From Bacilli bacterium (GTDB lineage Bacteria; Bacillota_I; Bacilli_A; ML615J-28; CAG-698), in assembly GCA_050953065.1 (NCBI GenBank), contig JBMNLZ010000003.1, positions 1 through 64,000 of the forward strand: 64,000 bases of DNA, written 5' to 3'. Shown here one piece after another: positions 1-64,000 of this stretch; positions within the stretch are counted from its first letter, which is position 1, and each line of letters begins with the position of its first letter. Below the pieces are notes generated by a model. It worked only from the letters and a program-made list of their open reading frames with translations, was not told the DNA's origin and made no database searches. A program made the position numbers and the translations under genes.

Positions 1-638
1 TCCATACATTTCAACAATCTCAGTTCTAGAGTTTAGCCCCATAGCTCTTAAGAAAGTAGTTAAAGGAACTTTTTTTGATCTATCAAATTTTGCATACCAA
101 ACATCTCTAGTTCCTTTTTCAAATTCAATCCATGCTCCACGAGTTGGAATAACTTGACCTGAGAAATTAACTTGTCCACTTTTTTTGTCAACATCAGAAG
201 AATAAAACACTCCAGCTGATCTTATAATTTGAGTAACAATAACTCTTTCAGCTCCGTTAACGATAAAAGTTCCCCAAGGAGTCATCATTGGGTAATCGCC
301 TAAAATATTTTTTGTTCTTTTATTTCGCCAGTTTCATTATTTCTTAATCTAACACTAACCTTTAATGGACTAGCATAATTTACACTTTTAGTTTTTGATT
401 GAGGGATATCGTATTTTGGCTCATCAAATTCAAAATCATCAAAATACAATTCAAACTTCTCGCTATGATCAGTAATTGGAGAAATTTCTTTAAATAATTC
501 TTTAATTCCATCTTTAATAAACCAATCAAATGATTTAGTTTGAACCTCTATTAAATCTGGAAGCTCTACATTCGTTTGAATACGAGAGTAATTTCTACGA
601 ACTCTGTTTTTACCATACACTATGTTTTTGTAACTCAA
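1..638 (-). CDS. rpoB: DNA-directed RNA polymerase beta subunit, 5' part (runs off window; apparent 1-nt deletion at ~302-305)
   Basis: ORF has RRNYSRI..LPDLIEVQTKSF..YASPLKV. After KIF the RpoB sequence GDYPMMTPWGTFIVNGAERVIVTQ continues in a shifted frame. TTG start, downstream of rplL. Confidence 0.97.
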
Positions 639-693
639 AATTATTCACCCACTGATTTTTTAAAAATAAATGCGCACACTATCGCATTTTATT

Positions 694-722
694 ATTATAG
701 TACATTGTTGTCAAATTGTCAA
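694..722 (-). promoter_or_regulatory. sigma-A promoter of rpoB
   Basis: Minus strand reads TTGACA-17 nt-TATAAT, a perfect consensus. Confidence 0.9.
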
Positions 723-761
723 CATAAAAATTGTAATTTAAATATTAAAGTAGTAAAAGCG

Positions 762-787
762 AAAAAACCCGAGAAACTCGGGTTATT
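762..787 (-). terminator. intrinsic terminator after rplL
   Basis: aacccgag/ctcgggtt stem followed by a T run on the minus strand. Confidence 0.85.
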
Positions 788-798
788 ATTTAAAAAGA

Positions 799-1170
799 TT
801 ATTTTAACTCTACAGTAGCTCCAGCTTCTTCTAATTTTGTTTTAATAGCTTTTGCTTCATCTTCGTTAACGCCTTCTTTTAAAGTACTAGGAGCAGCATC
901 AACCATATCTTTGGCTTCTTTTAATCCTAGTCCAGTTAATTCACGCACAACTTTAATAACAGCGATTTTGTTAGCGCCAAAACTAGCAAGAACAACTTTA
1001 TAAGATTTTGGCCCTTCTTCTTCAACAGCTGCTACTGCTGGCCCTGCAACAACTGCTGCGGCTGCAGTTACACCAAATTCTTCTTCGATCGCCTTAACTA
1101 ATTCGTTTAATTCTAAAACAGTCATTTCCTTCATTGATTCGATAAATTCTTTTACATTAATTTTTCCCAT
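799..1170 (-). CDS. rplL: 50S ribosomal protein L7/L12
   Basis: [19 protein letters not shown]; [20 protein letters not shown]; [11 protein letters not shown]. Confidence 0.99.
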
Positions 1171-1188
1171 TTTTTATTTCTCCTTATA

Positions 1189-1674
1189 TTAATTTTTTTC
1201 TGATACAGCTTTAATAGCACACGCCAAATTGCGAATAGGCGCTTGTAATACACTTAAGAACATTGAAATCATACCTTCCTTGTTTGGTAGACTTGCAATT
1301 ACCTTTAATTCATTTTTATCAATTACTTTTCCTTCAACTACACCAGCTTTTACTTCAAGACGGTTACACTTTTTAGCAAAATCATAAATGATTTTTGAAG
1401 CGCTATTACTGTCTTTTGAAAAAGCTACTGCGCTAGGGCCTTTAAAAGTTTCATCTAGCCCTTTATAACCTGCTTTTTCAGCAGCCCTTCTTAAAATATT
1501 ATTCTTAACAACCTTAATTTCACAGTCAGCATCATATAAGCCTTTTCTTAATTCAGTCATTTCTGCTACTGTCAATCCAAGATAGTCAACAAATACAGAA
1601 GATCCAGAAGAAATCATTTTTTCATAAACTTTTTCCACTTGATCAATTTTTAACTTAATTGTTGCTTCTTTCAT
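1189..1674 (-). CDS. rplJ: 50S ribosomal protein L10
   Basis: DYLGLTVAEMTELRK, VVKNNILRRA, ASLPNKE. Start set at the ATG following GGAGG. Confidence 0.98.
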   Translation of the reverse strand: MKEATIKLKIDQVEKVYEKMISSGSSVFVDYLGLTVAEMTELRKGLYDADCEIKVVKNNILRRAAEKAGYKGLDETFKGPSAVAFSKDSNSASKIIYDFAKKCNRLEVKAGVVEGKVIDKNELKVIASLPNKEGMISMFLSVLQAPIRNLACAIKAVSEKN

Positions 1675-1689
1675 TTCATCCTCCATAAA

Positions 1690-1790
1690 AATTTAAAAAC
1701 CTCTTCACCAAGCAAGGTTAAAGAGGGTTTCATCACACTTCATAACCTCGGTAGGAATATTAAGCTTAAAAGCACCTACTTTCTACGGCA
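1690..1790 (-). promoter_or_regulatory. L10 leader (rplJL autoregulatory RNA with terminator-like hairpin)
   Basis: Minus strand CCGTAGAAAGTAGG...TTAATATTCCTACCGAGGTT resembles the L10 leader core. It is followed by a cctctt..aagagg-TTTTT hairpin upstream of rplJ. Confidence 0.85.
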
Positions 1791-1834
1791 TAAAAATTAA
1801 AACTATTTTATTTTTAATATTTTATTTATTACAT

Positions 1835-2527
1835 TTATTCAATTGATTCTGGAGCAATTTTAATGCCAGGTCCCATAGTAGAAGCAATTGAAATGTTCTT
1901 TACATAAACACCTTTAACAGTTGAAGGTTTAATTCTAATAAGCGTATTATAAACAGTCTTAATATTATCAAACAATTGTTCAGGTGTAAAACTAACTTTT
2001 CCTACGATAGTTGGAATATTTCCAGTTTTATCAACACGATATTCAACTTTACCAGCTTTAATTTCACTAACAGCTTTTGCAATATCCATTGTTACAGTTC
2101 CAGTTTTAGCATTTGGCATTAGGCCTTTAGGTCCTAAGATTTTACCAATCTTTCCTAATTCTCCCATCATATCAGGTGTTGCTACTATAATATCAAAATC
2201 AAACCATCCACCTTTGATTTTTTCAATATATTCAACATCACCTACATAGTCAGCACCAGCTGCTTCTGCTTCTTTGGCTTTTGCTTCTTTAGTTAAAACT
2301 AAAACTTTTCTAGTTTTACCAGTACCATGAGGTAAATTAATAGCCCCACGCAAATTTTGTTCAGCTTTTCTTGAGTCTAGATTCATTCTAAAAACTGCTT
2401 CAACTGTACCATCAAATTTTGAAATACTGGTTTTTTTAACTAATTCAACAGCTTCGCTTAAAGGATATCTTTTTGTTCTGTCAATTAATTTAGCGGCTTC
2501 CATGTATTTTTTACTTCTTTTTGCCAT
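1835..2527 (-). CDS. rplA: 50S ribosomal protein L1
   Basis: [30 protein letters not shown]. Start MAKRSKK follows AAGGAGG. Confidence 0.99.
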
Positions 2528-2542
2528 TTTTTCCTCCTTAAA

Positions 2543-2569
2543 TGTGGTCAATCGGAAATTCCTTCCACA
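2543..2569 (-). promoter_or_regulatory. putative L1-binding RNA element upstream of rplA
   Basis: TGTGGAAGGAATTTCCGATTGACCACA: GTGG..A-rich internal loop..ACCAC pattern next to the RBS. Confidence 0.7.
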
Positions 2570-2613
2570 GTTTAAGTTGATAATCAACTTATTTTGGTTT
2601 GAAACTTCATTTT

Positions 2614-3043
2614 TTAATCTTCTACAACAATACCCATGTTTCGAGCAGTCCCTTCAACAATCTTAGTTGCTTGTTCAAGTGTATAAGCGTTTAAATCAGG
2701 CATCTTCATTTTCGCGATTTCAGCCACCTTTTCACGTTTCAATGTTGCAACTTTTGTTTTGTTAGGGGTTGCAGAAGCTTTGCTAATACCAGCCATTTTC
2801 TTTAATAAATCAGAAGCTGGCGGAGTTTTAGTAACAAAAGTAAATGTACGGTCTTCATACACTGAAATAACTACAGGTACTACATAACCAATTTGATCTT
2901 TTGTTGCTTCATTAAATTGTAATACAAACTGTTGGATGTTTACACTTGCTGAACCTAAGGCAGGACCTACAGGTGGAGCAGGGAGTCGCTTTTCCAGCAG
3001 GGATTTGCAATTTAATAACTTTCGTAATCTTTTTTGCAGCCAC
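2614..3043 (-). CDS. rplK: 50S ribosomal protein L11 (apparent 1-nt insertion at 2981-2983)
   Basis: GTG start after AGGAGG gives [19 protein letters not shown]. One extra C then shifts the frame to [10 protein letters not shown]..., which continues into the listed [26 protein letters not shown]. Confidence 0.97.
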
Positions 3044-3069
3044 GAGACACACCTCCTTTTTGTCCGGGT

Positions 3070-3096
3070 GTGGTAATTGAGTTTTCACTCTCCCAC
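3070..3096 (-). promoter_or_regulatory. putative L1-binding RNA leader upstream of rplK
   Basis: GTGGGAGAGTGAAAACTCAATTACCAC matches the GTGGGAG..ACCAC L1-site pattern. Confidence 0.75.
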
Positions 3097-3134
3097 TAAT
3101 TATAAAATAGTTTGCGTTTTATGCACGCTTGTAT

Positions 3135-3163
3135 ATTATAACACAAACAAATATGAAATTCAA
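3135..3163 (-). promoter_or_regulatory. sigma-A promoter of rplK
   Basis: TTGAAT-17 nt-TATAAT with extended -10 TG. Confidence 0.75.
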
Positions 3164-3210
3164 TAGAAAAGTTAATCTTTTTTCTTAGAATATTATTTAA
3201 TTCAAAGCAA

Positions 3211-3240
3211 AATAAAAGCGCTTATTCCTAAGCGCTTATT
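3211..3240 (-). terminator. intrinsic terminator after lipoprotein gene
   Basis: aagcgctta/taagcgctt stem with T-rich tail. Confidence 0.75.
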
Positions 3241-3247
3241 TCATCTA

Positions 3248-3955
3248 TTATTGTTCTACATAACTTGCAGCATCTGCAGGCAAATTAACAGTTTGAGCAA
3301 CTAGGCCTAAAAATTCAACTTTGTTACTCATAGCTATATTATCTTTTGTTACTAAAATTTCAATTGCTGAAATATCATTTCCAGTAAAAGTAATTTTAAA
3401 AGTAACTGCAGTTGCTTCTGTGAAATATGTTCCATCATAAGCAAGTAAATCTAAAGCAAACGAAGCAACGTTTTCTTTTACTTCTACAGATACAGGTAAA
3501 GCTGTATATAAATCAGCATCATCCAAGAAAAGCGACTCAACATCTTCAATAAACTTATTGAATCCATAATCTCTTAAGATAGAAGATTGTTCAGAAGCAC
3601 CTACTTCATATTTAATTTTATCGCCTTCTTCTGTTAACATATACGCTGTATTACTAGAAATATAAACATGCATATTGTTTTCGCCACCAGTTTGTGTATA
3701 AGACATTGAAGTAATCGCATTACCTTCCTTATTCATTTTAAGTTCAGTAACTAAAGTAGTTGTACCATCATTTGATGTTAACTTAACACCATAATTTTTA
3801 GCAGCTTTATAATTTTCAATTAAATCAAACACAGCTAATTCTAACGCTGAAGAATCATAATTTTTTGGAGCTTCTAATTCTATATCTTTTTTACCACATC
3901 CAACAAATACAAAAGCAAACAAACTTAACATAATTAATAAAAATAATCTTTTCAT
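3248..3955 (-). CDS. hypothetical lipoprotein
   Basis: Signal peptide with FVGC lipobox, GGAGG RBS, beta-strand-rich mature region. Confidence 0.85.
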   Translation of the reverse strand: MKRLFLLIMLSLFAFVFVGCGKKDIELEAPKNYDSSALELAVFDLIENYKAAKNYGVKLTSNDGTTTLVTELKMNKEGNAITSMSYTQTGGENNMHVYISSNTAYMLTEEGDKIKYEVGASEQSSILRDYGFNKFIEDVESLFLDDADLYTALPVSVEVKENVASFALDLLAYDGTYFTEATAVTFKITFTGNDISAIEILVTKDNIAMSNKVEFLGLVAQTVNLPADAASYVEQ

Positions 3956-4044
3956 TTTTTCCTCCGTTTAAAAATATATTAAACCTAACAAATATATTAT
4001 ACTAAATTTTTTTTAATTTTACAACCTTAAATTTTAATATGTTT

Positions 4045-6876
4045 TTAATTTGTAGGCATTGTCGCTGTAGTGCCATATGCAGTTTTTAAAACTCCTGCTT
4101 CTAAATACGTAATATATGGTTTTGCTCTCCATGCACTTGTTGCATAATCTTCTTTCTTTATAATAACAAATTCATTATCACTAGAGTAATTATAAGCTCT
4201 AATTTTAGTTATATCACCTGAATTAAGTGTAACCTCATGAGTACCTACATAAAAAATCATTCCAACATCTACCAATGTACAGCTTGTAGGGATATAAAAT
4301 CCACCTGCTACAAACAAATATCCAGTTGTTGTATTTTTAAAATTATGATTTATATAAACTCTTGGAGAATTTATTTCACTAGATGATGCAGTAATTGCAG
4401 TAACCGTAGTATTTTTATATAACGTAATAGCAAAATCTCTATTAAAACTAGCTACCTGACCATTAACAGACCAATATTTAAAAGTTGCATTATCTGATTT
4501 TAATCTTACTGTTTGGTCATATTGTGCTGTACTACCACCTACAGCATAACCTTGCCCAACAAGTGTTACACTATAATTAGTTGTATTCGTTTTAGCATAT
4601 ACCGCTTTAATGATGGTATGACCTTGAATATTTGACAACGATCTTGACCAACCATTAAAAGCATAACCTGGTTTAATCAAATTCGTTAAATTCGGAGCAG
4701 TAGCATTTCCTCCCCTTGGAACATTTTCATATTTTAAAATGTCATTATTGCTATCTAAAAAGACAACATATTTAAAATTTGAATTTCTAGGGAAACAATA
4801 TGCTGTAAATTCATGATTATCAGTTAGCCTAAATTTATAAGGATGATTAAATGATACTAACTTTCCTTTATCAGCTAAAAACAAAAATTCATATCCTGAA
4901 TTAGGTGTTACAGTAAGTTTGCTTGCAGTACCATAAGCACCACTTGAAACCGTAATATTATGAGTTCCATTCATAGTCTGACAAGTTAGACTATAAGTTT
5001 TATTAGAAACTACAATTGATACATTTTGAGAAACAGAAGGCGTTACAGTTGAAGTTGCTGTAATTATAGCAGTTCCTTGATTAACTCCGGTAACTACTCC
5101 GCTACTATTTACTGTAGCAACACCAGTATTACTACTACTCCAAGTTACCCCTTGACCTACACCTGCAGGATAAACTGTAGCCGTAAGGGAAACTGTTTGC
5201 TGAGGATTAATCCCTTTAGCGCCAGTAATTGTAATTGAAGTTGCTGCTAAAGGTGTTCCAGTTGAGATAGGTCCTACAGTATTAGTCGCTGAAATTGCTG
5301 CTATTCCATAAGTATAATTTACTCCACCATAAATTGTTAAATCTTTGTGATATGTAACATTAGGTCCCACAACAGTTAACAATTCACCAGCAGCACCAGT
5401 AACACTACCTGTAGTAGTTCTATAAATCGCATATTTTCTAGCACCACTCACAGTTGACCAACTCAATTCATTAGAATTTCTAGAAAAGTTTGGAACTTGG
5501 CCTAAAGTAATTGGTGTAGTATTAGCCATTTCAGGAACTAATGCTGCGTAATTCCAAGTATTTTTTATTCCTTGAATATTTCCAGGTAATTTTCCTGCAG
5601 TTGAATTAAAAGACTTATAAGTATATATACACGTTCCTTTTACCTCAGGATGTTTAATAATATATTTTAATTGCTTTGCAGCTTCATTATCGTGAGTCCA
5701 CCCATTCGCACTAGTTGCCGCCATATAAAGTCCCATACCAGCATATAGATTGACCTTTTTATTTTTAACAACCTTAGCCCACCAATCAATAACATCAGCA
5801 AATTTACAATGACTATCTTCAAAACCCCAATAAGATTGCGGTACGATATAGTCAATCCATTCACTATCAATCCATCTTTTAGTATCTGCAAACAAATAAT
5901 AATTGCGGTGTTCTTGTCCTGACGTATTAGAGCCATTACTTTGATAAGTTCCATTAGCATCATAAGTAGCATTCATCGCACCATTATAAGTATTATTAGC
6001 AAAAACACCAGTTGGAGAAATTCCAAGTTGAACTTTTCTTCCATTATTACTATTATAAGTTCGCATTGTATTGCTTAATTCTTGAATATACAAACTTACC
6101 TGTTCTCTTCTCCAAGGGTCTCTAGTATATCCATTCGGATTATACATAGCCATTGTAGATGCATCATCTACACCAGCTATATAAAAGTAATCATCAAAAT
6201 GAACCGCATCTACATCATATTTTTGAATTACTTCCATTACAGTATTAATTAAATACGTTCTAACATTAGGAAGTCCTGGATTTAAAATTACACCGCTTGT
6301 TCCTAAAAGCAAGTTTGAAGTAGAACTAGCAGGATTAGAAGGACATGATGCATATCTAGATGCAATAGTATTTAAATCTACAGCTGAAGTTTCAACTCTA
6401 TAAGGATTCATCCAAGCATGAAATTCAATTCCTCTTCTATGGCACTCGCCAACTAACCACTCAATAGGATCATTTCCAGCCGTTGGAGTAAAACCAATAT
6501 ATGTAGATTTTATATTGTATTGTGAAGGATATAAAGCATCGTTCTTAATTCTAATATGAAATACCAAAGCATTCATATTATATTCTTGCATTTTATTTAA
6601 AACAATATTCATCGCATTTTGGAAAGTAGTCATAGAAGAACCTAAAGATACATCACCTGCAAAAGGCGAAACCCACAAACCTCTAAAATCATATCTTTGT
6701 TGCTCATAAACATCAGGAGTATAAACTTGATTAGTTGTGTTTCTATATGTAATATTAGTACCGCTTGAAGAAAGCAAAGGAACTAAGTTAAAAGCATTAA
6801 CTTCTACCTTAACATTAGTCATCATTAACACAAAGCACAGGATAATCATTAGCGATAATATTCTTTTTAATTTCAT
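4045..6876 (-). CDS. secreted GHL10 (DigH/YddW-like) glycoside hydrolase + FN3-like + 1 Big_2 + InlB-B-type repeats + C-terminal unknown domain (paralogue A)
   Basis: Signal peptide; FRGLWVS, EFHAWMNPYR, LNPG, HFDDYFY, WIDYIVPQSYW motifs; WSSSNTGVATV Big_2 motif; KPGYAFNGW repeat motif. Confidence 0.9.
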   Translation of the reverse strand: MKLKRILSLMIILCFVLMMTNVKVEVNAFNLVPLLSSSGTNITYRNTTNQVYTPDVYEQQRYDFRGLWVSPFAGDVSLGSSMTTFQNAMNIVLNKMQEYNMNALVFHIRIKNDALYPSQYNIKSTYIGFTPTAGNDPIEWLVGECHRRGIEFHAWMNPYRVETSAVDLNTIASRYASCPSNPASSTSNLLLGTSGVILNPGLPNVRTYLINTVMEVIQKYDVDAVHFDDYFYIAGVDDASTMAMYNPNGYTRDPWRREQVSLYIQELSNTMRTYNSNNGRKVQLGISPTGVFANNTYNGAMNATYDANGTYQSNGSNTSGQEHRNYYLFADTKRWIDSEWIDYIVPQSYWGFEDSHCKFADVIDWWAKVVKNKKVNLYAGMGLYMAATSANGWTHDNEAAKQLKYIIKHPEVKGTCIYTYKSFNSTAGKLPGNIQGIKNTWNYAALVPEMANTTPITLGQVPNFSRNSNELSWSTVSGARKYAIYRTTTGSVTGAAGELLTVVGPNVTYHKDLTIYGGVNYTYGIAAISATNTVGPISTGTPLAATSITITGAKGINPQQTVSLTATVYPAGVGQGVTWSSSNTGVATVNSSGVVTGVNQGTAIITATSTVTPSVSQNVSIVVSNKTYSLTCQTMNGTHNITVSSGAYGTASKLTVTPNSGYEFLFLADKGKLVSFNHPYKFRLTDNHEFTAYCFPRNSNFKYVVFLDSNNDILKYENVPRGGNATAPNLTNLIKPGYAFNGWSRSLSNIQGHTIIKAVYAKTNTTNYSVTLVGQGYAVGGSTAQYDQTVRLKSDNATFKYWSVNGQVASFNRDFAITLYKNTTVTAITASSSEINSPRVYINHNFKNTTTGYLFVAGGFYIPTSCTLVDVGMIFYVGTHEVTLNSGDITKIRAYNYSSDNEFVIIKKEDYATSAWRAKPYITYLEAGVLKTAYGTTATMPTN

Positions 6877-6937
6877 AAGTTTAAAACCTCAGCATTAATA
6901 TATTCTGTATATAAAACTATACTTGAAACTCTTTATA

Positions 6938-6966
6938 ATTATACCATAAACTCAAGTTTTTTTAAA
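6938..6966 (-). promoter_or_regulatory. promoter of GHL10 paralogue A
   Basis: TTTAAA-17 nt-TATAAT with extended TG (TGGTATAAT). Confidence 0.6.
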
Positions 6967-6979
6967 CACTTAATTTGGA

Positions 6980-7027
6980 AAAATAAAGGGCTTTACCTTT
7001 AGTTTAAGATAACTAAAAGAAAAGCCT
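6980..7027 (-). terminator. probable terminator after lysC
   Basis: Long imperfect stem ggcttt..aaagcc followed by TTTATTTTT. Confidence 0.6.
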
Positions 7028-7030
7028 CAA

Positions 7031-8338
7031 TTATGCAACAAAATTCTCATAAATTACTTTAATTGTTTTTTCAAAATCTCTATTATCAACGCCTACAATG
7101 ATATTTAATTCCTGTAAACCTTGAGCGATCGTTTTAATATTAATTTCATTATTTCCAATTGTTGCAAATAACTTCCCAGAAATTCCAGGTCTTTTTGCCA
7201 TATTTCTACCAACTACTGCAACTAAAGCAATTTGATCAGTTATTTGAACATCACTAACATCTTTTTCTTTCTTTATATCACTTACCAAATCGTAAATACA
7301 TTTTTCAACATCTTCACTATTAACGATAATACTAAAACTATCAATTGATGATGGAATATGTTCTACATTTACTTTATACTTTTCAAAGATTTGAAGAATT
7401 TGCCTAATGATACTTACCTTGCTACATAAGTGACTCTTTGTAATAGTAAAAGATGTAAAATTCTTTTTTCCTGCGATTCCAGTTATAATTTGCGATTCAT
7501 CATCACAATCTTGTGTAATAACAGTCCCAGAATTTGTAGGATCATTAGTATTTAAAATATTAATCGGAATATTTGATTCTTGAACTGGAAAAATCGTTTC
7601 TTCGTGCAAAACATTAGCACCCATATAAGCAAGTTCTCTTAACTCGCTATATGTAATTTGTTTGATTCTTTTTGGTTTATCAACGATTCTAGGGTCTGCC
7701 ATTAAAATGCCTGAAACATCAGTCCAGTTTTCATACATTGATGCAGTTATAGCTTTAGCAGCAAGTGAACCTGTTATATCAGAACCGCCTCTAGATAACA
7801 ACTTTATCACACCATTTGGATAAGCACCATAGAATCCAGGAATTACAATTTTACCATATTTTCTAAAATTGGCCTCTATTAGTTGAGATGTCTTCTCTTG
7901 ATCAATTAGTCCATCATATCCAAAAACAATTACATCTTTAGCATCAACAAACGTAAAACCTAGGTATTCGGCCATAATTTTGGCTGTAATGTATTCTCCG
8001 CGGCTAACTATATAATCAACAAGCACATCCTTTGTAAGGCGCTTAGCAATTTCATCAAACTCAGCTTCAACATCAAACTTTAATTTTAATTCACGTTTTA
8101 CTTCCAAATATCTTTCTTTTATCATATTAAAGATATTATCACCTGGAACTGAATACCTTGTATGGGCATGTAATAAATATAGTAAATCAGTTATTTTACT
8201 ATCATCCTTATTTCTTTTTCCTAAAGCTGAAACTACAACCAACCTTCTTCTATCATCGCCTAATACTATATCTTTCACCTTCTTAAATTGAGCAGCATTA
8301 GCAAGTGAAGACCCACCAAACTTCGCAACAAAAAACAT
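7031..8338 (-). CDS. lysC: aspartate kinase with two ACT domains
   Basis: VAKFGGSSLA, VVVSALG, SRGE, LSRGGSDITG, WTDVSG, ELAYMGANVLH. Confidence 0.95.
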   Translation of the reverse strand: MFFVAKFGGSSLANAAQFKKVKDIVLGDDRRRLVVVSALGKRNKDDSKITDLLYLLHAHTRYSVPGDNIFNMIKERYLEVKRELKLKFDVEAEFDEIAKRLTKDVLVDYIVSRGEYITAKIMAEYLGFTFVDAKDVIVFGYDGLIDQEKTSQLIEANFRKYGKIVIPGFYGAYPNGVIKLLSRGGSDITGSLAAKAITASMYENWTDVSGILMADPRIVDKPKRIKQITYSELRELAYMGANVLHEETIFPVQESNIPINILNTNDPTNSGTVITQDCDDESQIITGIAGKKNFTSFTITKSHLCSKVSIIRQILQIFEKYKVNVEHIPSSIDSFSIIVNSEDVEKCIYDLVSDIKKEKDVSDVQITDQIALVAVVGRNMAKRPGISGKLFATIGNNEINIKTIAQGLQELNIIVGVDNRDFEKTIKVIYENFVA

Positions 8339-8427
8339 TTTAATCACCTCGTTAGCCTATTATATACTGTATTTAAAATAAATACAAGTGTTTTTAATAT
8401 AAAAACACTTTCATTTTAATCATAATT

Positions 8428-8464
8428 AAAAAAATAAGGCCACTTCTAAATGAAATGGCCTTAT
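8428..8464 (-). terminator. intrinsic terminator after the giant hydrolase gene
   Basis: ataaggcca..tggccttat stem plus a 7-T tail on the minus strand. Confidence 0.9.
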
Positions 8465-8484
8465 CAAAAATAATTTTAAAATTA

Positions 8485-11400
8485 TTACGAAGTTTTTATG
8501 AATGTCTTTGTATCCCACAATGAATAACCTCTCATGCCAGTCACCTGACAATAATAACCTGTACCACCATATTGATGAATTATATAGTGATTGTCTCCAA
8601 CTTTTCCTAAATACATCATAACATGCCCACTCATTAATAGAATAGCTCCCATTCTAACATTTTCTAATAATGAATAGTTAGTGCCAATATTATAACTTGG
8701 ATATACCCTTGCATAATTACTAGCAGTTATTAAAGATTGTTGTGAAGTATTTCTTGGAAGTAAGAATCCACAAACCTTATATGCAGCCCAAATTGTTGAA
8801 GAACAGTCTCTATCAGCATTTAAGTCTCCCCAACCATATGGTTGACCTAACATCTTGAACATTTGTTTAACAACATTTCTTGTTGTATATGGTAAATATC
8901 CAACGCTAACATATTCATTGCTATCAATTGGAATAGCCACACTAGTTCCAGCAGTAACAAGTTTTCCGTTATTATTTCTTCTTGTAGGTACTCTTATCGT
9001 AGCAGAACTTGAAGTACTTGAAACTAAAGGTAATCTTACCCCCATTCTTAATTCAGTTGGAAGGCCTGTTATTTGAGTCGTTTTAATTCTTTCAGCCGTA
9101 ATTACAGCAAAATCAGTAGAATTAGCATAACTTAACATATCTGCAGCTGTACATGTTCCTACAGTTGTTGTTGGAATCCAGCCAAAATAGTTTTGACTCC
9201 TTACAAGCAACCATGTAGTACTATATTTACCATAAATAACCACTCCTTCTCCAACTTCAAGTCCTGTTTCAATATAAGATGTAGCAGTTGAAGTTGTAGG
9301 TTCATTTTTCATAAGTGCAAACGATGTAACAACAGCATATTCAGCAGTTGTAAGGCGAGTCCAACTTGAACTTTTAAAAGGTTCTTTATTAGTATAACCA
9401 AACTCACTAATTAAAGCATCGCATTGAGCAGTAGTAATTGTAGTTATTTGAGCTAACGCAGTAACACTAATTAATCTCATATTTCCTTGATTAATCATTG
9501 TAGTATTTTGTGTAGCAATTTCAGCAGGAGTTAATAAAACTTCATTAATATTTAATCCTTCATTTAATGCCTTACCTAACCAATAGAATGGATTTGTCAT
9601 TTCTTGAGTTGCAGGACTACTGTATGTTGGATTAGAACCAAATGTAATTAATTTATCATATGGTTCGGTGCCACTAACATAAATAGTAACAGTTCCTTCT
9701 ACATTAGGATCAGCAGCTAAAGTAGCTGTAATTGTAACAGTACCTGCCGCTTTAGCTAGAACTAAACCACTACTATTAACAGTTGCATAACTAGTATTAC
9801 TACTTGCCCAAGTTACAGCATAACCACCTTCAACTGATGCTTGAGTAGTAGTATATGTTGTAAGATTAGTTTGTCCAGCACTAACAACTAAAGTAGTTGG
9901 AAGTGGTCCAGCCCCATATGTTGCAACATCAGTCCATTTTGCATAATACATTGCAGCTGGAGCAACTCCTGCAGCAATACTTGTTATAGGACTTCCACTA
10001 AAGCTAGAATTATTATACCATCCTTCAAATACATATCCTTCTCTAAATGGCGCCTTCAATACTGCAGTTTGTCCTTGCAAGTAAGTTGTAATTTGATAAG
10101 TTGTTGCAGTAGATGTAGTTCCATCAGCACTCCAATATAGGGTAGGAGTTGCTAATTGTTGTCTTAGATTTAAGTAACTACCACTTCCATTTGATTGAGA
10201 TCCATAGAAATATGCATCTAGAAGGAATCCAGCACCCGATTTAACTTGCTTCATAGTTGTCGGATCAGTAGATGTAATTGATGGATAGGCAGTAGTTAAA
10301 TATAAATTTACCAAATGAATCAATACATTCTGATATTTACTCTTATAAGGTTCTGTTCCAAAGAATCCACCAGTGGCAATTGTTCCTGAAATTGAATCCC
10401 AGAAGAATTGTGAATATCCATCAGTTGCACCATAAGTTCCAGTAGATGTACAGTTATAAAGAGCAACTGGGTCAGTTTGAGCAGTACTAAATCCTGCCCA
10501 AGTTGTTGTTTGTAAAGATGTTGCAACAATTGAAGATGTTAACAAATTATTATCTTTCAAGTATTGATAAAAATCTTGCATAAAGATTTCAGGTAAATTT
10601 GAAACTCCATCCACATAATAACGTCCAGCCCAAGCACCTGATTGTATAGTACCAACAGTACCTGTTGTCCAAGTCCAAGAACCATTATTTAATGCATAAT
10701 TAATCGTATAAGTCGAAGGAGCTCCACCACTCCATTTTGCATAAAGTGTAGTTGTACTTGAAACACTCGTAACTGGCGAACCGTTAAAGCTTGCATTATC
10801 ATACCAACCTTCAAATGTAGCACTAGACTTATTAGGTGTTGGCAAACTTGTAACTGGTGCACTATAGTTATACGCAGTTTTTTCTATATATGTGCCAAAG
10901 CAACCGTTAGCATTAGAACTAATCGAATAATCCGCAGCAGTTCCAATAGCATCGCCTCTTGCTGCTAAAAATGCCCATGTTTCCCATCTAGGAGCAGATG
11001 CTTGAGTTAACGGATCATGAGTATTATTTAATATTTTTTGAAGTTCAGCAACATTATCAGTATGAGCAACAGTTATTAAATATTCAATCATCCACATCCA
11101 TTTATTTTTATAACTAGCATGATTAAAGAAATTACCTACATTTCCTGCATTTGCATAGTTTCTGCCAATATAAGCAGTTGTGCCATCATAGCCAGCATCA
11201 CCACTTTGCAATAAACTCATACGACTTAAACTAGCTCCAGCATTAGCATTATAGAATGCTGTAAAGTCATCTAGATAATCATTTACCATATCTTCTCTTG
11301 TTTCATACACCCAATAACCACCATTTAAATTATAAGTAATAGTGAAATTATCCTCTGTAAAATACGCTACAAGTGTGATATTTGAAGTTACAGGAGTATT

Positions 11401-14400
11401 AAAGTTATATGTACTTCCATTTAATCTCCACTCAACAAATGTATATCCACTCTTAACAGGATCAGTTGGTTTAGCAACTGTTGCTCCAGAAACCACAGTT
11501 GAAGTTGTATAAGTATTTCCATCTACTGTAAATGTAACTACATAAGTTGTATTTAATGTAAAATATGCAGTAAGTGTAATATTTGAAGTTACAGGAGTAT
11601 TAAAGTTATATGCACTTCCATTTAATTGCCATTCAACAAACGTATATCCAGATTTTGTTGGGTCTGCTGGTCTAGTAACCATATCTCCTGAATTTACGGT
11701 TGAAGTTGTATAAGTTGTGCCATCTACTGTAAATGTAACTGTATAAGTTACAGTTGCCTCAAAATATGCTACAAGTGTAATATTTGATGTTACTAAAGTA
11801 TTAAAGTTATAAGCAACACCATTTAATCTCCACTCAACAAATGTATATCCACTCTTTACAGGATCTGCTGGTTTAGTAACAGCAGTATTAGAATTAACAG
11901 TTACATTATTAGTTACTCCATCAACATTAAAAGTAACTACATATGTTTTATTAAAATCTCTAACTTGTTCTAAAGCAAAAGTTGAGCCAACTGTATAACC
12001 AGTATTAAATCCTAGTTGCCTATCTAAATATTTAGTAACATATAAAGCTTGTCCTTGAGATAGTGTAATACCTGTTTGCCCATTATAATAAACCCCTAGA
12101 ATTTCTCCATCAACATCTATTTTTACAGCCACTTCATTGGTTACATTTTCACCATTAAAGGCTGTACTATTAAAATTAAATGTAATAGTGTTTGCATTAG
12201 TTGATGTATTTCTAATCACGTTACCACAAGATTTATAGATTACGTCTTGGGCAGCCCAAATTGCTGCAAACTGAGAATCAGTATACGTAGTATTGCTTGA
12301 AACAGAAATATTAACAAGATCCTTAACCAAGAATAGTACCGCAGTATCACTTTCTCTAGTTAAAGTCCATCCATTCCATTCAGTTGCACCAACCCCAGCT
12401 GAAACAGAATTATAATGTTTCTTAGTATAACCATCCGGCAAAATTCCAAAGTTAATTTGTTTTGTAGCTGTATGGCTATTTAGCGTTCCTTTAATAGTCC
12501 TATAAGCAGTATCTAAACTATAAACTGATTTGTAAGCACCTGATGCTATATCAAACAAATCCTCATTTTCTCCAGTTTGATAAGCCCAAGTAAGCCCTGG
12601 ATAAGTTGGGAATGCGTAGTTTGCTGGAATATGGTTTGGTAGGGATGCAACCATATTAGCAAGTAACTCACTATCTGATAAAGCTGCTTGATATGTAACA
12701 ACATTACTATATTTATAATACACATTACTATTATATAAATATGAAACATAAGTACATGCGTTCCACTTTTGAGTAGACAATACACCACTTAAAGAAACTG
12801 CAAATTCATTATTGTTTGTTGCGATTAAACTTCTAATCTTGTTAACTCCAGGAGTTGCAATAGTTAAACCGCTTTCTAAATTACCTTGATATATTAACAT
12901 TCCCTTTTCAATTAATGTATAGTCCTCTGGCAATGAATACGCACCCACAAAAGATAAAAATCCATTTTCTATTTCAGTATCTATTATATTAGGTGAAATG
13001 CTTGCAACTGGTTCTTCTGCTACTGCTCCACTTAAAACAGCAGTTACAGTTTCATCACCATATACTGAAAAAGTATAACTCAAATCATAACTTACAATTT
13101 CTCCATTCCTCATCCAATAACTAAAAGTTGAAAAAGAATTAGCAGTAACTGTAATTGTACTATCATATGCTGCAGTTACACTTGGAACAGTTCCATTTTG
13201 TATAGTTATAGTATATATATCACTAACATTCTTAATAAAAATCGGCAAAATAATTAAGTCTTCAGTTACATTATTATATGCTTCACTCCAATGACTAAAA
13301 GTATAGCCTTGTTTTGTAGGAATAAGACTTGTAGAAGGCGCACTAACACTAGCACCACTACTACAAATTTCTAAACTTAAAATATTTCTATTTTGATCCA
13401 TAAATAACACATAGTGCATATTATTTGGAACAAAATAAGCTTTATAATTTACATCACTATTAACTTTAAAAGCATATGTTGTTTGAAAACTGATAACTTT
13501 ATTATTTTCAGCTAAGAATAAATATCTATAGCCAGAATTTGGACTAACTAAAATTGAATTTGAACTTCCATAAGTAGTATCATAATTACTCTTAGCAATC
13601 GTTCCGTAACTACTATTATTTACAGAAAGATTAATATTATAATATGTAACTCCAGCTAGTCCATTAACAGTTATTTCGTGAGTATCAAATTTATCAGGAT
13701 TTGAAACTGACGTTGCAGTAATAGTTACTGTCCCAACACCTACTGCACTAACTAAACCGTTTGAAGACACAGTAGCAATTAAAGGATTACTACTTTGCCA
13801 GTTTACACTTGTATTAGTCGCATTACTAGGTAATACTTCTACAGATAACTGTAAAGTATTATTGATAGTCATGCTTGTATTTCCAGATATAGTTACACTA
13901 GTAACAGCAACTGAAACTATTTCAATTTGTTTTGAACCATAAACTGATCCATTTAAAGTTGAAGTCGCTGTAATTGTTGCAAGCCCAGTTGCAACTGCAG
14001 TTACTTTACCAGTTTGATCAACTGTTGCAATATTAGAATTACTTGATGACCAATTTACATCTTGGCATGTATAACTTGGTAAAGCAGTTGCTGTAAAATT
14101 AGTTGTGCTTCCAATTTCTAAGTAATTTTCACCAGTAACAGAAATTGAGTTTGGAGCCATTGTTGTATCAATAACTGTAACACTATGAGTATCTACAATA
14201 CTTCCATCAGCAGCTGATGCCGCAGAAATATTAACAATCCCACCAGAAACTCCAGTTACTTGGCCTAATTGATTGACTGTGGCAATACTTGTATTAGCAC
14301 TACTCCAGACAACTGCTTGATTAGCATTCACAGGACTAACACTAGCCGATAAAGTAATAGTAGAATTTTTATTCACTTGGTTTGCACCAGTTATTGAAAC

Positions 14401-17400
14401 CGAAACTGGTGGTGCATAATTTACTGCTATTTCTTTTGTTCCATAAATATTTTCATCTAAAGCTGATTTAGCAGTAATAATAACATTACCAACATTAACT
14501 CCAGTTACAACTCCACTTGAAGAAACTGTAGCAATACTTGTATTACTTGAATACCAATTTACATCTTGACTAGCTGAACTAGGTAACGCTGTAGCAGTCA
14601 AAGTAGTATTACCACCTTTTACAACACTCAATGCACCAGAAACAGAAATAGATGTAGGTACGCCACCAGGCACGGTAAATGTCTTACTATCCATCCTATT
14701 AGTATTAACACTAGAAACACAATTAATAGTAGCAACGCCATACCCTACTGCATTAATTAACCCTTGAGGGGTAACAGTTAAAACATTGGTATTACTTGAA
14801 TACCATTGAACATCATTAATCGCACCAGTCGAAGGTGATACAATAGATGTTAATTGTCTTGTTGTATTATAGTCAATTGTATTAGATGTAGCACCAATTG
14901 CTACTGATGTTACATCAGTAGAACCACTTGGCACATTATTATAAATAATTGAAAAATTATCAAAATATAAAGTTCCACTTATCTTTGGTAATCCACCAAT
15001 AGCAAGAACTCTTATAGCAAAAGTAATTTGACTAGCTGACACAGTTTCAGGAAAAGCAAATTCAACATATCTCCACCCTGTCCAATTTACTGTAGCTGGA
15101 GTAGGTTCAGCGTAAAGAACTGTACCATTTACGTTTAATTGTGAGCGTAAATTAGCACCTTTGCCATCACCATAACACCAAAAACCAAGACCTATTGCTC
15201 CCGGTGTTAATCCAAAATAAGCATTATCATCTATATATCTTCCAACATAAACACCATCAGTGCCAGTAGCATTAAGTAAATTATATGTAACTTTTAAAGA
15301 TTTGCTACCAAATTTTACATAACTTAAATCATTATTTATACTTGCAGTTCCAGACCCATTATTTAGATTTTGAGTTTGCCATACGTTGCTTTCAAAAGGT
15401 TCTAATTTCATAAAATTATTTTGTGAAATTGTAACTTGCATCGTATCATATAGTCCATTTTCTACAGTAGTAGCTGTTATATTAACAACTCCTGGTCTAA
15501 GAGGTACCAACCTACCAGTACTTTCAATAATTGCAATTGTAGTGTCACTAACACTCCAATTATATGTATAAGGATCTCCAGAAAGTGATGAAGCAATATA
15601 TGAATTACTAAAACCAACTTCTGCAGTAGATTCCCCCGAAATTGTAATCGCTTCATTAGAAATTGATAAAATCTTCGTATCAAAAATTGAAGTATCAGCG
15701 GTGCTTCTTGCAGTTATTGTAACTTCTCCTGTTGTTGTAGAATTGGCAGTTACTTGACCAGCTGAGTTTACTGTAGCTAAAGATGTATTGCTAGATGTCC
15801 AAGAAACTGTTTGAATTGCTCCTGCTGGAGAAACAGTAGCACTTAAATTCACTGTTTGTCCAAGTGCCACAGCATTCGGTCCATTAATCGTAACCGAAAC
15901 TGGTGAAGGTCTAGTAACACTAATTACGTGTGTGTCATATATGTTAGTATGAGTAGCACTTCTTGCAGTTATTGTAACTGTACCAGTAGAAACACCAGTC
16001 ACTTTACCAAAAGCATCAACTGTTGCAACACCTGTATTATTACTACTCCAATTAACTGCTTGAGAAGCCCCTGTTGGTGAAACAACAGCAGTTAATTGTG
16101 TTGTATTAGCAATATATAAACTACTTGCTCCGCTAATAGTAACAGCAGTTGCAGGAACAAAAGGAGATTGATATGTTAAAGTGCTTTCAGTATTAGTTCC
16201 TGAAATTGCTCTAATTCCATATCTATAACTTATTCCTTGTTGAGCAGTTGTATCTATATAACTATTAGTTGAAGAACCTACTACTGTTATTAATTCATCA
16301 ATAGTTGAATTAATTGTAGTCCCAGTTGTCCTATAAATTGCATATCTTTTAGCACCAGGTTTTAGGCTCCAAGTTAAATAACTACCATCAGCATAAAAAT
16401 CACTTACTTCTCCGAGATTAACTGCTGTCATAGTTCTTGTTTCTGGAATTAACGATTTATAATTCCAAATATTTTTAAGTTGAGCTATTTTTTGAGAAGT
16501 AAAACTTGTATCACCATCCCTAGCATTTTTTAAATATATATATTTATAAATAAATGTTCCTCTAACATGCGCAAACTGTGTAAGATATCTAGTTTGCATC
16601 TCTGCTTCATAAACATTGGTTCCCCAGGAATAATCCGTTCTTCCAATTCCCATTCCTGAATACAGGTTTACTTTTTTACGATCAACTACTTTTGCCCACC
16701 ATTCCATCAAATCGGCAAATTGTCCTGTAGTATGAGTAAATCCCCAATAAGATTGTGGAGTAATATAGTCAATCCATTCATTATCAACCCATTTTTTTGT
16801 ATCCGCACAAAGATAATATCCATAATGCTCTTGACATCCTGAGTTATTTGACCCATATACTGAATATGTCCCATTTGAATCATATGTCCCGCCAATTGCT
16901 TGGGCTCTACTTGAAACAGTTCTATATACACCTGTTGGTGAAATTCCAAGTTGAACATATCTATTATTATTAGCATTATAAGTTCTAATCGATGTACTTA
17001 AAGAGGAAATAAAAGCATCAATATCAGCACGCTTATCAGCATCTGATCTACCTGTATTTGCTCCACTTGCGTAGAAATAATCATCAAAATGAATCGCATC
17101 AATATCATAATTTTGAATAAGTTCCATACAAGTATTTACTAAAAAATTTCTAACAATCGCTTTACTTGGATCTAATATCAAAAGATTATTATCTGAAGTT
17201 GTTAATAAGTTTGCAGAATTACTTGCAGGGTTAGCTGTCGGATAAGAATAATTATATAATGGTTCTGCTGAAGGATTTCCTACTCTATAAGGATTAAGCC
17301 AAGCATGAAACTCATAACCTTCTTCATGGCATCTATTTACCGCCCATGCTATTGGATCAAATGTATTAAAGTCAATACCATTTGTCCTCCAAGATTTAGG

Positions 17401-17754
17401 GTTTAATGCTGATGGATAAAAAGCATCATTATGTGTTCTAACATGGAACACCATCGTATTTAAATTATAATAATCCATATCATCAAGCAACTCTTCAAAA
17501 TTATCTCTAAAAGTTGCCTCACTTGCAAATGAAATGTCACCAACAAAAGCTGATACCCAAACAGCTCTCATATCAAACTTTTGTTTTTCATAGACATTTG
17601 GAATTTGAACAATAGAACTTGTACCTTTGTAGTATACTGGATTTCCTCCGATATATAAACCAGTCAAAGTATAAGCACCTACTGTCTGAAGCCCAAAATA
17701 CACTGCAAAAACTAATACTATTAAAGACATAAAGATTTTTCTAATTTTTTTCAT
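8485..17754 (-). CDS. giant secreted bifunctional hydrolase: GHL10 + FN3-like + 9 Big_2 + CBM-like + InlB-B repeats + C-terminal SH3-associated NlpC/P60 peptidase (paralogue B, ~3089 aa)
   Basis: N-terminal MRAVWVS/EFHAWLNPYR/HFDDYFY; repeated WSSSNxxxATV; PxKSGYTFVEW repeats; C-terminal LGQPYGWG..RDCSS..LPRNTSQQ..GHVMMYLG..IIH (Cys-His-His). Confidence 0.92.
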   Translation of the reverse strand: MKKIRKIFMSLIVLVFAVYFGLQTVGAYTLTGLYIGGNPVYYKGTSSIVQIPNVYEKQKFDMRAVWVSAFVGDISFASEATFRDNFEELLDDMDYYNLNTMVFHVRTHNDAFYPSALNPKSWRTNGIDFNTFDPIAWAVNRCHEEGYEFHAWLNPYRVGNPSAEPLYNYSYPTANPASNSANLLTTSDNNLLILDPSKAIVRNFLVNTCMELIQNYDIDAIHFDDYFYASGANTGRSDADKRADIDAFISSLSTSIRTYNANNNRYVQLGISPTGVYRTVSSRAQAIGGTYDSNGTYSVYGSNNSGCQEHYGYYLCADTKKWVDNEWIDYITPQSYWGFTHTTGQFADLMEWWAKVVDRKKVNLYSGMGIGRTDYSWGTNVYEAEMQTRYLTQFAHVRGTFIYKYIYLKNARDGDTSFTSQKIAQLKNIWNYKSLIPETRTMTAVNLGEVSDFYADGSYLTWSLKPGAKRYAIYRTTGTTINSTIDELITVVGSSTNSYIDTTAQQGISYRYGIRAISGTNTESTLTYQSPFVPATAVTISGASSLYIANTTQLTAVVSPTGASQAVNWSSNNTGVATVDAFGKVTGVSTGTVTITARSATHTNIYDTHVISVTRPSPVSVTINGPNAVALGQTVNLSATVSPAGAIQTVSWTSSNTSLATVNSAGQVTANSTTTGEVTITARSTADTSIFDTKILSISNEAITISGESTAEVGFSNSYIASSLSGDPYTYNWSVSDTTIAIIESTGRLVPLRPGVVNITATTVENGLYDTMQVTISQNNFMKLEPFESNVWQTQNLNNGSGTASINNDLSYVKFGSKSLKVTYNLLNATGTDGVYVGRYIDDNAYFGLTPGAIGLGFWCYGDGKGANLRSQLNVNGTVLYAEPTPATVNWTGWRYVEFAFPETVSASQITFAIRVLAIGGLPKISGTLYFDNFSIIYNNVPSGSTDVTSVAIGATSNTIDYNTTRQLTSIVSPSTGAINDVQWYSSNTNVLTVTPQGLINAVGYGVATINCVSSVNTNRMDSKTFTVPGGVPTSISVSGALSVVKGGNTTLTATALPSSASQDVNWYSSNTSIATVSSSGVVTGVNVGNVIITAKSALDENIYGTKEIAVNYAPPVSVSITGANQVNKNSTITLSASVSPVNANQAVVWSSANTSIATVNQLGQVTGVSGGIVNISAASAADGSIVDTHSVTVIDTTMAPNSISVTGENYLEIGSTTNFTATALPSYTCQDVNWSSSNSNIATVDQTGKVTAVATGLATITATSTLNGSVYGSKQIEIVSVAVTSVTISGNTSMTINNTLQLSVEVLPSNATNTSVNWQSSNPLIATVSSNGLVSAVGVGTVTITATSVSNPDKFDTHEITVNGLAGVTYYNINLSVNNSSYGTIAKSNYDTTYGSSNSILVSPNSGYRYLFLAENNKVISFQTTYAFKVNSDVNYKAYFVPNNMHYVLFMDQNRNILSLEICSSGASVSAPSTSLIPTKQGYTFSHWSEAYNNVTEDLIILPIFIKNVSDIYTITIQNGTVPSVTAAYDSTITVTANSFSTFSYWMRNGEIVSYDLSYTFSVYGDETVTAVLSGAVAEEPVASISPNIIDTEIENGFLSFVGAYSLPEDYTLIEKGMLIYQGNLESGLTIATPGVNKIRSLIATNNNEFAVSLSGVLSTQKWNACTYVSYLYNSNVYYKYSNVVTYQAALSDSELLANMVASLPNHIPANYAFPTYPGLTWAYQTGENEDLFDIASGAYKSVYSLDTAYRTIKGTLNSHTATKQINFGILPDGYTKKHYNSVSAGVGATEWNGWTLTRESDTAVLFLVKDLVNISVSSNTTYTDSQFAAIWAAQDVIYKSCGNVIRNTSTNANTITFNFNSTAFNGENVTNEVAVKIDVDGEILGVYYNGQTGITLSQGQALYVTKYLDRQLGFNTGYTVGSTFALEQVRDFNKTYVVTFNVDGVTNNVTVNSNTAVTKPADPVKSGYTFVEWRLNGVAYNFNTLVTSNITLVAYFEATVTYTVTFTVDGTTYTTSTVNSGDMVTRPADPTKSGYTFVEWQLNGSAYNFNTPVTSNITLTAYFTLNTTYVVTFTVDGNTYTTSTVVSGATVAKPTDPVKSGYTFVEWRLNGSTYNFNTPVTSNITLVAYFTEDNFTITYNLNGGYWVYETREDMVNDYLDDFTAFYNANAGASLSRMSLLQSGDAGYDGTTAYIGRNYANAGNVGNFFNHASYKNKWMWMIEYLITVAHTDNVAELQKILNNTHDPLTQASAPRWETWAFLAARGDAIGTAADYSISSNANGCFGTYIEKTAYNYSAPVTSLPTPNKSSATFEGWYDNASFNGSPVTSVSSTTTLYAKWSGGAPSTYTINYALNNGSWTWTTGTVGTIQSGAWAGRYYVDGVSNLPEIFMQDFYQYLKDNNLLTSSIVATSLQTTTWAGFSTAQTDPVALYNCTSTGTYGATDGYSQFFWDSISGTIATGGFFGTEPYKSKYQNVLIHLVNLYLTTAYPSITSTDPTTMKQVKSGAGFLLDAYFYGSQSNGSGSYLNLRQQLATPTLYWSADGTTSTATTYQITTYLQGQTAVLKAPFREGYVFEGWYNNSSFSGSPITSIAAGVAPAAMYYAKWTDVATYGAGPLPTTLVVSAGQTNLTTYTTTQASVEGGYAVTWASSNTSYATVNSSGLVLAKAAGTVTITATLAADPNVEGTVTIYVSGTEPYDKLITFGSNPTYSSPATQEMTNPFYWLGKALNEGLNINEVLLTPAEIATQNTTMINQGNMRLISVTALAQITTITTAQCDALISEFGYTNKEPFKSSSWTRLTTAEYAVVTSFALMKNEPTTSTATSYIETGLEVGEGVVIYGKYSTTWLLVRSQNYFGWIPTTTVGTCTAADMLSYANSTDFAVITAERIKTTQITGLPTELRMGVRLPLVSSTSSSATIRVPTRRNNNGKLVTAGTSVAIPIDSNEYVSVGYLPYTTRNVVKQMFKMLGQPYGWGDLNADRDCSSTIWAAYKVCGFLLPRNTSQQSLITASNYARVYPSYNIGTNYSLLENVRMGAILLMSGHVMMYLGKVGDNHYIIHQYGGTGYYCQVTGMRGYSLWDTKTFIKTS
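11359..11946. repeat. three tandem ~201-bp intragenic repeats (Listeria-Bacteroides/InlB B-repeat units)
   Basis: Units begin at ~11359, 11560 and 11761 and share long identical blocks, e.g. atatttgaagttacaggagtattaaagttatatg and tttaatctccactcaacaaatgtatatccactc. Confidence 0.9.
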
Positions 17755-17799
17755 AATGACGCCTTCTTTCAATTTGTATTTATTATTTTTCGCATAACA

Positions 17800-17823
17800 A
17801 GGAAGAACTTAAAAATTCTTCCT
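17800..17823 (-). terminator. hairpin between paralogues C and B (weak terminator or mRNA stabiliser)
   Basis: aggaagaa/ttcttcct stem with only a TGTTAT tail. Confidence 0.55.
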
Positions 17824-17834
17824 CATTTTTAATT

Positions 17835-20800
17835 TTATCTTAATTCTTTTAATACTAGACTTGTTGCTGTACTAAAATCACTTTCATTTCCAAAACCAAG
17901 CGAAGCTCTGTCAAGATATTTAGCAGTCCACAATCCTTCGTTTGGAGCAAGAGTCACAGTTGAAGTTGTTCCAGTAAGTATTTCTTTAATTGTACCACTA
18001 CTTGTTACTACTACTCCAAGTCTAACTGGTGAACTAGATGAATCATTAGTTGCATTAGCTAAAGTGAAGTTAACACTATTTGCCCCCTTATTAACAATAT
18101 AACTTCCAGCTGAATGCCAATCAATATTACCATCTTGTGCCATAATGCTCGTAATATTAATAGCACCACTTCCTTGAATTTCAACTACTTTGTTAATTAA
18201 GAACAATACTTGAGTGCCTTTAGTTAAAGTCCAACCTTTCCAAGCACTTGAAGTTACATATTGGGAAGCATCATGATAGAACTTGCCAACCTCACCTGTT
18301 GCAAGCATTCCAAAGTTAATTGTCTTAGTTGCAGTAGCATCACCTAGTGTTCCAACAATTGTTCTATTTGCAACAGCAAAACTACATCCAGTATATGTAC
18401 CAGTTGCTATATTAAATAAACTAGTATCCTGACCTGCTTGATAACTCCACACTATTCCATAAGTATCTGGGAAAGTATAATTTCCAGTTATATGACTAGG
18501 AAGTGTAGTCATTGCAGCATTTAGTTTTTCTAAATTTGTCAATTCTGATTTATACGTAGCTAAAGCACTATATATTTGCTTAATCATATTGTTTTCAACA
18601 TAACTAACAAATGTACAAGCTTTCCACATCGCTTTATCATCAACATCATTAATTATAATTGCAAATTCATTATTGTTTGAAAACTTAGTTGCTCTATATT
18701 TTAAAACTCCTGCTGTATCAAATGTTAAATTAGTAATTGTATTTCCTTGATAAAGTAATACTCCAGCCTCAACAAACGAAGCAGTGGCAGGTAAATAATA
18801 ACTACCAACAGCAACAAATTGATCATCATTTAAGTTTAAAACACTCTTATTTATAGTAGCTATTGCATCTTTATAAATCGTAGTATCATTAGCTACTAAT
18901 TTTTCATTCCCATAAACTGTAAACGAATAAGATTTATCATAACTTGCAATCTCACCATTCCTTGTCCAATAACTAAAATTATTTGATGTTGCATGAACAG
19001 TTACGATTGAATCAAATTTAGCAATACCAGTATATGTTCCACCTACAACTTCCACTGTATAAGTATCAGTTTTATTAACAGTATAATTAGGTGTAACAAT
19101 TAAGTTCTGATTAACATTGTTAAATGTTCTACTCCAACCAGAGAATGAGTATCCAGGTTTTTGTGGGATATTTGTTGGAGAAGTTGCATTTGTTCCTGCT
19201 TTTACATACTGAACATCGATTAACTCTTGGTTTTTATCCATGAACAATACATAATATCTATCCATTGGAACAAAATATGCTTCATACGTAGTATCTTCTG
19301 CAATTCTAAAATTATATCTAGTACTATAACTAACAATCTTTCCGTTTTCAGTTAAGAATATAAATCTATAACCTGGATATGGATTTGAGATGATAGTATT
19401 TCCTTCTGCATAAATATTATTCCCGTGAGCTAAGAAAACCTCGCCATATCCACTATTAGCAGTTAATACTAACTTATTATAACTAGTATTTTGATTAGGA
19501 ACTATCGTAACATGATATGAACTTTTAACTGTAGGATCAGCAATTGAAGTTGCTGTAATCGGAACAGTACCAAGCGACACCCCATAAACATTTCCATTTG
19601 TGTCAACTGTTGCAATTTTTTCATCGCCACTTGACCAAGAAACTTTTTTATTAAACGCATCATTTGGTAAAATGTTAGTTGAAAGTTTTTTACTAGTTGC
19701 AATAGTAATTGTCGATTCACCACTAATCGTAATTGATTTTGGTAAAATATTAACCACTTCTACTATCTTAGTTCCAACAACTCCATTATCAATTGTTGAT
19801 CTTGCAATAATTACTACCTCACCAATACTAACTCCTAAGATATTGCCAGTTGTAGCATTTGGCAAAGCTTTATCATGATTTGATGTGCTCCATAAAACTT
19901 CCTGATTAGCACCACTTGGTAAAACAGTTGCCGTATATTTTGCAAAATTTCCAATTTCAATACGGTTAGGTCCAACCAAAGTAATAGCATAAGGTTTAGA
20001 AATATCATCATAAACTACTACTAAAAATTCGGTAGCTATTCCATTAGCATTTGAAGTAGCAACTATATTTACAAGTCCTTTAGAAACTCCACTAACAACA
20101 CCGTTTTGGTTAACTGTTGCTATTGCATTATCACTACTACTCCAAGTTACTTTTTGAGATGCAATACTCGGAATAACACTAGCAACTAAAACAATAGATT
20201 TTCCAATTTGGACTTCATTATATCCACTTATATTTACCATTTGTGGATGAATATTATATACAGTGATAGCTTTCGTTCCAAAGACTGAATTGTTATCAAC
20301 TGAAAAAGCAGTTATTATTGCAACTCCTTCAGCTATACCTCTAACCAGTCCACTTTGATTTACTGTAGCAATCGTAGCATCACTACTTTCCCAAACAACA
20401 CTTTGATCAACTAATGTAGGATAAACAGTAGCGTATAATTGAATATTAACACCTACTTGTGTATCGTTACTTCCAGAAACAATAACGTTTGTTGCTTTTG
20501 TTTTTGTAATAGTTATTGTTAAAGTTCCATAAACACTTTCATCAACTGTAGATTTAGCTGATATTACAACACTGCCTTCCTTAACTCCAGTAACAACACC
20601 ATTATTACTAACAGTTGCTTTTGAAGTATCACTAGAATACCAATTCACTGTATGAGTAGAATTATTAGGGCTAACAGTAGTATTAAGAGCAATCGTTCTA
20701 CCAATTTCTACTGTATTTTCTCCACGAACAACAATACTAGTTGGCGCAGTTGCAATTACTGAAAGTGTAATTGATCCAAATTTAGAACCATCAGTATTAG

Positions 20801-23800
20801 AAATGGCATAAATTTTTGCACTTCCTGAGTTTGCTGCCGTAACGATTCCTTTTTGAGAAACTTCCAGCACACTTGGATTATCACTTACCCAAGTTAAATC
20901 ATTTATCGCATTTGCTGGAGCAACTGATGCAGAAACTTGCATTGAACTCCCCGGTTGAATTGACATCAAAGGAGCAGTTAACGTAACACTAGATACTGCT
21001 GTTGTTGTAACATCAGAAGCGTTACTACAAATTATATTGAAGTTGTCAAAGTACAAAGTACCACTTGTTTTTGGAAACCCACCAACTGACATAACTCTAA
21101 TTGCATATGTGAAATAACCGTTTTGAGCTACAGTAATTGGAACTTCAACATATTTCCAACCAAGCCAATCAACAGTTCCTGGTTCATAATTTGCATATTG
21201 AACCGAAGTACCATTAAAATAACTAATTCCAAGTTGTGCATTCTTTCCATCACCATAACACCAAAAGCCTATATGAGTAACACTTTTTGGTAAATATAAA
21301 GACTCACTACTTGAACCATAGCCTACTGAAACTTCTTTATTTCCAGTATTATTAGCAAAATTATATGTTACTGCTAAAGATTTAGAACCATGTCTAACGT
21401 AATTAGCAGTTGTATTTATACTAGCAGAGCCTGTTCCAGTCCCTGTACCTTCTACTGCCCATCTCCAGTCATAAGTACTTGCTTGTCCAACAGTTACATT
21501 TTCAAAAGTTTCAAGTTCAAAATAACGACTCTGAACAACACTTATTTGTTTAGTACCTATAACTCCACCAACCAAACTAGTACCTACCAAAGTTGTAGTT
21601 CCTACTCTAACTGGAATTACCCTACCACTTGCATCAACTGATGCAACACTCGGATCTAAAATACTCCATGTGAAGCTTTGGTTAGCAAGAGTTGGCAATA
21701 TATATGCTGAATATTCTTTAGAAATCCCCATAATTAATTGTGAATCACCTTCAATAATCAATTCTTGAGGTGTATTGTCAGTAGTTGCAACATAAATATC
21801 GACACTTGCAAATACTGTTTCTTGAGCAACTGAATAAGCAAATATTGTAACAACACCAGTAGCAATACCTGTAACTATACCAGTTGATGAAACTGTTGCT
21901 CTACTTTTATTATTTGATTCCCATCTAATTGCTTGATAAGCATTAGATGGTGCCACAGTAGCAGTTAGTTTAAGTGTAGAACCAATTACAACATTAACAC
22001 CACCAGTAATCGTAACCGATGCTGGATTTGCATATCCAATCGCAATTGTTTTTGTAGCGCTAATACTAGTATTAGCTAAACTTATAGCTAAAACTGTAAC
22101 ACTACCTGTAGTTAAACTATTTGCTGTTAAAACTCCATTTTGATTTATTGTAGCTAGGTTGGTATTATTTACTGACCAAATTACATCTTGTGAGGCTCCT
22201 AGTGGTAAAATAGAAGCCGTTAAGTTGATAGAACCACCCAAATTTACCAAACCAGCGCCTTCAATTGTTATTGAAGTAGGAGACATTGATTTGATATTAA
22301 TAGTAACCTGCCCTTTAACTGAAGGATCAATAGTTGAAGCAGCATAGATTGTTACCAAACCAAGTTCAACTCCTGTTACTATCCCATATTGATTTACTGT
22401 AGCAACACTTGAATTGCTACTTGTCCAAGTTACAGTTTGGGCAATTTGATATGATTGATATGGACTTGCAGCTGAAACTACAGCTGTTAATTGTAAAGTA
22501 CCTGTTTTTTCAAGATCTGTAGCACCATTAATAACAACTGAAGCAGGCATTACCTTAAATACAGTAATATTTACTGTTCCATATATTCCGTTTTCAGTTG
22601 AAGTTGCTCTAATGGTAACATTACCTTGAGTAATTCCTGTTACAACACCATTGCTATTAACTGTTGCAACGCTTGTATTACTACTAGACCAAGTTACAGT
22701 TTGCATAGCTGCACTTGGAGTAATTGCTGCAGAAAGCGTAATTGTTTTTCCCTCTTCTACTGAAGAAGGTCCACTTATATTAACTGCAGTCGGATTATAA
22801 TAAACTACAGTAATAGTCTTTGTAGCATAAACTCCAGCATCAAGAATTGATGTTGCTTGAATAGTTGTTGTCCCTGTTGAAACCCCAGTAACCACACCAC
22901 TACTATTAATAGTTGCAACATTTGGATTGCTTGATGACCACAAAACACTTTGACTAGCACTTGAAGGATAGACTGTAGCATTTAACGTAATTGTCCCCCC
23001 TCTTAACACATTGCTATCACCTGATATTCCAACACTAGTAGGACCATCATATGTAACTGAAATTGCATAAGTAGTTGAAACTACAGTACCGCCAGTCCCT
23101 AAATCGCTAGCTCTACAAGTAATTACTGCATTTCCTGTACTTAAAGCAGTTAAAACACCACTGCTATTAATAGTTGCAACACTAGTATTACTACTACTCC
23201 AAATAACACTTTGACTAGCAGTAGATGGTAAAACAGTTGCACTCATTGTAATTGATTCACCTTTATTGAGCGTATTAGAAGGACTATTTATGATAACCGA
23301 AGTTGGTGTTGATACATAAACGTCAACTGATAAAGTCGCATATACACCATTACTTGCTGTTGCCCTAATAGAACTATTACCAGTTGCAATAGTTGTTAAA
23401 ACTCCACTTGCTGTAATAGTAGCAACATTAGGATTGCTTGATGTCCATGTTATTGTTTGTGGTGCACTAGATGGCGTAACACTTGCAGAAAGATTTAAGG
23501 TTGCTCCAATTGGCAATAATGGATTACTGCTAGGAGCCCCTGAGATAGTCACCGCCGTAGGAACTGCCGATGTTACGCTGATAGTTTTTGAAGCAGTTAT
23601 GCTTGAGTTAGATGCAACTGAAACTGTAACTGTAGCACTTCCTACACTAACTCCAGTAACAACACCATTTGCATTAACAGTTAAAACGTTATTATTACTA
23701 CTACTCCAGTTAACAGTTTGAACCGCACCAACTGGATATACAATAGCACTTAACTGAATTGTACTTCCTAACGGTACTGTATTAGCACCAGACATAGTTA

Positions 23801-25427
23801 CACTAGAAGGAGTAACTTGCGAAGATAAAGTTAAAGTTCCTTCATGATTTGTTCTTGAAATTGCTCTAATTCCATAAGTATAAGTAACTCCTGATGTGGC
23901 TGTTGTATCAACATAACTTGAAGTTGTATTACCAACAACAGCGATTAACTCATCAATTGTTGAATTAATCGTACCAGTAGTCGAACGATAAATAGCATAC
24001 TTTCTAGCGTTAGTAAGTAAATTCCAAGATAAAGTATTTCCAGAACTCGCAAAGCCAGGAACTGTTCCCAGCGTTATCGCTGTTGCTGTTCGTACTGACG
24101 GAGTTAATGATTGATAATTCCATAAAGTTCTTAAATTATTTGCATTATAACTTGCATATGTAGTTCCACCATTTTTAGCAGCTAGTAAATATTTATAACT
24201 ATAAATACATGAGCCTTTAATTTGAGACCACTTAGTAAGATATCTAACTTGCATCGCTGCTTCGTAATAATGGGTTTTCCAAGAATACGTTTCGCTTGAG
24301 GAATCAGCCATATAAATACCAATTCCAGAATATAGATTAACATCTTTTTGAGCAACAACCTTTGCCCACCAATCCATTACATCTGCATAAGCTGCTGTTG
24401 GATGAGTGAAAGCCCAATATGATTGTGGTGTAATATAATCTAGCCATTCATTATCAACCCATTTTTTTGTATTAGAATACAAGTATGAAGCATAATGTTC
24501 TTGACCTGATGTATTAGAACCAATACTTGAATAAGTTCCATTAGCATCATAAGACCCATTCATCGCCACAGAATATGAACCACCATTTCTATAAATTCCA
24601 GTTGGCGAAACTCCAAGTTGAACACACTTATTATTATTAGCATTGAAAGTTCTTATTTTACCACTTAATGTTTGGATAAAAGTATCTACTTGTGCTCTTC
24701 TCCAGTCTGCTAAAGCTAGTCCAGACGGATTATATGCATTGTATGTTGCAGTATCATTTATTCCATCAGCATAAAAATAGTCATCAAAATGAATTGCATC
24801 TACATCATAGTTTTGTAATACTTCCATAACTGTATCATATAAGAATTCTCTAACATTAGGTTTACCCGGATCAAGAATTGTAACTGATGTTCCAGTTAGC
24901 AAATTACTAGAACTTGATGCAGGGTTAACAGATGGAAAAGTGTATGAAGTTTTTACACGGTAAGGATTCATCCACGCATGAAATTCGATCCCCTCAGCAT
25001 GGCACCTATCTATTAGCCAAGTTAACGGATCGAAAGTTCCAAAATTTATATTACTTATATATGATGATTTTGGATTAAGATTTGAAGGATAAAAAGCATC
25101 ATTATGAGTTCTAATATGAAAAACCATAGCATTTAAATTATAGTATTTCATAGTATCAATTGCTGTATTCATAGCAGTTTTAAATTGAGTTTCTCCATTA
25201 ATTGAAACATCACCAGCATAAGCTGAAATCCATACAGCCCTCATATCAAATTTTTGCTTTTCATAAGTCGATGGTATTTGAACTCTAGTTGAAGTGCCTC
25301 TATAGTAAACAGATGAACCGTTAATAGTTAAATTAGTCAAAGTTGCAGCATTTACACCTTGCAAACTTACACATATTGCAAATATGAAAAACAAAAATAC
25401 CATTAACCCTTTTCTTATATTCGCCAT
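17835..25427 (-). CDS. giant secreted GHL10 glycoside hydrolase + FN3-like + 15 Big_2 + CBM-like + InlB-B repeats + unknown C-terminal domains (paralogue C, ~2530 aa)
   Basis: Signal peptide from MANIRK (GAAAGGA RBS); MRAVWIS/EFHAWMNPYR/HFDDYFY; 9+6 Big_2 units flanking a GFWCYGDGK..WLGWKYV..LYFDNF domain. Confidence 0.92.
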   Translation of the reverse strand: MANIRKGLMVFLFFIFAICVSLQGVNAATLTNLTINGSSVYYRGTSTRVQIPSTYEKQKFDMRAVWISAYAGDVSINGETQFKTAMNTAIDTMKYYNLNAMVFHIRTHNDAFYPSNLNPKSSYISNINFGTFDPLTWLIDRCHAEGIEFHAWMNPYRVKTSYTFPSVNPASSSSNLLTGTSVTILDPGKPNVREFLYDTVMEVLQNYDVDAIHFDDYFYADGINDTATYNAYNPSGLALADWRRAQVDTFIQTLSGKIRTFNANNNKCVQLGVSPTGIYRNGGSYSVAMNGSYDANGTYSSIGSNTSGQEHYASYLYSNTKKWVDNEWLDYITPQSYWAFTHPTAAYADVMDWWAKVVAQKDVNLYSGIGIYMADSSSETYSWKTHYYEAAMQVRYLTKWSQIKGSCIYSYKYLLAAKNGGTTYASYNANNLRTLWNYQSLTPSVRTATAITLGTVPGFASSGNTLSWNLLTNARKYAIYRSTTGTINSTIDELIAVVGNTTSSYVDTTATSGVTYTYGIRAISRTNHEGTLTLSSQVTPSSVTMSGANTVPLGSTIQLSAIVYPVGAVQTVNWSSSNNNVLTVNANGVVTGVSVGSATVTVSVASNSSITASKTISVTSAVPTAVTISGAPSSNPLLPIGATLNLSASVTPSSAPQTITWTSSNPNVATITASGVLTTIATGNSSIRATASNGVYATLSVDVYVSTPTSVIINSPSNTLNKGESITMSATVLPSTASQSVIWSSSNTSVATINSSGVLTALSTGNAVITCRASDLGTGGTVVSTTYAISVTYDGPTSVGISGDSNVLRGGTITLNATVYPSSASQSVLWSSSNPNVATINSSGVVTGVSTGTTTIQATSILDAGVYATKTITVVYYNPTAVNISGPSSVEEGKTITLSAAITPSAAMQTVTWSSSNTSVATVNSNGVVTGITQGNVTIRATSTENGIYGTVNITVFKVMPASVVINGATDLEKTGTLQLTAVVSAASPYQSYQIAQTVTWTSSNSSVATVNQYGIVTGVELGLVTIYAASTIDPSVKGQVTINIKSMSPTSITIEGAGLVNLGGSINLTASILPLGASQDVIWSVNNTNLATINQNGVLTANSLTTGSVTVLAISLANTSISATKTIAIGYANPASVTITGGVNVVIGSTLKLTATVAPSNAYQAIRWESNNKSRATVSSTGIVTGIATGVVTIFAYSVAQETVFASVDIYVATTDNTPQELIIEGDSQLIMGISKEYSAYILPTLANQSFTWSILDPSVASVDASGRVIPVRVGTTTLVGTSLVGGVIGTKQISVVQSRYFELETFENVTVGQASTYDWRWAVEGTGTGTGSASINTTANYVRHGSKSLAVTYNFANNTGNKEVSVGYGSSSESLYLPKSVTHIGFWCYGDGKNAQLGISYFNGTSVQYANYEPGTVDWLGWKYVEVPITVAQNGYFTYAIRVMSVGGFPKTSGTLYFDNFNIICSNASDVTTTAVSSVTLTAPLMSIQPGSSMQVSASVAPANAINDLTWVSDNPSVLEVSQKGIVTAANSGSAKIYAISNTDGSKFGSITLSVIATAPTSIVVRGENTVEIGRTIALNTTVSPNNSTHTVNWYSSDTSKATVSNNGVVTGVKEGSVVISAKSTVDESVYGTLTITITKTKATNVIVSGSNDTQVGVNIQLYATVYPTLVDQSVVWESSDATIATVNQSGLVRGIAEGVAIITAFSVDNNSVFGTKAITVYNIHPQMVNISGYNEVQIGKSIVLVASVIPSIASQKVTWSSSDNAIATVNQNGVVSGVSKGLVNIVATSNANGIATEFLVVVYDDISKPYAITLVGPNRIEIGNFAKYTATVLPSGANQEVLWSTSNHDKALPNATTGNILGVSIGEVVIIARSTIDNGVVGTKIVEVVNILPKSITISGESTITIATSKKLSTNILPNDAFNKKVSWSSGDEKIATVDTNGNVYGVSLGTVPITATSIADPTVKSSYHVTIVPNQNTSYNKLVLTANSGYGEVFLAHGNNIYAEGNTIISNPYPGYRFIFLTENGKIVSYSTRYNFRIAEDTTYEAYFVPMDRYYVLFMDKNQELIDVQYVKAGTNATSPTNIPQKPGYSFSGWSRTFNNVNQNLIVTPNYTVNKTDTYTVEVVGGTYTGIAKFDSIVTVHATSNNFSYWTRNGEIASYDKSYSFTVYGNEKLVANDTTIYKDAIATINKSVLNLNDDQFVAVGSYYLPATASFVEAGVLLYQGNTITNLTFDTAGVLKYRATKFSNNNEFAIIINDVDDKAMWKACTFVSYVENNMIKQIYSALATYKSELTNLEKLNAAMTTLPSHITGNYTFPDTYGIVWSYQAGQDTSLFNIATGTYTGCSFAVANRTIVGTLGDATATKTINFGMLATGEVGKFYHDASQYVTSSAWKGWTLTKGTQVLFLINKVVEIQGSGAINITSIMAQDGNIDWHSAGSYIVNKGANSVNFTLANATNDSSSSPVRLGVVVTSSGTIKEILTGTTSTVTLAPNEGLWTAKYLDRASLGFGNESDFSTATSLVLKELR

Positions 25428-25540
25428 AGTTAATCCTTTCATAAAAAGAACATTCTCTATTGTTATTATAGCATATTTCAAGTATTAAAAAAAGCAAAAT
25501 AAATAGTTTTTAAAATGGCTTAAGATTTGTCTTAAGACCA

Positions 25541-25583
25541 ATTTAAGAAAACCTTTACATTAAATGTAAAGGTTTTCTTAAAT
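25541..25583. terminator. 20-bp perfect inverted repeat after recX
   Basis: atttaagaaaacctttacat-taa-atgtaaaggttttcttaaat. Confidence 0.7.
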
Positions 25584-25600
25584 ATATAAATTTCCACAAT

Positions 25601-26398
25601 TTATTCATCAAAACTATAAAAATTATCACTACTAAGTGCTTTAGTAATCAAAGAATACTCAAAGCCTTTGTTCATAAGATTATTGATTATTTTTTGCCTC
25701 GCTTGAAAGTCTTTATCTTTTGAATATTTTTTCTTTAGCCTCTCTACTTCTTTTAATAATTCTGGATAGCTTTCATCTTCTATTTCAATATTTTCAACTT
25801 TATCATAAATTAAATCACGACTAAAGCCATCTCTAACTAACTTTTCAATTATAATTTTTTTCCTTTTTTTAATAGGAAATTTTTGGTTTTTTTTAATTTC
25901 CTTTTCTATGATATATTCTATGTTTGCAAGGTGTAAAGTGGCATCGTAGGAGGTAATCAAGTCTTTAAACTTTTCTTTTGAAATTCCTTTTAATAAGAGT
26001 TTTTGTTCAATCGCTTTAGGCCCCTTTTTCTTAACATTCTTTTCATATTCATAAATGCTTTTAGCTAACTCAACATCATTAATATATTTATATTCTATTA
26101 AAACATTAAAAACTTTATCTTTTATTTTTTGATTAATATCATGTTTTTTAAAATATACATTAATTTCTTTTTCACTTCGTGCTTGATAAGCTATATATTT
26201 AAGAGTTTTTAAAAGTAGCGTATTATATTCTACAAAGTCAACAAATTCAAAATACTCATCTTCTTTCAAATTTTTTCCAACAAATAAGTTGAACTTTAAA
26301 ACAACATCTTCAGTTATATTAAATTTATTTTTCTCAATAACAACAGTATATTTATCTTTATTTTTCTTTAATTCTTCAACCTCATATTTATTTATCAT
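25601..26398 (-). CDS. recX: RecX family regulatory protein
   Basis: LKYIAYQARSEKEI, YINDVELA, KKGPKAIEQKLLLKGI, KLVRDGF, LMNKGF repeats. Confidence 0.88.
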   Translation of the reverse strand: MINKYEVEELKKNKDKYTVVIEKNKFNITEDVVLKFNLFVGKNLKEDEYFEFVDFVEYNTLLLKTLKYIAYQARSEKEINVYFKKHDINQKIKDKVFNVLIEYKYINDVELAKSIYEYEKNVKKKGPKAIEQKLLLKGISKEKFKDLITSYDATLHLANIEYIIEKEIKKNQKFPIKKRKKIIIEKLVRDGFSRDLIYDKVENIEIEDESYPELLKEVERLKKKYSKDKDFQARQKIINNLMNKGFEYSLITKALSSDNFYSFDE

Positions 26399-27248
26399 AT
26401 GTAAAGCCCTCACCTGCTACCTCATTAGCTTTCACAACAAAATAAAAGGCTTGTTTATCACATTCGTTTATGATAGTTCGCAGTTTATAAAATTCAAGTG
26501 TTGATAAGACACATACTAAAATATCTCTAGGTTCATCAGAATATCCACCAACTGATTTAATTATCGTTGTACCACGTCCAAGTTTTTCTTGAATTTCATG
26601 AGAAATCAAATCTTTCTCCTTAGAAATAATAAAAACAGTTCTTTTATTATATCCAGAAAAAACTATCATATCCATAACAAAACCACTTAGCGCTATAGAA
26701 ATAATGGCATATAAAGCCAATTCAAATGCTTTAAAATATATAGCACCTATTAACACAACAATGCCGTCCAAAACATACAACGATATAGAATATGGTAAGT
26801 GAGCATATTTAAATAAAATCTTTTGAGGAATTTCAGTACCACCCGTTGTACCATTATACCTTACAACTAAACCAATTCCTATCCCCATAAGAATCGATGC
26901 AAACAAAATAATTAAAGTTAAATTATCAGTTTGAAATGCATCAAAATTTATTGTTTTATAAATAAAAGAAAAAAACCAAACAAAAACAGGATACATCAAA
27001 GATCCATATATAGTCTTTATAAAGAAATCTTTCCCAAGCAAAATCAATCCAACTAATAATAAAAGAACATTTAATATTAAAATCATGGTCGAAGGATTAA
27101 TTCCTAGTGCATCTTTAAAAACTATTGCAAGTCCTGAAACTCCGCCAATAACTAATTTAAAAGGCTCTAAGAAAAAACTAAACGCAAAAGCTGTTATAAT
27201 AATTCCAATTGTTATATAACCCCATTCAATTACTTTTTGTTTTTTCAA
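26388..27248 (-). CDS. YitT family membrane protein
   Basis: GGVSGLA, GTTGGTEI, LGRGTT..GGYS, D+QAF C-terminal domain. Confidence 0.92.
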   Translation of the reverse strand: MKKQKVIEWGYITIGIIITAFAFSFFLEPFKLVIGGVSGLAIVFKDALGINPSTMILILNVLLLLVGLILLGKDFFIKTIYGSLMYPVFVWFFSFIYKTINFDAFQTDNLTLIILFASILMGIGIGLVVRYNGTTGGTEIPQKILFKYAHLPYSISLYVLDGIVVLIGAIYFKAFELALYAIISIALSGFVMDMIVFSGYNKRTVFIISKEKDLISHEIQEKLGRGTTIIKSVGGYSDEPRDILVCVLSTLEFYKLRTIINECDKQAFYFVVKANEVAGEGFTYDK

Positions 27249-27259
27249 AATACCACCTT

Positions 27260-28354
27260 CTATTTTTTATTATATTCTGATTTTAAAAACGCATTAATAA
27301 ACCCATCTAACTCCCCATCCATAACTATATCAACATTAAAGGATTCAAAATTTGTTCTGTGATCTTTTATCATTGAATACGGATGAAATACATAAGATCT
27401 AATTTGACTTCCAAAAGTATTTTCATTAATTTCAGCAATTGATTTAATATTTTTTTCTTGAGCTTCAAGTTCTAATTGATATAATCTTGACTTTAAAACT
27501 TGCATTGCTTTTTCACGATTTTGAATTTGACTTCTTTGGTTTTGGCAAGTAACTACAATTCCTGTTTTTAAATGTGTAATTCTAATTGCAGAATCAGTCG
27601 TATTAACATGCTGTCCACCTGCACTACTGCTTCTATAGGTATCAACCTTAATATCTTCCGGTAAGATTTCAATATTAATTTCAGTATCAATATCAGGAGT
27701 TACAGAGCAAGCAACAAAAGACGTATGTCTTCTTGCATTGCTATCAAAAGGAGAAATTCTAACTAAACGATGGACTCCATGTTCAGCTTTTAAATATCCA
27801 TATGCTTTCTCACCATAAATCATAAAGGTAACACTTTTAATTCCAGCTTCTTCACCATCAAGATAATCTAACACTTCAAATTCAAAGCCTTTTTTCTCAG
27901 CATATTTTCGATACATTCTAAAAAGCATTGATGCCCAATCTTGGGATTCAGTTCCACCAGCCCCAGGATGCAGTGTAACAATTGCATCGCAATCATCATA
28001 TGTTTTTGATAATAAAATTTTTATTTCAAAATCATTTAATTCATTTTCATATTTATTAAGTAAATCTTCAATATCTAAAACTTCTTCTCCTGATTTTATC
28101 ATTTCTAAAAAGAAATTCAAATCTTCTAATTCAAGTTGTAAAGAATTAACAGTTTCTAACTTATCTTTACCTTCTTTTATTTTTTTTAAAATTTTGCTGG
28201 CTGCTAGATTGTCATTCCAGAAATTACTTTCATTAGTTTTCTTTTCATTATCCGAAACATTTTTCTCAATTGAAGCAACATCTAAAGCTTTAATTAATTC
28301 TTTTAAACGAATATTAAAATCATCAATTATTTTAGTAATTTCATATATTTCCAT
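27260..28354 (-). CDS. prfB: peptide chain release factor 2 (no programmed frameshift)
   Basis: GAGGTESQDWA, GVHRLVRISPF (SPF), GGQHVN; directly after secA. Confidence 0.98.
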   Translation of the reverse strand: MEIYEITKIIDDFNIRLKELIKALDVASIEKNVSDNEKKTNESNFWNDNLAASKILKKIKEGKDKLETVNSLQLELEDLNFFLEMIKSGEEVLDIEDLLNKYENELNDFEIKILLSKTYDDCDAIVTLHPGAGGTESQDWASMLFRMYRKYAEKKGFEFEVLDYLDGEEAGIKSVTFMIYGEKAYGYLKAEHGVHRLVRISPFDSNARRHTSFVACSVTPDIDTEINIEILPEDIKVDTYRSSSAGGQHVNTTDSAIRITHLKTGIVVTCQNQRSQIQNREKAMQVLKSRLYQLELEAQEKNIKSIAEINENTFGSQIRSYVFHPYSMIKDHRTNFESFNVDIVMDGELDGFINAFLKSEYNKK

Positions 28355-28357
28355 ATT

Positions 28358-30853
28358 TTACACGCCACAACAATTTTTATATTTTTTTCCGCTTCCACAA
28401 GGACAAGGGTCGTTTCTACCAACTTTTTTAGATTTAGCAGGTGCTCTTCTGACACCATCATCTCCTGCATTTGTTGCGATTGGTTTAGCAACTTCTTCAC
28501 GTTGTAGATTATCTCTAATTTGAGCTCTATTAACCAATTTAACAGCATCTGCTTCAATACTATTAACCATATCTTCAAATTTTTGAAAACCTAATTCTTG
28601 ATATTCACGCAAAGGATTAATTTGAGCATATGCTTGCAAACGAACTGCTTGTCTTAATTCACTCATTGCATCAATATGGTCCATCCAATATGTATCAACT
28701 ACTCTTAATAAAACTACTTTCAAAAATTCCTTTACTTCATTAGGATAACTTGCTTGCTTTTCTTCTAGCAATCCCATAGATTTTTGGTAGAAAATATCAC
28801 TAGCTTCTTCTACAGTTTTATCCTCAAGTTCTTCTTTTGAAATATAATCAAGCGGAAAATAGATTCCATTAATCATATCAAAGAAATGTTTAGAATCAAT
28901 ATAGCCTCTTCTTTCATTATCCATGCATTCAAAAGCCAGCCTTGAAGCTAGAGTCCCCATCATTCTAGTAATAATATCAGAAATATCATCTCTAAATAGA
29001 ATTTCAGTTCTCTGTCCATAAATTATTTCACGTTGTTTTCTTAAAACCTCATCGTACTCTAAAATTGTTTTACGGTTATCAAAGTTGTTTCCTTCAATTT
29101 TTTTCTGAGCACTTTCAACAAATCTAGAAAACATTTTAGACTCTAACGGGACTTCTTCACCTTGCCCTTTTTGATTAACAATAAAACCTAACATTGTTTT
29201 AAAACGTTCACTACCAAATCTTCTCAAAAGTTCATCTTCGGCTGACAAATAAAATCGAGTATAACCAGGATCACCTTGACGACCAGAACGTCCTCTTAAC
29301 TGATTATCAATACGACGTGCCTCATGACGTTCTGTACCGATAACAGCCAAACCACCTAATTCTACAACTCCAGGACCTAATTTAATATCCGTACCACGCC
29401 CTGCCATGTTAGTAGCAATAGTTACTGATTTTTGAAGCCCTGCATTAGCAACGATTTCTGCTTCTCTTTCATGTTGTTTAGCATTTAAAACACTATGTGG
29501 AACACCTTTTCTTCTTAATAAATCAGATAGTAATTCACTTGTTTCAATTGAAATTGTTCCGACTAAAACAGGTTGACCTTTAATATACCTTTCTTTAATA
29601 TCATTAGCAATCGCCTCAAATTTGGCTTTCATTGTTAAAAACATTAAATCTGGTTCATCTTTTCTAATAACAGGCATATTTGTTGGCACTTCAACTACAT
29701 ACATATTATAAATATTTCTAAATTCTTCTTCTTCAGTTTTAGCAGTACCTGTCATCCCCGCTAATTTTTTATACATTCTAAAATAATTTTGGAATGTAAT
29801 TGTAGCAATGGTTCTTGTTTCTTTTTTGATTTCAACATGTTCTTTAGCTTCTAAAGCTTGATGCAAACCTTCACTATACTGTCTTCCATGCATCAAACGC
29901 CCAGTAAATGGGTCAACAATAATTACTTTATTATCTTGAACTACATAATCAACATCTTTATCCATTATATAGTTTGCTCTCAAAGCATTATTAATTCTAT
30001 GCAACAAATCAACATGTTTTAAATCATACAAATTTTCAAGACTAAAAAAAGTTTCAGCCTTTTCCATTCCCTTATCAGTTAAAATTACATGTCTTGCTTT
30101 TATATCAATTTCATAATCTTCATCTTCTTTTAATCTTTTAACAAACATATCAGGTTGTCTATAAGGATCTCCTGTATGTTTTGTTCCGCCAGAAATAATC
30201 AATGGAGTCCTTGCTTCGTCAATTAAAATTGAGTCAACCTCATCCACAATTGCAAAATTAAGTGGTTTTTGAACCAATTGTTCTTTATATATTACCATAT
30301 GATCACGCAAGTAATCAAAACCTAACTCACTATTTGTTGAATAAGTTATATCGCAATTGTACTGAGCACGTTTTTCCTCAGACGTCATTTCTCTTAAATT
30401 TAAGCCTACAGTTAAGCCTAACCACTTAAAAAGTTCACCCATTTCCCTCGCATCACGAGAAGCTAAGTATTCATTGACTGTTACAATATGAACACCTTCT
30501 CCTGGCAAAGCGTTAAGATAAGCTACTAAAGTTGAAGTTAAAGTTTTACCTTCACCAGTCTTCATCTCAGCAATATTACCACGATGCATTGTTAATGCAC
30601 CCATTAATTGCACTTTAAATGGTGTCATTTTTAAAACTCTAGTTGAAGCTTCCCTTACGGTTGCAAAAGCATCAACTATCAAATCATCTAAAGATGCTCC
30701 ATTTTTTAATTTTTCTCTAAAATACAAAGTCTTATCTTTTAATTCTTGATCAGATAGTTTTTTATATTCTTCTGCTAATGCATCAATTTGATTAGCAATA
30801 ACTTCTACCTTCTTTAATTCCTTATATCCTGAATCAAATAATCTTTTAAACAT
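28358..30853 (-). CDS. secA: preprotein translocase ATPase SecA
   Basis: [47 protein letters not shown] motif [19 protein letters not shown]. Confidence 0.99.
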
Positions 30854-30961
30854 AACTGTACTTAATCTAAAAATAGATTCCTTTCTACTATTTATCTATA
30901 TACATACTATGAATATAATACCATTTTTATGCTTTTTTTTCAAGATTTTCTATCACAATTT

Positions 30962-30983
30962 AAAAAGGGTACTTATGTACCCT
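30962..30983 (-). terminator. terminator after hpf
   Basis: aagggtac/gtaccctt stem plus T tail. Confidence 0.75.
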
Positions 30984-30988
30984 TATTA

Positions 30989-31546
30989 TTAATTATTAGC
31001 CTCAATTATGCCATAATCCATATCTTCTCTTATATAAACAACACATACTTTATCAGTCTCAACATTTAAGAAAATAAAGAAATCATGGCCTAACATTTCC
31101 ATTTGAGTAATGGCTTCTTCTGGAGTCATAGGTTGAAGATCCACAGTTTTACTCTTAACAAGATTTATAGCATTAACTTCAGATTTCATTTGTTCGATAT
31201 CAAAATCAGTATCTGTTGCAAAATGAGCTGCAAGTCCTTCACGTTTTTTTAAGCTGCTATAGATTTTAGACTTATGTTTTTTTATTTGAGTTTCAATTTT
31301 CTCAACTGCTAAAACAATTGCTGAATAAATAGTTGGAGCATTAACTTCTGCCCTTAAAATCATGTGTTTAGTAGGAATAGTAATTTCAGCAGTCTTATGA
31401 GTGTTATAATCTTTACACAAAACATTAACTGTAACTTCCTCGTCTTTTTTAAATAGTCTTTCTAGCTTGCTCACTTCAGTAGTAGCATAATCTCTAATAG
31501 CATTAGAAATTTCAAATTTGTTTTTTCCACGTACATTAACTTTCAT
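30989..31546 (-). CDS. hpf: long ribosome hibernation promoting factor
   Basis: NVRGKN, AEITIP..LRAE, PMTPEEAITQMEMLGHDFFIF..VVY.R..YGII; upstream of secA. Confidence 0.96.
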   Translation of the reverse strand: MKVNVRGKNKFEISNAIRDYATTEVSKLERLFKKDEEVTVNVLCKDYNTHKTAEITIPTKHMILRAEVNAPTIYSAIVLAVEKIETQIKKHKSKIYSSLKKREGLAAHFATDTDFDIEQMKSEVNAINLVKSKTVDLQPMTPEEAITQMEMLGHDFFIFLNVETDKVCVVYIREDMDYGIIEANN

Positions 31547-31607
31547 ATTTTGCACTCCTTTACTACCATTATTATACCATTTTTCTTTCGAGATATAAAG
31601 AATTTTT

Positions 31608-31922
31608 TTAGTAATTTATTATCTGAATATCATAACCATCATCTAAAAATTTACTCAGTGCTTCATAGTTTCTTGGAGTAAAATGTTCTTCTCCCCAAAG
31701 CAAAATAATCTTTTCACTATTTTTAATTGCCTCAAGTAAAAATTTTAAAAACTTTACTTCTAAAAATCTGTCTTCGTAAAAACATTTCTTAAACTTATAG
31801 ATTCCAATTAACCTATAGCCAATCAAAATAAATTCATCTTGATAGAAGTTTTGGCATTCACCACACTCATAAACCTTAAATAAATTGAAGATATCTCTAT
31901 TAATATTTTTTTCACACTTCAT
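31608..31922 (-). CDS. small hypothetical protein, possible degenerate ComFC N-terminal remnant
   Basis: N-terminal C..IFNLF..CGEC pattern; occupies the comFC position upstream of hpf-secA; no PRTase motif. Confidence 0.5.
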   Translation of the reverse strand: MKCEKNINRDIFNLFKVYECGECQNFYQDEFILIGYRLIGIYKFKKCFYEDRFLEVKFLKFLLEAIKNSEKIILLWGEEHFTPRNYEALSKFLDDGYDIQIINY

Positions 31923-31957
31923 ATAATTATATTAACATGAAAATATAAGATTACTTT

Positions 31958-31984
31958 AAAAAACTGACCTAAAAGGTCAGTTTA
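31958..31984 (-). terminator. terminator after leuS
   Basis: aaactgacct/aggtcagttt stem plus T tail. Confidence 0.85.
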
Positions 31985-34399
31985 AACAACAATATTTACA
32001 ATTTTATTAGGTACTACAATTATTTTTTTTACTGTTGTTCCTTCTAGTAGTGTTTTTATCTTTTCTCTTTCAAGAACAACTTTCTTAACAGTAGCTTCAT
32101 CTGCTCCAACTTCAATATCGAATTTATCTCTAATCTTACCATTTACTTGAATAACTAAAGTTACTAAATCTTCAACCAACTTTTCTTCATCCCACTTAGG
32201 CCATTTAGCATAAGCTAAAGATCTTGAACTTCCTAAAATTACTTCGTTTAACTCTTCAGTTATATGAGGCGCAACTGGATTTAAAAGAATTAAAAATCCT
32301 TTTAAATATTCAAGTGGAATATTAGGGTTTTTATAACACTCGTTAATAAAAATCATCATTTGACTAATTGCTGTATTAAATTTTAAATTTTCATAATCAT
32401 AAGTTACTTTTTTAACTGTTTGATGATAAACTTTTTCAAGATCTTTGTTTTCTTCAGTTACTACTGAAATTTCAGTATATAAACGATAGACTCTTTCTAA
32501 AAACCTTCTTAATCCTTCAACACCTTTTGTAGACCAAGCTTTTGTTGCTTCAAGTGGTCCCATAAACATTTCATAAAGTCTTAACGTGTCAGCACCAAAT
32601 TCATCAACTATATCATCAGGGTTAATAACATTACCTTTAGATTTTGACATTTTTTCATTGTCTTCCCCTAAAATCATTCCTTGATTAAATAATTTTTGGA
32701 AAGGTTCTTTAGTTTTAACAATTCCACAATCATATAAAACTTTATGCCAGAATCTTGAATACAACAAATGAAGTACAGCGTGTTCAGTCCCACCAATATA
32801 TAAATCAACCGGCAACCAATAATTAATCATTTTTTGAACTTCAGGACTAGAAAGATCTAAATAATTATCATCATGTTTTAATAAATAACCGATATAATAC
32901 CAACAACTTCCGGCCCATTGAGGCATAGTGTTAGTCTCTCTTCTACCCTTTACTTTATCAGCACGTTCAACTTCTACCCAGTCTTTTGCGTTAACTAAAG
33001 GACTTTCACCAGTTTTACTTAAAGTAACCTTTTCTAAAACTGGTAATTCTAATGGTAATTTTTCTTTAGATAGTATTTCTACTGTGCCATCTTCCCAAAA
33101 AATCACTGGGAAAGGTTCACCCCAATATCTTTGGCGACTAAATATCCAATCGCGAAGTTTATAATTTACATCTGCATAACCTAATCCTTTATCGTTTAGA
33201 TATTTAATAACCATTTCATTTCCAGTTTTTTTATCTGTGCCATTAATAAAACCAGAGTTAATATGAATTCCATCGCCATCATAATAACCAAGGCTCATAT
33301 CACCTTCTAAAACTTGAATTATTTCTATTCCAAATTTTTTAGCAAACTCATAATCCCTTGAATCATGACCAGGCACTGCCATTATTGCACCAGTTCCATA
33401 AGAACTTAAAACATAATCTGCAATCCAAATTGGAATCTTTTTATGATTTATAGGATTAATAGCATATGCACCTAAAAAAACACCTGTTTTTTCTTTATTT
33501 AAATCGGTTCTATCTAAATCAGTTTTGGCTTTTGCAAAATCAATATATTTTAAAACTTCTTCTTTTTGTTCTTCTGATGCAATTTTTAAGACAAGTGGAT
33601 GCTCAGGTGAAAGTACACAATAAGTTGCTCCAAATAAAGTATCTGCTCTTGTTGTAAAAACTTCAAAATCATAATTAGTATTTGCTACTTTAAAAGTAAC
33701 CTTAGCACCTTCGCTTTTACCAATCCAATTTCTTTGCATATCTTTAACAGATTCAGGCCAATCAAGCCCCTCTAAATCTTCTAAAAGTCTTTCAGCATAT
33801 TCAGTTATTTTTAAAACCCACTGCTTCATAGGCTTTTTAATAACTGGATGTTGACCTCTTTCACTAACCATTTTGCCATCAACAATTAAAACTTCTTCGT
33901 TTGCTAAAACAGTTCCTAGGTTATGACACCAATTAACTTCAATATCTTTAATTTCTGCTAAACCTCTTTCATATAGTTTAGTAAAAATCCACTGAGTCCA
34001 TTTAAAGTATTTTGGATCACTTGTGTTAATTTCACGATCCCAATCATAAGAAAAACCTAAACTTTGAAGTTGAGTCTTAAAAATTTGAATGTTTTTATTT
34101 GTAAAATCTCTTGGATCTTTTCCTGTTTCCAAAGCATATTGTTCAGCTGGAAGCCCGAAAGCATCCCAGCCCATAGGGTGAAGCACATTAAAGCCATTCA
34201 TTCTCTTATATCTTGAAATAATATCAGTTGCAGTATACCCTTCCGGATGACCAACATGTAATCCTGCACCACTTGGGTATGGGAACATATCTAAAGCATA
34301 ATATTTAGGCATAGAAAAATCATCTTTTGTTTTAAAAGATTTATTATCTTTCCAATAATTTTGCCATTTTTTCTCTATTTTTAAATGATTATAACTCAA
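31982..34399 (-). CDS. leuS: leucine--tRNA ligase
   Basis: [21 protein letters not shown] editing domain, SRQRYWG, KMSKS. Confidence 0.99.
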
Positions 34400-34412
34400 T
34401 TAAATCACCTCT

Positions 34413-35255
34413 TTAAAGCATGTTCTTTTTAGAATTATTCATATATATGTTAATTAAATAATTATTCATTCTAATCACAAAAACAACTGTAATTAAAATT
34501 CCTAATATTCTGAAAAATACTAAATTAAATAAAACACCAATCGTTGTTAAAAAAACATAAGGAGCCATTGCATAAATTGTTAACTTCCAAATTTTAACAA
34601 GACCATATACTTCACTTATTTCAGGTCTTCCAAAAAGCGAAATTAAGAGTGAAAAAAGCAAAATCATAAACAAAGAATTAATTGCACTTTCAATTAAATT
34701 AATTGCTAAATTGTAAGGGCGAAACTTATTATATTCAAGTCTATAAATTTCAAAAATTTCTTCCCAAAATAGATTTTCTCCTTTTGTAGCTTCTGAAAAG
34801 TCAATATTTGCTAAACTAGGATATTCACTATACGACAATATTTCAATTTTAAATGGCAATCCATTTACATATAAATATACCTTATCAGGAGATAAAACTA
34901 AATAATCTGCATATTTTAAAGCATTTACATTAATATTAGTACTTTGACTAACTACAACTTTAAAAGTAGGTGATACCTCATATTCAAATGTATCATCAAG
35001 CCCAAATCGATGAACTAATCTACCATTTATAACTTTAAAAGGAATTGCTGGCTCTCCATTAAAACTCTTTACTATTGAAATTTTTTCAGTTGAAGTTAAA
35101 GCAGGTCCAAATCCTACGCTTAAAAATGTAGGAATAACTGCTATTATCAATAATATTAAAATATAGATAATTATCATATAAATTTTATCATTTATATAGT
35201 TAACAAGTTCTTTGGGAGAACTTAGTCCGCTATTTATTCTTTTTAAGATACCCAT
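34413..35255 (-). CDS. membrane protein, DUF1189-like
   Basis: One N-terminal TM, an extracellular loop, then three C-terminal TMs with WKLTIYAMAP. Confidence 0.7.
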   Translation of the reverse strand: MGILKRINSGLSSPKELVNYINDKIYMIIIYILILLIIAVIPTFLSVGFGPALTSTEKISIVKSFNGEPAIPFKVINGRLVHRFGLDDTFEYEVSPTFKVVVSQSTNINVNALKYADYLVLSPDKVYLYVNGLPFKIEILSYSEYPSLANIDFSEATKGENLFWEEIFEIYRLEYNKFRPYNLAINLIESAINSLFMILLFSLLISLFGRPEISEVYGLVKIWKLTIYAMAPYVFLTTIGVLFNLVFFRILGILITVVFVIRMNNYLINIYMNNSKKNML

Positions 35256-35320
35256 ATTTTTCTCCACAAAACATAATTATTTTACCACATTTTCATTTTT
35301 TATTCAACCATTATATTATC

Positions 35321-35345
35321 AAAAAACCCTTCTTTCGAAGGGTTA
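35321..35345. terminator. terminator after Big_2 lipoprotein
   Basis: aacccttc/gaagggtt stem with an A run on the left and a T run on the right. Confidence 0.85.
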
Positions 35346-35353
35346 TCTTTTTT

Positions 35354-36973
35354 TTAATTACTATGATCTATTATTAAATTACCATTACTATCAACATCAT
35401 AAACATCTATAATCATAGCATTTAGAACATTATTATCTAAAATTGAATAACAATATATTCTTACAGAACCTTTTGAATGTCCTGTAATAACACCATTGTT
35501 TACACTCGCAACTTCAGGAGTATCACTTCCCCAAACAACACCTTGATTTGCACCAACTGGGTCAGTAGTTATTGTCCATGTAACTGTTTGATTAACTCCA
35601 ACCTTATCTGGTCCATTAATCATAATTGATTCTGGAGTACTTCCAGTTGAAGGAGAAACTGTAATAGTTATTTGACCTTTAACATTTGTATTAAGAGTTG
35701 ATGTTGCAGTAATTACTACAGTCCCAACACCAACAGCTGATACTCTACCACTACTGTTTACAGTTGCAACACTTGTATTACTACTACTCCAAGTAACTGA
35801 TGTTGAAGCATTGCTCGGAGTGAAAGATATTGTTAAGTTTAATGATTGATACACATCCAAACTATTTGCACCACTTAAAGAAATTGATGTTGGTGCTATA
35901 GTATTACCACTTATTGATATATTATGTGTCTTTTTTACATTAGTATCTTGAGTTGATGTTGCAGTAATCACAACGGTTCCAGATTGTAAAGCTGTAACTA
36001 TACCATTACTATTAACTGTAGCAATCATACTATTACTACTAGACCAACTAACTCCTCCGCTTGAAACATCAGCAACCAAAGTGCTTTGGCCACCTACCAC
36101 CATAGTAGTAGGGCCTACTATTTTAATTGAAATTCCACTACCGCCAGCAGGTGTTACTGTAACAGTTATAACATCGAAAGGTTTTATTTCTTCTGTTGTA
36201 TTGTATGTTGCTGTAATATTTGCAACACCAGGCGAAACAGCTAATAATGCTCCTGTTGTTTGATTGACAGTAACAACACTTGGATTACTTGTGCTCCATT
36301 TAACTCCTCCAGTTGTTGAGGCTGGTACTAAAACAAATTGTAAATTTTGAGTTTCACCAACCGACATGCTTTCCGAACCAAATATCGTTACCGTAATTCC
36401 TCCATCAGATGTAGGAGTTGTAACAGAAATTTCTACTGTTGTAGATATACTTGAATCAATTTTAGAAATTGCTGTAACTGTAGTTTTTCCAAGTTTAACT
36501 CCAGTTACCAAACCAGTTTCAGAAACTGATGCTATACTAGGGTTACCAGTTATCCATTGAACAGCATTGCTTGCTCCAGTCGGAGTCGCTTGAATTGTAA
36601 GCTGTAAAGTTTTATTCATTTCTACACTTCTAGCATTTTTTATTGTAATACTTTCTAAAGTGTTAGAAATAACAATTATAGTAATGCTATCTTCTGCTTG
36701 AGAAAGTACATCTGTAGCTTTAATTATAACAGTTCCCGGAGCTATACCCAAAACTTGACCTTGTGCATTAACAGTTGCGATTTGAACATTCATTGATTCC
36801 CACGCAATATTTCTTTGACTGCTAACACCACTAATGCCTAAAGTTATTGTCCCACCTACTAATAGTCCCGAACTAGGTGCATTTGTTATATGTAGACTAG
36901 TTGCTTTTTTACCACAACCAGCTATACCAAACATAAGTGTAAGTATTAATACTAGTAGTATAGTTCTTTTCAT
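35354..36973 (-). CDS. lipoprotein composed of six Big_2 Ig-like domains
   Basis: IAGC lipobox; six units with W-x-S/T-x-N/T..A/V-T/S-V..G motif; no catalytic domain seen. Confidence 0.9.
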   Translation of the reverse strand: MKRTILLVLILTLMFGIAGCGKKATSLHITNAPSSGLLVGGTITLGISGVSSQRNIAWESMNVQIATVNAQGQVLGIAPGTVIIKATDVLSQAEDSITIIVISNTLESITIKNARSVEMNKTLQLTIQATPTGASNAVQWITGNPSIASVSETGLVTGVKLGKTTVTAISKIDSSISTTVEISVTTPTSDGGITVTIFGSESMSVGETQNLQFVLVPASTTGGVKWSTSNPSVVTVNQTTGALLAVSPGVANITATYNTTEEIKPFDVITVTVTPAGGSGISIKIVGPTTMVVGGQSTLVADVSSGGVSWSSSNSMIATVNSNGIVTALQSGTVVITATSTQDTNVKKTHNISISGNTIAPTSISLSGANSLDVYQSLNLTISFTPSNASTSVTWSSSNTSVATVNSSGRVSAVGVGTVVITATSTLNTNVKGQITITVSPSTGSTPESIMINGPDKVGVNQTVTWTITTDPVGANQGVVWGSDTPEVASVNNGVITGHSKGSVRIYCYSILDNNVLNAMIIDVYDVDSNGNLIIDHSN

Positions 36974-37080
36974 GTTATACTCCTTTATTTTTCATTACGC
37001 CTTTATTATAGCATAAATATATCTTTAAACCTAAAGTTTTTTATTTGGTTTTAAGTTGAATTTAATATTCAAGAAAATAT

Positions 37081-37104
37081 AAAACTCTCTGCTTAAGAGA
37101 GTTT
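37081..37104 (-). terminator. terminator after nusG
   Basis: aaactctct/agagagttt stem plus T-rich tail. Confidence 0.75.
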
Positions 37105-37110
37105 GTTGTT

Positions 37111-37659
37111 TTATATTTTTTCTATAGAATCAAATCCTACTTCTGTTGGCGTTAATCTACCAAAAACATCAATTAATATTTTAACCAACTCTTTGTCTTC
37201 ATCGATTTCTTCTACACGACCAATTTGATTTTGGAATGGTCCAGAATTAATCTTAACCTTATCACCAACATTAATATCAATTTTTCTTTCTTTAGTAACA
37301 CCACACAATTTTAAAATCGGATCAATTTCTTCTTGAGATAGTGGTACTGGTTTAGTTCCTTTACCCGATGAACCTAAAAACCCAGTGACCATCGGTGTGT
37401 TTCTAACCATAAACCAAGTATCATCTGTTACTATCATATCAATGAAAACATATCCTGGAAAAGGCTTAGTTACAACTTCTTTATACTCGCCGTTTTTCTT
37501 TTTTTCTAATTTTATTTCTTCTGGTACTAATACATTGAATATGTAATCTCCCATATTCATTGATTCAATTCTTCTTTCAATGTTAGTTTTTACTGCGTTC
37601 TCACATCCAGAATAAGATTGAACCACATACCAAGCTCTACCTATTTTAGAACTAATCAT
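37111..37659 (-). CDS. nusG: transcription termination/antitermination factor NusG
   Basis: WYVVQSYSG.E, FPGYVF, VRNTPMVTGF, KOW GDKVKINSGPF, FGRLTPTE. Confidence 0.99.
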   Translation of the reverse strand: MISSKIGRAWYVVQSYSGCENAVKTNIERRIESMNMGDYIFNVLVPEEIKLEKKKNGEYKEVVTKPFPGYVFIDMIVTDDTWFMVRNTPMVTGFLGSSGKGTKPVPLSQEEIDPILKLCGVTKERKIDINVGDKVKINSGPFQNQIGRVEEIDEDKELVKILIDVFGRLTPTEVGFDSIEKI

Positions 37660-38117
37660 ACGGCAACACCCATCTTAGAAGCAATCAATTTAAATAATGC
37701 TACTAATTGAGTTAAACCTAAGTCAACAACTAAAAAGAAAAGTGACATAATTAAAGAAAACACAAAAACTGTTACACTGTTTTTAAGTAAAACCCCTTTG
37801 CTTGGCCATGAAATTCTCTTAATTTCACTAATTGAAGGCTTATAAAACGGCCAAACTGCTAATAATAGTGACACAGCACCTAAGATAATTAAAATCCAAG
37901 CAAATACTTTTGGATAGTCTCCAATTAAAAATACATCATCTTTAATTACTAAACCACTAGTACCAGTGTTTTCACCAACAATTATTAAAATTCCTAAAAC
38001 TATTGCTATTAAAGATAATAACAACAGAATTAATCCTTCATATTTATATTCTTTAGTAAGAATAGTTAAAATCTTATTTTCTTTATTTTCTTTTTTTTCT
38101 TTTTTTTCGGCAACCAT
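37656..38117 (-). CDS. secE: preprotein translocase SecE (long, three-TM form)
   Basis: SEIKRISWPSK motif before the last TM; lies between rpmG and nusG. Confidence 0.93.
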   Translation of the reverse strand: MVAEKKEKKENKENKILTILTKEYKYEGLILLLLSLIAIVLGILIIVGENTGTSGLVIKDDVFLIGDYPKVFAWILIILGAVSLLLAVWPFYKPSISEIKRISWPSKGVLLKNSVTVFVFSLIMSLFFLVVDLGLTQLVALFKLIASKMGVAV

Positions 38118-38133
38118 TTTTTTACCTCTCCTA

Positions 38134-38280
38134 TTACCTTGTCTCTTTATGCAATGTATGTTTATTGCATCGTTTACAAAATTTCTTTATTACCATTCTA
38201 TCAGGTAAATTCACTTTACGATCAACCGTATAATTGCGAGATAAGCACTCCTCACAAATTAAAATAATTTTTCGTTTCAT
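38134..38280 (-). CDS. rpmG: 50S ribosomal protein L33 (Zn-ribbon form)
   Basis: LICEECLSRNY..KKFCKRCNKHTLHKETR. Confidence 0.97.
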   Translation of the reverse strand: MKRKIILICEECLSRNYTVDRKVNLPDRMVIKKFCKRCNKHTLHKETR

Positions 38281-38306
38281 AATATTCACCTTTAAGCACA
38301 CTGAAT

Positions 38307-38335
38307 ATTTTATCAAAATATGCGTTTTTTGTCAA
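38307..38335 (-). promoter_or_regulatory. promoter of rpmG-secE-nusG
   Basis: TTGACA-17 nt-TAAAAT with extended TG. Confidence 0.8.
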
Positions 38336-38347
38336 TGCTAAGATATT

Positions 38348-38875
38348 TTATTTTAAGCCTTTAAGTTTTGCTCTTACCCTAACTGTAGCATTATAAATAC
38401 TTTTCTTAGAGGCATTTGTTAATTCCATTATTTCTTTAGTTTTTTTAAACTCCAAAAACTTGTATTCATAAACTGCCTGCTCTAAATCGCTAAAATAAAT
38501 CTCATCTACATTTATAATTCTTTTATCTTCATTATAGAATTTAACCTCATCAGCTAGGTAATACAAATCCTCAACTAAACTCACATTATAAAAATATTCT
38601 TTTTCTTTCCTTAATATTTCCATAAATCGCCACTGTAGTAATTCATCAAAATATCTAGTAAAAGTTTTGTTGTATGTTTCATCAAACCTACGAATTGCTT
38701 TATCTAACACTAGTAGACCTTCCTGAAAGAAATCATCGACTAGTCTACTTTGTATTTTAAAAAGTTCAATTCTTTTTTTAATCAAATTAGTGTATTTATC
38801 GAACATAATATCCAATGCATGTTCATTGTTTTCGGCAATCAAATATAACAATTCATAATCGTTATATTTTTTCAA
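38348..38875 (-). CDS. alternative sigma factor, SigH/ComX-like
   Basis: YNDYELL, DDFFQEG..L.KAI..FD..TF region 2; KSIYNATVRVRAKL region 4; sigH syntenic position between rlmB and rpmG. Confidence 0.85.
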   Translation of the reverse strand: MKKYNDYELLYLIAENNEHALDIMFDKYTNLIKKRIELFKIQSRLVDDFFQEGLLVLDKAIRRFDETYNKTFTRYFDELLQWRFMEILRKEKEYFYNVSLVEDLYYLADEVKFYNEDKRIINVDEIYFSDLEQAVYEYKFLEFKKTKEIMELTNASKKSIYNATVRVRAKLKGLK

Positions 38876-38877
38876 AC

Positions 38878-39594
38878 CTACCTCCTAATTATTTTTGATA
38901 TTTCACAAGCTAAAATCCCAAACGAAACTGAAGCATTCAATGATGTAGTTTTACCTACCAAAGGTATTTTAATTAAAAAATCACAATTTTTTAAAACAAG
39001 TGGAGATATTCCTTTTCCTTCAGAACCAATTACTAAAAGAATTTTTCCTTCGTATTTAACCGATTGGAAATCAACACTTTCCTCTTTGTTTTCAGCCGCA
39101 TAAATCCAAAAACCTTTTTCTTGCATTTTTTTAATTGTTTGATTTAAATTAACTACCTCTACTACTTTTATATATTCAATTGCTCCGGTAGAAACCTTAG
39201 CCACGGTGCTGTTTAATTTAACGCACCTGTTTTTACCGACAATTAAATGTTTAATTCCAAAAGCTTCACAGGTTCTTATGATAGCTCCGAAATTATGAGG
39301 ATCATTAATCTCATCTAACATTACCCAAACTTCATTATCATTTAAGTTTTTTAACTCATCATCTAAATTATAATATTTATAAGGAATAATTTCAGCAACT
39401 ATATTTTGATGATTAACGTTTTTATATTTTTTAAAAAATTCCTTATCAACATATTCAATTTTTACATCATTTTTTTTTGTAAGATTTAAGACCTCAAAAG
39501 CATTAAACTCTTTTGATAAAAAAACTTTTAATACTCTTTCAGCTTTTAAAGCTTCTATGACAGTATTTTTACCATATATTATTTCATTCATCAT
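38878..39594 (-). CDS. rlmB: 23S rRNA (Gm2251) methyltransferase
   Basis: IYGKNTV.EAL, DPHNFGAIIRT, IGSEGKG, SLNASV SPOUT motifs. Confidence 0.96.
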   Translation of the reverse strand: MMNEIIYGKNTVIEALKAERVLKVFLSKEFNAFEVLNLTKKNDVKIEYVDKEFFKKYKNVNHQNIVAEIIPYKYYNLDDELKNLNDNEVWVMLDEINDPHNFGAIIRTCEAFGIKHLIVGKNRCVKLNSTVAKVSTGAIEYIKVVEVVNLNQTIKKMQEKGFWIYAAENKEESVDFQSVKYEGKILLVIGSEGKGISPLVLKNCDFLIKIPLVGKTTSLNASVSFGILACEISKIIRR

Positions 39595-39970
39595 TTTCCT
39601 CAATAACCAAAATGGCTTTTTTAAGTAAATACTCCAATCTATCAGTATCTTCTTTTAAATATAAATATCCAATTACAGCTTCAAACCCTGAACTATTTAA
39701 ATATTCAGTTTGATCAACGTTCTTTCTATAACTTTGATATTTAAAATTTCTTCCTCTTTTAAAAATATTTTGTTCTTCTTCTGTTAATTCAGCACTAATA
39801 TTTTTTACTATTTTATCATGGCCTTTTGCACTAAGATACTTTACACATAAATTATGTAGTTTTTTAGAATTGGTAATATCACTTTTTATTAAATATTCTC
39901 TAATATAAAGATTTATATAAGCATCTCCAATAAAAGCTAAGTTAGCACCATTTAACAAATCTATTTTCAT
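39584..39970 (-). CDS. mrnC: Mini-ribonuclease III
   Basis: LAFIGDA, FKRGRN, SGFEAVIGYLY; follows cysS. Confidence 0.95.
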   Translation of the reverse strand: MKIDLLNGANLAFIGDAYINLYIREYLIKSDITNSKKLHNLCVKYLSAKGHDKIVKNISAELTEEEQNIFKRGRNFKYQSYRKNVDQTEYLNSSGFEAVIGYLYLKEDTDRLEYLLKKAILVIEENDE

Positions 39971-41313
39971 GTAAGAATTCCTAAATCCACTAACCTTTTT
40001 CTATATTCATCTGCTTTTATAAAATCTTTATTAGTTCTTGCTTCTTCCCAAAGTTTATAAAGATTTTTCTCTTCTTCACTCAAACTAGATAAATCAATAT
40101 TAATCCCCAAAACCCAAAGAAATTCTTTAAAAAGCGTTAAAACTTGCTTTAAATAAGTTGCTTCATTTTTACTTCTTAATATATTGTTAGTAAGTTTTGC
40201 TACTTTAAAAATTGTTGTTATAGCATTAGCAGTATTAAAATCATTGCTCATTGCTTCGATAAACTCATTTTTCAAACTAATAAGTTCGGCATCTTTTATT
40301 TCTACATCTTCTATATTAGAAGATATTTCTATAGTTCTATAAAGTGAAGTATATGCTCTTTTAATTTTCTCATAATCATTAGTATATTGAGTTAACAATT
40401 CATCCTTATAAGCAAGTGTTTGGCGATAAGGCGTATTTAAAATAAGCAATCTATAAGCACCACACCCAATCTTATCAAGTAAATCATTTGCCCAAATAAC
40501 ATTTCCTAAAGACTTACTCATTTTTTCTTTACCAAAATCTATTCTTCCATTATGCATCCAATAATTAGCAATCATATGATTATTAGCAGAAAGAGATTGG
40601 GCGATTTCATTTTCATGATGAGGAAACTTCAAATCAGAGCCTCCACCATGAATATCAATCTTTCCTTTGAATATATCATCAACCATAACTACACACTCAG
40701 TATGCCAGCCAGGTCTTCCCTTTCCCCAAGGTGAATCCCAATTTAAGCCTTCTTTAGTTTCTTTCCATAAAACAAAATCAATTGGGTTTCTTTTTTTATC
40801 ATTTATTTCTAAACGTTCGCCAGAAATTAAACTCTCTATATCTTGATTACTTAAAACGCCATATTCTTTTACACTAGAAACATCAAAATAAACATCATTA
40901 TCAATTACATAAGCTGCATTAAGATCTACTAACTTTTTAATAAATTCAATTATTTGAGGAATTTTTTGAGTAACTCTAGGATTATAATCATACGGCAAAC
41001 AAGTTAGGCAGGCATTAGTACACAAAATTTCTTTAATATACTTTTCAGCTATTGCTTGTTCAGTCGTATTTTCAAGATTAGCTTTTTTTATAATCTTATC
41101 ATCAATATCAGTAAAATTTGAAGCATATGTAACTTTATATCCAAGATATGTAAAAAACCTTTTTACACAATCAAAAAAAATTACAGGTCTAGAATTGCCT
41201 ATATGCATGTTATCATAAACAGTTGCACCACAAACATACATACTAACTTCATTTTCTTTTAGTGGAACAAACTCTTCAATTTTATTTGAAAGCGAATTAT
41301 ATAATCTAATCAT
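39967..41313 (-). CDS. cysS: cysteine--tRNA ligase
   Basis: YVCGATVY..HIGN, GRPGWHTEC, DIHGGG.DL.FPHHENE, KMSKSLGN. Confidence 0.99.
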   Translation of the reverse strand: MIRLYNSLSNKIEEFVPLKENEVSMYVCGATVYDNMHIGNSRPVIFFDCVKRFFTYLGYKVTYASNFTDIDDKIIKKANLENTTEQAIAEKYIKEILCTNACLTCLPYDYNPRVTQKIPQIIEFIKKLVDLNAAYVIDNDVYFDVSSVKEYGVLSNQDIESLISGERLEINDKKRNPIDFVLWKETKEGLNWDSPWGKGRPGWHTECVVMVDDIFKGKIDIHGGGSDLKFPHHENEIAQSLSANNHMIANYWMHNGRIDFGKEKMSKSLGNVIWANDLLDKIGCGAYRLLILNTPYRQTLAYKDELLTQYTNDYEKIKRAYTSLYRTIEISSNIEDVEIKDAELISLKNEFIEAMSNDFNTANAITTIFKVAKLTNNILRSKNEATYLKQVLTLFKEFLWVLGINIDLSSLSEEEKNLYKLWEEARTNKDFIKADEYRKRLVDLGILT

Positions 41314-41352
41314 TTCTCTTACCTCTTTTAATATTATACTAAAATTATCTTA

Positions 41353-41391
41353 AATTTAAAAGTGTTTCTTTAAAAGAAACACTTTTAAATT
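41353..41391. terminator. long AT-rich inverted repeat after the histidine kinase gene
   Basis: aatttaaaagtgtttctt/aagaaacacttttaaatt. Confidence 0.7.
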
Positions 41392-41394
41392 TTA

Positions 41395-42924
41395 TTATTG
41401 AAGAATATCCTTAGGAAACCTCATTTTTAAAATAGTACCTTTTGGTTTATTATCTTCTACCCAAATTCTTCCTTGATGAGCTTCCACTATATTTTTCGCA
41501 ATCGATAAACCTAACCCATTTCCTCCTGTTTGTTGACTTCTTGCTTTATCTCCACGATAAAATCTTTCAAACATATTTTTCTTAACTTGCGGAGTAACGC
41601 CGATTCCTGTATCTTTAATCTCACAGAATATATCATCAATTGTTTCATAAGTAATTATACTAATAGAATCATTTTCATTTGTATACCTAATAGCATTATC
41701 TAATAAAATAATTAACAATTGTTCCATTTTTTGAGTATCTCCATAAAAAGCTATACTTTCACTTTGAACTTCAAACTTCTTTTCTTGAACTGCTGCAATC
41801 TCTTTAAACGGTTCAACAACTTGATTAATTAAATCATTGAAATCAAACTCAGTGAAATTTAATTGTAAAGTTTGATTATCAGTTTTCGCAATAGTTAAAA
41901 GTTCCGATGTAAGTTTGCTAAGCCTTGCAACCTCACTTAAAGCAATTGCTATATTTTCTGAAACATCATAAACCGTTTTATCTGATTGTGTTAATATGTT
42001 TTCTAATTTACTTCTAACAATTGCAAGTGGCATTCTTAATTCATGCGATGCATCACTAACAAACAATAGCTGTTTATCTAAAACCTCAGCAATCGGTTTG
42101 ATAGATTTTCTACTAAGTAAATAACTAGTAACAATACTCATAAACATAATTATAAGAATTGCAGTAAAGTAAATTTGAATTAAATGACTTCTTGCATTAA
42201 CTTCTCCATCAATATTAACCATTAATTGAGCATATTTTAAAGATGAAAAAGTAGGATGAGAGTTAGTTATGGGAATTGTATAAACTATAAAATCATAATT
42301 TTGATAATGTACAAACTCTTTTTTATTTAAAATTGTTAAATCAAGTTTAAAAGCATCATCTGAAAGTGAAGATTCAATAAATTCATTAAATGATTCTTCA
42401 TCTGGAAAAATTCCATAATTGCTCCAATGATATGGAGTTTGAAGTTCATTCAAGCTTGAATGAATTTCTTCACCACTACTTAATAATATTTGATTACTAA
42501 GTGGAACAATTTGTTCATTATTAGAATCATCAATTGCTTGATTTATATTGCTTTCATTATTAATGGCAACTGAAGTGTTCTCATTTATTAGATAATCTAT
42601 GATTCTCGCATCATAATATCTTTTATAAATAAAGTGTTCTCCAGTTGAACCAACTATTTCATACAAAAACACTAACAATCTTTCATCTTTAGTTTTTTCT
42701 GGAATAACATAACCATTAGTAGTCTGTCCAATATTTTCAGAAATAGTTTTTCCATAACTATCAAGATTTTTCTTAGTTTCTTGATAAAACAATTTATCAA
42801 CCGCAAGAACCATTGCGACTCCTAAAACAATAAATGTAAGTAAAAAGGCTAATAAATTATAGCCTATAAATATAAATTGTTTTTTTAATATCGCTTTATT
42901 AATTTTGTTCTTTTTCTTTTTCAC
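41395..42924 (-). CDS. membrane sensor histidine kinase
   Basis: Two TMs, H-box FVSDASHELRMPL, ILLDNAIRY, DTGIG, FERFYR, GNGLGLSIA. Confidence 0.97.
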   Translation of the reverse strand: MKKKKNKINKAILKKQFIFIGYNLLAFLLTFIVLGVAMVLAVDKLFYQETKKNLDSYGKTISENIGQTTNGYVIPEKTKDERLLVFLYEIVGSTGEHFIYKRYYDARIIDYLINENTSVAINNESNINQAIDDSNNEQIVPLSNQILLSSGEEIHSSLNELQTPYHWSNYGIFPDEESFNEFIESSLSDDAFKLDLTILNKKEFVHYQNYDFIVYTIPITNSHPTFSSLKYAQLMVNIDGEVNARSHLIQIYFTAILIIMFMSIVTSYLLSRKSIKPIAEVLDKQLLFVSDASHELRMPLAIVRSKLENILTQSDKTVYDVSENIAIALSEVARLSKLTSELLTIAKTDNQTLQLNFTEFDFNDLINQVVEPFKEIAAVQEKKFEVQSESIAFYGDTQKMEQLLIILLDNAIRYTNENDSISIITYETIDDIFCEIKDTGIGVTPQVKKNMFERFYRGDKARSQQTGGNGLGLSIAKNIVEAHQGRIWVEDNKPKGTILKMRFPKDILQ

Positions 42925-43582
42925 TCCACATATAACCTACATTTCTTAAAGTTTTTAAATATATATGGTAATTATATTTTTTTAATATTTTTCTTAAATT
43001 ACTTACATAAACCTCAACAACACTCCAAATCGTATCAGATTCAAATCCCCAAACACGATTAAACAATTGTTCTTTAGTTACAATAATATCCTTATTCTTA
43101 ACCAAATATTCTAAAATATCATAATTTTTCCCATAGATTTCTAATGGTTCATCATTGATAGTTACAGTTTTTTTAGAAACATCAAATTTCATATCTAAAA
43201 AAATTAATTGTAATGTTTCAAATGTGTTACTTGATCTTCTAAGCAAAGCATTAATTCTAGCAATTAACTCATCACGATAAAAAGGCTTTGTCATATAGTC
43301 ATCAGCACCAAGTTTTAAGCCTTCTACTTTGTCAGAAATATTATCTTTAGCCGTTAAAATTAAAACAGGAGCTTTTGTAAATCTTCTAATTTTTTCTAAA
43401 ATTTTAAAACCATCAACTTTTGGAAGCATTAAGTCCAATACTATTACATCATAAATATCTTGTTCAACTTGAGTCATAGCTTCTTCGCCATCCCTAATAG
43501 AGTCAACAGTAGCAAATTTGCTTAACATTTCACTAATTGCTTTGTTTAAATGTTTTTCATCTTCAATTACAAGAATTCTCAT
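42899..43582 (-). CDS. OmpR-family response regulator
   Basis: ILVIEDE, LDLMLP, ILTAK, GADDYMTKPF, VEVYVSNLRK, RNVGY. Confidence 0.97.
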   Translation of the reverse strand: MRILVIEDEKHLNKAISEMLSKFATVDSIRDGEEAMTQVEQDIYDVIVLDLMLPKVDGFKILEKIRRFTKAPVLILTAKDNISDKVEGLKLGADDYMTKPFYRDELIARINALLRRSSNTFETLQLIFLDMKFDVSKKTVTINDEPLEIYGKNYDILEYLVKNKDIIVTKEQLFNRVWGFESDTIWSVVEVYVSNLRKILKKYNYHIYLKTLRNVGYMWSEKEKEQN

Positions 43583-43636
43583 TTTAATCACCCACCAATA
43601 CAATTATAGCATTTTTCTAGTAAAAAAAAAAGAAAA

Positions 43637-43663
43637 AAGCAAACTCTTTTTAAAAGTTTGCTT
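43637..43663 (-). terminator. terminator after rpsI
   Basis: aagcaaact/agtttgctt stem plus a long T tail. Confidence 0.85.
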
Positions 43664-43669
43664 AAATTT

Positions 43670-44068
43670 TTAACGTTTAGAGAATTGAGGTGAACGTCTT
43701 GCACCTTTAAGACCATATTTTTTACGTTCTTTAGCTCTTGGATCACGAGTAATTAATCCAGCTTTTTTTAGAACTGGTCTGAATTCAGGATTAACTTCTA
43801 AAAGTGCTCTAGTAATGCCATGTCTAATAGCACCAGCTTGGCCACTAATTCCACCACCTAATACAGAAACAAGCACATCATAACTTGTTGCAGTATTTGT
43901 TAAATTAAGTGGTTGTAAAACGTCTAATCTAACTGCAGCTGAAGGAATATATTCAGCAAACTCACGATCATTAATCGTAATTTTACCAGCACCTGGAACT
44001 AATCTAACTCTAGCAACTGAAGATTTTCTTCTTCCAGTTCCCATATATTGAACTATCTTTTTTGCCAT
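43670..44068 (-). CDS. rpsI: 30S ribosomal protein S9
   Basis: [45 protein letters not shown]. Confidence 0.99.
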
Positions 44069-44080
44069 ATTTTCCTCCTT

Positions 44081-44518
44081 CTACCCTTTTAACTCATACA
44101 CTACAGGCTTTTGAGCTTGATGTGGATGTTCAGCACCGCAGTAAACGAAAAGTTTTCTATACATATCAGCACCTAATTTATTTTTAGGTAACATTCCTTT
44201 AATTGAAGCTTCAACAACCTTTTGAGGTTGCAAGTCTAACATTTGCTTCACGTTTCTGTGTCTTAAACTTCCTGAATAACCTGAATGACGATAATATTTT
44301 TTCTCTTCCATTTTATTACCTGTCAAAGCAACTTTTTCAGCATTAATTACTATTACATAATCACCACAATCTACATGAGGCGTAAATGTAGGTTTATGTT
44401 TACCTCTTAAAATTGTAGCAACTTCTGTTGACAAACGACCCAAAATAGCGTTTGTAGCATCTACTACAAACCATTTTCTTTCGATATTTTGTTCGTTAGC
44501 CATAAATGATTTACTCAT
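44081..44518 (-). CDS. rplM: 50S ribosomal protein L13
   Basis: [37 protein letters not shown]. Confidence 0.99.
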
Positions 44519-44544
44519 AATTTAATTTTCCTCCTAATTTTAAA

Positions 44545-44602
44545 ATCTACGTCAAACCGTGGCGTTTGACAAGAGGGCATTTTGTGGGTTTAAAATGTAC
44601 TT
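44545..44602 (-). promoter_or_regulatory. structured rplM 5' leader (L13-leader-like)
   Basis: Two hairpins, CATTTT-AAACCCAC-AAAATG and GTCAAAC-GCCACG-GTTTGAC, between the promoter and the RBS. Confidence 0.6.
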
Positions 44603-44606
44603 CACT

Positions 44607-44635
44607 ATTATACTATTATTAAGTGTTATTGTCAA
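44607..44635 (-). promoter_or_regulatory. sigma-A promoter of rplM-rpsI
   Basis: Perfect TTGACA-17 nt-TATAAT. Confidence 0.9.
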
Positions 44636-44671
44636 TATTTAAATTTATAATTTTGCTAGAAAACCTATCAT

Positions 44672-44702
44672 AAAAAAAGATGCACAAGTTAATGTGCATC
44701 TT
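44672..44702 (-). terminator. terminator after amidase gene
   Basis: aagatgcaca/tgtgcatctt stem plus T tail. Confidence 0.9.
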
Positions 44703-44714
44703 CTATTTATTTGT

Positions 44715-47700
44715 TTACCAATTCCATTGCCCAGGAATAATACTGTAAAGAGTTACAGATTTTGAGTAAGCGCCTTTTTCAACTTTAATAGTATAACTTA
44801 CTACAGTTGAATATCTAGGAATACCAATAACTCTACCAGTATTACTTACCAATTCTGGATTATTGCTTGTGAAAGTAATAGTATAATCGCTATAATTTTT
44901 AGCAATATAATATTCAGCCTCAACCAATTCATAGAAATTATTTAACAAATTATTATCTCTCATAGTTTGAGGGCAATTCTTACCACTAAAGAAATTATGA
45001 GGTTTAACTCTACTTGGATCTATATTATTAGTAAGTAATAATTGCGCAATTAATTTAGCAGTTTTTTGCCAAGTTAAATATAAATCTGAACCTTGGTTTA
45101 CCATTGTTTCAATACCAATACTATTTCTATTTCCACCACCATTACCAATATATCCAAAGCTTGAACTATACCAAGTTCTACCTATATAATAATTACCATT
45201 TTCTCCAATTACAGTATGAATTCCAGCCGGAGTTATTTTTGAAGTCGGTAAAATTGCACCACCATTTGTAGGAGCAGCTAAAGTTGATTTTTGGCCATTA
45301 AACTCCCAATATCCATCAGCACTAATTGTAATTGTTGGATTTGGACCTGATGCAGGAATTCCTGTATCTGTTAATTGATATGTTAAACTGCCATCTCCTG
45401 CATGATAAGCTACTTCATCATCTGGAATTTGATGATAAATTCCAGTATCGCCAGCTGAATAATGCCAAGAAGTTCCACCACCACCATTATAAACATAATT
45501 TGCATGCATAAAAGCGTCTGCAGTTGATGCTGAGGATGCTGTATCATGAACAGTAATATATTCAACAGAAGTCATTTTTGTTCCAGGTCTATTATCATTA
45601 GTCAATGGTGCTATTCTTTCAGTAATCGTGTTTGTACCAAACCAATATTTTGAAACACTTCCATAAATGTCTGCGTAATATACAAATTGATAACCTGTAA
45701 CTTTTGCATTCTTATAAAGTACATTACCTTCATTTATACTAATTAAATATTCTAATAAAGCATCTGCTTCTTCATAATTTGGTAATACAACTACTTCAAC
45801 TGTCATTTTTATTTCACCATCAGCACTTGATGCAACCTTAATAGTTGCAGCACCTTCAGCAACGCCAGTCACAAGTCCAGTCGAATTAACTGTTGCAATA
45901 CTTGGATCTTCACTTGACCAAGCAGCATTAGCAGTTGTAGGATATACTGTTGCTTGTAATTGAATAGTTTCACCAACCTTTATAGTTCCATGTCCTACAG
46001 TTCTAATTTCAACTCTATCAACATTAACAACAGTTAGTGTCATAGTGGCTTTAACTTTATTATCCGCCACAGAAGTAATTGTAATTGTAGTAGTTCCTAA
46101 TTTTTTAGTATTGATCTTACCAGTTTGGTCAATTGTAGCTACATTTTCATTGCTACTTTCAAAAATCATTCTTTTATCAAATGCTTCATTTGGAGCAATA
46201 TTAACATTTAGTTGATATTCATCATATCCTTCAAGTTCACTTACAGGATTAGATATTGTTATTTCTGTAGGAAGCACAGCATCGCCCCATTTCGCATATA
46301 AAATTTTATTTCCAGTAGACCCTGCTGGTAATGCTACCATTGGTTCTCCTGTAAAGTCGGCATTATCATACCAACCACCAAATACAAATCCTGGCTTAAT
46401 TGGACTAGTAAGAGAAATTTCTGAACCAGTATTAGTATATTTTAAAACTGGAATTCCATTGAAATATTTAATTACATTAGATGTTTGCCATCTTGTTTTA
46501 TTAAATAACTCACCCATTCTAATTCTAGCAACAAAGTATCCGCCCCAGAAAGTTTGAGCTGGATTAACTTTTGTAATTTCAACATCAAGCACTTCAAAGA
46601 AATTTAACCATTTTGAATTATATTCAACTTGATTAATAAAGAAATTAGAATTATCAGGTAATTTTTGATTAGGTGAGAACATTTTTTGGAATGTTGCTTC
46701 AACATACCATGCACCTTTTGTATAATCTCCTCCTACAGCTTTAAATGCTTGGAAATCACTTGTTAAGCCTAAATAATTATAAAAATCACGTAAGAATTCA
46801 TCTGCAAGTTGTTCAACAGTATCATATTTAATATCTCCACCATTCATTATATAGCTAATTGAATATTCACCAGCTCCCAAACTTGCTGCACTAAATTTAG
46901 CGTATAGATTTACATTTGCTAAAGTAGTAATAGCAGTAACTTTGTTTGTAAATCCTGCTTCAGTATACCAGCCATCAAAAACACAACCTAATTTAGCTGC
47001 CTTTGCTAAAGATAGTGGTAAATCACTTTCAGAAAACTCAGTTAGATTTGAACCATCATTTACACCATCATTTAATGTATATGTAATAGTATAAAGATCT
47101 TCAAATTTAGCATATAGTGTAATTGATGTAGTACTAGGCACTTCTAAAACATCAATTCTTGAACCATTAAAGCTTGCATTATCATACCACCCCGCAAATT
47201 TCTTGCCATCTTTTGTTGCAGGAGCTAAAGCGTATGGAAATTGTGAATAACCTACACTTGTAAGATTAGCAGGATCGTTAGTTCCTTGATTTAATTCATA
47301 ATTCAAAGTATATTTGTTCTCAGTATATTTTGCATATAATACTTTATCGCCAATTGATTTAATATGAGTAACTTTATCACCAGTAAAGCCTTCATTAGTA
47401 TACCAACCATCAAATGTATAACCTTGCTTTACAGCATCTTCTAAATAAATATCTAAATCACTTTCAGAAAATGTTGCAGGATTACAACTTGCATTATCTC
47501 CATTATCTAAATGATACACTACATTATATACGATTTCCCATTTAGCATATAATGTTTTGTTCCCAGTACTTCCCGCTACAATAGAAACAACTTTATCACC
47601 TGTGAAGCTTGCATTAGTATACCAACCCGCAAATGCAAAACCATCTCTTGTTGCAGGTTTTAAAATAATAGTCGCATCAGTTGTTTTATATGATGAAACA

Positions 47701-48068
47701 TTTAAAGCGTTATTTACACCATCATTTAAAACATACTGAATTTGATATGTTGTATCAACAACTACAGGATCATTTTCTTGCCATAAAGCATACAAAGAAA
47801 CATTTGATTTAGTCCCTACTGGGATTAAAGTAATCGGATCTCCTGTAAAAGCTGCATTATCAAACCACCCCTCAAAAGTAAATCCTTCTTTTGTAGGAGC
47901 TGAAATTGTAAGCGGCAAGTCGCTCGCCTTAAAACTAGCTACATTACTAGCATGGTTAACACCATCATCCAAATTGTATCTGATTGTATAAGTAGGTTCT
48001 GTTTTTTTACAACCAACAAGTACAATTCCAAAAACTAATACTGAAAATAAAGTTAAAATTTTTTTCAT
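44715..48068 (-). CDS. lipoprotein N-acetylmuramoyl-L-alanine amidase (Amidase_2) with 6 InlB-B repeats and 2 Big_2 domains
   Basis: LVGC lipobox; repeats Y.L..G..P.K.G..F.GWY..LYAK; catalytic motifs YITVHDT, SWHY, AYHAGDG, GNRNSIGIE, VKPHNFFSGKNCP (His/His/Cys Zn ligands). Confidence 0.92.
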   Translation of the reverse strand: MKKILTLFSVLVFGIVLVGCKKTEPTYTIRYNLDDGVNHASNVASFKASDLPLTISAPTKEGFTFEGWFDNAAFTGDPITLIPVGTKSNVSLYALWQENDPVVVDTTYQIQYVLNDGVNNALNVSSYKTTDATIILKPATRDGFAFAGWYTNASFTGDKVVSIVAGSTGNKTLYAKWEIVYNVVYHLDNGDNASCNPATFSESDLDIYLEDAVKQGYTFDGWYTNEGFTGDKVTHIKSIGDKVLYAKYTENKYTLNYELNQGTNDPANLTSVGYSQFPYALAPATKDGKKFAGWYDNASFNGSRIDVLEVPSTTSITLYAKFEDLYTITYTLNDGVNDGSNLTEFSESDLPLSLAKAAKLGCVFDGWYTEAGFTNKVTAITTLANVNLYAKFSAASLGAGEYSISYIMNGGDIKYDTVEQLADEFLRDFYNYLGLTSDFQAFKAVGGDYTKGAWYVEATFQKMFSPNQKLPDNSNFFINQVEYNSKWLNFFEVLDVEITKVNPAQTFWGGYFVARIRMGELFNKTRWQTSNVIKYFNGIPVLKYTNTGSEISLTSPIKPGFVFGGWYDNADFTGEPMVALPAGSTGNKILYAKWGDAVLPTEITISNPVSELEGYDEYQLNVNIAPNEAFDKRMIFESSNENVATIDQTGKINTKKLGTTTITITSVADNKVKATMTLTVVNVDRVEIRTVGHGTIKVGETIQLQATVYPTTANAAWSSEDPSIATVNSTGLVTGVAEGAATIKVASSADGEIKMTVEVVVLPNYEEADALLEYLISINEGNVLYKNAKVTGYQFVYYADIYGSVSKYWFGTNTITERIAPLTNDNRPGTKMTSVEYITVHDTASSASTADAFMHANYVYNGGGGTSWHYSAGDTGIYHQIPDDEVAYHAGDGSLTYQLTDTGIPASGPNPTITISADGYWEFNGQKSTLAAPTNGGAILPTSKITPAGIHTVIGENGNYYIGRTWYSSSFGYIGNGGGNRNSIGIETMVNQGSDLYLTWQKTAKLIAQLLLTNNIDPSRVKPHNFFSGKNCPQTMRDNNLLNNFYELVEAEYYIAKNYSDYTITFTSNNPELVSNTGRVIGIPRYSTVVSYTIKVEKGAYSKSVTLYSIIPGQWNW

Positions 48069-48104
48069 GTTTTTCTCCTTTTTAAAATTTATCCCATCTC
48101 TTCC

Positions 48105-48133
48105 ATTATACCATAAATGCAAAGCATTTTCAA
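48105..48133 (-). promoter_or_regulatory. promoter of amidase gene
   Basis: TTGAAA-17 nt-TATAAT with extended TG. Confidence 0.8.
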
Positions 48134-48149
48134 TTTTAATGATATTTTT

Positions 48150-49049
48150 TTAAGTAATTGCACGTCTAAAATATAATCCATCAACTCTTTTAACTGATGT
48201 ATAACTAATAAATGCTTTAGGATCTATATTTAAAATTATATTTCGATATTTATCAATTTCATAAGCTAGGATTATTGTATCAAAAACATATCGTTTTTGG
48301 TCATCATATCCACCTAAAGCCTCATAAATCGTAACTCCGTGAACAAAATTAGAAATCAAGGCTTTTCTTAATTCATCTTTCTTTGTAGTAACAACTGATA
48401 TTTTTGTAAAATGATAAATAGTATAAATTCTATCTACTACAATTAAAGAAGTTATTAATCTGATTAAAGTATAAGCAGCTATAGCAATATCTGCCCCTAA
48501 AATTGATCCAGTTAAAATTATAAAAAAATCAACTATAAAAAAGAATTTTGTAAAGGAAGCACCTTTCTTAAAAGTAGCCAGTTGAGAAATTATTTCTAAC
48601 CCCCCACCTGATGCTCCTCCTCTTAAAACAATTCCACTTCCAAGGCCACCTAAAAACCCTCCTAAAAGAGCTAAAGTTAAACGATCATCTTTTAAAGCAA
48701 GAAAAGGTTGAAATCCTTCTTTAACTAAAGCTTCTAAAATTAAGATTAAAATACTTTGATATAAAACTGCTAAAGCTGAAAATATAGCAAATCTTTTGCT
48801 AATACTTTTCCAACCTATTAAAAATAAAGGTATATTAATAATCAAAACAAAATAACTCATACTAAGAGTAATCCCTGCTTTTTCTAAAGCAAAAGAAATA
48901 ATTTGAGCTATCCCAGTCACTCCACTAGTATAAAAACCACCCATTGCAACTATCCAAATTAATGAAGTTGTAAAAATTGTAGTTCCAAGAAGCATCGTTA
49001 TCGTAGTTCTTATATCTCGTTTATTTAAAAACGAAGTTATTCTTTTCAT
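48150..49049 (-). CDS. YitT family membrane protein
   Basis: SGVTGIAQ, INIPLF, GASGGGLEI, HGVT..GGY, IDPKAFI. Confidence 0.92.
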   Translation of the reverse strand: MKRITSFLNKRDIRTTITMLLGTTIFTTSLIWIVAMGGFYTSGVTGIAQIISFALEKAGITLSMSYFVLIINIPLFLIGWKSISKRFAIFSALAVLYQSILILILEALVKEGFQPFLALKDDRLTLALLGGFLGGLGSGIVLRGGASGGGLEIISQLATFKKGASFTKFFFIVDFFIILTGSILGADIAIAAYTLIRLITSLIVVDRIYTIYHFTKISVVTTKKDELRKALISNFVHGVTIYEALGGYDDQKRYVFDTIILAYEIDKYRNIILNIDPKAFISYTSVKRVDGLYFRRAIT

Positions 49050-49052
49050 ATT

Positions 49053-50969
49053 TTAACTTACTTTCCCACTTTCTATTTTTTTAACTTCTAATATTTCTAA
49101 ATTTTTTCCATCGCTAGCTGTTAAAATCATCCCTTCAGAAACAATTCCTTTTATTTTACAAGGTTTTAAATTCTTCACAAATACAACATTTTTATTTAAA
49201 AGTTCATTAGGTTTATAAAATTTAGCAATTCCTGATACTATTTGATATGTTTTTTCATCCGAAGTTAATTTAAAAACCAATAAATTATCTGATTTTTCTA
49301 CATTAGAACATTCGATGATTTTACCTACTCTTAAATCAAGTTTATTAAAATCATCTATTGTAATTTCAGGTTTAGCTTCTTCTTTTTCATTTGAAGCATT
49401 CTTTTCTTCATGATATTTTAATTCTGCTTCTATATCAAGTCTTTTAAATAGCATAATAGATTCTTTAGAAACATTAATATCTTTACTTATACCGTATTTT
49501 AAATTTTCATAAATACGGTTTTCTTCAAAAACATTTAATTGTTCAAAAATTTTATCTGCACAATCTGGAGTTACAGGATGAATCATTAAAGCAGTTAGTC
49601 TTAGCACTTCATATAAATTATATAAAACACTATTTAAATCTTCTTTTTTACTTTCATCTTTTGCTAAAATCCAAGGCTGTGTCTCATCAATATATTTATT
49701 TGCTCTACTTATCATTTCCCAAATTTCATTAATTCCTGCTTGAAAATGGAATGTATCAAATGCTTTTTTATAAGAAATAATAGTCTTATTTACAGTTTCT
49801 TCTAATGATTTATCAAAATCAAAATATTGTTTAGTAGGTTTAGTTAATTTAGAATCAAAATATTTATTAATCATAGCAGTAGTTCTACTTAATAAATTGC
49901 CTAAATCATTTACTAAATAATTATTGAATACTTCAATAAATCTCTCATAAGAAAAAATCGCATCATTTCCTAAAGGCATTTCCTTAATCAAGAAAAATCT
50001 TAAAGCATCTAGTCCATATCTTTCAGTAATATCTAATGGATAAATAACATTTCCTTTTGATTTAGACATTTTTCCTGCTCTCATTAAAACCCAACCATGA
50101 GCTAAAAGCTTAAACTTAATAGGAATTTCTAAAGCCATTAATAGAATTGGCCAATAAACAGCATGAAATCTTAAAATATCTTTACCAACAACATGATAAA
50201 CTTCATCACCTTCTAGCCAAAACTTTTTAAATAAACTATCGTATTTTGTATTATAGCCTAAAGCTGTAATATAATTGCTTAAAGCATCAACCCAAACATA
50301 AATAACATGTCTAGGATTACTTTTAACAGGAATCCCCCATTTAAAAGATGTTCTACTAACGCACAAATCTTCTAAACCTTGTTCTATAAAAGATACAACT
50401 TCGTTTTTTCTTGATTCAGGTTGAATAAAATCAGGATTTTCTTTTATGTAATTTAATAGTTGCTTTTCATATTTTTTTAGTTTTAAAAAATAACTTTCTT
50501 CTTCAACCTTTCTTAAAGGCTTTTCACAGTCTGGACAAAAACCTTCTTTAACAATTTGAGTTTTTGTAAAAAAAGATTCACAAGAGACGCAATAGTCACC
50601 TTCATATTTGCCTAAATAAATATCTCCTTTTTTAAGTAATGCCTCAAACATCTCTTGAACAACCTCAGTATGGCGAAGTTCTGATGTTCTAATAAAATCA
50701 TCGTTTGTAATTTTTAACTTTTCCCATAAAGATTTTGTATAAAGAGCAATTTGATCAACAAAATCTTGAGGAGTTTTATTGTTTTTTAAAGCAGCTTCTT
50801 CAATTTTTTGACCATGTTCATCCATTCCAGTCAAATAAAAAGTATCCATACCTTTAAAACGTTTAAATCTAGCAAAAGCATCACAAACTATCGTTGTATA
50901 TGAATTTCCAATATGTACTATCCCACTTGAATAATATATTGGAGTTGTTATATAACATGTTTTTTTCAT
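49053..50969 (-). CDS. metG: methionine--tRNA ligase with C-terminal tRNA-binding domain
   Basis: [54 protein letters not shown]. Confidence 0.99.
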   Translation of the reverse strand: MKKTCYITTPIYYSSGIVHIGNSYTTIVCDAFARFKRFKGMDTFYLTGMDEHGQKIEEAALKNNKTPQDFVDQIALYTKSLWEKLKITNDDFIRTSELRHTEVVQEMFEALLKKGDIYLGKYEGDYCVSCESFFTKTQIVKEGFCPDCEKPLRKVEEESYFLKLKKYEKQLLNYIKENPDFIQPESRKNEVVSFIEQGLEDLCVSRTSFKWGIPVKSNPRHVIYVWVDALSNYITALGYNTKYDSLFKKFWLEGDEVYHVVGKDILRFHAVYWPILLMALEIPIKFKLLAHGWVLMRAGKMSKSKGNVIYPLDITERYGLDALRFFLIKEMPLGNDAIFSYERFIEVFNNYLVNDLGNLLSRTTAMINKYFDSKLTKPTKQYFDFDKSLEETVNKTIISYKKAFDTFHFQAGINEIWEMISRANKYIDETQPWILAKDESKKEDLNSVLYNLYEVLRLTALMIHPVTPDCADKIFEQLNVFEENRIYENLKYGISKDINVSKESIMLFKRLDIEAELKYHEEKNASNEKEEAKPEITIDDFNKLDLRVGKIIECSNVEKSDNLLVFKLTSDEKTYQIVSGIAKFYKPNELLNKNVVFVKNLKPCKIKGIVSEGMILTASDGKNLEILEVKKIESGKVS

Positions 50970-51010
50970 TTTGTTTCACCTATTCTTACTACATCTTTTT
51001 TAAATATTTT

Positions 51011-51967
51011 TTACCAAAGAATATTAAAATTACGGAATTTCTCATTAACATCAGATCTCTTATCCTGTAAAGCAACTTCAAAAGGAACAATCTCTAATTT
51101 ACTTCCAATCTCACAAATACAACAACCACTCTTGCCAGCTTCTAAAGCTTCAATTGCTTTAACTCCCATAGTTGAAGCTAAAACTCTATCACGGGCAGAT
51201 GGCTTACCACCACGTTGTACATGCCCTAGAATAGTTGCTCTTGAATCAAAAGGTGTTCTTTCATTAACGATTTTTACTAATTCATCAATTGGAATCATAT
51301 TTTCAGCTAATATTAATATCGCATGACGTTTAAACTTCGCAGCCTCACTAATATTAGTAACCATTGCATCTATATCAAGCCCAGTTTCTTTTGTAATAAC
51401 AAACTCAGCTCCAACTGCAATGCCAGTCCACATAGCAATAGCACCACAATTTCTTCCCATAACTTCAATAATACTACACCTTCTGTGGCTATTTGATGTA
51501 TCTCTAAGTTTATCGACAGCCTCAATTACAGTATTTAAAGCAGTATCAAAGCCGATTGCAAAATCAGTTCCGCTAATATCATTATCAATAGTACCAGGGA
51601 TTCCAATACATTTAACTCCTAATTTTCCTAAATCAACCGCTCCCCTAAAAGTTCCATCACCACCAATAACAACTAAAGAATCAATTCCTAATTCTCTTAA
51701 GTTATCATATGATGCTTCTAAAACTTCTTTTTCCGCAAATCTTTTTAATCTAGCTGTTCCTAAAAAAGTTCCACCATGATTTACTTTTTCAGAAACAGAA
51801 CTTCTATGCATTCTTTCAATTCGACCTTCATACAACCCCTTATAACCATCAGCTATCCCATAAACCTCATATCCATAATAAAGTCCAGCTCTAACTACTG
51901 CTCTAATAGCAGCATTCATTCCTGGTGCATCCCCACCTGATGTTAAAACAGCTACTTTTTTTACCAT
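51011..51967 (-). CDS. pfkA: ATP-dependent 6-phosphofructokinase
   Basis: LTSGGDAPGMNAAIR, IGGDGT, PGTIDND, EVMGR, LGHVQRGG. Confidence 0.98.
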   Translation of the reverse strand: MVKKVAVLTSGGDAPGMNAAIRAVVRAGLYYGYEVYGIADGYKGLYEGRIERMHRSSVSEKVNHGGTFLGTARLKRFAEKEVLEASYDNLRELGIDSLVVIGGDGTFRGAVDLGKLGVKCIGIPGTIDNDISGTDFAIGFDTALNTVIEAVDKLRDTSNSHRRCSIIEVMGRNCGAIAMWTGIAVGAEFVITKETGLDIDAMVTNISEAAKFKRHAILILAENMIPIDELVKIVNERTPFDSRATILGHVQRGGKPSARDRVLASTMGVKAIEALEAGKSGCCICEIGSKLEIVPFEVALQDKRSDVNEKFRNFNILW

Positions 51968-52006
51968 ACTATACCACACCTCACATTTACAAATTGTATC
52001 ATAACT

Positions 52007-55000
52007 TTACTTTTTTTCATATATTTTTTCTAAAATAAACTGCTTCTTTTCATTCCTAACATCAACTCTTCCCCCTAAAACATACAAACTATTTGTTGCA
52101 AGTTCATTTTTTATACTTCCATAAACATTAGGGAAAACGACAACATCAATTGATGTTGTTTCATCTTTAACTTCTAAAAAAGCCATTTGATCATTATTCT
52201 TTGTATTAATAACCTTTTGTCTATATAACAGCCCTAAAATTAAATAACTTCTATTTTCTTCTAAATCATTGATGCTTGTTATTTTATATTTAGTTTTCAA
52301 ATCTTGGTTTCTTGCAAAAATATTAAATTTCAAATTAAAGCCTAATGCTTTTGCTTCATTTTCCATTAATTCTTCATATGTAAATTCTTCTTTTAAATAA
52401 CTCATCTTTTCTACTTCAGTTTTTAAAGTAGTTTGATAGTCAAGTAAGTTAATAATATTATCATATTCTAAAATCATTTGTTTTCTTGGAATATTAAACT
52501 CATCTAAAGCACCAGCATAAATTAAATACTCAACAACTCTTTTATTAAGTAATTTATTTGTTCTTGAAATAAAATCAACATAGCTTTCAAATTTACCATT
52601 TATTCTTTCTTCTAAGATATTACTAACAGCAGTATCACCAACATTTAAAATCCCAAGCAAAGAAAAATAAATTTTATTTTCTCTGATAACAAACTCTTTA
52701 CTACTTATATTAATGCTTGGCAATAAAACTTCTATCCCCTCACTCAAACATTCCTGAACATAAGTACTCAATAAAGAAGTACTTCCTAAACTATTAGATA
52801 ATAAAACAGCCATAAAATATGGAAAATAATGAGTTTTTAAATATGCTAATTGATAGCAAATATATGAATAAGCTACACTATGACTTTTATTAAAACCGTA
52901 ATTAGCAAACTTAACAATATAATCATATATTTCATTAGCTTCTGTTTCTAAATGCCCTAACTTAATTGATTTAGCAACAAAGTTAATTCTTTCTGTTTCT
53001 AAAATTGAAGCATTTTTTTTAGAAACAGCACGCCTTAAAATATCAGCCATTGCTAAAGAATAACCAGCAAATTTCGATGCAATTAACATTATTTGTTCTT
53101 GGAAAACAATTGTTCCATAAGTAGATTCCAAAATCTCTTTTAATTCTGGATGTGGATAAACAATTTTGTCTATTCCAAATTTTCTTCTAACAAAATTATC
53201 AATTTCATCCATTGGTCCTGGTCTAAAAAGCGCAATTGCATGAACTATATCAATAAAACTACTAACCTTTAGTTTTCTTAAAACATTACGCATTCCACTT
53301 GATTCTAATTGAAAAATTCCATTTGTTTTAGCACTTGCGATTAATTTATAGGTTGCCTCATCTTCAAATGAGATTTTAGAGATATTAAAATCTTGATCAA
53401 CTAATCTATTAACCATAGAACAAACGTTGTCAATAATCGTTAGATTTCTTAAACCTAAAAAATCCATTTTAACTAAACCAATTTTTTCTAAATCTTCAGC
53501 TTCAAATTGAGTTTGATAAATGTCATTAGGACCATTAATTAAAGCAGTATAATTCACTAAGTCATCTGGTCCCATAATAATACCCGCTGCATGTACTGAA
53601 ATATGGCGTGGTAAATCCTCAATCTTCATTGCTACATCTAATATTTTCTTAACAAATTCATTTTCCTCAATCATTTGTTGTAATTTACTTGATGATGCTA
53701 TTAATTCATTTATTGTTTGATTATAAAAGCTAATTTCACTTAAAATCTCAGCTAGCATTGTGTCATTAACCTTCATTACTCTAGCAATATCTCTCAAAGC
53801 CATTTTAACTTTAAAAGTTCCAAAAGTACTAATATGAGCAACTCTATGTTTTCCGTATTTTTTACCAACATATTTAATTATCATATCTCTTTTATCATCT
53901 GGAAAGTCAATATCTATATCGGGCATGCTAACTCTTTCAGGATTTAAAAATCTTTCAAATAGTAAATCATGTTCTAAAGGATCAATTTCAGTAATCCCTA
54001 ATGAATAACTTACCAAAGATCCAGGTGCAGAGCCTCTTCCAGGCCCTACCATTATCTTATTTTTCTTAGCGTATAAAACATAATCATATACTATTAAAAA
54101 ATAATCAGAATATCCCATTTCAGAAATTATTTTTAATTCATGTAATAATCTTTCTTTATAAACTAAAGGGTTTTTATTCTTATTCTTTAACCTTTTATTT
54201 AATCCTAGTTTACATAAATCAAAAAGATAAGTTTTACTATCTAAATCAGCCTTAAATTTAGGTAAATAATGTTTGCTTAAATCAAGTTCTACATCACAAA
54301 GGTCAGCTATTTTTCTAGTATTAGCAAGCATATCTTGATAATTTTTAAATTTAAATTGCGCTTCTTCTTTACTAAGTAAAAATGAATTTTTTTCCTTTTC
54401 TGTATAAGTATAACTATTTAAGCCTAAATCAATACATCTTAATACTTGATATGCTTCAAAATCTTCTTCAACTAAAAAGTTAGTTTTATTTAAAGCTACT
54501 TTTTTAATATTATTTTTTTTAAAAAAATTATTAACTAATTCAAAACTATTTAGATTTTTTTCATCTTGAAAATCCCAGCCTAAATATAATTCATTAAACG
54601 TTTCCTTATATTCATTAAGTAGTTCTAAAGCATTATTTAAATTATCATTTAATAAAAACTTAACAACCTCATTTTCATCTCCAGGAATAACTGTAATTAA
54701 ATCATAATTAGCAGTTTTTAAAAACTCTAAATTTAAAACACTCAAACTTTCTCTTGAGGCAATCTTTAATAAATTCTTATATCCCTCAATGTTTTTTGCA
54801 AAAAACAAAATATATGAATCAAAATTTCCTTTTGATTCAAGATGGGCTTTCAGTCCAAAAAGAGGCTTTATGTTCTCTTTTTTACATGCTTCATAAAACT
54901 TGACAGCCCCATGCATATTAGTATCAGTTATCGCTAAAGCATCTAGTTTATATTCTTTAGCTTTTAAGATAAGTTCACTTATCTTAACTGTACTATTTAG

Positions 55001-55051
55001 CATACTGTATTCACTTTGAATATAAAGATTAACAAACATAATTTTACTCAC
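52007..55051 (-). CDS. dnaE: DNA polymerase III alpha subunit (DnaE type)
   Basis: PHP ALAITD, GPGRGSA, LLFERFLNPER.SMPDIDID, HAAGI, YGFNKSHS. Start may be the ATG at 55039. Confidence 0.98.
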   Translation of the reverse strand: MSKIMFVNLYIQSEYSMLNSTVKISELILKAKEYKLDALAITDTNMHGAVKFYEACKKENIKPLFGLKAHLESKGNFDSYILFFAKNIEGYKNLLKIASRESLSVLNLEFLKTANYDLITVIPGDENEVVKFLLNDNLNNALELLNEYKETFNELYLGWDFQDEKNLNSFELVNNFFKKNNIKKVALNKTNFLVEEDFEAYQVLRCIDLGLNSYTYTEKEKNSFLLSKEEAQFKFKNYQDMLANTRKIADLCDVELDLSKHYLPKFKADLDSKTYLFDLCKLGLNKRLKNKNKNPLVYKERLLHELKIISEMGYSDYFLIVYDYVLYAKKNKIMVGPGRGSAPGSLVSYSLGITEIDPLEHDLLFERFLNPERVSMPDIDIDFPDDKRDMIIKYVGKKYGKHRVAHISTFGTFKVKMALRDIARVMKVNDTMLAEILSEISFYNQTINELIASSSKLQQMIEENEFVKKILDVAMKIEDLPRHISVHAAGIIMGPDDLVNYTALINGPNDIYQTQFEAEDLEKIGLVKMDFLGLRNLTIIDNVCSMVNRLVDQDFNISKISFEDEATYKLIASAKTNGIFQLESSGMRNVLRKLKVSSFIDIVHAIALFRPGPMDEIDNFVRRKFGIDKIVYPHPELKEILESTYGTIVFQEQIMLIASKFAGYSLAMADILRRAVSKKNASILETERINFVAKSIKLGHLETEANEIYDYIVKFANYGFNKSHSVAYSYICYQLAYLKTHYFPYFMAVLLSNSLGSTSLLSTYVQECLSEGIEVLLPSINISSKEFVIRENKIYFSLLGILNVGDTAVSNILEERINGKFESYVDFISRTNKLLNKRVVEYLIYAGALDEFNIPRKQMILEYDNIINLLDYQTTLKTEVEKMSYLKEEFTYEELMENEAKALGFNLKFNIFARNQDLKTKYKITSINDLEENRSYLILGLLYRQKVINTKNNDQMAFLEVKDETTSIDVVVFPNVYGSIKNELATNSLYVLGGRVDVRNEKKQFILEKIYEKK

Positions 55052-55136
55052 TAAATAATATTTTTATCTATCAATTAGTATAGCACAATTAACGTAGTTT
55101 AGCAATAAATCCAAAAAAATAAAAGGTGCAATTAAA

Positions 55137-58100
55137 TTACACCTTTTTAAAGATTTTCTTCTTTATTAAAAACATTATAAGAAAACTTACCCCTGCACTA
55201 AAAAGTGCTATAAGAAGTGTTCCTGTTTTAAAATTATTTTTATTTAGCTCAATAATATTATTTCCACTACTAACACTACTAAGCGTTGAAGTCTTAAAAT
55301 CAAGTAAAAACTCTTCTAATTGGTTTGAACTCTTAAGAATTTCAAAACTAGCTATCTTACAAGAATCACTAGCATCAATTGAAATTTTTGCTAGTTCTAA
55401 ACTAACCAATTTTTTATTCCCATAATCACAAAGCAAACTAATACTTCCCTCATAATTTGCTTTTTCTAGCCCTTCAAAATATATCATTTGATTATATAAA
55501 GAGATTCTTTTTTTATAATTATTTAAACTAGAAGTTAAAGAAATTTCTAAATATCTTGCACAGTTTTCTAAATCTATCAGTGAAATTTGAAGTTTTTTAT
55601 TTTCAATTCTTGAATTAAGAGAAACTAAATCCTTTAAAATTCTAATTTTTAAATATTTATCCAAATTAATAATTTGATTATACTTTTCTTTTTCTAAATA
55701 TACTTTAGAAATATGAAGTTTATAAACCCCACTTTCATTATATTTAGGTAACTCTAGAGTTACAACTCCTTCTAATACTGTAAAATTACTTTCAAAATTA
55801 TTATTAACAATAAATCCTTTAACTTCCCAATCATCTAAATTTGATAGAGTAATATTAATTTTTATATCTTGACCTTTTAAAAATTCATAATCCCAGTCTA
55901 AATAAAAATCTTCATTATATTTCACTGCTAAATTTTCTATCAAAAAATTTACTTCATGAGTTTGATTTAAACCACTCAAAATCAATTTATTTTGATTTAA
56001 TTTATTTACAGCATGATTGTTTTCAACTCCTACACCATTCAAACTAGCATCGCCTGAAAAAAACAAATTATATCCTAAAGGATAAACTTCACCTTCTCTA
56101 ACATTTACTCTTAATGGTACTACAACCGTCTTTTCTAATTCTAATAAATCTAGATTCCCTGACTTATATTTTTCAACACTTTTATATTCACCAAATACAT
56201 TTTCACTAAAATAATCGTTATTAGTACTTTCAAACAATTTTAATGTTTTAAAAAGACCTAAAACTTCATTTTTATCTTCTTCTAAACCAAAAATTACTTC
56301 TTGATCAAAATTATCCAAATGATATATTTCTATTTCTTTTAGGTAGATTTCTTCTTCTGAAAAATAAAGTCTTAAATTCTCATAATCTGTATAATAGATT
56401 ATTTCTGATAAATCTCTATCAATTTCAATATCTTCTTCTTTTAAAGCTGTAAAAGGATTATATAAAAGCAAACTATTATTTTCCAAAACTAATAGTTTGT
56501 TTGCTTTTGTTTTGAAAGCATAATTTATATTTGAAGACTCAAAATAGTAATTACAATGTAAATCCTCATCGAATGAAGCTATTACATTATCACCTACTAT
56601 AACTATATCTTCTTCAAAATTAAAAACTTTTAACGCGTTTTGGCTAGAAAGTATAATCTTAAAATTAAGTAACTCTAAATCTAAAGAGATTTTAGCTAAA
56701 ACCATATTGCATTTATTTAAAGCACCTCCATTACCAAATTCTCCTTCTGCTAAATATTCTTTTTCACCTAAAACAAACAAATTATTATTTAAAGCAGTAA
56801 TCGATTTAAAAGTCTCAGTTTTTAGTCCTCCATAAACATTTAAATCTTCAAATTCAAAATTATTAGAAAATCTAATAATAAAGGCGCTTATTCCAGCAAC
56901 GTTTTTAGCAGTTAGTGCACTTTGAAATTCATCACCTGCAATAATTACTTGGCCTACTAAATATCTTTTATTTTCATAATTAAACCATTCAATTTTACTT
57001 GAAAACTTGCTTTCAAAAAGTTTTTGTTTAGTGAAAGTTTCCCAGTTTAAAGCAATAGTTATTTTATTTAAACAGCCCGTTGCATCAAGATACATTATGA
57101 TAACTTGGCCTTCAACTTCAAAGACATTAACCGTTAAATAATTACTCGTTAAATCAAGAGTCTTCTTTAATTGCCCCTCTTCATATAAAGAAGCACTTAA
57201 TTTTTTATCTAAGGAAGAAACTATTTTATAATTGGCAGTTTCATGAACTATTATTTCATTAACTACTGTTCCTTCTTCTTGATAATGATTTTTAGCATTT
57301 AAATCAATAACCCCTACATATAAAAAAACTAACACAACAACTAAAAACACCTTACTTTTAAAAGGGATTAAAAAACCTAGCACCCCACCTATTAAAACAA
57401 ATATCAAAGTAAAAAATACTTTTTCAAGGCTACTTGAATTCTCGTTATCCAAAACAGCTTCTCCATAAGTAATAATGTGTTTAACTTCTTCCTTTTGGAC
57501 TTCACTAATTTCTAGAAATTCAGAAAAATTAGTTGCTACTTGATAATCTTTTTCATCATAACACAAATCGCTAACAACAAAATTAATACTTTCTTCTTCC
57601 CCTTCGTTACTAACAAGTCTAAAAGTATAATTGCCATCTTTTTTTATTATATGATTATTTTCAATTAAAGCATTGTTTAAATATCCAATCCCATTAAAAG
57701 ACAAACTAATATCATTGTTATAAACTTCACCATTTTTCAAAGAAATTTTAGGTTTAACATACACATTGCTTTTATAATAAACAACTACACCTCCTAAATA
57801 ATATTTTATTTTAAAACTATAATTTCCAAAATTTATATATCTATTTGGATTAATACCTATTTTATGAGCTAGACCATTATTTATAAAAACACTGTAATTT
57901 TCATAATTATAGTTATTATTTTCTATCGATGCTTCTTTTACTATTTTGATATAAGTTAAATCAAAACGATAATTAAGATATTTTCCATCTTCTACTACAC
58001 TTCTATAAACTATTTTTATTTGTTCTCCAACTTCATTAATTTGATAAATGCTATCTAAATTACTAACATTATATCGATAATGGAACCTAGTTTCATCGCT

Positions 58101-59294
58101 TTTACTGAATTTGACAACATTAATTATAAAAGAAGTCTTATAACTACCATAACATAAAAGAAAATCACCTCTACCATCGACTCTAATTAAAGGATCTATA
58201 ATACTAGAAACTATTTCATCATGCATCCAAACATAGGTGGTTCTTGCTTCATAGATATTGTCTTGATATTTTTCAATATAGAAACTCCAATAACTGCCTA
58301 CTTTTTCTTTCCTTAATATTATAACTCCACTAGCATCTACATAAATATCATGTATTTGCCAGAAAGAATCTATTCTTACATAATCTACCATTCCAGAAAT
58401 TCCATCTACTTTTATTAATGCAGTAAAAGTATAATCTGAATTAAAATAATAATTACCACTGTTACCTGCAAATTTAACCACACCATATAAATCATCATCA
58501 TTAAATTCAACTTCTATAATTGAATTTAATCCATTATTTCCAAAAACACTTTCACTAACAACATTTAAATTATAATAATTTAATTCTTTATAATGAATTA
58601 AACGATTAGGACTATTTTTTAACCTTCTAGTTTCGCAAATATTCAATCTTTCATCATTTAAGTTAATAGCATAAATTTCAGAAGTTACATTTTCCTCATA
58701 AATAATTGATCTAACAATTTGATTAGATTTTGTTATTTCTAAAATCCAACTATTCATATTATCATTTTTAAAATGTTTTCCACCTAAAATTATACTATTA
58801 AAAGTTAGAGTTGCATCATTAAAAGTTGATTCAATCTCAAATTTTCTCTCCCAAATCTTTTGATCATCTTGATAATATGCAAGATATGCTAAGGGCCATC
58901 TTTCTTGTCTAGGCATAGGATTATTATAATTATTATCAACCTCACCAATTCTATAATATTCAGTTTGACTTACATAAATAACCTTTTTAATTAAAATTGA
59001 ATCATTACTATTATAAAATTTATTTTCAGTTTTACTATAACCTTCTTTTAAAACATTGTCATTTACAATATAAACATTAGTTCCAACAAACATATTTAGT
59101 TCATTAGAAAAGTATGTAGCTTGGTAATTACCTGGCAAATTAAAATTTACATTATTTTCTACTAATACTAAATCATTCCTTTCTAAATCGCCTTGGTCAC
59201 CCACTCCAGTTGGGATTATAATATCGCTATATGCACTTACTCCTTGAAAATTAATAAAAAACATCATTGTTAATAATATTAAAATTTTTTTCAT
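55137..59294 (-). CDS. large hypothetical membrane-anchored protein with two related extracellular halves
   Basis: Signal peptide, central TM pair, C-terminal TM plus basic tail; the GEVY..L.F.G...LN....ENNH motif occurs twice. Confidence 0.8.
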   Translation of the reverse strand: MKKILILLTMMFFINFQGVSAYSDIIIPTGVGDQGDLERNDLVLVENNVNFNLPGNYQATYFSNELNMFVGTNVYIVNDNVLKEGYSKTENKFYNSNDSILIKKVIYVSQTEYYRIGEVDNNYNNPMPRQERWPLAYLAYYQDDQKIWERKFEIESTFNDATLTFNSIILGGKHFKNDNMNSWILEITKSNQIVRSIIYEENVTSEIYAINLNDERLNICETRRLKNSPNRLIHYKELNYYNLNVVSESVFGNNGLNSIIEVEFNDDDLYGVVKFAGNSGNYYFNSDYTFTALIKVDGISGMVDYVRIDSFWQIHDIYVDASGVIILRKEKVGSYWSFYIEKYQDNIYEARTTYVWMHDEIVSSIIDPLIRVDGRGDFLLCYGSYKTSFIINVVKFSKSDETRFHYRYNVSNLDSIYQINEVGEQIKIVYRSVVEDGKYLNYRFDLTYIKIVKEASIENNNYNYENYSVFINNGLAHKIGINPNRYINFGNYSFKIKYYLGGVVVYYKSNVYVKPKISLKNGEVYNNDISLSFNGIGYLNNALIENNHIIKKDGNYTFRLVSNEGEEESINFVVSDLCYDEKDYQVATNFSEFLEISEVQKEEVKHIITYGEAVLDNENSSSLEKVFFTLIFVLIGGVLGFLIPFKSKVFLVVVLVFLYVGVIDLNAKNHYQEEGTVVNEIIVHETANYKIVSSLDKKLSASLYEEGQLKKTLDLTSNYLTVNVFEVEGQVIIMYLDATGCLNKITIALNWETFTKQKLFESKFSSKIEWFNYENKRYLVGQVIIAGDEFQSALTAKNVAGISAFIIRFSNNFEFEDLNVYGGLKTETFKSITALNNNLFVLGEKEYLAEGEFGNGGALNKCNMVLAKISLDLELLNFKIILSSQNALKVFNFEEDIVIVGDNVIASFDEDLHCNYYFESSNINYAFKTKANKLLVLENNSLLLYNPFTALKEEDIEIDRDLSEIIYYTDYENLRLYFSEEEIYLKEIEIYHLDNFDQEVIFGLEEDKNEVLGLFKTLKLFESTNNDYFSENVFGEYKSVEKYKSGNLDLLELEKTVVVPLRVNVREGEVYPLGYNLFFSGDASLNGVGVENNHAVNKLNQNKLILSGLNQTHEVNFLIENLAVKYNEDFYLDWDYEFLKGQDIKINITLSNLDDWEVKGFIVNNNFESNFTVLEGVVTLELPKYNESGVYKLHISKVYLEKEKYNQIINLDKYLKIRILKDLVSLNSRIENKKLQISLIDLENCARYLEISLTSSLNNYKKRISLYNQMIYFEGLEKANYEGSISLLCDYGNKKLVSLELAKISIDASDSCKIASFEILKSSNQLEEFLLDFKTSTLSSVSSGNNIIELNKNNFKTGTLLIALFSAGVSFLIMFLIKKKIFKKV

Positions 59295-59299
59295 AAAAA

Positions 59300-59327
59300 C
59301 ACCTCTACTATTATATTAGTAGAGGTG
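59300..59327 (-). terminator. terminator-like hairpin after ackA, overlapping the RBS of the next gene
   Basis: CACCTCTACTA-ATATAA-TAGTAGAGGTG followed by TTTTT-ATG. Confidence 0.75.
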
Positions 59328-59348
59328 ACCTATTTTTACTTTTTTATT

Positions 59349-60557
59349 TTATTCACTAATTAATGCCATTGTATCTCTGGCAATCATTATCTCTTCATTT
59401 GTTGGGATAACATAAACTGCAATTTTTGAATCACTCGTTGAAATTAATGCTTCGCCTTTACATTTCTCATTAGCTTCTTCATTAAGTTTAACTCCTAAAA
59501 TTTCTAATCTTTCCATAATCTTTTTACGGCATCTTCTAGAATTTTCACCAATTCCTGCTGTAAATACTAAAACATCAATTCCTTCCATGAAAACATAGTA
59601 ACTTCCAACAAAGTCAGCAATTCTTTTATATTGTAAGTCTAGTGCAAGCCTTGCTTTAGCATCTCCTTTTTTTACGCCTTCTTCTAAATCTCTAGAATCA
59701 TTAGAAATTCCAGAAATACCTAAATATCCACTTCCTTTATTCAAAATATTAACTATTTCTTTAGCAGTTAGTTTTTCTTTTGTTGCGATAAATTCAACTA
59801 CAGCTGGATCAATATCCCCACTTCTAGTTCCCATCGGAATACCACCTAGCGGAGTAAGCCCCATTGATGTATCTACGCATTTACCATCTTTAATAGCACA
59901 TAATGATGCTCCATTTCCTAAATGTAGTGTAACTATCTTCAAATCTTTTTTATCTTTTTTATGTAATATTGCAGCTCTTTGTGAAACATAATCATGGCTT
60001 GTTCCATGAAAGCCATATTTTCTAACGCGATAATTTTCATACCAGGCATAAGGTAAGGCATACATAAACGCTTCTGGTTCCATAGTTTGATGGAAAGCTG
60101 TATCAAATACTACAACTGAAGGAGTATTAGGCATAACCTCCATAAAAGCTCTAATTCCAATTAAGTGAGCAGGATTGTGAAGGGGAGCTAAATCACAAAG
60201 TGATTCAATTTTTTCTAGTACATCTTCATCAACTAAAGCTGACTTAGGAAAATATTCACCACCATGAACTATTCTATGACCAACTCCTGCTATTTCATTT
60301 AAATTTTCAACTATTTTTAAATCAATTAAATCTTCAAGCAAAATACTAACAGCTTTAGCATGGTTTTTAATATGCAGTGTTTCATTTTTAAGTTCTTTTT
60401 TTTCACCATTATCTAAAATTGAATAAATTTTAAAAACCGCATCCTTTGAACCAATTCTTTCAAATTGACCCTCAGCAATGTATTTTTCTTGAGGCATGTT
60501 CACCAATTTAAATTTAAGCGATGATGAACCAGCATTCACGGCCATAATTTTTTTCAT
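59349..60557 (-). CDS. ackA: acetate kinase
   Basis: NAGSSSLK, GHRIVHGG, LAPLHNP, FDTAFH, YGFHGTSH, HLGNGAS, FTAGIGEN, PTNEE. Confidence 0.99.
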   Translation of the reverse strand: MKKIMAVNAGSSSLKFKLVNMPQEKYIAEGQFERIGSKDAVFKIYSILDNGEKKELKNETLHIKNHAKAVSILLEDLIDLKIVENLNEIAGVGHRIVHGGEYFPKSALVDEDVLEKIESLCDLAPLHNPAHLIGIRAFMEVMPNTPSVVVFDTAFHQTMEPEAFMYALPYAWYENYRVRKYGFHGTSHDYVSQRAAILHKKDKKDLKIVTLHLGNGASLCAIKDGKCVDTSMGLTPLGGIPMGTRSGDIDPAVVEFIATKEKLTAKEIVNILNKGSGYLGISGISNDSRDLEEGVKKGDAKARLALDLQYKRIADFVGSYYVFMEGIDVLVFTAGIGENSRRCRKKIMERLEILGVKLNEEANEKCKGEALISTSDSKIAVYVIPTNEEIMIARDTMALISE

Positions 60558-60717
60558 TATTTAATTCTCCTTTATTTTAAACATATTTATATTTATTATT
60601 AAATTAATTTTCCCTTTATCTTTAAATACCTTAGATATTATAACATAAACCTTTTGAAAAGTTAAGCCTTAAAAGAATTATCTTTTAAACTTTTTAATTA
60701 TTAATTTTCTTTTTTCC

Positions 60718-60746
60718 TTGAAATGCAATTTCTTTTTAGTTATAAT
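60718..60746 (+). promoter_or_regulatory. promoter of yidD
   Basis: TTGAAA-17 nt-TATAAT ending 6 nt before the ATG. Confidence 0.7.
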
Positions 60747-60752
60747 TATTTT

Positions 60753-61010
60753 ATGAATAAACTAACAATTTTTTTAATTAAAAAATATCAATCTTTAAAA
60801 AACCCTAAAAGAAAAACATGTAGGTTTTATCCTACATGTTCTAATTACGCTTTAGAAGCATTTTATAAATTTAGATTTTTTAAAGCTTTTTTTCTAACTT
60901 TTTTTAGAATACTTAAATGTAATCCTTTTTCAAAAGGAGGATATGACCCAGTTCCTAAAAATAGACTAGAAAAAGATTTAGAAAATTATTTCCCAGAGTT
61001 TTTTGAATAA
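60753..61010 (+). CDS. yidD: membrane protein insertion efficiency factor
   Basis: CRFYPTCSNY, RILKCNPFSKGGYDPVP. Confidence 0.95.
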   Translation: MNKLTIFLIKKYQSLKNPKRKTCRFYPTCSNYALEAFYKFRFFKAFFLTFFRILKCNPFSKGGYDPVPKNRLEKDLENYFPEFFE

Positions 61011-62303
61011 ATTAAAGATTTCTACAAAAAAGTTTTTAATTGCATTAAAGACTTTTTTTATTATATTTGGCTTTTCTTCACTTATTGTCTCAGTTAAAAT
61101 TATTTTTAGATCTTTTATTTCTTCATCTATTAATAATCTAACAAAATATTCATCTTGACCTTCTACATTACTATATCCATCATATAAAATCTCGATTGTT
61201 GCAAAAGATGAAATTTGATTTTCTATTTTCAAATTACTAATTATATTTTCAAGCGTAGGCTTTTGATTAGTAAAGGTCAGATTAACAATTAATGGATCAA
61301 TCACAAAAATAGGTGCCTCATTATCTATAACTTTAATATAACAAGCATATGTTACTTTATTACCTGATTTATCACTTGCTTCAAGACAAACATACCATTC
61401 TCCAACCTTGGAAGCATTATTATAATATGCGTTCTCATTAACTATTAAACTATCACTTACATCTAAATCTATTTCATCATACGCACTAAAATTACTTATT
61501 ATATCTATATCAGTTAGCATCTCTTCTTTTGTGGTTGTAATTAGACTTGGTCCGACAATTATAGGCGCTACATTATCTTTATTATATACAAACAAAGCAA
61601 ATTCAATTTCATTTTCTACACTATCGCTAACTCTAAACATAATTTCCCATAGCCCACACTTATCATAATTAGGAGTATAATAATCATATGCTACATAAAT
61701 CCCCTCACTCACATCACCATCTGTATAATCATATGCCATAAGTTTAGATCTAAAATTATTAACATTAAAAACTTCTCCTACCTCTTTTGTAAGATAAGCA
61801 TATTTTGTTGATACTTCTTGATATCCATGATTTATTCCATTATATATAATTGTTGAATAATTTGAAGGCACACTATTTCCTTCAATCATTATTAAATCAT
61901 CTTCTACTTCACCACCAAAGGCACTTTCTTCTCCTAAAAAATCAATGGTTATAACTATATAAGAAACATTTGATAAAGTTTTAAATGTAAAATAATAATT
62001 ATTTGGTACATAATAAATTATATCAACTTTTTCTTTATTTGCATTATAAGAATACATTTCAATTTCTTCCATATTTGAATCTTGAACTTTACAAACAAAA
62101 GTGTATTCTTGATTTTCTTTAACTTTTATATAATTTATACTTTTATATGTTGCTCTACCATAAATACCAATAAAGGCAAAATTCTCATTTTCTAAATAAC
62201 TTCCACTTTCTGGAATAAATTCCCAATTAGGAATTTGTGCAAAAACTTTTGAATAATTAATCATTAAAAATACCAACACTAAACTTAAAATTATTTTTTT
62301 CAT
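60978..62303 (-). CDS. secreted hypothetical protein with Ig-like (HYR/DUF5011-type) repeats and amphipathic C-terminal tail
   Basis: Signal peptide; AYDYTDGDVS / AYDEIDLDVS..SDKSGN..DNEAP repeats; tail IIKKVFNAIKNFFVEIFNLFKKLW. Confidence 0.75.
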   Translation of the reverse strand: MKKIILSLVLVFLMINYSKVFAQIPNWEFIPESGSYLENENFAFIGIYGRATYKSINYIKVKENQEYTFVCKVQDSNMEEIEMYSYNANKEKVDIIYYVPNNYYFTFKTLSNVSYIVITIDFLGEESAFGGEVEDDLIMIEGNSVPSNYSTIIYNGINHGYQEVSTKYAYLTKEVGEVFNVNNFRSKLMAYDYTDGDVSEGIYVAYDYYTPNYDKCGLWEIMFRVSDSVENEIEFALFVYNKDNVAPIIVGPSLITTTKEEMLTDIDIISNFSAYDEIDLDVSDSLIVNENAYYNNASKVGEWYVCLEASDKSGNKVTYACYIKVIDNEAPIFVIDPLIVNLTFTNQKPTLENIISNLKIENQISSFATIEILYDGYSNVEGQDEYFVRLLIDEEIKDLKIILTETISEEKPNIIKKVFNAIKNFFVEIFNLFKKLWEIIF

Positions 62304-62390
62304 AACCCACCCTTTTTTAAAAAAATTATATCATTATATCTTTTTAAAATAAAGGTGAAATCTGTATTTCTCAAAATAAAAAAAAAGCTC

Positions 62391-63509
62391 TTATTTAGAG
62401 CTTTTTTCTTGATATTTTTTATAAATATTATTAACAATTTCTGTCATTTCAGAATATTTTTCTTCTGCTTCTTTAACTAATTTAAATTGTGCCCTAGCCC
62501 TTTCTAAATTATGTTGCGGTCTATTTGGATCAATTGAAAAATAATTATCTCCATCTAAATAATCAGTTAGAAAACGCATCCCACATTCTAAAGTAATTAC
62601 AATAACTGAATTTACCAAATTATCCAATTCTTCTTGTGTTAGTAAATTATGAGTATATTTTAAAAATCCATTCGTAAATTCTTTAAATAAAACTAAATCA
62701 AGTTTTACCTTTTCTAAGTCTACTTCATCTTCTTTAGCAGTTGATGCTCCAATTCTTATTGCATCACCAAAATCATATAAAATTGATCCTGGCATAACAG
62801 TATCTAAATCGATAACACAAATTGCTTTATCAGTTGCTTCATCAAACATAATATTATTTAATTTAGTATCATTATGAGTGACTCTATAAGGAATTATTTT
62901 TTTATCAAGCATATTAGTGATAATAGACATTTTATCTTCTCTATCTAAAACAAAAGAAATTTCATTATAGATATCAAGACCTCTTTTCTTTTTATCAGCT
63001 TTTGATACTTCTAAAAACTTTTGAAATCTAACAGGAGTATTATGAAAATCAGGAATAGTTACACCAAGTTTTCTAATTGGAAAACCTTCAAGTAGTTTTT
63101 GAAAATAACCTACGGCTTTCCCCGCCTCATAAAACATTTGAGGTTTTTCAATATATTCATATGTTTTAGTTCCATTAACAAACCTAAAACATCTCCAATA
63201 CTCATCATCAATTCTAACATAATTCTTACCTTCAAAAGTTGGAATTATTTCTAAAGAAACCCTACTAACATCTAAATTAATTGATAATGCTTTTTCTCTA
63301 ATAAAGTTAGTTACTAAATCTATATTTTTCATAACTACTTTAGGTCTTCTAAAAACTTTAGAATTAATCTCTTGTAAAATATACTTTGCATCTTTATCAT
63401 AATATGTAGTTATTAAATATGTTTTATTTATATGACCACCACCATATTTTGTAACATCTATTATGCTATCACAAAACGGATAATTGCTCAATATCTTTCT
63501 CATTTTCAT
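62391..63509 (-). CDS. APH-fold kinase, N-acetylhexosamine 1-kinase (NahK)-like
   Basis: GHINKTY, YILQ.IN..VF, TIPDFHNT, RVTHNDTKLNN, VIDLDTVMPG, DFGDAIR, RFLTDYLDGD.YF, HNL.RAR.Q. Confidence 0.82.
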   Translation of the reverse strand: MKMRKILSNYPFCDSIIDVTKYGGGHINKTYLITTYYDKDAKYILQEINSKVFRRPKVVMKNIDLVTNFIREKALSINLDVSRVSLEIIPTFEGKNYVRIDDEYWRCFRFVNGTKTYEYIEKPQMFYEAGKAVGYFQKLLEGFPIRKLGVTIPDFHNTPVRFQKFLEVSKADKKKRGLDIYNEISFVLDREDKMSIITNMLDKKIIPYRVTHNDTKLNNIMFDEATDKAICVIDLDTVMPGSILYDFGDAIRIGASTAKEDEVDLEKVKLDLVLFKEFTNGFLKYTHNLLTQEELDNLVNSVIVITLECGMRFLTDYLDGDNYFSIDPNRPQHNLERARAQFKLVKEAEEKYSEMTEIVNNIYKKYQEKSSK

Positions 63510-63529
63510 ATAAATGCCTCTTTACTAAT

Positions 63530-63763
63530 TTATTTATTCTTAATTGCTTGCTTAATTATTCTAACATAAAGATAGATACATAAAGCTAATAAAAATACAG
63601 ATATTATTAAACTAACTATAATTAATTCTTTTGTTATAAAATCAGAATTTATATAATTAGCCTCACTAAGTGCTATTATATCATAAACAATCTGAAAAAT
63701 CACTAAAAAAGATAATACTGAAACTAGTGCAATTCTTACATATAAATTTTTAAAAAATTTCAT
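63530..63763 (-). CDS. small two-TM hypothetical membrane protein
   Basis: AAGGAG RBS before MKFFKNL; two hydrophobic segments. Confidence 0.75.
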   Translation of the reverse strand: MKFFKNLYVRIALVSVLSFLVIFQIVYDIIALSEANYINSDFITKELIIVSLIISVFLLALCIYLYVRIIKQAIKNK

Positions 63764-63774
63764 TTTTCTTCTCC

Positions 63775-64000
63775 TTAGATATGTTTCCATTTGATTTTTA
63801 TTTTATTTAAATCATTCAAAAAATCAGGATAAGATTTTTTAACACAATTAGCATCTTCTATTATAGCTCCCATTGGTAGAACGGTTGCTAAAACACTTAA
63901 AGCCATAAATATTCTGTGATCGTTATGTGCATCAAAACAATATTCCTCGTTAGCAATCTTTCCTTTAGAAATTATAATTAAATCATCCTTTATTTTAATA
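63775..64000 (-). CDS. aroA: 3-phosphoshikimate 1-carboxyvinyltransferase, 3' end (partial)
   Basis: Manual translation gives ..FDAHNDHRIFMALSV..EDANCVKKSYPDFLNDL..stop; not in the ORF track. Confidence 0.9.
   Translation of the reverse strand, partial: IKIKDDLIIISKGKIANEEYCFDAHNDHRIFMALSVLATVLPMGAIIEDANCVKKSYPDFLNDLNKIKIKWKHI

Follow-up and report, generated by a model that had tools for sequence, protein, structure and literature searches.

An Exported Set of Putative Peptidoglycan-Degrading Enzymes in an Apparently Wall-Less Bacterium, Probably Aimed at the Walls of Other Bacteria

Four genes for large exported enzymes, found in a 64,000-nt stretch of DNA from a Bacilli bacterium (GCA_050953065.1 JBMNLZ010000003.1:1-64000, hereafter the window), are part, with a probability of roughly 0.75, of a genome-wide exported peptidoglycan-degrading set that is aimed at the walls of other bacteria and whose products are catabolised by the cell. 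The bacterium most likely feeds on these walls, either as a predator or as a scavenger of necromass. This reading is based on the domains of the enzymes with their conserved catalytic residues, on the lack of wall synthesis alongside the catabolic enzymes that are present, on the co-occurrence of the genes and on the digester and sludge habitat, and from these we infer the action of the enzymes at every step, their order and the nutritional purpose. The whole genome counts 10 GHL10 genes; Amidase_2 is found in 8 lipoproteins and NlpC/P60 in 2 proteins.

Architecture of the Window Enzymes

Genes have been located by program and domains assigned with Pfam profiles (Table 1), applying cut-offs of 27.9 bits for GHL10 (PF02638), 26 bits for Amidase_2 (PF01510) and 23 bits for NlpC/P60 (PF00877); all three GHL10 proteins score above the first of these. 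The Pfam search has recovered, at the expected places, the four modular exported enzymes of the original prediction, namely three GHL10 proteins, one of them with an NlpC/P60 domain, and one Amidase_2 lipoprotein, and their common build from Big_2 domains and InlB-type repeats has likewise been confirmed.

Table 1. Genes of the modular proteins in the window.
Feature	Coordinates	Strand	Pfam matches and signals
GHL10 protein, 943 aa, exported	4045..6876	-	GHL10 161.7 bits; 1 Big_2; Flg_new_2 29.1 bits
GHL10-NlpC/P60 giant fusion, 3095 aa, exported	8485..17772	-	GHL10 119.7 bits; 8 Big_2; 5 Flg_new
GHL10 giant protein, 2548 aa, exported	17835..25481	-	GHL10 149.5 bits; 15 Big_2
Big_2-only lipoprotein, 539 aa, without catalytic domain	35354..36973	-	Big_2 169.4 bits, 4 stretches; lipobox IAGC
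Amidase_2 lipoprotein, 1135 aa	44715..48122	-	Amidase_2 68.4 bits; 6 Flg_new; 2 Big_2

In the 943-aa protein, which carries a type-I signal peptide and divergent InlB B-repeats, the GHL10 domain covers residues 65-385 (nt 5722-6684). The 3095-aa fusion starts with an N-terminal GHL10 domain (nt 16648-17571), which is followed by the Big_2 domains, a beta-sandwich module, at least five Flg_new repeats, an SH3b-like stretch and a C-terminal NlpC/P60 domain (34.2 bits; residues 2976-3067, nt 8572-8847); among 5.8 billion proteins searched, no other of 1702-5417 aa has been found to carry this P60 module. In the 2548-aa protein the GHL10 domain is again N-terminal (nt 24300-25244), a scan by segments has put Flg_new at no more than 22 bits, under the cut-off, and the C-terminal module of ~450 aa, built of beta-sandwich domains, has been found by phmmer to be common to other GHL10 paralogues. 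The AlphaFold model of this protein has a pLDDT of 69.7, and Foldseek has returned only generic beta-sandwich chains with a TM of ~0.2. The amidase shows the reverse arrangement, with the lipobox and the Flg_new and Big_2 domains ahead of a C-terminal Amidase_2 domain (residues ~851-1052, nt 44967-45572) that contains an insertion of ~80 aa. The Big_2-only lipoprotein, made from the same building set, could have an accessory or binding role and is a putative member of the system. The true starts are likely the inner ATGs at 25427 for the 2548-aa gene and at 48068 for the amidase, both as originally predicted, and at ~17754 for the 3095-aa gene, whose protein is listed in a 3089-aa form in a large protein search.

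The original prediction had placed the enzymes at the cell surface on long stalks. This is supported for the amidase, which alone among the four has a lipobox (LVGC; the genome has two Lgt matches). For the three GHL10 proteins a surface position is at most putative: each begins with a type-I signal peptide, and no lipobox and no transmembrane helix at the C-terminus have been found in them. The span 4045-48068 is not a single locus: an aspartokinase gene stands between the GHL10 genes, and between these and the amidase lie housekeeping genes over ~19 kb (recX, prfB, secA, leuS, nusG, secE, cysS and a two-component pair). With unrelated genes in between, the four window genes do not form an operon, and the partner genes are spread over all three contigs of the genome. 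Contigs from RNA libraries of three studies overlap both giant genes; such contigs are no proof of transcription.

Catalytic Residues and the Range of Possible Substrates

The catalytic motifs have been found retained, as predicted, in comparison with Cwp19 and DigH, XlyA and a YkfC-like endopeptidase. The structure of Cwp19 (PDB 5oq2) is matched by the 943-aa, 3095-aa and 2548-aa proteins with E values of 1.1e-54, 3.1e-42 and 3.2e-61, and DigH is similar to the GHL10 proteins in blastp (E 1e-39 to 1e-61; 25-30% identity at E 1e-39 to 1e-53). The putative active site of Cwp19 has been described as Arg132 (HAWxNPYR), Asp195-Asp196-Tyr197 (HFDDYFY), Ser250, Gln295/Tyr297 (PQxYW) and Gly328 (PMC5765458). 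All these residues are common to DigH and are kept in the three window GHL10s and in 9 of the 10 paralogues of the genome, the exception being C2:484720, which is without the DD motif; the 943-aa protein keeps HAWxNPYR, HFDDYFY, GxSPxG and PQxYW. The P60 part of the fusion has its nearest match in a putative gamma-D-Glu-L-diamino acid endopeptidase, PDB 3m1u (E=1.7e-18), with the catalytic Cys (DCSST) and His (GH) conserved in the alignment. In YkfC and 3m1u, SH3b domains stand ahead of the catalytic domain; in the fusion SH3_6 scores just 17.4 bits (cut-off 27), and the alignment to 3m1u begins ~120 residues before the P60 core. The amidase matches XlyA (PDB 3rdr, E=6.7e-26), the Zn ligands His (ITVH), His (PH) and Cys (CP) being conserved together with a Glu (IGIE).

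These similarities bear on the question whether only the amidases act on peptidoglycan, while the GHL10s act mainly on another sludge glycan, such as PNAG or biofilm exopolysaccharide, a chitin-like polymer or an alpha-glucan, in which case the genes would form a general foraging set and no coordinated wall-degrading system. The GHL10 member DogH has been reported to hydrolyse starch (PMC9967864), so that substrates may differ within GHL10, and the closest fold to Cwp19 has been reported to be that of the PNAG enzyme PgaB (PMC5765458). In the same report, lysis of cells by Cwp19 was 13-66 times slower than by lysozyme, and the authors expressed doubt that its main role is to break down bulk peptidoglycan. 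The paralogue without the DD motif also suits this explanation, as do the ~109 large exported proteins that a crude heuristic has counted in the genome, including phosphoesterases and binding proteins, which would be in line with a broad scavenger. Nevertheless, we consider a non-wall substrate of the GHL10s unlikely, as the window proteins give E values of 1e-42 to 1e-61 with Cwp19 and contain all motifs that Cwp19 has in common with DigH, both with shown peptidoglycan activity, and one of them is fused to a peptidoglycan-type endopeptidase. Moreover, one GHL10 gene of the genome lies within the MurQ/AnmK/NamZ locus, and in the order at large GHL10 goes together with AnmK, an enzyme that works on what lytic transglycosylases produce (AnmK in 51 of 55 GHL10-bearing and 0 of 6 GHL10-less genomes, counts that overstate the support because the 61 genomes are kin and not independent).

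Absence of Wall Synthesis

A complete peptidoglycan synthesis pathway, which would contradict the predicted lack of a wall, has been searched for, and no MurA, Mur ligase, MraY, PBP or SEDS protein has been found. The genome comprises 1.55 Mb in 3 contigs and is 93.9% complete. Profile searches of the whole genome have given 0 matches for MraY (PF00953), the PBP transpeptidase (PF00905) and FtsW/RodA (PF01098), whereas the same profiles have found a match in 10-12 of 14 control genomes. Across the genome, the sole gene of the EPSP-synthase family is AroA and the sole gene of the Mur-ligase family is FolC, leaving neither MurA nor MurC-F. The dcw block is missing directly after mraZ-rsmH, within a 344-kb contig, and the genes straight after this pair are a nucleotidyltransferase, valS, folC and radC. 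The case that the host makes no peptidoglycan is strong, not absolute, given the completeness of 93.9% and a search that covered MurA, MurC-F, MraY, SEDS and PBP. As the producer makes no peptidoglycan, the walls that the enzymes act on must belong to other bacteria; with no wall to rebuild, the MurNAc pathway described below can only be catabolic.

Catabolism of Wall Fragments

A muropeptide catabolic set, consisting of AnmK, MurQ, NamZ, NagZ, NagA, NagB and the LysA-dipeptidase, is complete in the genome. MurQ (355.9 bits, cut-off 302), AnmK (320.8 bits, cut-off 24), NagA (341.5 bits, cut-off 225.65) and NagB (307.8 bits, cut-off 236.9) are clearly matched, as are both parts of NamZ (NamZ_N 278.1 bits, NamZ_C 159.7 bits); a NagZ-type enzyme scores 219.3 bits against a cut-off of 207, with a second copy slightly under it (204.3), and LysA (417.5 bits) is fused to a Peptidase_M19 dipeptidase. 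NamZ, NagZ, MurQ and AnmK occur together with a PBP4B-like protein in one locus. In combination with the missing wall synthesis, the above-cut-off matches to AnmK, MurQ, NamZ, NagZ, NagA and NagB support the original proposal that the enzymes act on other bacteria and not on the cell itself.

A possible sequence of events would begin with the lipid-anchored amidases, which, on stalks of 7-8 Ig-like domains, would strip the stem peptides off MurNAc. The secreted GHL10s would then cut the glycan strands, probably leaving 1,6-anhydro-MurNAc ends, and the YkfC-like NlpC/P60 domains would cut the gamma-D-Glu-diamino acid bonds of the peptides. Fragments may be taken up via ABC importers with Big_2-bearing binding lipoproteins and trimmed by NamZ, NagZ, GH20 and a cytoplasmic GHL10, after which AnmK, MurQ, NagA and NagB would convert anhydro-MurNAc and GlcNAc to fructose-6-P and D-lactate, and the peptides would be handled by the LysA-M19 dipeptidase fusion and a PBP4B/AmpH-like protein. 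The proposed link between amidase and GHL10 fits the co-occurrence of GHL10, multi-copy Amidase_2 and AnmK in the 61 genomes.

The same activities could serve primarily as bacteriolysins against living neighbours, feeding on the fragments being a by-product. Amidase, glycan-cleaving and endopeptidase activities would jointly be able to lyse cells, with their long stalks the enzymes could extend to the wall of a neighbour, and a producer that has no wall would not be harmed by them; a wall-less bacteriolytic mollicute is known in Anaeroplasma bactoclasticum. A complete and conserved catabolic route fits feeding, as does the necromass-rich habitat, the DNA being held by anaerobic digester, bioreactor and sludge metagenomes. 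In addition, living Gram-negative prey would be protected by the outer membrane from enzymes of this size. We consider a chiefly offensive role rather improbable.

Distribution Among Relatives

In the order, GHL10 has been found in 55, Amidase_2 in 59 and AnmK in 51 of the 61 related genomes. The GHL10-bearing genomes without an AnmK match are four (G007, G014, G016 and G030), and each of the six GHL10-less genomes has at most one Amidase_2 match. In the 21 genomes with neither PBP nor SEDS, GHL10 is present in 19, Amidase_2 in 19 and AnmK in 18, and a hand count has given means of 5.3 GHL10 matches in 35 PBP-bearing and 5.0 in 20 PBP-less genomes. GHL10, multi-copy Amidase_2 and AnmK thus co-occur order-wide with or without PBP/SEDS genes, and since walled relatives carry the arsenal too, it is not special to the wall-less members; in walled relatives, GHL10-type enzymes could act on the own wall.

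That the enzymes are autolysins left over from an ancestor with a wall, and have persisted by chance or serve a cryptic wall-like layer of the host, might be suggested by the same gene families in walled relatives and by genera that contain both PBP-bearing and PBP-less genomes, so that wall loss may be recent in places, but is highly implausible in view of 10 + 8 + 2 intact genes, GHL10 being more numerous than in any other of the 61 genomes, conserved catalytic residues, dN/dS values that lie at 0.21-0.40 in 6 of the 7 informative pairs of paralogue catalytic domains, the clean loss of the dcw block, and the same-genus genome G001, which is also without PBP and SEDS and whose best GHL10 match is just 51% identical, pointing to a long divergence during which the genes have been kept.

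Comparison With Known Systems

Feeding on foreign walls, the preferred reading, would make the arsenal a variant of known peptidoglycan scavenging, in which exogenous wall fragments have been described as a resource (bioRxiv 10.1101/2021.12.02.470905; PMC7670621); a paper describing such an arsenal has not been found in a literature search. Catabolic parallels of the host locus, with NamZ, NagZ, MurQ, AnmK and a PBP4B-like protein, are known from Tannerella forsythia (NamZ/AmpG/MurK salvage), B. subtilis, with its operon murQ-murR-murP-amiE-nagZ-namZ, and E. coli, in which a murQ-murP operon includes PBP4B. These bacteria rebuild or recycle their own wall, whereas the present host has none, and it appears to take up fragments by ABC systems whose binding lipoproteins bear Big_2 domains.

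Among wall-less Bacilli, the use of dead bacterial biomass or the possession of MurNAc catabolic genes has precedents. Acholeplasma has been identified as the main assimilator of 13C-labelled dead E. coli, in a paper that mentions peptidoglycan nowhere (PMC4628116), and Spiroplasma has been reported to carry murP/murQ, in work that deals with uptake of the free sugar only (PMC4607517). For the bacteriolytic phenotype of A. bactoclasticum, the literature search has found no molecular basis.

The enzymes closest in catalytic family and motifs to the window GHL10s are Cwp19 of Clostridioides difficile (PDB 5oq2/5oq3), a peptidoglycan lytic transglycosylase (PMC6016235), and DigH (YddW) of E. coli, which degrades denuded glycans and prefers amidase-denuded strands (PMC12288456). 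Both act on the wall of their producer, in autolysis or cell separation, in contrast to the wall-less host described here. They are also far smaller (703 and 439 aa) and anchored by CWB2 repeats or lipid, while the window GHL10s reach 943-3095 aa with chains of Big_2 domains and InlB repeats, and the host has 10 GHL10 copies, one of them fused to NlpC/P60. Similarly, the XlyA/PlyL-type Amidase_2 endolysins (3rdr) and the YkfC-like P60 enzymes (3m1u) share catalytic domains and residues with the host proteins; those known so far are small, either from phages or cytoplasmic/periplasmic, whereas in the host these domains form the distal part of lipoproteins 1100-1200 aa long, with the ~80-aa insertion in the amidase domain, or of the 3095-aa fusion.

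Evidence for a wall-less host

The genome that holds the window (1,554,579 bp in three contigs, 93.9% complete, 1.2% contaminated) has been searched in all six frames for genes of wall synthesis, and no MraY-family, PBP transpeptidase (PF00905) or FtsW/RodA (SEDS, PF01098) gene has been found; the same searches were positive in 12, 10 and 10 of 14 control genomes, respectively. Whole-genome coverage extended to the MraY, PBP, SEDS, EPSP-synthase and Mur-ligase families. The sole EPSP-synthase-family gene is AroA (308.7 bits with TIGR01356, and 47 bits for murA against a cut-off of 392.7), and the only member of the Mur-ligase family is FolC. The expected dcw site has been located intact, away from the ends of a 344-kb contig. 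A nucleotidyltransferase gene, valS, folC, radC and a YgjP-like gene come immediately after mraZ and rsmH there, with none of ftsL, pbpB, murE, mraY, murD, ftsW, murG or mreBCD at this position. Taken together, a wall-less host, which the original prediction had held to be probable, is well supported by the gene content, and a complete peptidoglycan synthesis pathway, named there as evidence against enzymes directed at other bacteria, was looked for and is not present.

Modular enzymes encoded in the window

All window ORFs of at least 150 aa lie on the minus strand and are open throughout under table 11, at a GC content of ~30%. Whole-protein Pfam searches combined with Pfam scans by segments have recovered the four exported modular enzymes on Big_2 and InlB-type parts that had been read from the sequence, each with a signal peptide or a lipobox. 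The predicted surface location stands for the amidase (lipobox LVGC) but not for the three GHL10 proteins, which carry cleavable-type signal peptides and in which no lipobox and no C-terminal membrane helix has been found. The region 4045-48068 can likewise not be kept as one locus, as an aspartokinase gene interrupts the GHL10 genes and the amidase gene is set apart from these by recX, prfB, secA, hpf, leuS, nusG, secE, cysS and the genes of a two-component pair.

Features of the window and of contigs C2 and C3 of the same genome
Feature	Location	Strand	Content
GHL10 protein, 943 aa	window 4045-6876	-	Pfam: GHL10, one Big_2, divergent InlB B-repeat
GHL10-NlpC/P60 fusion, 3095 aa	window 8485-17772	-	Pfam: N-terminal GHL10, 8 Big_2, 5 Flg_new, C-terminal NlpC/P60
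GHL10 protein, 2548 aa	window 17835-25481	-	Pfam: GHL10, 15 Big_2
Amidase_2 lipoprotein, 1135 aa	window 44715-48122	-	Pfam: 6 Flg_new, 2 Big_2, C-terminal Amidase_2
SecE, 153 aa	window 37656-38117	-	SecE domain at residues 91-141 only
Protein, 1385 aa	window 55137-59294	-	Signal peptide, C-terminal membrane anchor, inner hydrophobic segments (residues 621-668)
ORF, 441 aa	window 60978-62303	-	
ORF, 235 aa	window 3248-3955	-	
Module of ~450 aa	window 17838-19181		
Module of ~450 aa	window 11974-13329		
Module of ~450 aa	C2:478341-482156		Residues 819-1270
Four amidase lipoproteins in tandem	C2:24-38 kb		
Amidase lipoprotein gene	C2:24079-27636		
Amidase lipoprotein gene	C3:565492-569073		
Amidase-like fragment, 154 aa	C3:569237-569701		After the C3:565492-569073 gene
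Catabolic locus	C3:380.8-418 kb		MurQ, AnmK and others (see text)
GHL10 without signal peptide, 434 aa	C3:411797-413101 (locus L089:15797-17101)	-	In the catabolic locus
LysA-Peptidase_M19 fusion, 729 aa	C3:415869-418058 (locus L090:869-3058)	-	At the end of the catabolic locus

Retention of catalytic motifs in the four enzymes, a further claim of the first reading, has been borne out by alignment to characterized or solved relatives. The solved domain of Cwp19 matches the three window GHL10 domains with E = 1.1e-54, 3.1e-42 and 3.2e-61, and the motifs HAWxNPYR, HFDDYFY, GxSPxG and PQxYW, which hold the putative active-site residues of Cwp19 as named in the available portion of its structure paper (PMC5765458), occur in all three proteins, in 9 of the 10 GHL10 paralogues of the genome and in E. 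coli DigH (annotated E. coli K-12 record). Excerpts of the respective papers describe Cwp19 as a peptidoglycan lytic transglycosylase (PMC6016235) and DigH as degrading amidase-denuded glycans (PMC12288456). The Amidase_2 domain aligns with XlyA (E = 6.7e-26), keeping the zinc-binding His, His and Cys as well as the Glu and bearing an insertion of ~80 residues relative to it, and the NlpC/P60 part of the fusion aligns with PDB 3m1u, a putative gamma-D-glutamyl-L-diamino acid endopeptidase (E = 1.7e-18), with catalytic Cys and His in place. Since the best ortholog in a same-genus genome is only 51% identical, dN/dS has been determined for catalytic domains of within-genome paralogues and ranges from 0.21 to 0.40 in six pairs (dS 0.6-1.0); the window amidase paired with C3:432103 (0.71 at 46% identity, a divergent pair) and the nearly identical pair C2:24079 and C3:565492 are uninformative.

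Several GHL10 paralogues have a module of ~450 aa in common, for which no Pfam match over the cut-off has been obtained and for which a protein atlas points to divergent InlB repeats (top score 0.85). Its AlphaFold model (pLDDT 69.7) is a chain of beta-sandwich domains, and its Foldseek matches are all generic chains of several beta-sandwiches, complement C3 for example (TM ~0.2), with no catalytic or known binding fold among them. The module may bind the substrate or the membrane of the producer.

Besides these enzymes, the 1385-aa protein has given zero matches in Pfam and NCBIfam searches, the ORFs of 441 and 235 aa likewise fall into no Pfam or NCBIfam family, and the N-terminal extension of the window SecE is unusually long.

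Genome-wide arsenal and the GHL10-P60 fusion

The window holds part of a larger exported set. Eleven GHL10 matches in the genome map to 10 genes, and eight Amidase_2 lipoproteins (668-1193 aa) have been counted, seven of which (1095-1193 aa) run from the lipobox through 7-8 Big_2 domains to the amidase. The genes C2:24079-27636 and C3:565492-569073, both near contig ends, encode proteins that are 99.3% identical, which reflects a duplication of very recent date or else a repeat that was left unresolved and broke the assembly. By a crude hydrophobicity heuristic, ~109 genome ORFs of at least 450 aa have an N-terminal signal-like segment (67 lipobox-like) and make up ~21% of coded residues; for a genome of only 1.55 Mb, this is a very large set of exported proteins.

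Among 61 genomes of the order, this one included, an SH3b-like plus P60 module is found in 21, in proteins of 515-901 aa, and is joined to GHL10 only here. When 2913 candidate proteins of 1702-5417 aa from a collection of 5.8 billion proteins were compared with this module, in a search that depends on shared 5-residue words, the protein encoded in the window was the sole match. Because its P60 module is 73% identical to that of the second NlpC/P60 protein of the genome, a 1209-aa lipoprotein, the fusion appears to have arisen recently and locally. The 9.3-kb fusion gene has been matched in metagenomes of anaerobic digesters, bioreactors, activated sludge and sludge (12 studies), and this DNA may itself stem from two of the best-matching ones. 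RNA libraries (three studies, four runs) contain short contigs that match both giant genes, in most cases with no more than two differences; such contigs are no proof of transcription, their strand and level are unreadable, and uncovered bins carry no meaning.

A probable catabolic locus for wall fragments

Decisive for the interpretation is the locus at C3:380.8-418 kb, which combines MurQ (355.9 bits, cut-off 302) and AnmK with two GH3 NagZ-type enzymes, NamZ, NagB, a GH20 enzyme, a PBP4B/AmpH-like protein, ABC permeases and binding lipoproteins, one of them Big_2-bearing; a NagA gene adjoins another GHL10 gene. As MurNAc is found only in peptidoglycan and the substrate of AnmK is a product of lytic transglycosylases, a wall-less cell has no internal source of either. 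The LysA part of the fusion at the end of the locus is a diaminopimelate decarboxylase (TIGR01048, 417.5 bits) and the M19 part a dipeptidase, so that the protein could convert wall-derived mDAP peptides to lysine. The signal-less GHL10 protein of the locus belongs to a class with matches of 417-469 aa that recurs in many of the 61 genomes, and it would act in the cytoplasm on imported glycan fragments.

Distribution in the order

GHL10 has been detected in 55 of the 61 genomes, usually with 3-10 matches each, Amidase_2 in 59, AnmK in 51, and PBP transpeptidase and SEDS in 39 each, counts that are descriptive only because related genomes are not independent. In the 21 genomes lacking both PBP and SEDS, GHL10 is present in 19, Amidase_2 in 19 and AnmK in 18. 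The six genomes devoid of GHL10 fall into three genera, have no AnmK and show zero or one Amidase_2 match each, and four GHL10-bearing genomes gave no AnmK match (G007, G014, G016 and G030, the last 60% complete). The mean number of GHL10 matches, counted by hand, is 5.0 in 20 PBP-less carriers versus 5.3 in 35 PBP-bearing ones. The arsenal therefore tracks the catabolic kinase rather than the presence or absence of a wall. The walled relatives have a minimal wall machinery, in general one SEDS gene alongside two PBP transpeptidase matches. PBP-bearing and PBP-less genomes occur side by side in three genera (g6, g10 and g11), which suggests that walls were lost recently or that some MAGs are incomplete. 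The mixture of walled and wall-less genera in the order agrees with that reported for Anaeroplasmataceae, RFN20, RF39 and ML615J-28 in the available text of PMC10868615, where hydrolases, amidases and recycling are unmentioned.

Proposed function and comparison with known systems

Considering arsenal, locus and missing wall together, we regard the walls of other bacteria, from dead or living cells, as the probable target of the enzymes, a reading supported at the genomic level with a probability of about 0.75. Stalked lipoprotein amidases would denude glycan strands, which secreted GHL10 enzymes would then cut, with stem peptides being cleaved by the P60 domains. Fragments would be imported via the ABC systems and trimmed by NamZ, NagZ, GH20 and the cytoplasmic GHL10; the sugars would enter glycolysis via AnmK, MurQ, NagA and NagB, and the peptides would be handled by LysA-M19 and the PBP4B-like protein. 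Evasion of host immunity through PGRP-like amidases is unlikely given the digester and sludge habitat, and an origin of the enzymes as prophage endolysins is disfavoured by their signal peptides and lipoboxes, by their stalks and by their conservation in multiple copies across the order.

Within the reading of foreign walls as target, a cell that releases such enzymes all around itself might gain protection by giving up its own peptidoglycan. The mixture of genera would then record independent steps from wall-bearing to wall-less wall-eaters, and the giant fusion would be a late improvement by which a single molecule makes both cuts. That the arsenal is older than wall loss and helped to drive repeated peptidoglycan loss through such serial steps, with the fusion added late, is as a joint proposition rather doubtful.

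The gene set provides a concrete, testable basis for a guild of peptidoglycan specialists that would consist of Bacilli with no wall or a minimal one. It is of real interest to studies of how necromass is turned over and of how walls were lost in evolution. Anaerobic peptidoglycan degraders are, to our knowledge, not well known. In excerpts of PMC7511781, peptidoglycan is described as a slow, rate-limiting necromass fraction in digesters, soils and sediments. Its repeated loss in this part of the tree, so far mainly ascribed to host association in the available text of PMC10868615, is seen here from a fresh angle. For enzymology, the arsenal is a source of naturally occurring modular lytic enzymes of very large size, one of which unites a glycan-cleaving domain with an endopeptidase.

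A bacteriolytic habit is known from Anaeroplasma bactoclasticum, whose exact name is absent from the open full-text papers retrieved on the topic. In slurry supplied with 13C-labelled dead E. coli, Acholeplasma was the main assimilator according to the accessible text of PMC4628116, which never mentions peptidoglycan. The present genes could give a molecular basis both for the lysis of bacteria by mollicutes and for the observation that mollicutes are the fastest to assimilate dead cells. The genes murP/murQ occur in Spiroplasma species (PMC4607517), and Tannerella forsythia is described, in the text available, as a MurNAc scavenger. In the main text of the openly available papers searched, no account was found of wall-less Bacilli with an exported arsenal of peptidoglycan hydrolases. 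Cytoplasmic action on imported fragments, as proposed for the 434-aa GHL10 protein, is undescribed for Cwp19 or DigH. Compared with these systems, the present case is new in four respects: the loss of the wall is documented at the dcw site, the genes co-occur across the order whether or not a wall is present, the arsenal is large, and its GHL10-P60 fusion is unique.

Follow-up and report, generated by a model that had tools for sequence, protein, structure and literature searches.

Cwp19 of Clostridioides difficile is described as a peptidoglycan lytic transglycosylase (PMC6016235), and a conserved putative active site of 13 residues (Trp36, Gln77, Trp127, Arg132, Asp195, Asp196, Tyr197, Ser250, Gln295, Tyr297, Gly328, Phe367 and Ser368) has been reported for it (PMC5765458). 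The substrates of GHL10 proteins are not uniform, since DogH, a GHL10 protein of Deinococcus, has been reported to be active on starch (PMC9967864). In E. coli, DigH (YddW) is a glycosyl hydrolase described as specific for denuded (peptide-free) peptidoglycan glycans, acting after amidases (PMC12288456). On the peptide side, DvLysin and the YkfC enzymes function as gamma-D-Glu-A2pm amidases; the A211Y exchange in DvLysin strongly reduced activity on peptidoglycan, TCT and MurNAc-tetrapeptide, and a Tyr at this position is reported as typical of recycling enzymes that act only on stem peptides and as shifting the preference to glycan-free stem peptides (PMC4600125). The same source names CwlT as a two-enzyme wall hydrolase and discusses its NlpC/P60 domain (PMC4600125). 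As a class, two-enzyme wall hydrolases are well known, and what is unusual in the protein presented here is only the domain pair and the size. CwlT has a muramidase half and a role in conjugation.

In the present study, a single gene was analysed within the window, which is the whole stretch of 64,000 nucleotides of DNA under investigation. The earlier note had read an uninterrupted frame of about 3090 aa, and this was borne out by one unbroken ORF on the minus strand (17754..8485) encoding 3089 aa with a Sec-type signal peptide. The longest form of the frame covers 8485..17772 (-) and would give 3095 aa from a TTG start, but translation likely begins at 17754, where an ATG has a GAAGG Shine-Dalgarno-like site in front of it. 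Cleavage of the signal peptide is predicted between VGA and Y. The same note had described the protein as devoid of a lipobox, an LPxTG motif and a C-terminal transmembrane segment, and we came to the same result: residues 4-27 form the only hydrophobic segment of the whole protein, no LPxTG-like motif occurs in its 3089 aa, and there is no lipobox because no Cys precedes residue 142. The Pfam matches of the whole protein are GHL10, Big_2 (eight stretches), Flg_new (five stretches) and NLPC_P60, the two enzyme heads being separated by about 2300 aa of Big_2, InlB-B-type and family-less domains (Table 1). We consider it probable that a wall-less Bacilli bacterium with a small genome, living in anaerobic digesters, feeds with this giant exported enzyme on the peptidoglycan of other bacteria, whether these are dead or living.

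Table 1. Features of the giant gene and its surroundings, in window coordinates
Feature	Position	Strand	Remarks
Whole gene, exported 3089-aa protein	8485..17754	-	Stop codon 8485-8487
Signal peptide (predicted), residues ~1-27	17674..17754	-	MKKIRK, hydrophobic core, VGA/Y; signal-peptidase-I type
GHL10 (PF02638) head, residues ~55-405	16540..17592	-	Pfam 119.7 bits; 5oq2 match
Fn3-like beta domain, residues ~440-530	16165..16437	-	Weak: 3mpc Fn3-like E 0.014; pectate lyase N-terminal domain E 0.003; PelI 18 bits
Three Big_2 Ig-like domains, residues ~535-768	15451..16152	-	Pfam
Domain without family match, residues ~770-945	14920..15447	-	87% identity in P0003
Five Big_2 domains, residues ~947-1355	13690..14916	-	Pfam
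About three divergent InlB B-repeat-like domains, residues ~1375-1575	13030..13632	-	Flg_new_2 E 5.7e-6 and 0.0015; Flg_new E 5.7e-4
Region without family match, residues ~1578-1937	11944..13023	-	Atlas scores below 0.8
Three tandem Flg_new (InlB B-type) repeats, residues ~1938-2130	11365..11943	-	DNA: 201-bp period, 79% matching
Two segments of ~140-190 aa, each followed by Flg_new (2276-2340, 2540-2606), residues ~2135-2606	9937..11352	-	Pfam
Last Big_2 domain, residues ~2619-2690	9685..9900	-	Pfam; start of the cassette shared with P0124
C-terminal peptidase cassette, residues 2701-3089: conserved N-terminal segment (MTNPFYW), SH3b1, SH3b2, NlpC/P60	8488..9654	-	3m1u match
Tyr2856, SH3b1 distal loop, aligned to DvLysin Ala211 (S3 lactoyl-site specificity determinant)	9187..9189	-	Pairwise and profile alignments agree
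NlpC/P60 catalytic domain	8530..8847	-	Cys2984 8803-8805; His3044 8623-8625; His3060 8575-8577; Asn3002 (PRN) 8749-8751
Intrinsic-terminator-like hairpin, 14-bp stem and T run	8433..8465	-	20 nt past the stop codon

The stalk between the heads had been labelled Ig-like, CBM-like and InlB-B in the earlier note. The Ig-like (Big_2) and InlB-B labels stood, but 'CBM-like' (~770-945) was not confirmed: this part gave no match in Pfam, NCBIfam or the PDB, and the same was seen for residues ~1578-1937. Sequence searches of the PDB with residues 770-960, 1575-1940 and 2058-2562 returned InlB B-repeats at most. In the atlas searches, residues 1575-1940 and 2135-2606 gave either scores below 0.9 or Flg_new clusters, the hits of residues ~2135-2606 being Flg_new clusters only (score 0.88), and the NCBIfam search yielded no useful name. 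This chain of about 2300 aa may serve as a spacer or as a binding stalk.

GHL10 and NlpC/P60 occurred together in none of 40 shorter homologues and in none of 39 long representatives, and among proteins of at least 1698 aa the giant itself was the only case; the architecture, which the earlier note had not recognised from characterised proteins, has no second example among the homologues and long proteins searched. A GH3, SH3_6 and NlpC/P60 fusion (P0275) is present among the peptidase homologues. The fusion has been seen in one species only, which limits the case for a selected linkage and would also fit a chimera made in assembly, or a fusion that arose recently by accident and may have no function. 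Moreover, no single contig of other runs covers the entire gene, and the tiling of run X3 has gaps at 11407-11583 and 15846-16187. We nevertheless regard a chimera or accident as very improbable, because the window sits on a 570-kb contig of a three-contig assembly, and a 6.3-kb contig from another sample covers 8300-11407 with 0 differences, linking the peptidase to the stalk. An independent fragment with 87% identity (P0003) is colinear and gap-free over residues 378-2483, the sole tandem DNA repeat is 79% matching, and the 9.3-kb frame is open, neither catalytic site is damaged and a terminator lies past the stop. In the Flg_new array, contigs of other runs have joints at 11413-11618, which may reflect a differing number of copies or the collapse of repeats, and where runs X4, X5 and X16 have no contigs over the gene, this is uninformative either way.

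The earlier note had placed a GHL10 domain at the N-terminus and an NlpC/P60 domain at the C-terminus, and both lie above their Pfam cut-offs. At the N-terminal head, PF02638 matched residues 62-369 with 119.7 bits (cut-off 27.9; 119.6 bits in the genome scan). The best solved match was Cwp19 (PDB 5oq2, E 4.3e-42, residues 59-405), and the head is predicted to fold as a (beta/alpha)8 TIM barrel. The FDDY motif is found at residues 223-226 (window 17077-17088), and the GHL10 motifs are kept across the paralogues of the same genome. Reading from the 5oq2 alignment, 10 of the 13 active-site residues of Cwp19, including DDY, are identical in the giant, and three are changed (Gln77 to His, Phe367 to Tyr and Ser368 to Lys). 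The residue equivalent to Gln77 is His in seven and Gln in two of ten aligned GHL10 domains of this genome, and the head also has an insertion common to four of its paralogues. PF02638 matches were obtained in the E. coli control genome as well, and DigH we take to be a GHL10 member.

The changes at Gln77 and Ser368, together with the reported activity of DogH on starch (PMC9967864), would suit a protein whose heads have unrelated targets. The GHL10 head would then act on a non-peptidoglycan glycan (exopolysaccharide, alpha-glucan or a wall-associated polymer) and the NlpC/P60 head, on its own, on peptides or some other substrate of gamma-glutamyl type, the whole being a general polymer-foraging scaffold. 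Stalked proteins of the host with other heads (NAGPA phosphodiester glycosidase, Metallophos, Peptidase_S8 and C39-like) point in the same direction, as does the lack of AnmK in 28 of 68 GHL10-positive genomes of a class-wide sample. We find such a division of targets unlikely, because Cwp19, which matches best among solved structures, is a lytic transglycosylase of peptidoglycan and the head is fused to a peptidoglycan-type peptidase. In addition, an AnmK operon encodes a secreted protein with two GHL10 domains, to the first of which the head shows 40% identity, and GHL10 and AnmK co-occur and are gene neighbours.

This association was followed across genomes. Among 61 relatives, 51 had both GHL10 and AnmK, and all six genomes lacking GHL10 lacked AnmK too. 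In the class-wide sample (n=201 genomes), GHL10 was present in 40 of 44 AnmK-positive genomes versus 28 of 157 AnmK-negative ones. Outside the host's own order, AnmK was located less than 5 kb from a GHL10 gene in 16 of 24 AnmK-positive genomes, belonging to five families, and all three of these loci that were inspected had the order RpiR/SIS regulator-AnmK-GH4-GHL10-double GHL10-beta-lactamase-fold gene. Within the own order, the two genes are non-adjacent and tens of kb apart (about 27 kb in this genome, where the GHL10 genes are scattered). Presence and absence, together with gene neighbourhood, argue for a link between the GHL10 family and the use of anhydro-MurNAc.

At the C-terminal end, NLPC_P60 matched residues 2970-3061 with 34.3 bits (cut-off 23). 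The cassette matched 3m1u (DvLysin) with E 2.7e-18 in the pairwise search and E 7.3e-27 in the profile search. The profile alignment covers 3m1u chain 118-385, which corresponds to residues 148-415 and spans SH3b1, SH3b2 and NlpC/P60 (domain limits from PMC4600125). By this alignment two SH3b domains directly precede the catalytic domain, and the SH3 domain that had been assumed before the peptidase is therefore well supported by 3m1u, Pfam SH3_6 being weak at 18.1 bits (under the cut-off of 27). The Pfam c-clip model had no match. The Cys of RDCSS lies exactly at 8803-8805, as first read, and is Cys2984 in DRDCSS, with GH (His3044) and IIH (His3060) downstream. These three residues are invariant in a 51-sequence alignment and align to the triad region of 3m1u, and the substrate-site motifs YGWG, DRDCSS, PRNT and SGH are present. 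In the representative library, 2106 homologues of the cassette were found, and homologues of the module carry SLH, CWB2, choline-binding and PASTA wall-binding modules. The cassette starting at the last Big_2 domain is shared, at 64% identity, with the last 442 aa of a paralogue of the same genome, P0124.

The specificity positions of this head are mixed. At the position of DvLysin Ala211 the giant has Tyr2856 and PnpA has Thr, so that the small residue of the lysin subtype, by which the S3 lactoyl site stays open, is absent in the giant. At the second position the giant shares Asn (PRN) with DvLysin (Asn351), whereas YkfC-like enzymes have Asp (PRD), which together with the Tyr binds the free amine of L-Ala. 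No other state is as frequent in the homologues as the Tyr/Asn pair (136 of 193 aligned domains, with Tyr/Asp in nine), and it appears to include some CWB2-bearing proteins, P0220, P0232 and P0300 not being among the listed exceptions; the Tyr may therefore not exclude action on intact walls. The earlier note had supposed that the two heads cut the same polymer. Both ends do match peptidoglycan enzymes (Cwp19; DvLysin and YkfC), but the cutting of one and the same polymer is made uncertain by Tyr2856, because of which the peptidase may instead work on peptides that have left the glycan beforehand.

The host genome (1.55 Mb in three contigs, 93.9% complete) gave 0 matches to a PBP transpeptidase, FtsW/RodA (SEDS) or MraY, and its best MurA match had 46.5 bits versus a cut-off of 392.7. 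Weak hits were considered as traces of residual wall synthesis and rejected: the sole 'MurG' is a UDP-GlcNAc 2-epimerase, and the sole Mur-ligase-like ORF has the M and C domains alone. PBP is also absent from the single other genome of the genus. Judged from gene content at 94% completeness, the absence of wall synthesis is strong but not absolute. In the closest characterised relatives of either head, the usual task is autolysis or remodelling of the wall of the cell that makes them (PMC6016235; PMC4600125), and the giant could be supposed to do the same, in the manner of Cwp19 or CwlT. A genome lacking PBP, SEDS, MraY, MurA and MurG makes this role scarcely credible: because the host has no peptidoglycan synthesis, the giant cannot be an autolysin, and its target must be the wall of other bacteria.

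The same genome is equipped for wall sugars. MurQ (355.9 bits, cut-off 302) and NagA (341.5 bits, cut-off 225.65) were found, and one cluster contains NamZ, GH3 (NagZ), AnmK and MurQ, together with a gene resembling NagB and a solute-binding protein fused to Big_2. The host is shown to have the genes to burn MurNAc, anhydro-MurNAc and GlcNAc. It also has 10 GHL10 loci, Amidase_2 in eight ORFs of 670-1209 aa (one of them within this window), a second Big_2 and NlpC/P60 protein, a Big_2 and CHAP protein, and giant BspA-type LRR and Flg_new surface proteins. Sequencing runs from 12 studies, on digesters, sludge and wastewater, contain the stretch. Contigs from an RNA library were found at eight places of the gene and may derive from DNA in the library.

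In the feeding role that we prefer, the GHL10 head would cut glycan strands, possibly yielding 1,6-anhydro-MurNAc ends for AnmK and MurQ, and the NlpC/P60 head would cut stem peptides between L-Ala-gamma-D-Glu and the diamino acid. Because of the Tyr at the Ala211 position, the peptidase may prefer peptides that the many Amidase_2 surface proteins of the host have stripped from MurNAc. If the amidases act first, the two heads would process both of their products, the denuded glycan and the free peptide. As the producer is wall-less, it would be immune to its own enzymes. This immunity would equally serve a lysin used as a weapon on living neighbours, in predation or competition, with both heads acting on intact walls and the stalk reaching or holding the prey. 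PnpA (6sqx, E 3.7e-12), a homologue of the peptidase module, is reported to be secreted and to cleave the peptidoglycan of competing bacteria, and the BspA-type LRR and Flg_new giants could act as adhesins. Tyr2856, however, speaks against efficient action on glycan-linked peptides, the proven lysins being small at that position (Ala in DvLysin, Thr in PnpA), and the complete catabolic pathway fits feeding, though killing is not thereby excluded; we hold a weapon to be rather improbable. As for feeding, when dead E. coli labelled with 13C was supplied, wall-less Acholeplasma has been reported as its chief assimilator (PMC4628116). A limited literature search found no paper in which bacteria without a wall are described as catabolising peptidoglycan or as having an arsenal of hydrolases; necromass is touched on in the Peloplasma paper in general terms only, and a peptidoglycan-fed enrichment study has no Mollicutes among the dominant OTUs that it names.

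A wider reading, possible but doubtful, is that wall-lessness itself acts as immunity. With more than 20 stalked surface wall hydrolases, a lineage that has given up its own peptidoglycan would live by dismantling other bacteria, the giant would be a processive 'disassembly line', and the loss of the wall would be an adaptation to wall-eating and not only genome decay. Along such a line, Amidase_2 lipoproteins would strip the peptides, the tethered heads would finish the denuded glycan and the free stem peptide, and the products would feed the NamZ/NagZ/AnmK/MurQ pathway. If this were true, Bacilli with small genomes would have lost the wall repeatedly in connection with a life of eating walls. 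Bacterial cell wall makes up a large pool of carbon and nitrogen in sludge digesters, guts and sediments, whose anaerobic degraders and their means are poorly known, and the giant gene offers a concrete and testable enzyme for anaerobic wall degradation from an organism that it cannot harm. In addition, independent genomic evidence ties the little-studied GHL10 family to peptidoglycan turnover, the giant is a natural experiment on the Ala/Tyr specificity switch of DvLysin, and both enzyme heads may find practical use in sludge hydrolysis or as lytic enzymes.

Compared with the described systems, the N-terminal head is like Cwp19 (GHL10 domain structures 5oq2 and 5oq3) in keeping DDY and the equivalents of Trp36, Trp127, Arg132, Ser250, Gln295, Tyr297 and Gly328, and unlike it in the His for Gln77, the Lys for Ser368 and the insertion shared with paralogues; Cwp19 is an S-layer protein of about 700 aa with CWB2 repeats which autolyses its own wall, whereas the host of the giant is wall-less. 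The denuded-glycan specificity of DigH fits the amidases-first model for the giant, but DigH is a periplasmic divisome enzyme working on its own septum, and is likened here by description and not by sequence. DvLysin (3m1u), the YkfC enzymes (3npf, 3pvq and 3h41) and PnpA (6sqx) have in common with the giant the SH3b1-SH3b2-NlpC/P60 order, the Cys-His-His triad and the YGWG, RDCS, PRN and GH motifs; they are stand-alone proteins of 300-500 aa, whereas the module of the giant ends a 3089-aa chain. Its pairing of a recycling-type Tyr with a lysin-type Asn is the same as in the engineered A211Y DvLysin. The murR-anmK-GH4-GHL10-double-GHL10-amiE-like locus of wall-less relatives resembles the system of the giant in the proposed harvest of foreign peptidoglycan by GHL10 enzymes, but contains no NlpC/P60 fusion and no 3000-aa protein. 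Finally, the giant resembles CwlT in joining glycan-cutting and peptide-cutting modules on one polypeptide, and differs from it in having GHL10 as the glycosidase, in being about 10 times larger and in coming from a wall-less producer.

The giant, as we call the GHL10 and NlpC/P60 protein with a stalk of ~2300 aa between its heads, is read from a single open frame, with 3095 aa counted from TTG. The frame from the ATG at 17754, which is preceded by a GAAGG ribosome-binding-like site, has 3089 aa and starts with a typical signal peptide, and a strong terminator-like hairpin lies 3' of the stop codon. The earlier note had placed the catalytic Cys at ~8803-8805, and this position was exact (Cys2984); the GH and IIH read after it are present as His3044 and His3060, and so is FDDY (223-226). 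Its statement that lipobox, LPxTG motif and C-terminal TM are missing also held, as inspection of the sequence found no lipobox Cys, no LPxTG-like motif and no second hydrophobic segment. The repeats were placed by a family scan of 28 overlapping 220-aa pieces, in which no family was found in residues ~770-945, ~1578-1937 and two segments within ~2135-2540; the label 'CBM-like', given to the first of these, found no match in Pfam, NCBIfam or PDB to confirm it.

Coordinates of the giant, its domains and other features (window positions unless stated)
Feature	Position	Strand	Content
Giant, open frame	8485..17772	minus	
GHL10 of giant	residues 62-369		Pfam, whole protein, 119.7 bits (cut-off 27.9)
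Big_2 of giant	8 stretches		Pfam, whole protein
Flg_new of giant	5 stretches		Pfam, whole protein
NLPC_P60 of giant	residues 2970-3061		Pfam, whole protein, 34.3 bits (cut-off 23)
201-bp tandem array in giant	11356-11880		Flg_new repeats x3, 79% match; sole tandem DNA repeat found
943-aa GHL10-headed protein, exported	4045-6876	minus	Big_2 + Flg_new_2; flanks giant
Aspartokinase gene	7031-8347		between giant and 943-aa GHL10 protein
2548-aa GHL10-headed protein, exported	17835-25481	minus	15 Big_2 stretches; flanks giant
1135-aa lipoprotein	44715-48122	minus	Flg_new x6, Big_2 x2, C-terminal Amidase_2 (MurNAc-L-Ala amidase)
1385-aa protein	55137-59294	minus	signal peptide; no Pfam family at E 1e-5
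441-aa protein	60978-62303	minus	no Pfam family at E 1e-5
L003, wall-sugar cluster	G000 (own genome):C3:~380.8-393.3 kb		MurQ, AnmK, GH3, NamZ exo-muramidase, NagB-like gene; also Big_2/aBig_2 protein, alpha/beta hydrolase, 239-aa gene without assignment, Big_2-fused solute-binding protein, GNAT

The window sits on a 570-kb contig of a 3-contig assembly. We compared it with sequencing runs of other samples, and no single foreign record covered the whole gene. A record of 6295 bases from run X3 covers 8300-11407 with 0 differences and so links the peptidase to the gene downstream and to 1.7 kb of the stalk, and other X3 records tile the remainder with gaps at 11407-11583 and 15846-16187. Near-identical pieces of both ends were found in X4 and X5, from two other studies, and P0003, a fragment from an independent assembly, is 87% identical to the giant and gap-free across residues 378-2483. 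With this colinearity and the X3 tiling, apart from its two gaps, an assembly chimera is unlikely, and the claim of one uninterrupted fusion gene stands. At the 201-bp array, contigs of other runs show joints, with skips of 178 and one step back of 201; either the repeat number would differ between strains or repeats would have collapsed in short-read contigs. The RNA library X16 has contigs at 8 places of the gene, with 0-5 differences from it; they are a weak sign of expression, DNA carry-over being possible.

The earlier note did not recognise the architecture from characterised proteins, and among the proteins searched the giant alone carries both enzymes; these searches show rarity, not absence. 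In the whole-length search, PF02638 and PF00877 occurred together in 1 of the 120 large proteins listed, which was the giant's own cluster. When the C-terminal 390 residues were used as query, the sole match among 6105 candidates of 1698-5406 aa was the giant itself, and GHL10 was found in 0 of 40 matches to shorter proteins. One rarity search was based on shared words. When 1.84 billion representatives were searched exhaustively with HMMER, 2106 proved to be homologues of the peptidase module, and the best 150 of these span 76-1405 aa; the 39 of these 150 with at least 563 aa all had NLPC_P60 and none had GHL10. The non-enzyme partners in the 39 were Big_2, aBig_2, Flg_new and the wall-binding SLH, CWB2, choline-binding and PASTA domains, and the second enzymes were GH3 (P0275) and Peptidase_M15 with YkuD (P0218). 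The peptidase module is present in 20 of 60 related genomes, always in frames of 515-901 aa; the one further genome of the genus (86% complete) has none. In the own genome, the paralogue P0124, a lipoprotein of 1200 aa that carries six Big_2 domains besides NlpC/P60, shares 64% identity with the giant across the last 442 residues, beginning inside the last Big_2 domain. The simplest history would be the joining of a 'Big_2 + peptidase' cassette onto a GHL10-headed stalk protein.

With the first 550 residues as query, the GHL10 domain of Cwp19 from C. difficile (5oq2) matched residues 59-405 (E 4.3e-42). Lytic transglycosylase activity of Cwp19 on peptidoglycan is on record (PMC6016235), and its structure paper gives 13 conserved putative active-site residues (PMC5765458). 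In the 5oq2 alignment, 10 of these 13 are identical in the giant, including Asp-Asp-Tyr of FDDY, and the others are changed (Gln77 to His, Phe367 to Tyr, Ser368 to Lys). The giant head shares 61-64% identity with four further GHL10 domains of the genome, one of them that of the 2548-aa neighbour. At the Gln77 position, the paralogues fall into a Cwp19-like Gln group, formed by 440-aa and 654-aa proteins (the latter gene two genes from nagA), and a His group, in which an insertion of ~25 aa is common to five members, the giant and those 61-64% identical to it. Substrate preference may vary with these differences.

The last 389 residues were matched by DvLysin (3m1u, E 2.7e-18), and a profile of 18 close homologues matched 3m1u across SH3b1, SH3b2 and NlpC/P60 (E 7.3e-27), followed by PnpA (6sqx) and the YkfC enzymes 3pvq, 3npf and 3h41. 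Asp-Cys2984, His3044 and His3060 are invariant in a 51-sequence alignment, and the substrate-site motifs of DvLysin (YGWG, RDCS, PRN and GH) were all found. Xu et al. (PMC4600125) showed Ala211 and Asn351 of DvLysin to make up the site for the MurNAc lactoyl group, and give Tyr and Asp at these positions in recycling enzymes that use the stem peptide only. In the same study, A211Y alone makes activity on PG, TCT and MurNAc-tetrapeptide much lower, and activity on free tetrapeptide stays. Tyr2856 of the giant aligns to Ala211 in pairwise and profile alignments alike, in an ungapped region between two anchoring Trp, and the Asn351 position is Asn (PRN), like DvLysin; the peptidase head thus carries the same pair of residues as the A211Y mutant. 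From this we infer a clue to specificity, read from the sequence. The Ala211 position is Tyr in all three YkfC structures and Thr in PnpA. The Ala211/Asn351 pair of positions was Y/N in 136 of 193 aligned homologue domains, C/N in 23 (among them the SLH-bearing and GH3-fused homologues), Y/D in 9, T/N in 5, V/N in 4, S/N in 4, and other or gapped in 12.

The own genome (1.55 Mb, 93.9% complete) gave no match for PBP transpeptidase, FtsW/RodA or MraY, and the best score for MurA was 46.5 bits (cut-off 392.7). A weak 'MurG' hit proved to be a UDP-GlcNAc 2-epimerase, and the only Mur-ligase-like ORF has the middle and C-terminal domains alone. The order consists of small-genome Bacilli; 39 of its 61 genomes have PBPs (own family 16/36, sister family 23/24), as do 0 of 2 genomes of the genus. 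The absences are scattered across many genera of one family, and 18 of the 22 genomes without PBPs have kept AnmK, which suggests repeated wall loss within the order with wall-sugar use retained. The own genome, which is read as wall-less, has MurQ (355.9 bits against a cut-off of 302) and NagA (341.5 bits against 225.65), and its cluster L003 reads as an operon for the catabolism of wall sugars. In addition, there are 10 GHL10 loci, one Big_2 + CHAP protein and no Amidase_3; Amidase_2 was found in one fragment and in 8 ORFs of 670-1209 aa, of which the 1135-aa lipoprotein of the window is one. Similar stalks are carried by 20 further large ORFs with BspA-type LRR, NAGPA, Metallophos, Peptidase_S8 or C39-like heads. 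The GHL10 proteins have signals of the signal-peptidase-I type, unlike most stalked proteins, which start with a lipobox. Five loci (L007, L010, L011, L012 and L017) encode surface proteins of 1363-2825 aa with BspA-type leucine-rich and Flg_new repeats, which are candidate adhesins. The NAGPA phosphodiester-glycosidase domain that ends five other stalked proteins might act on wall-polymer linkages.

GHL10 was found in 55 and AnmK in 51 of the 61 genomes of the order; none of the 6 that lack GHL10 has AnmK, and in 4 GHL10 occurs alone. Of 201 genomes sampled across the class, 40 had both, 4 AnmK only, 28 GHL10 only and 129 neither, and as the genomes share kinship, the counts overstate independence. 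Outside the order, AnmK lies <5 kb from a GHL10 gene in 16 of 24 AnmK-positive genomes, in five families. Three loci picked for this proximity (L027, L028 and L029) read as a conserved operon of other families of the class: all have AnmK next to a GHL10 of ~404 aa without signal peptide and a beta-lactamase-fold gene at the end; GH4, a regulator of the RpiR/SIS type and a secreted double-GHL10 protein are present in two as well, and a Big_2-Amidase_2 protein in one. With the first domain of one such double-GHL10 protein, the giant head shares 40% identity (E 4e-86). Double-GHL10 proteins of other families of the class have 1404-1462 aa, and genome G098 has a 1979-aa frame with three GHL10 matches.

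The giant is exported and may be either released or held by an uncleaved signal. We propose that its GHL10 head would cut foreign glycan strands and its peptidase head gamma-D-Glu-diamino-acid bonds, and the products would be imported and burned via NamZ, NagZ, AnmK, MurQ, NagA and NagB. The two heads would probably finish both products only after the Amidase_2 proteins have acted, an order favoured by Tyr2856 and by E. coli DigH, which is specific for denuded glycans (PMC12288456). A rival reading is that the giant is used in attack on living cells; for feeding on dead cells, PMC4628116 gives an experimental precedent in wall-less Acholeplasma. No account of wall-less bacteria that catabolise peptidoglycan or carry arsenals of hydrolases came up in the limited collection of literature searched. 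Wall hydrolases with two enzymes in one protein are known as a kind, and each of the two domains of the giant comes from a known family; what is new is the pairing of GHL10 with NlpC/P60, the size of the protein and its wall-less producer with a hydrolase arsenal.
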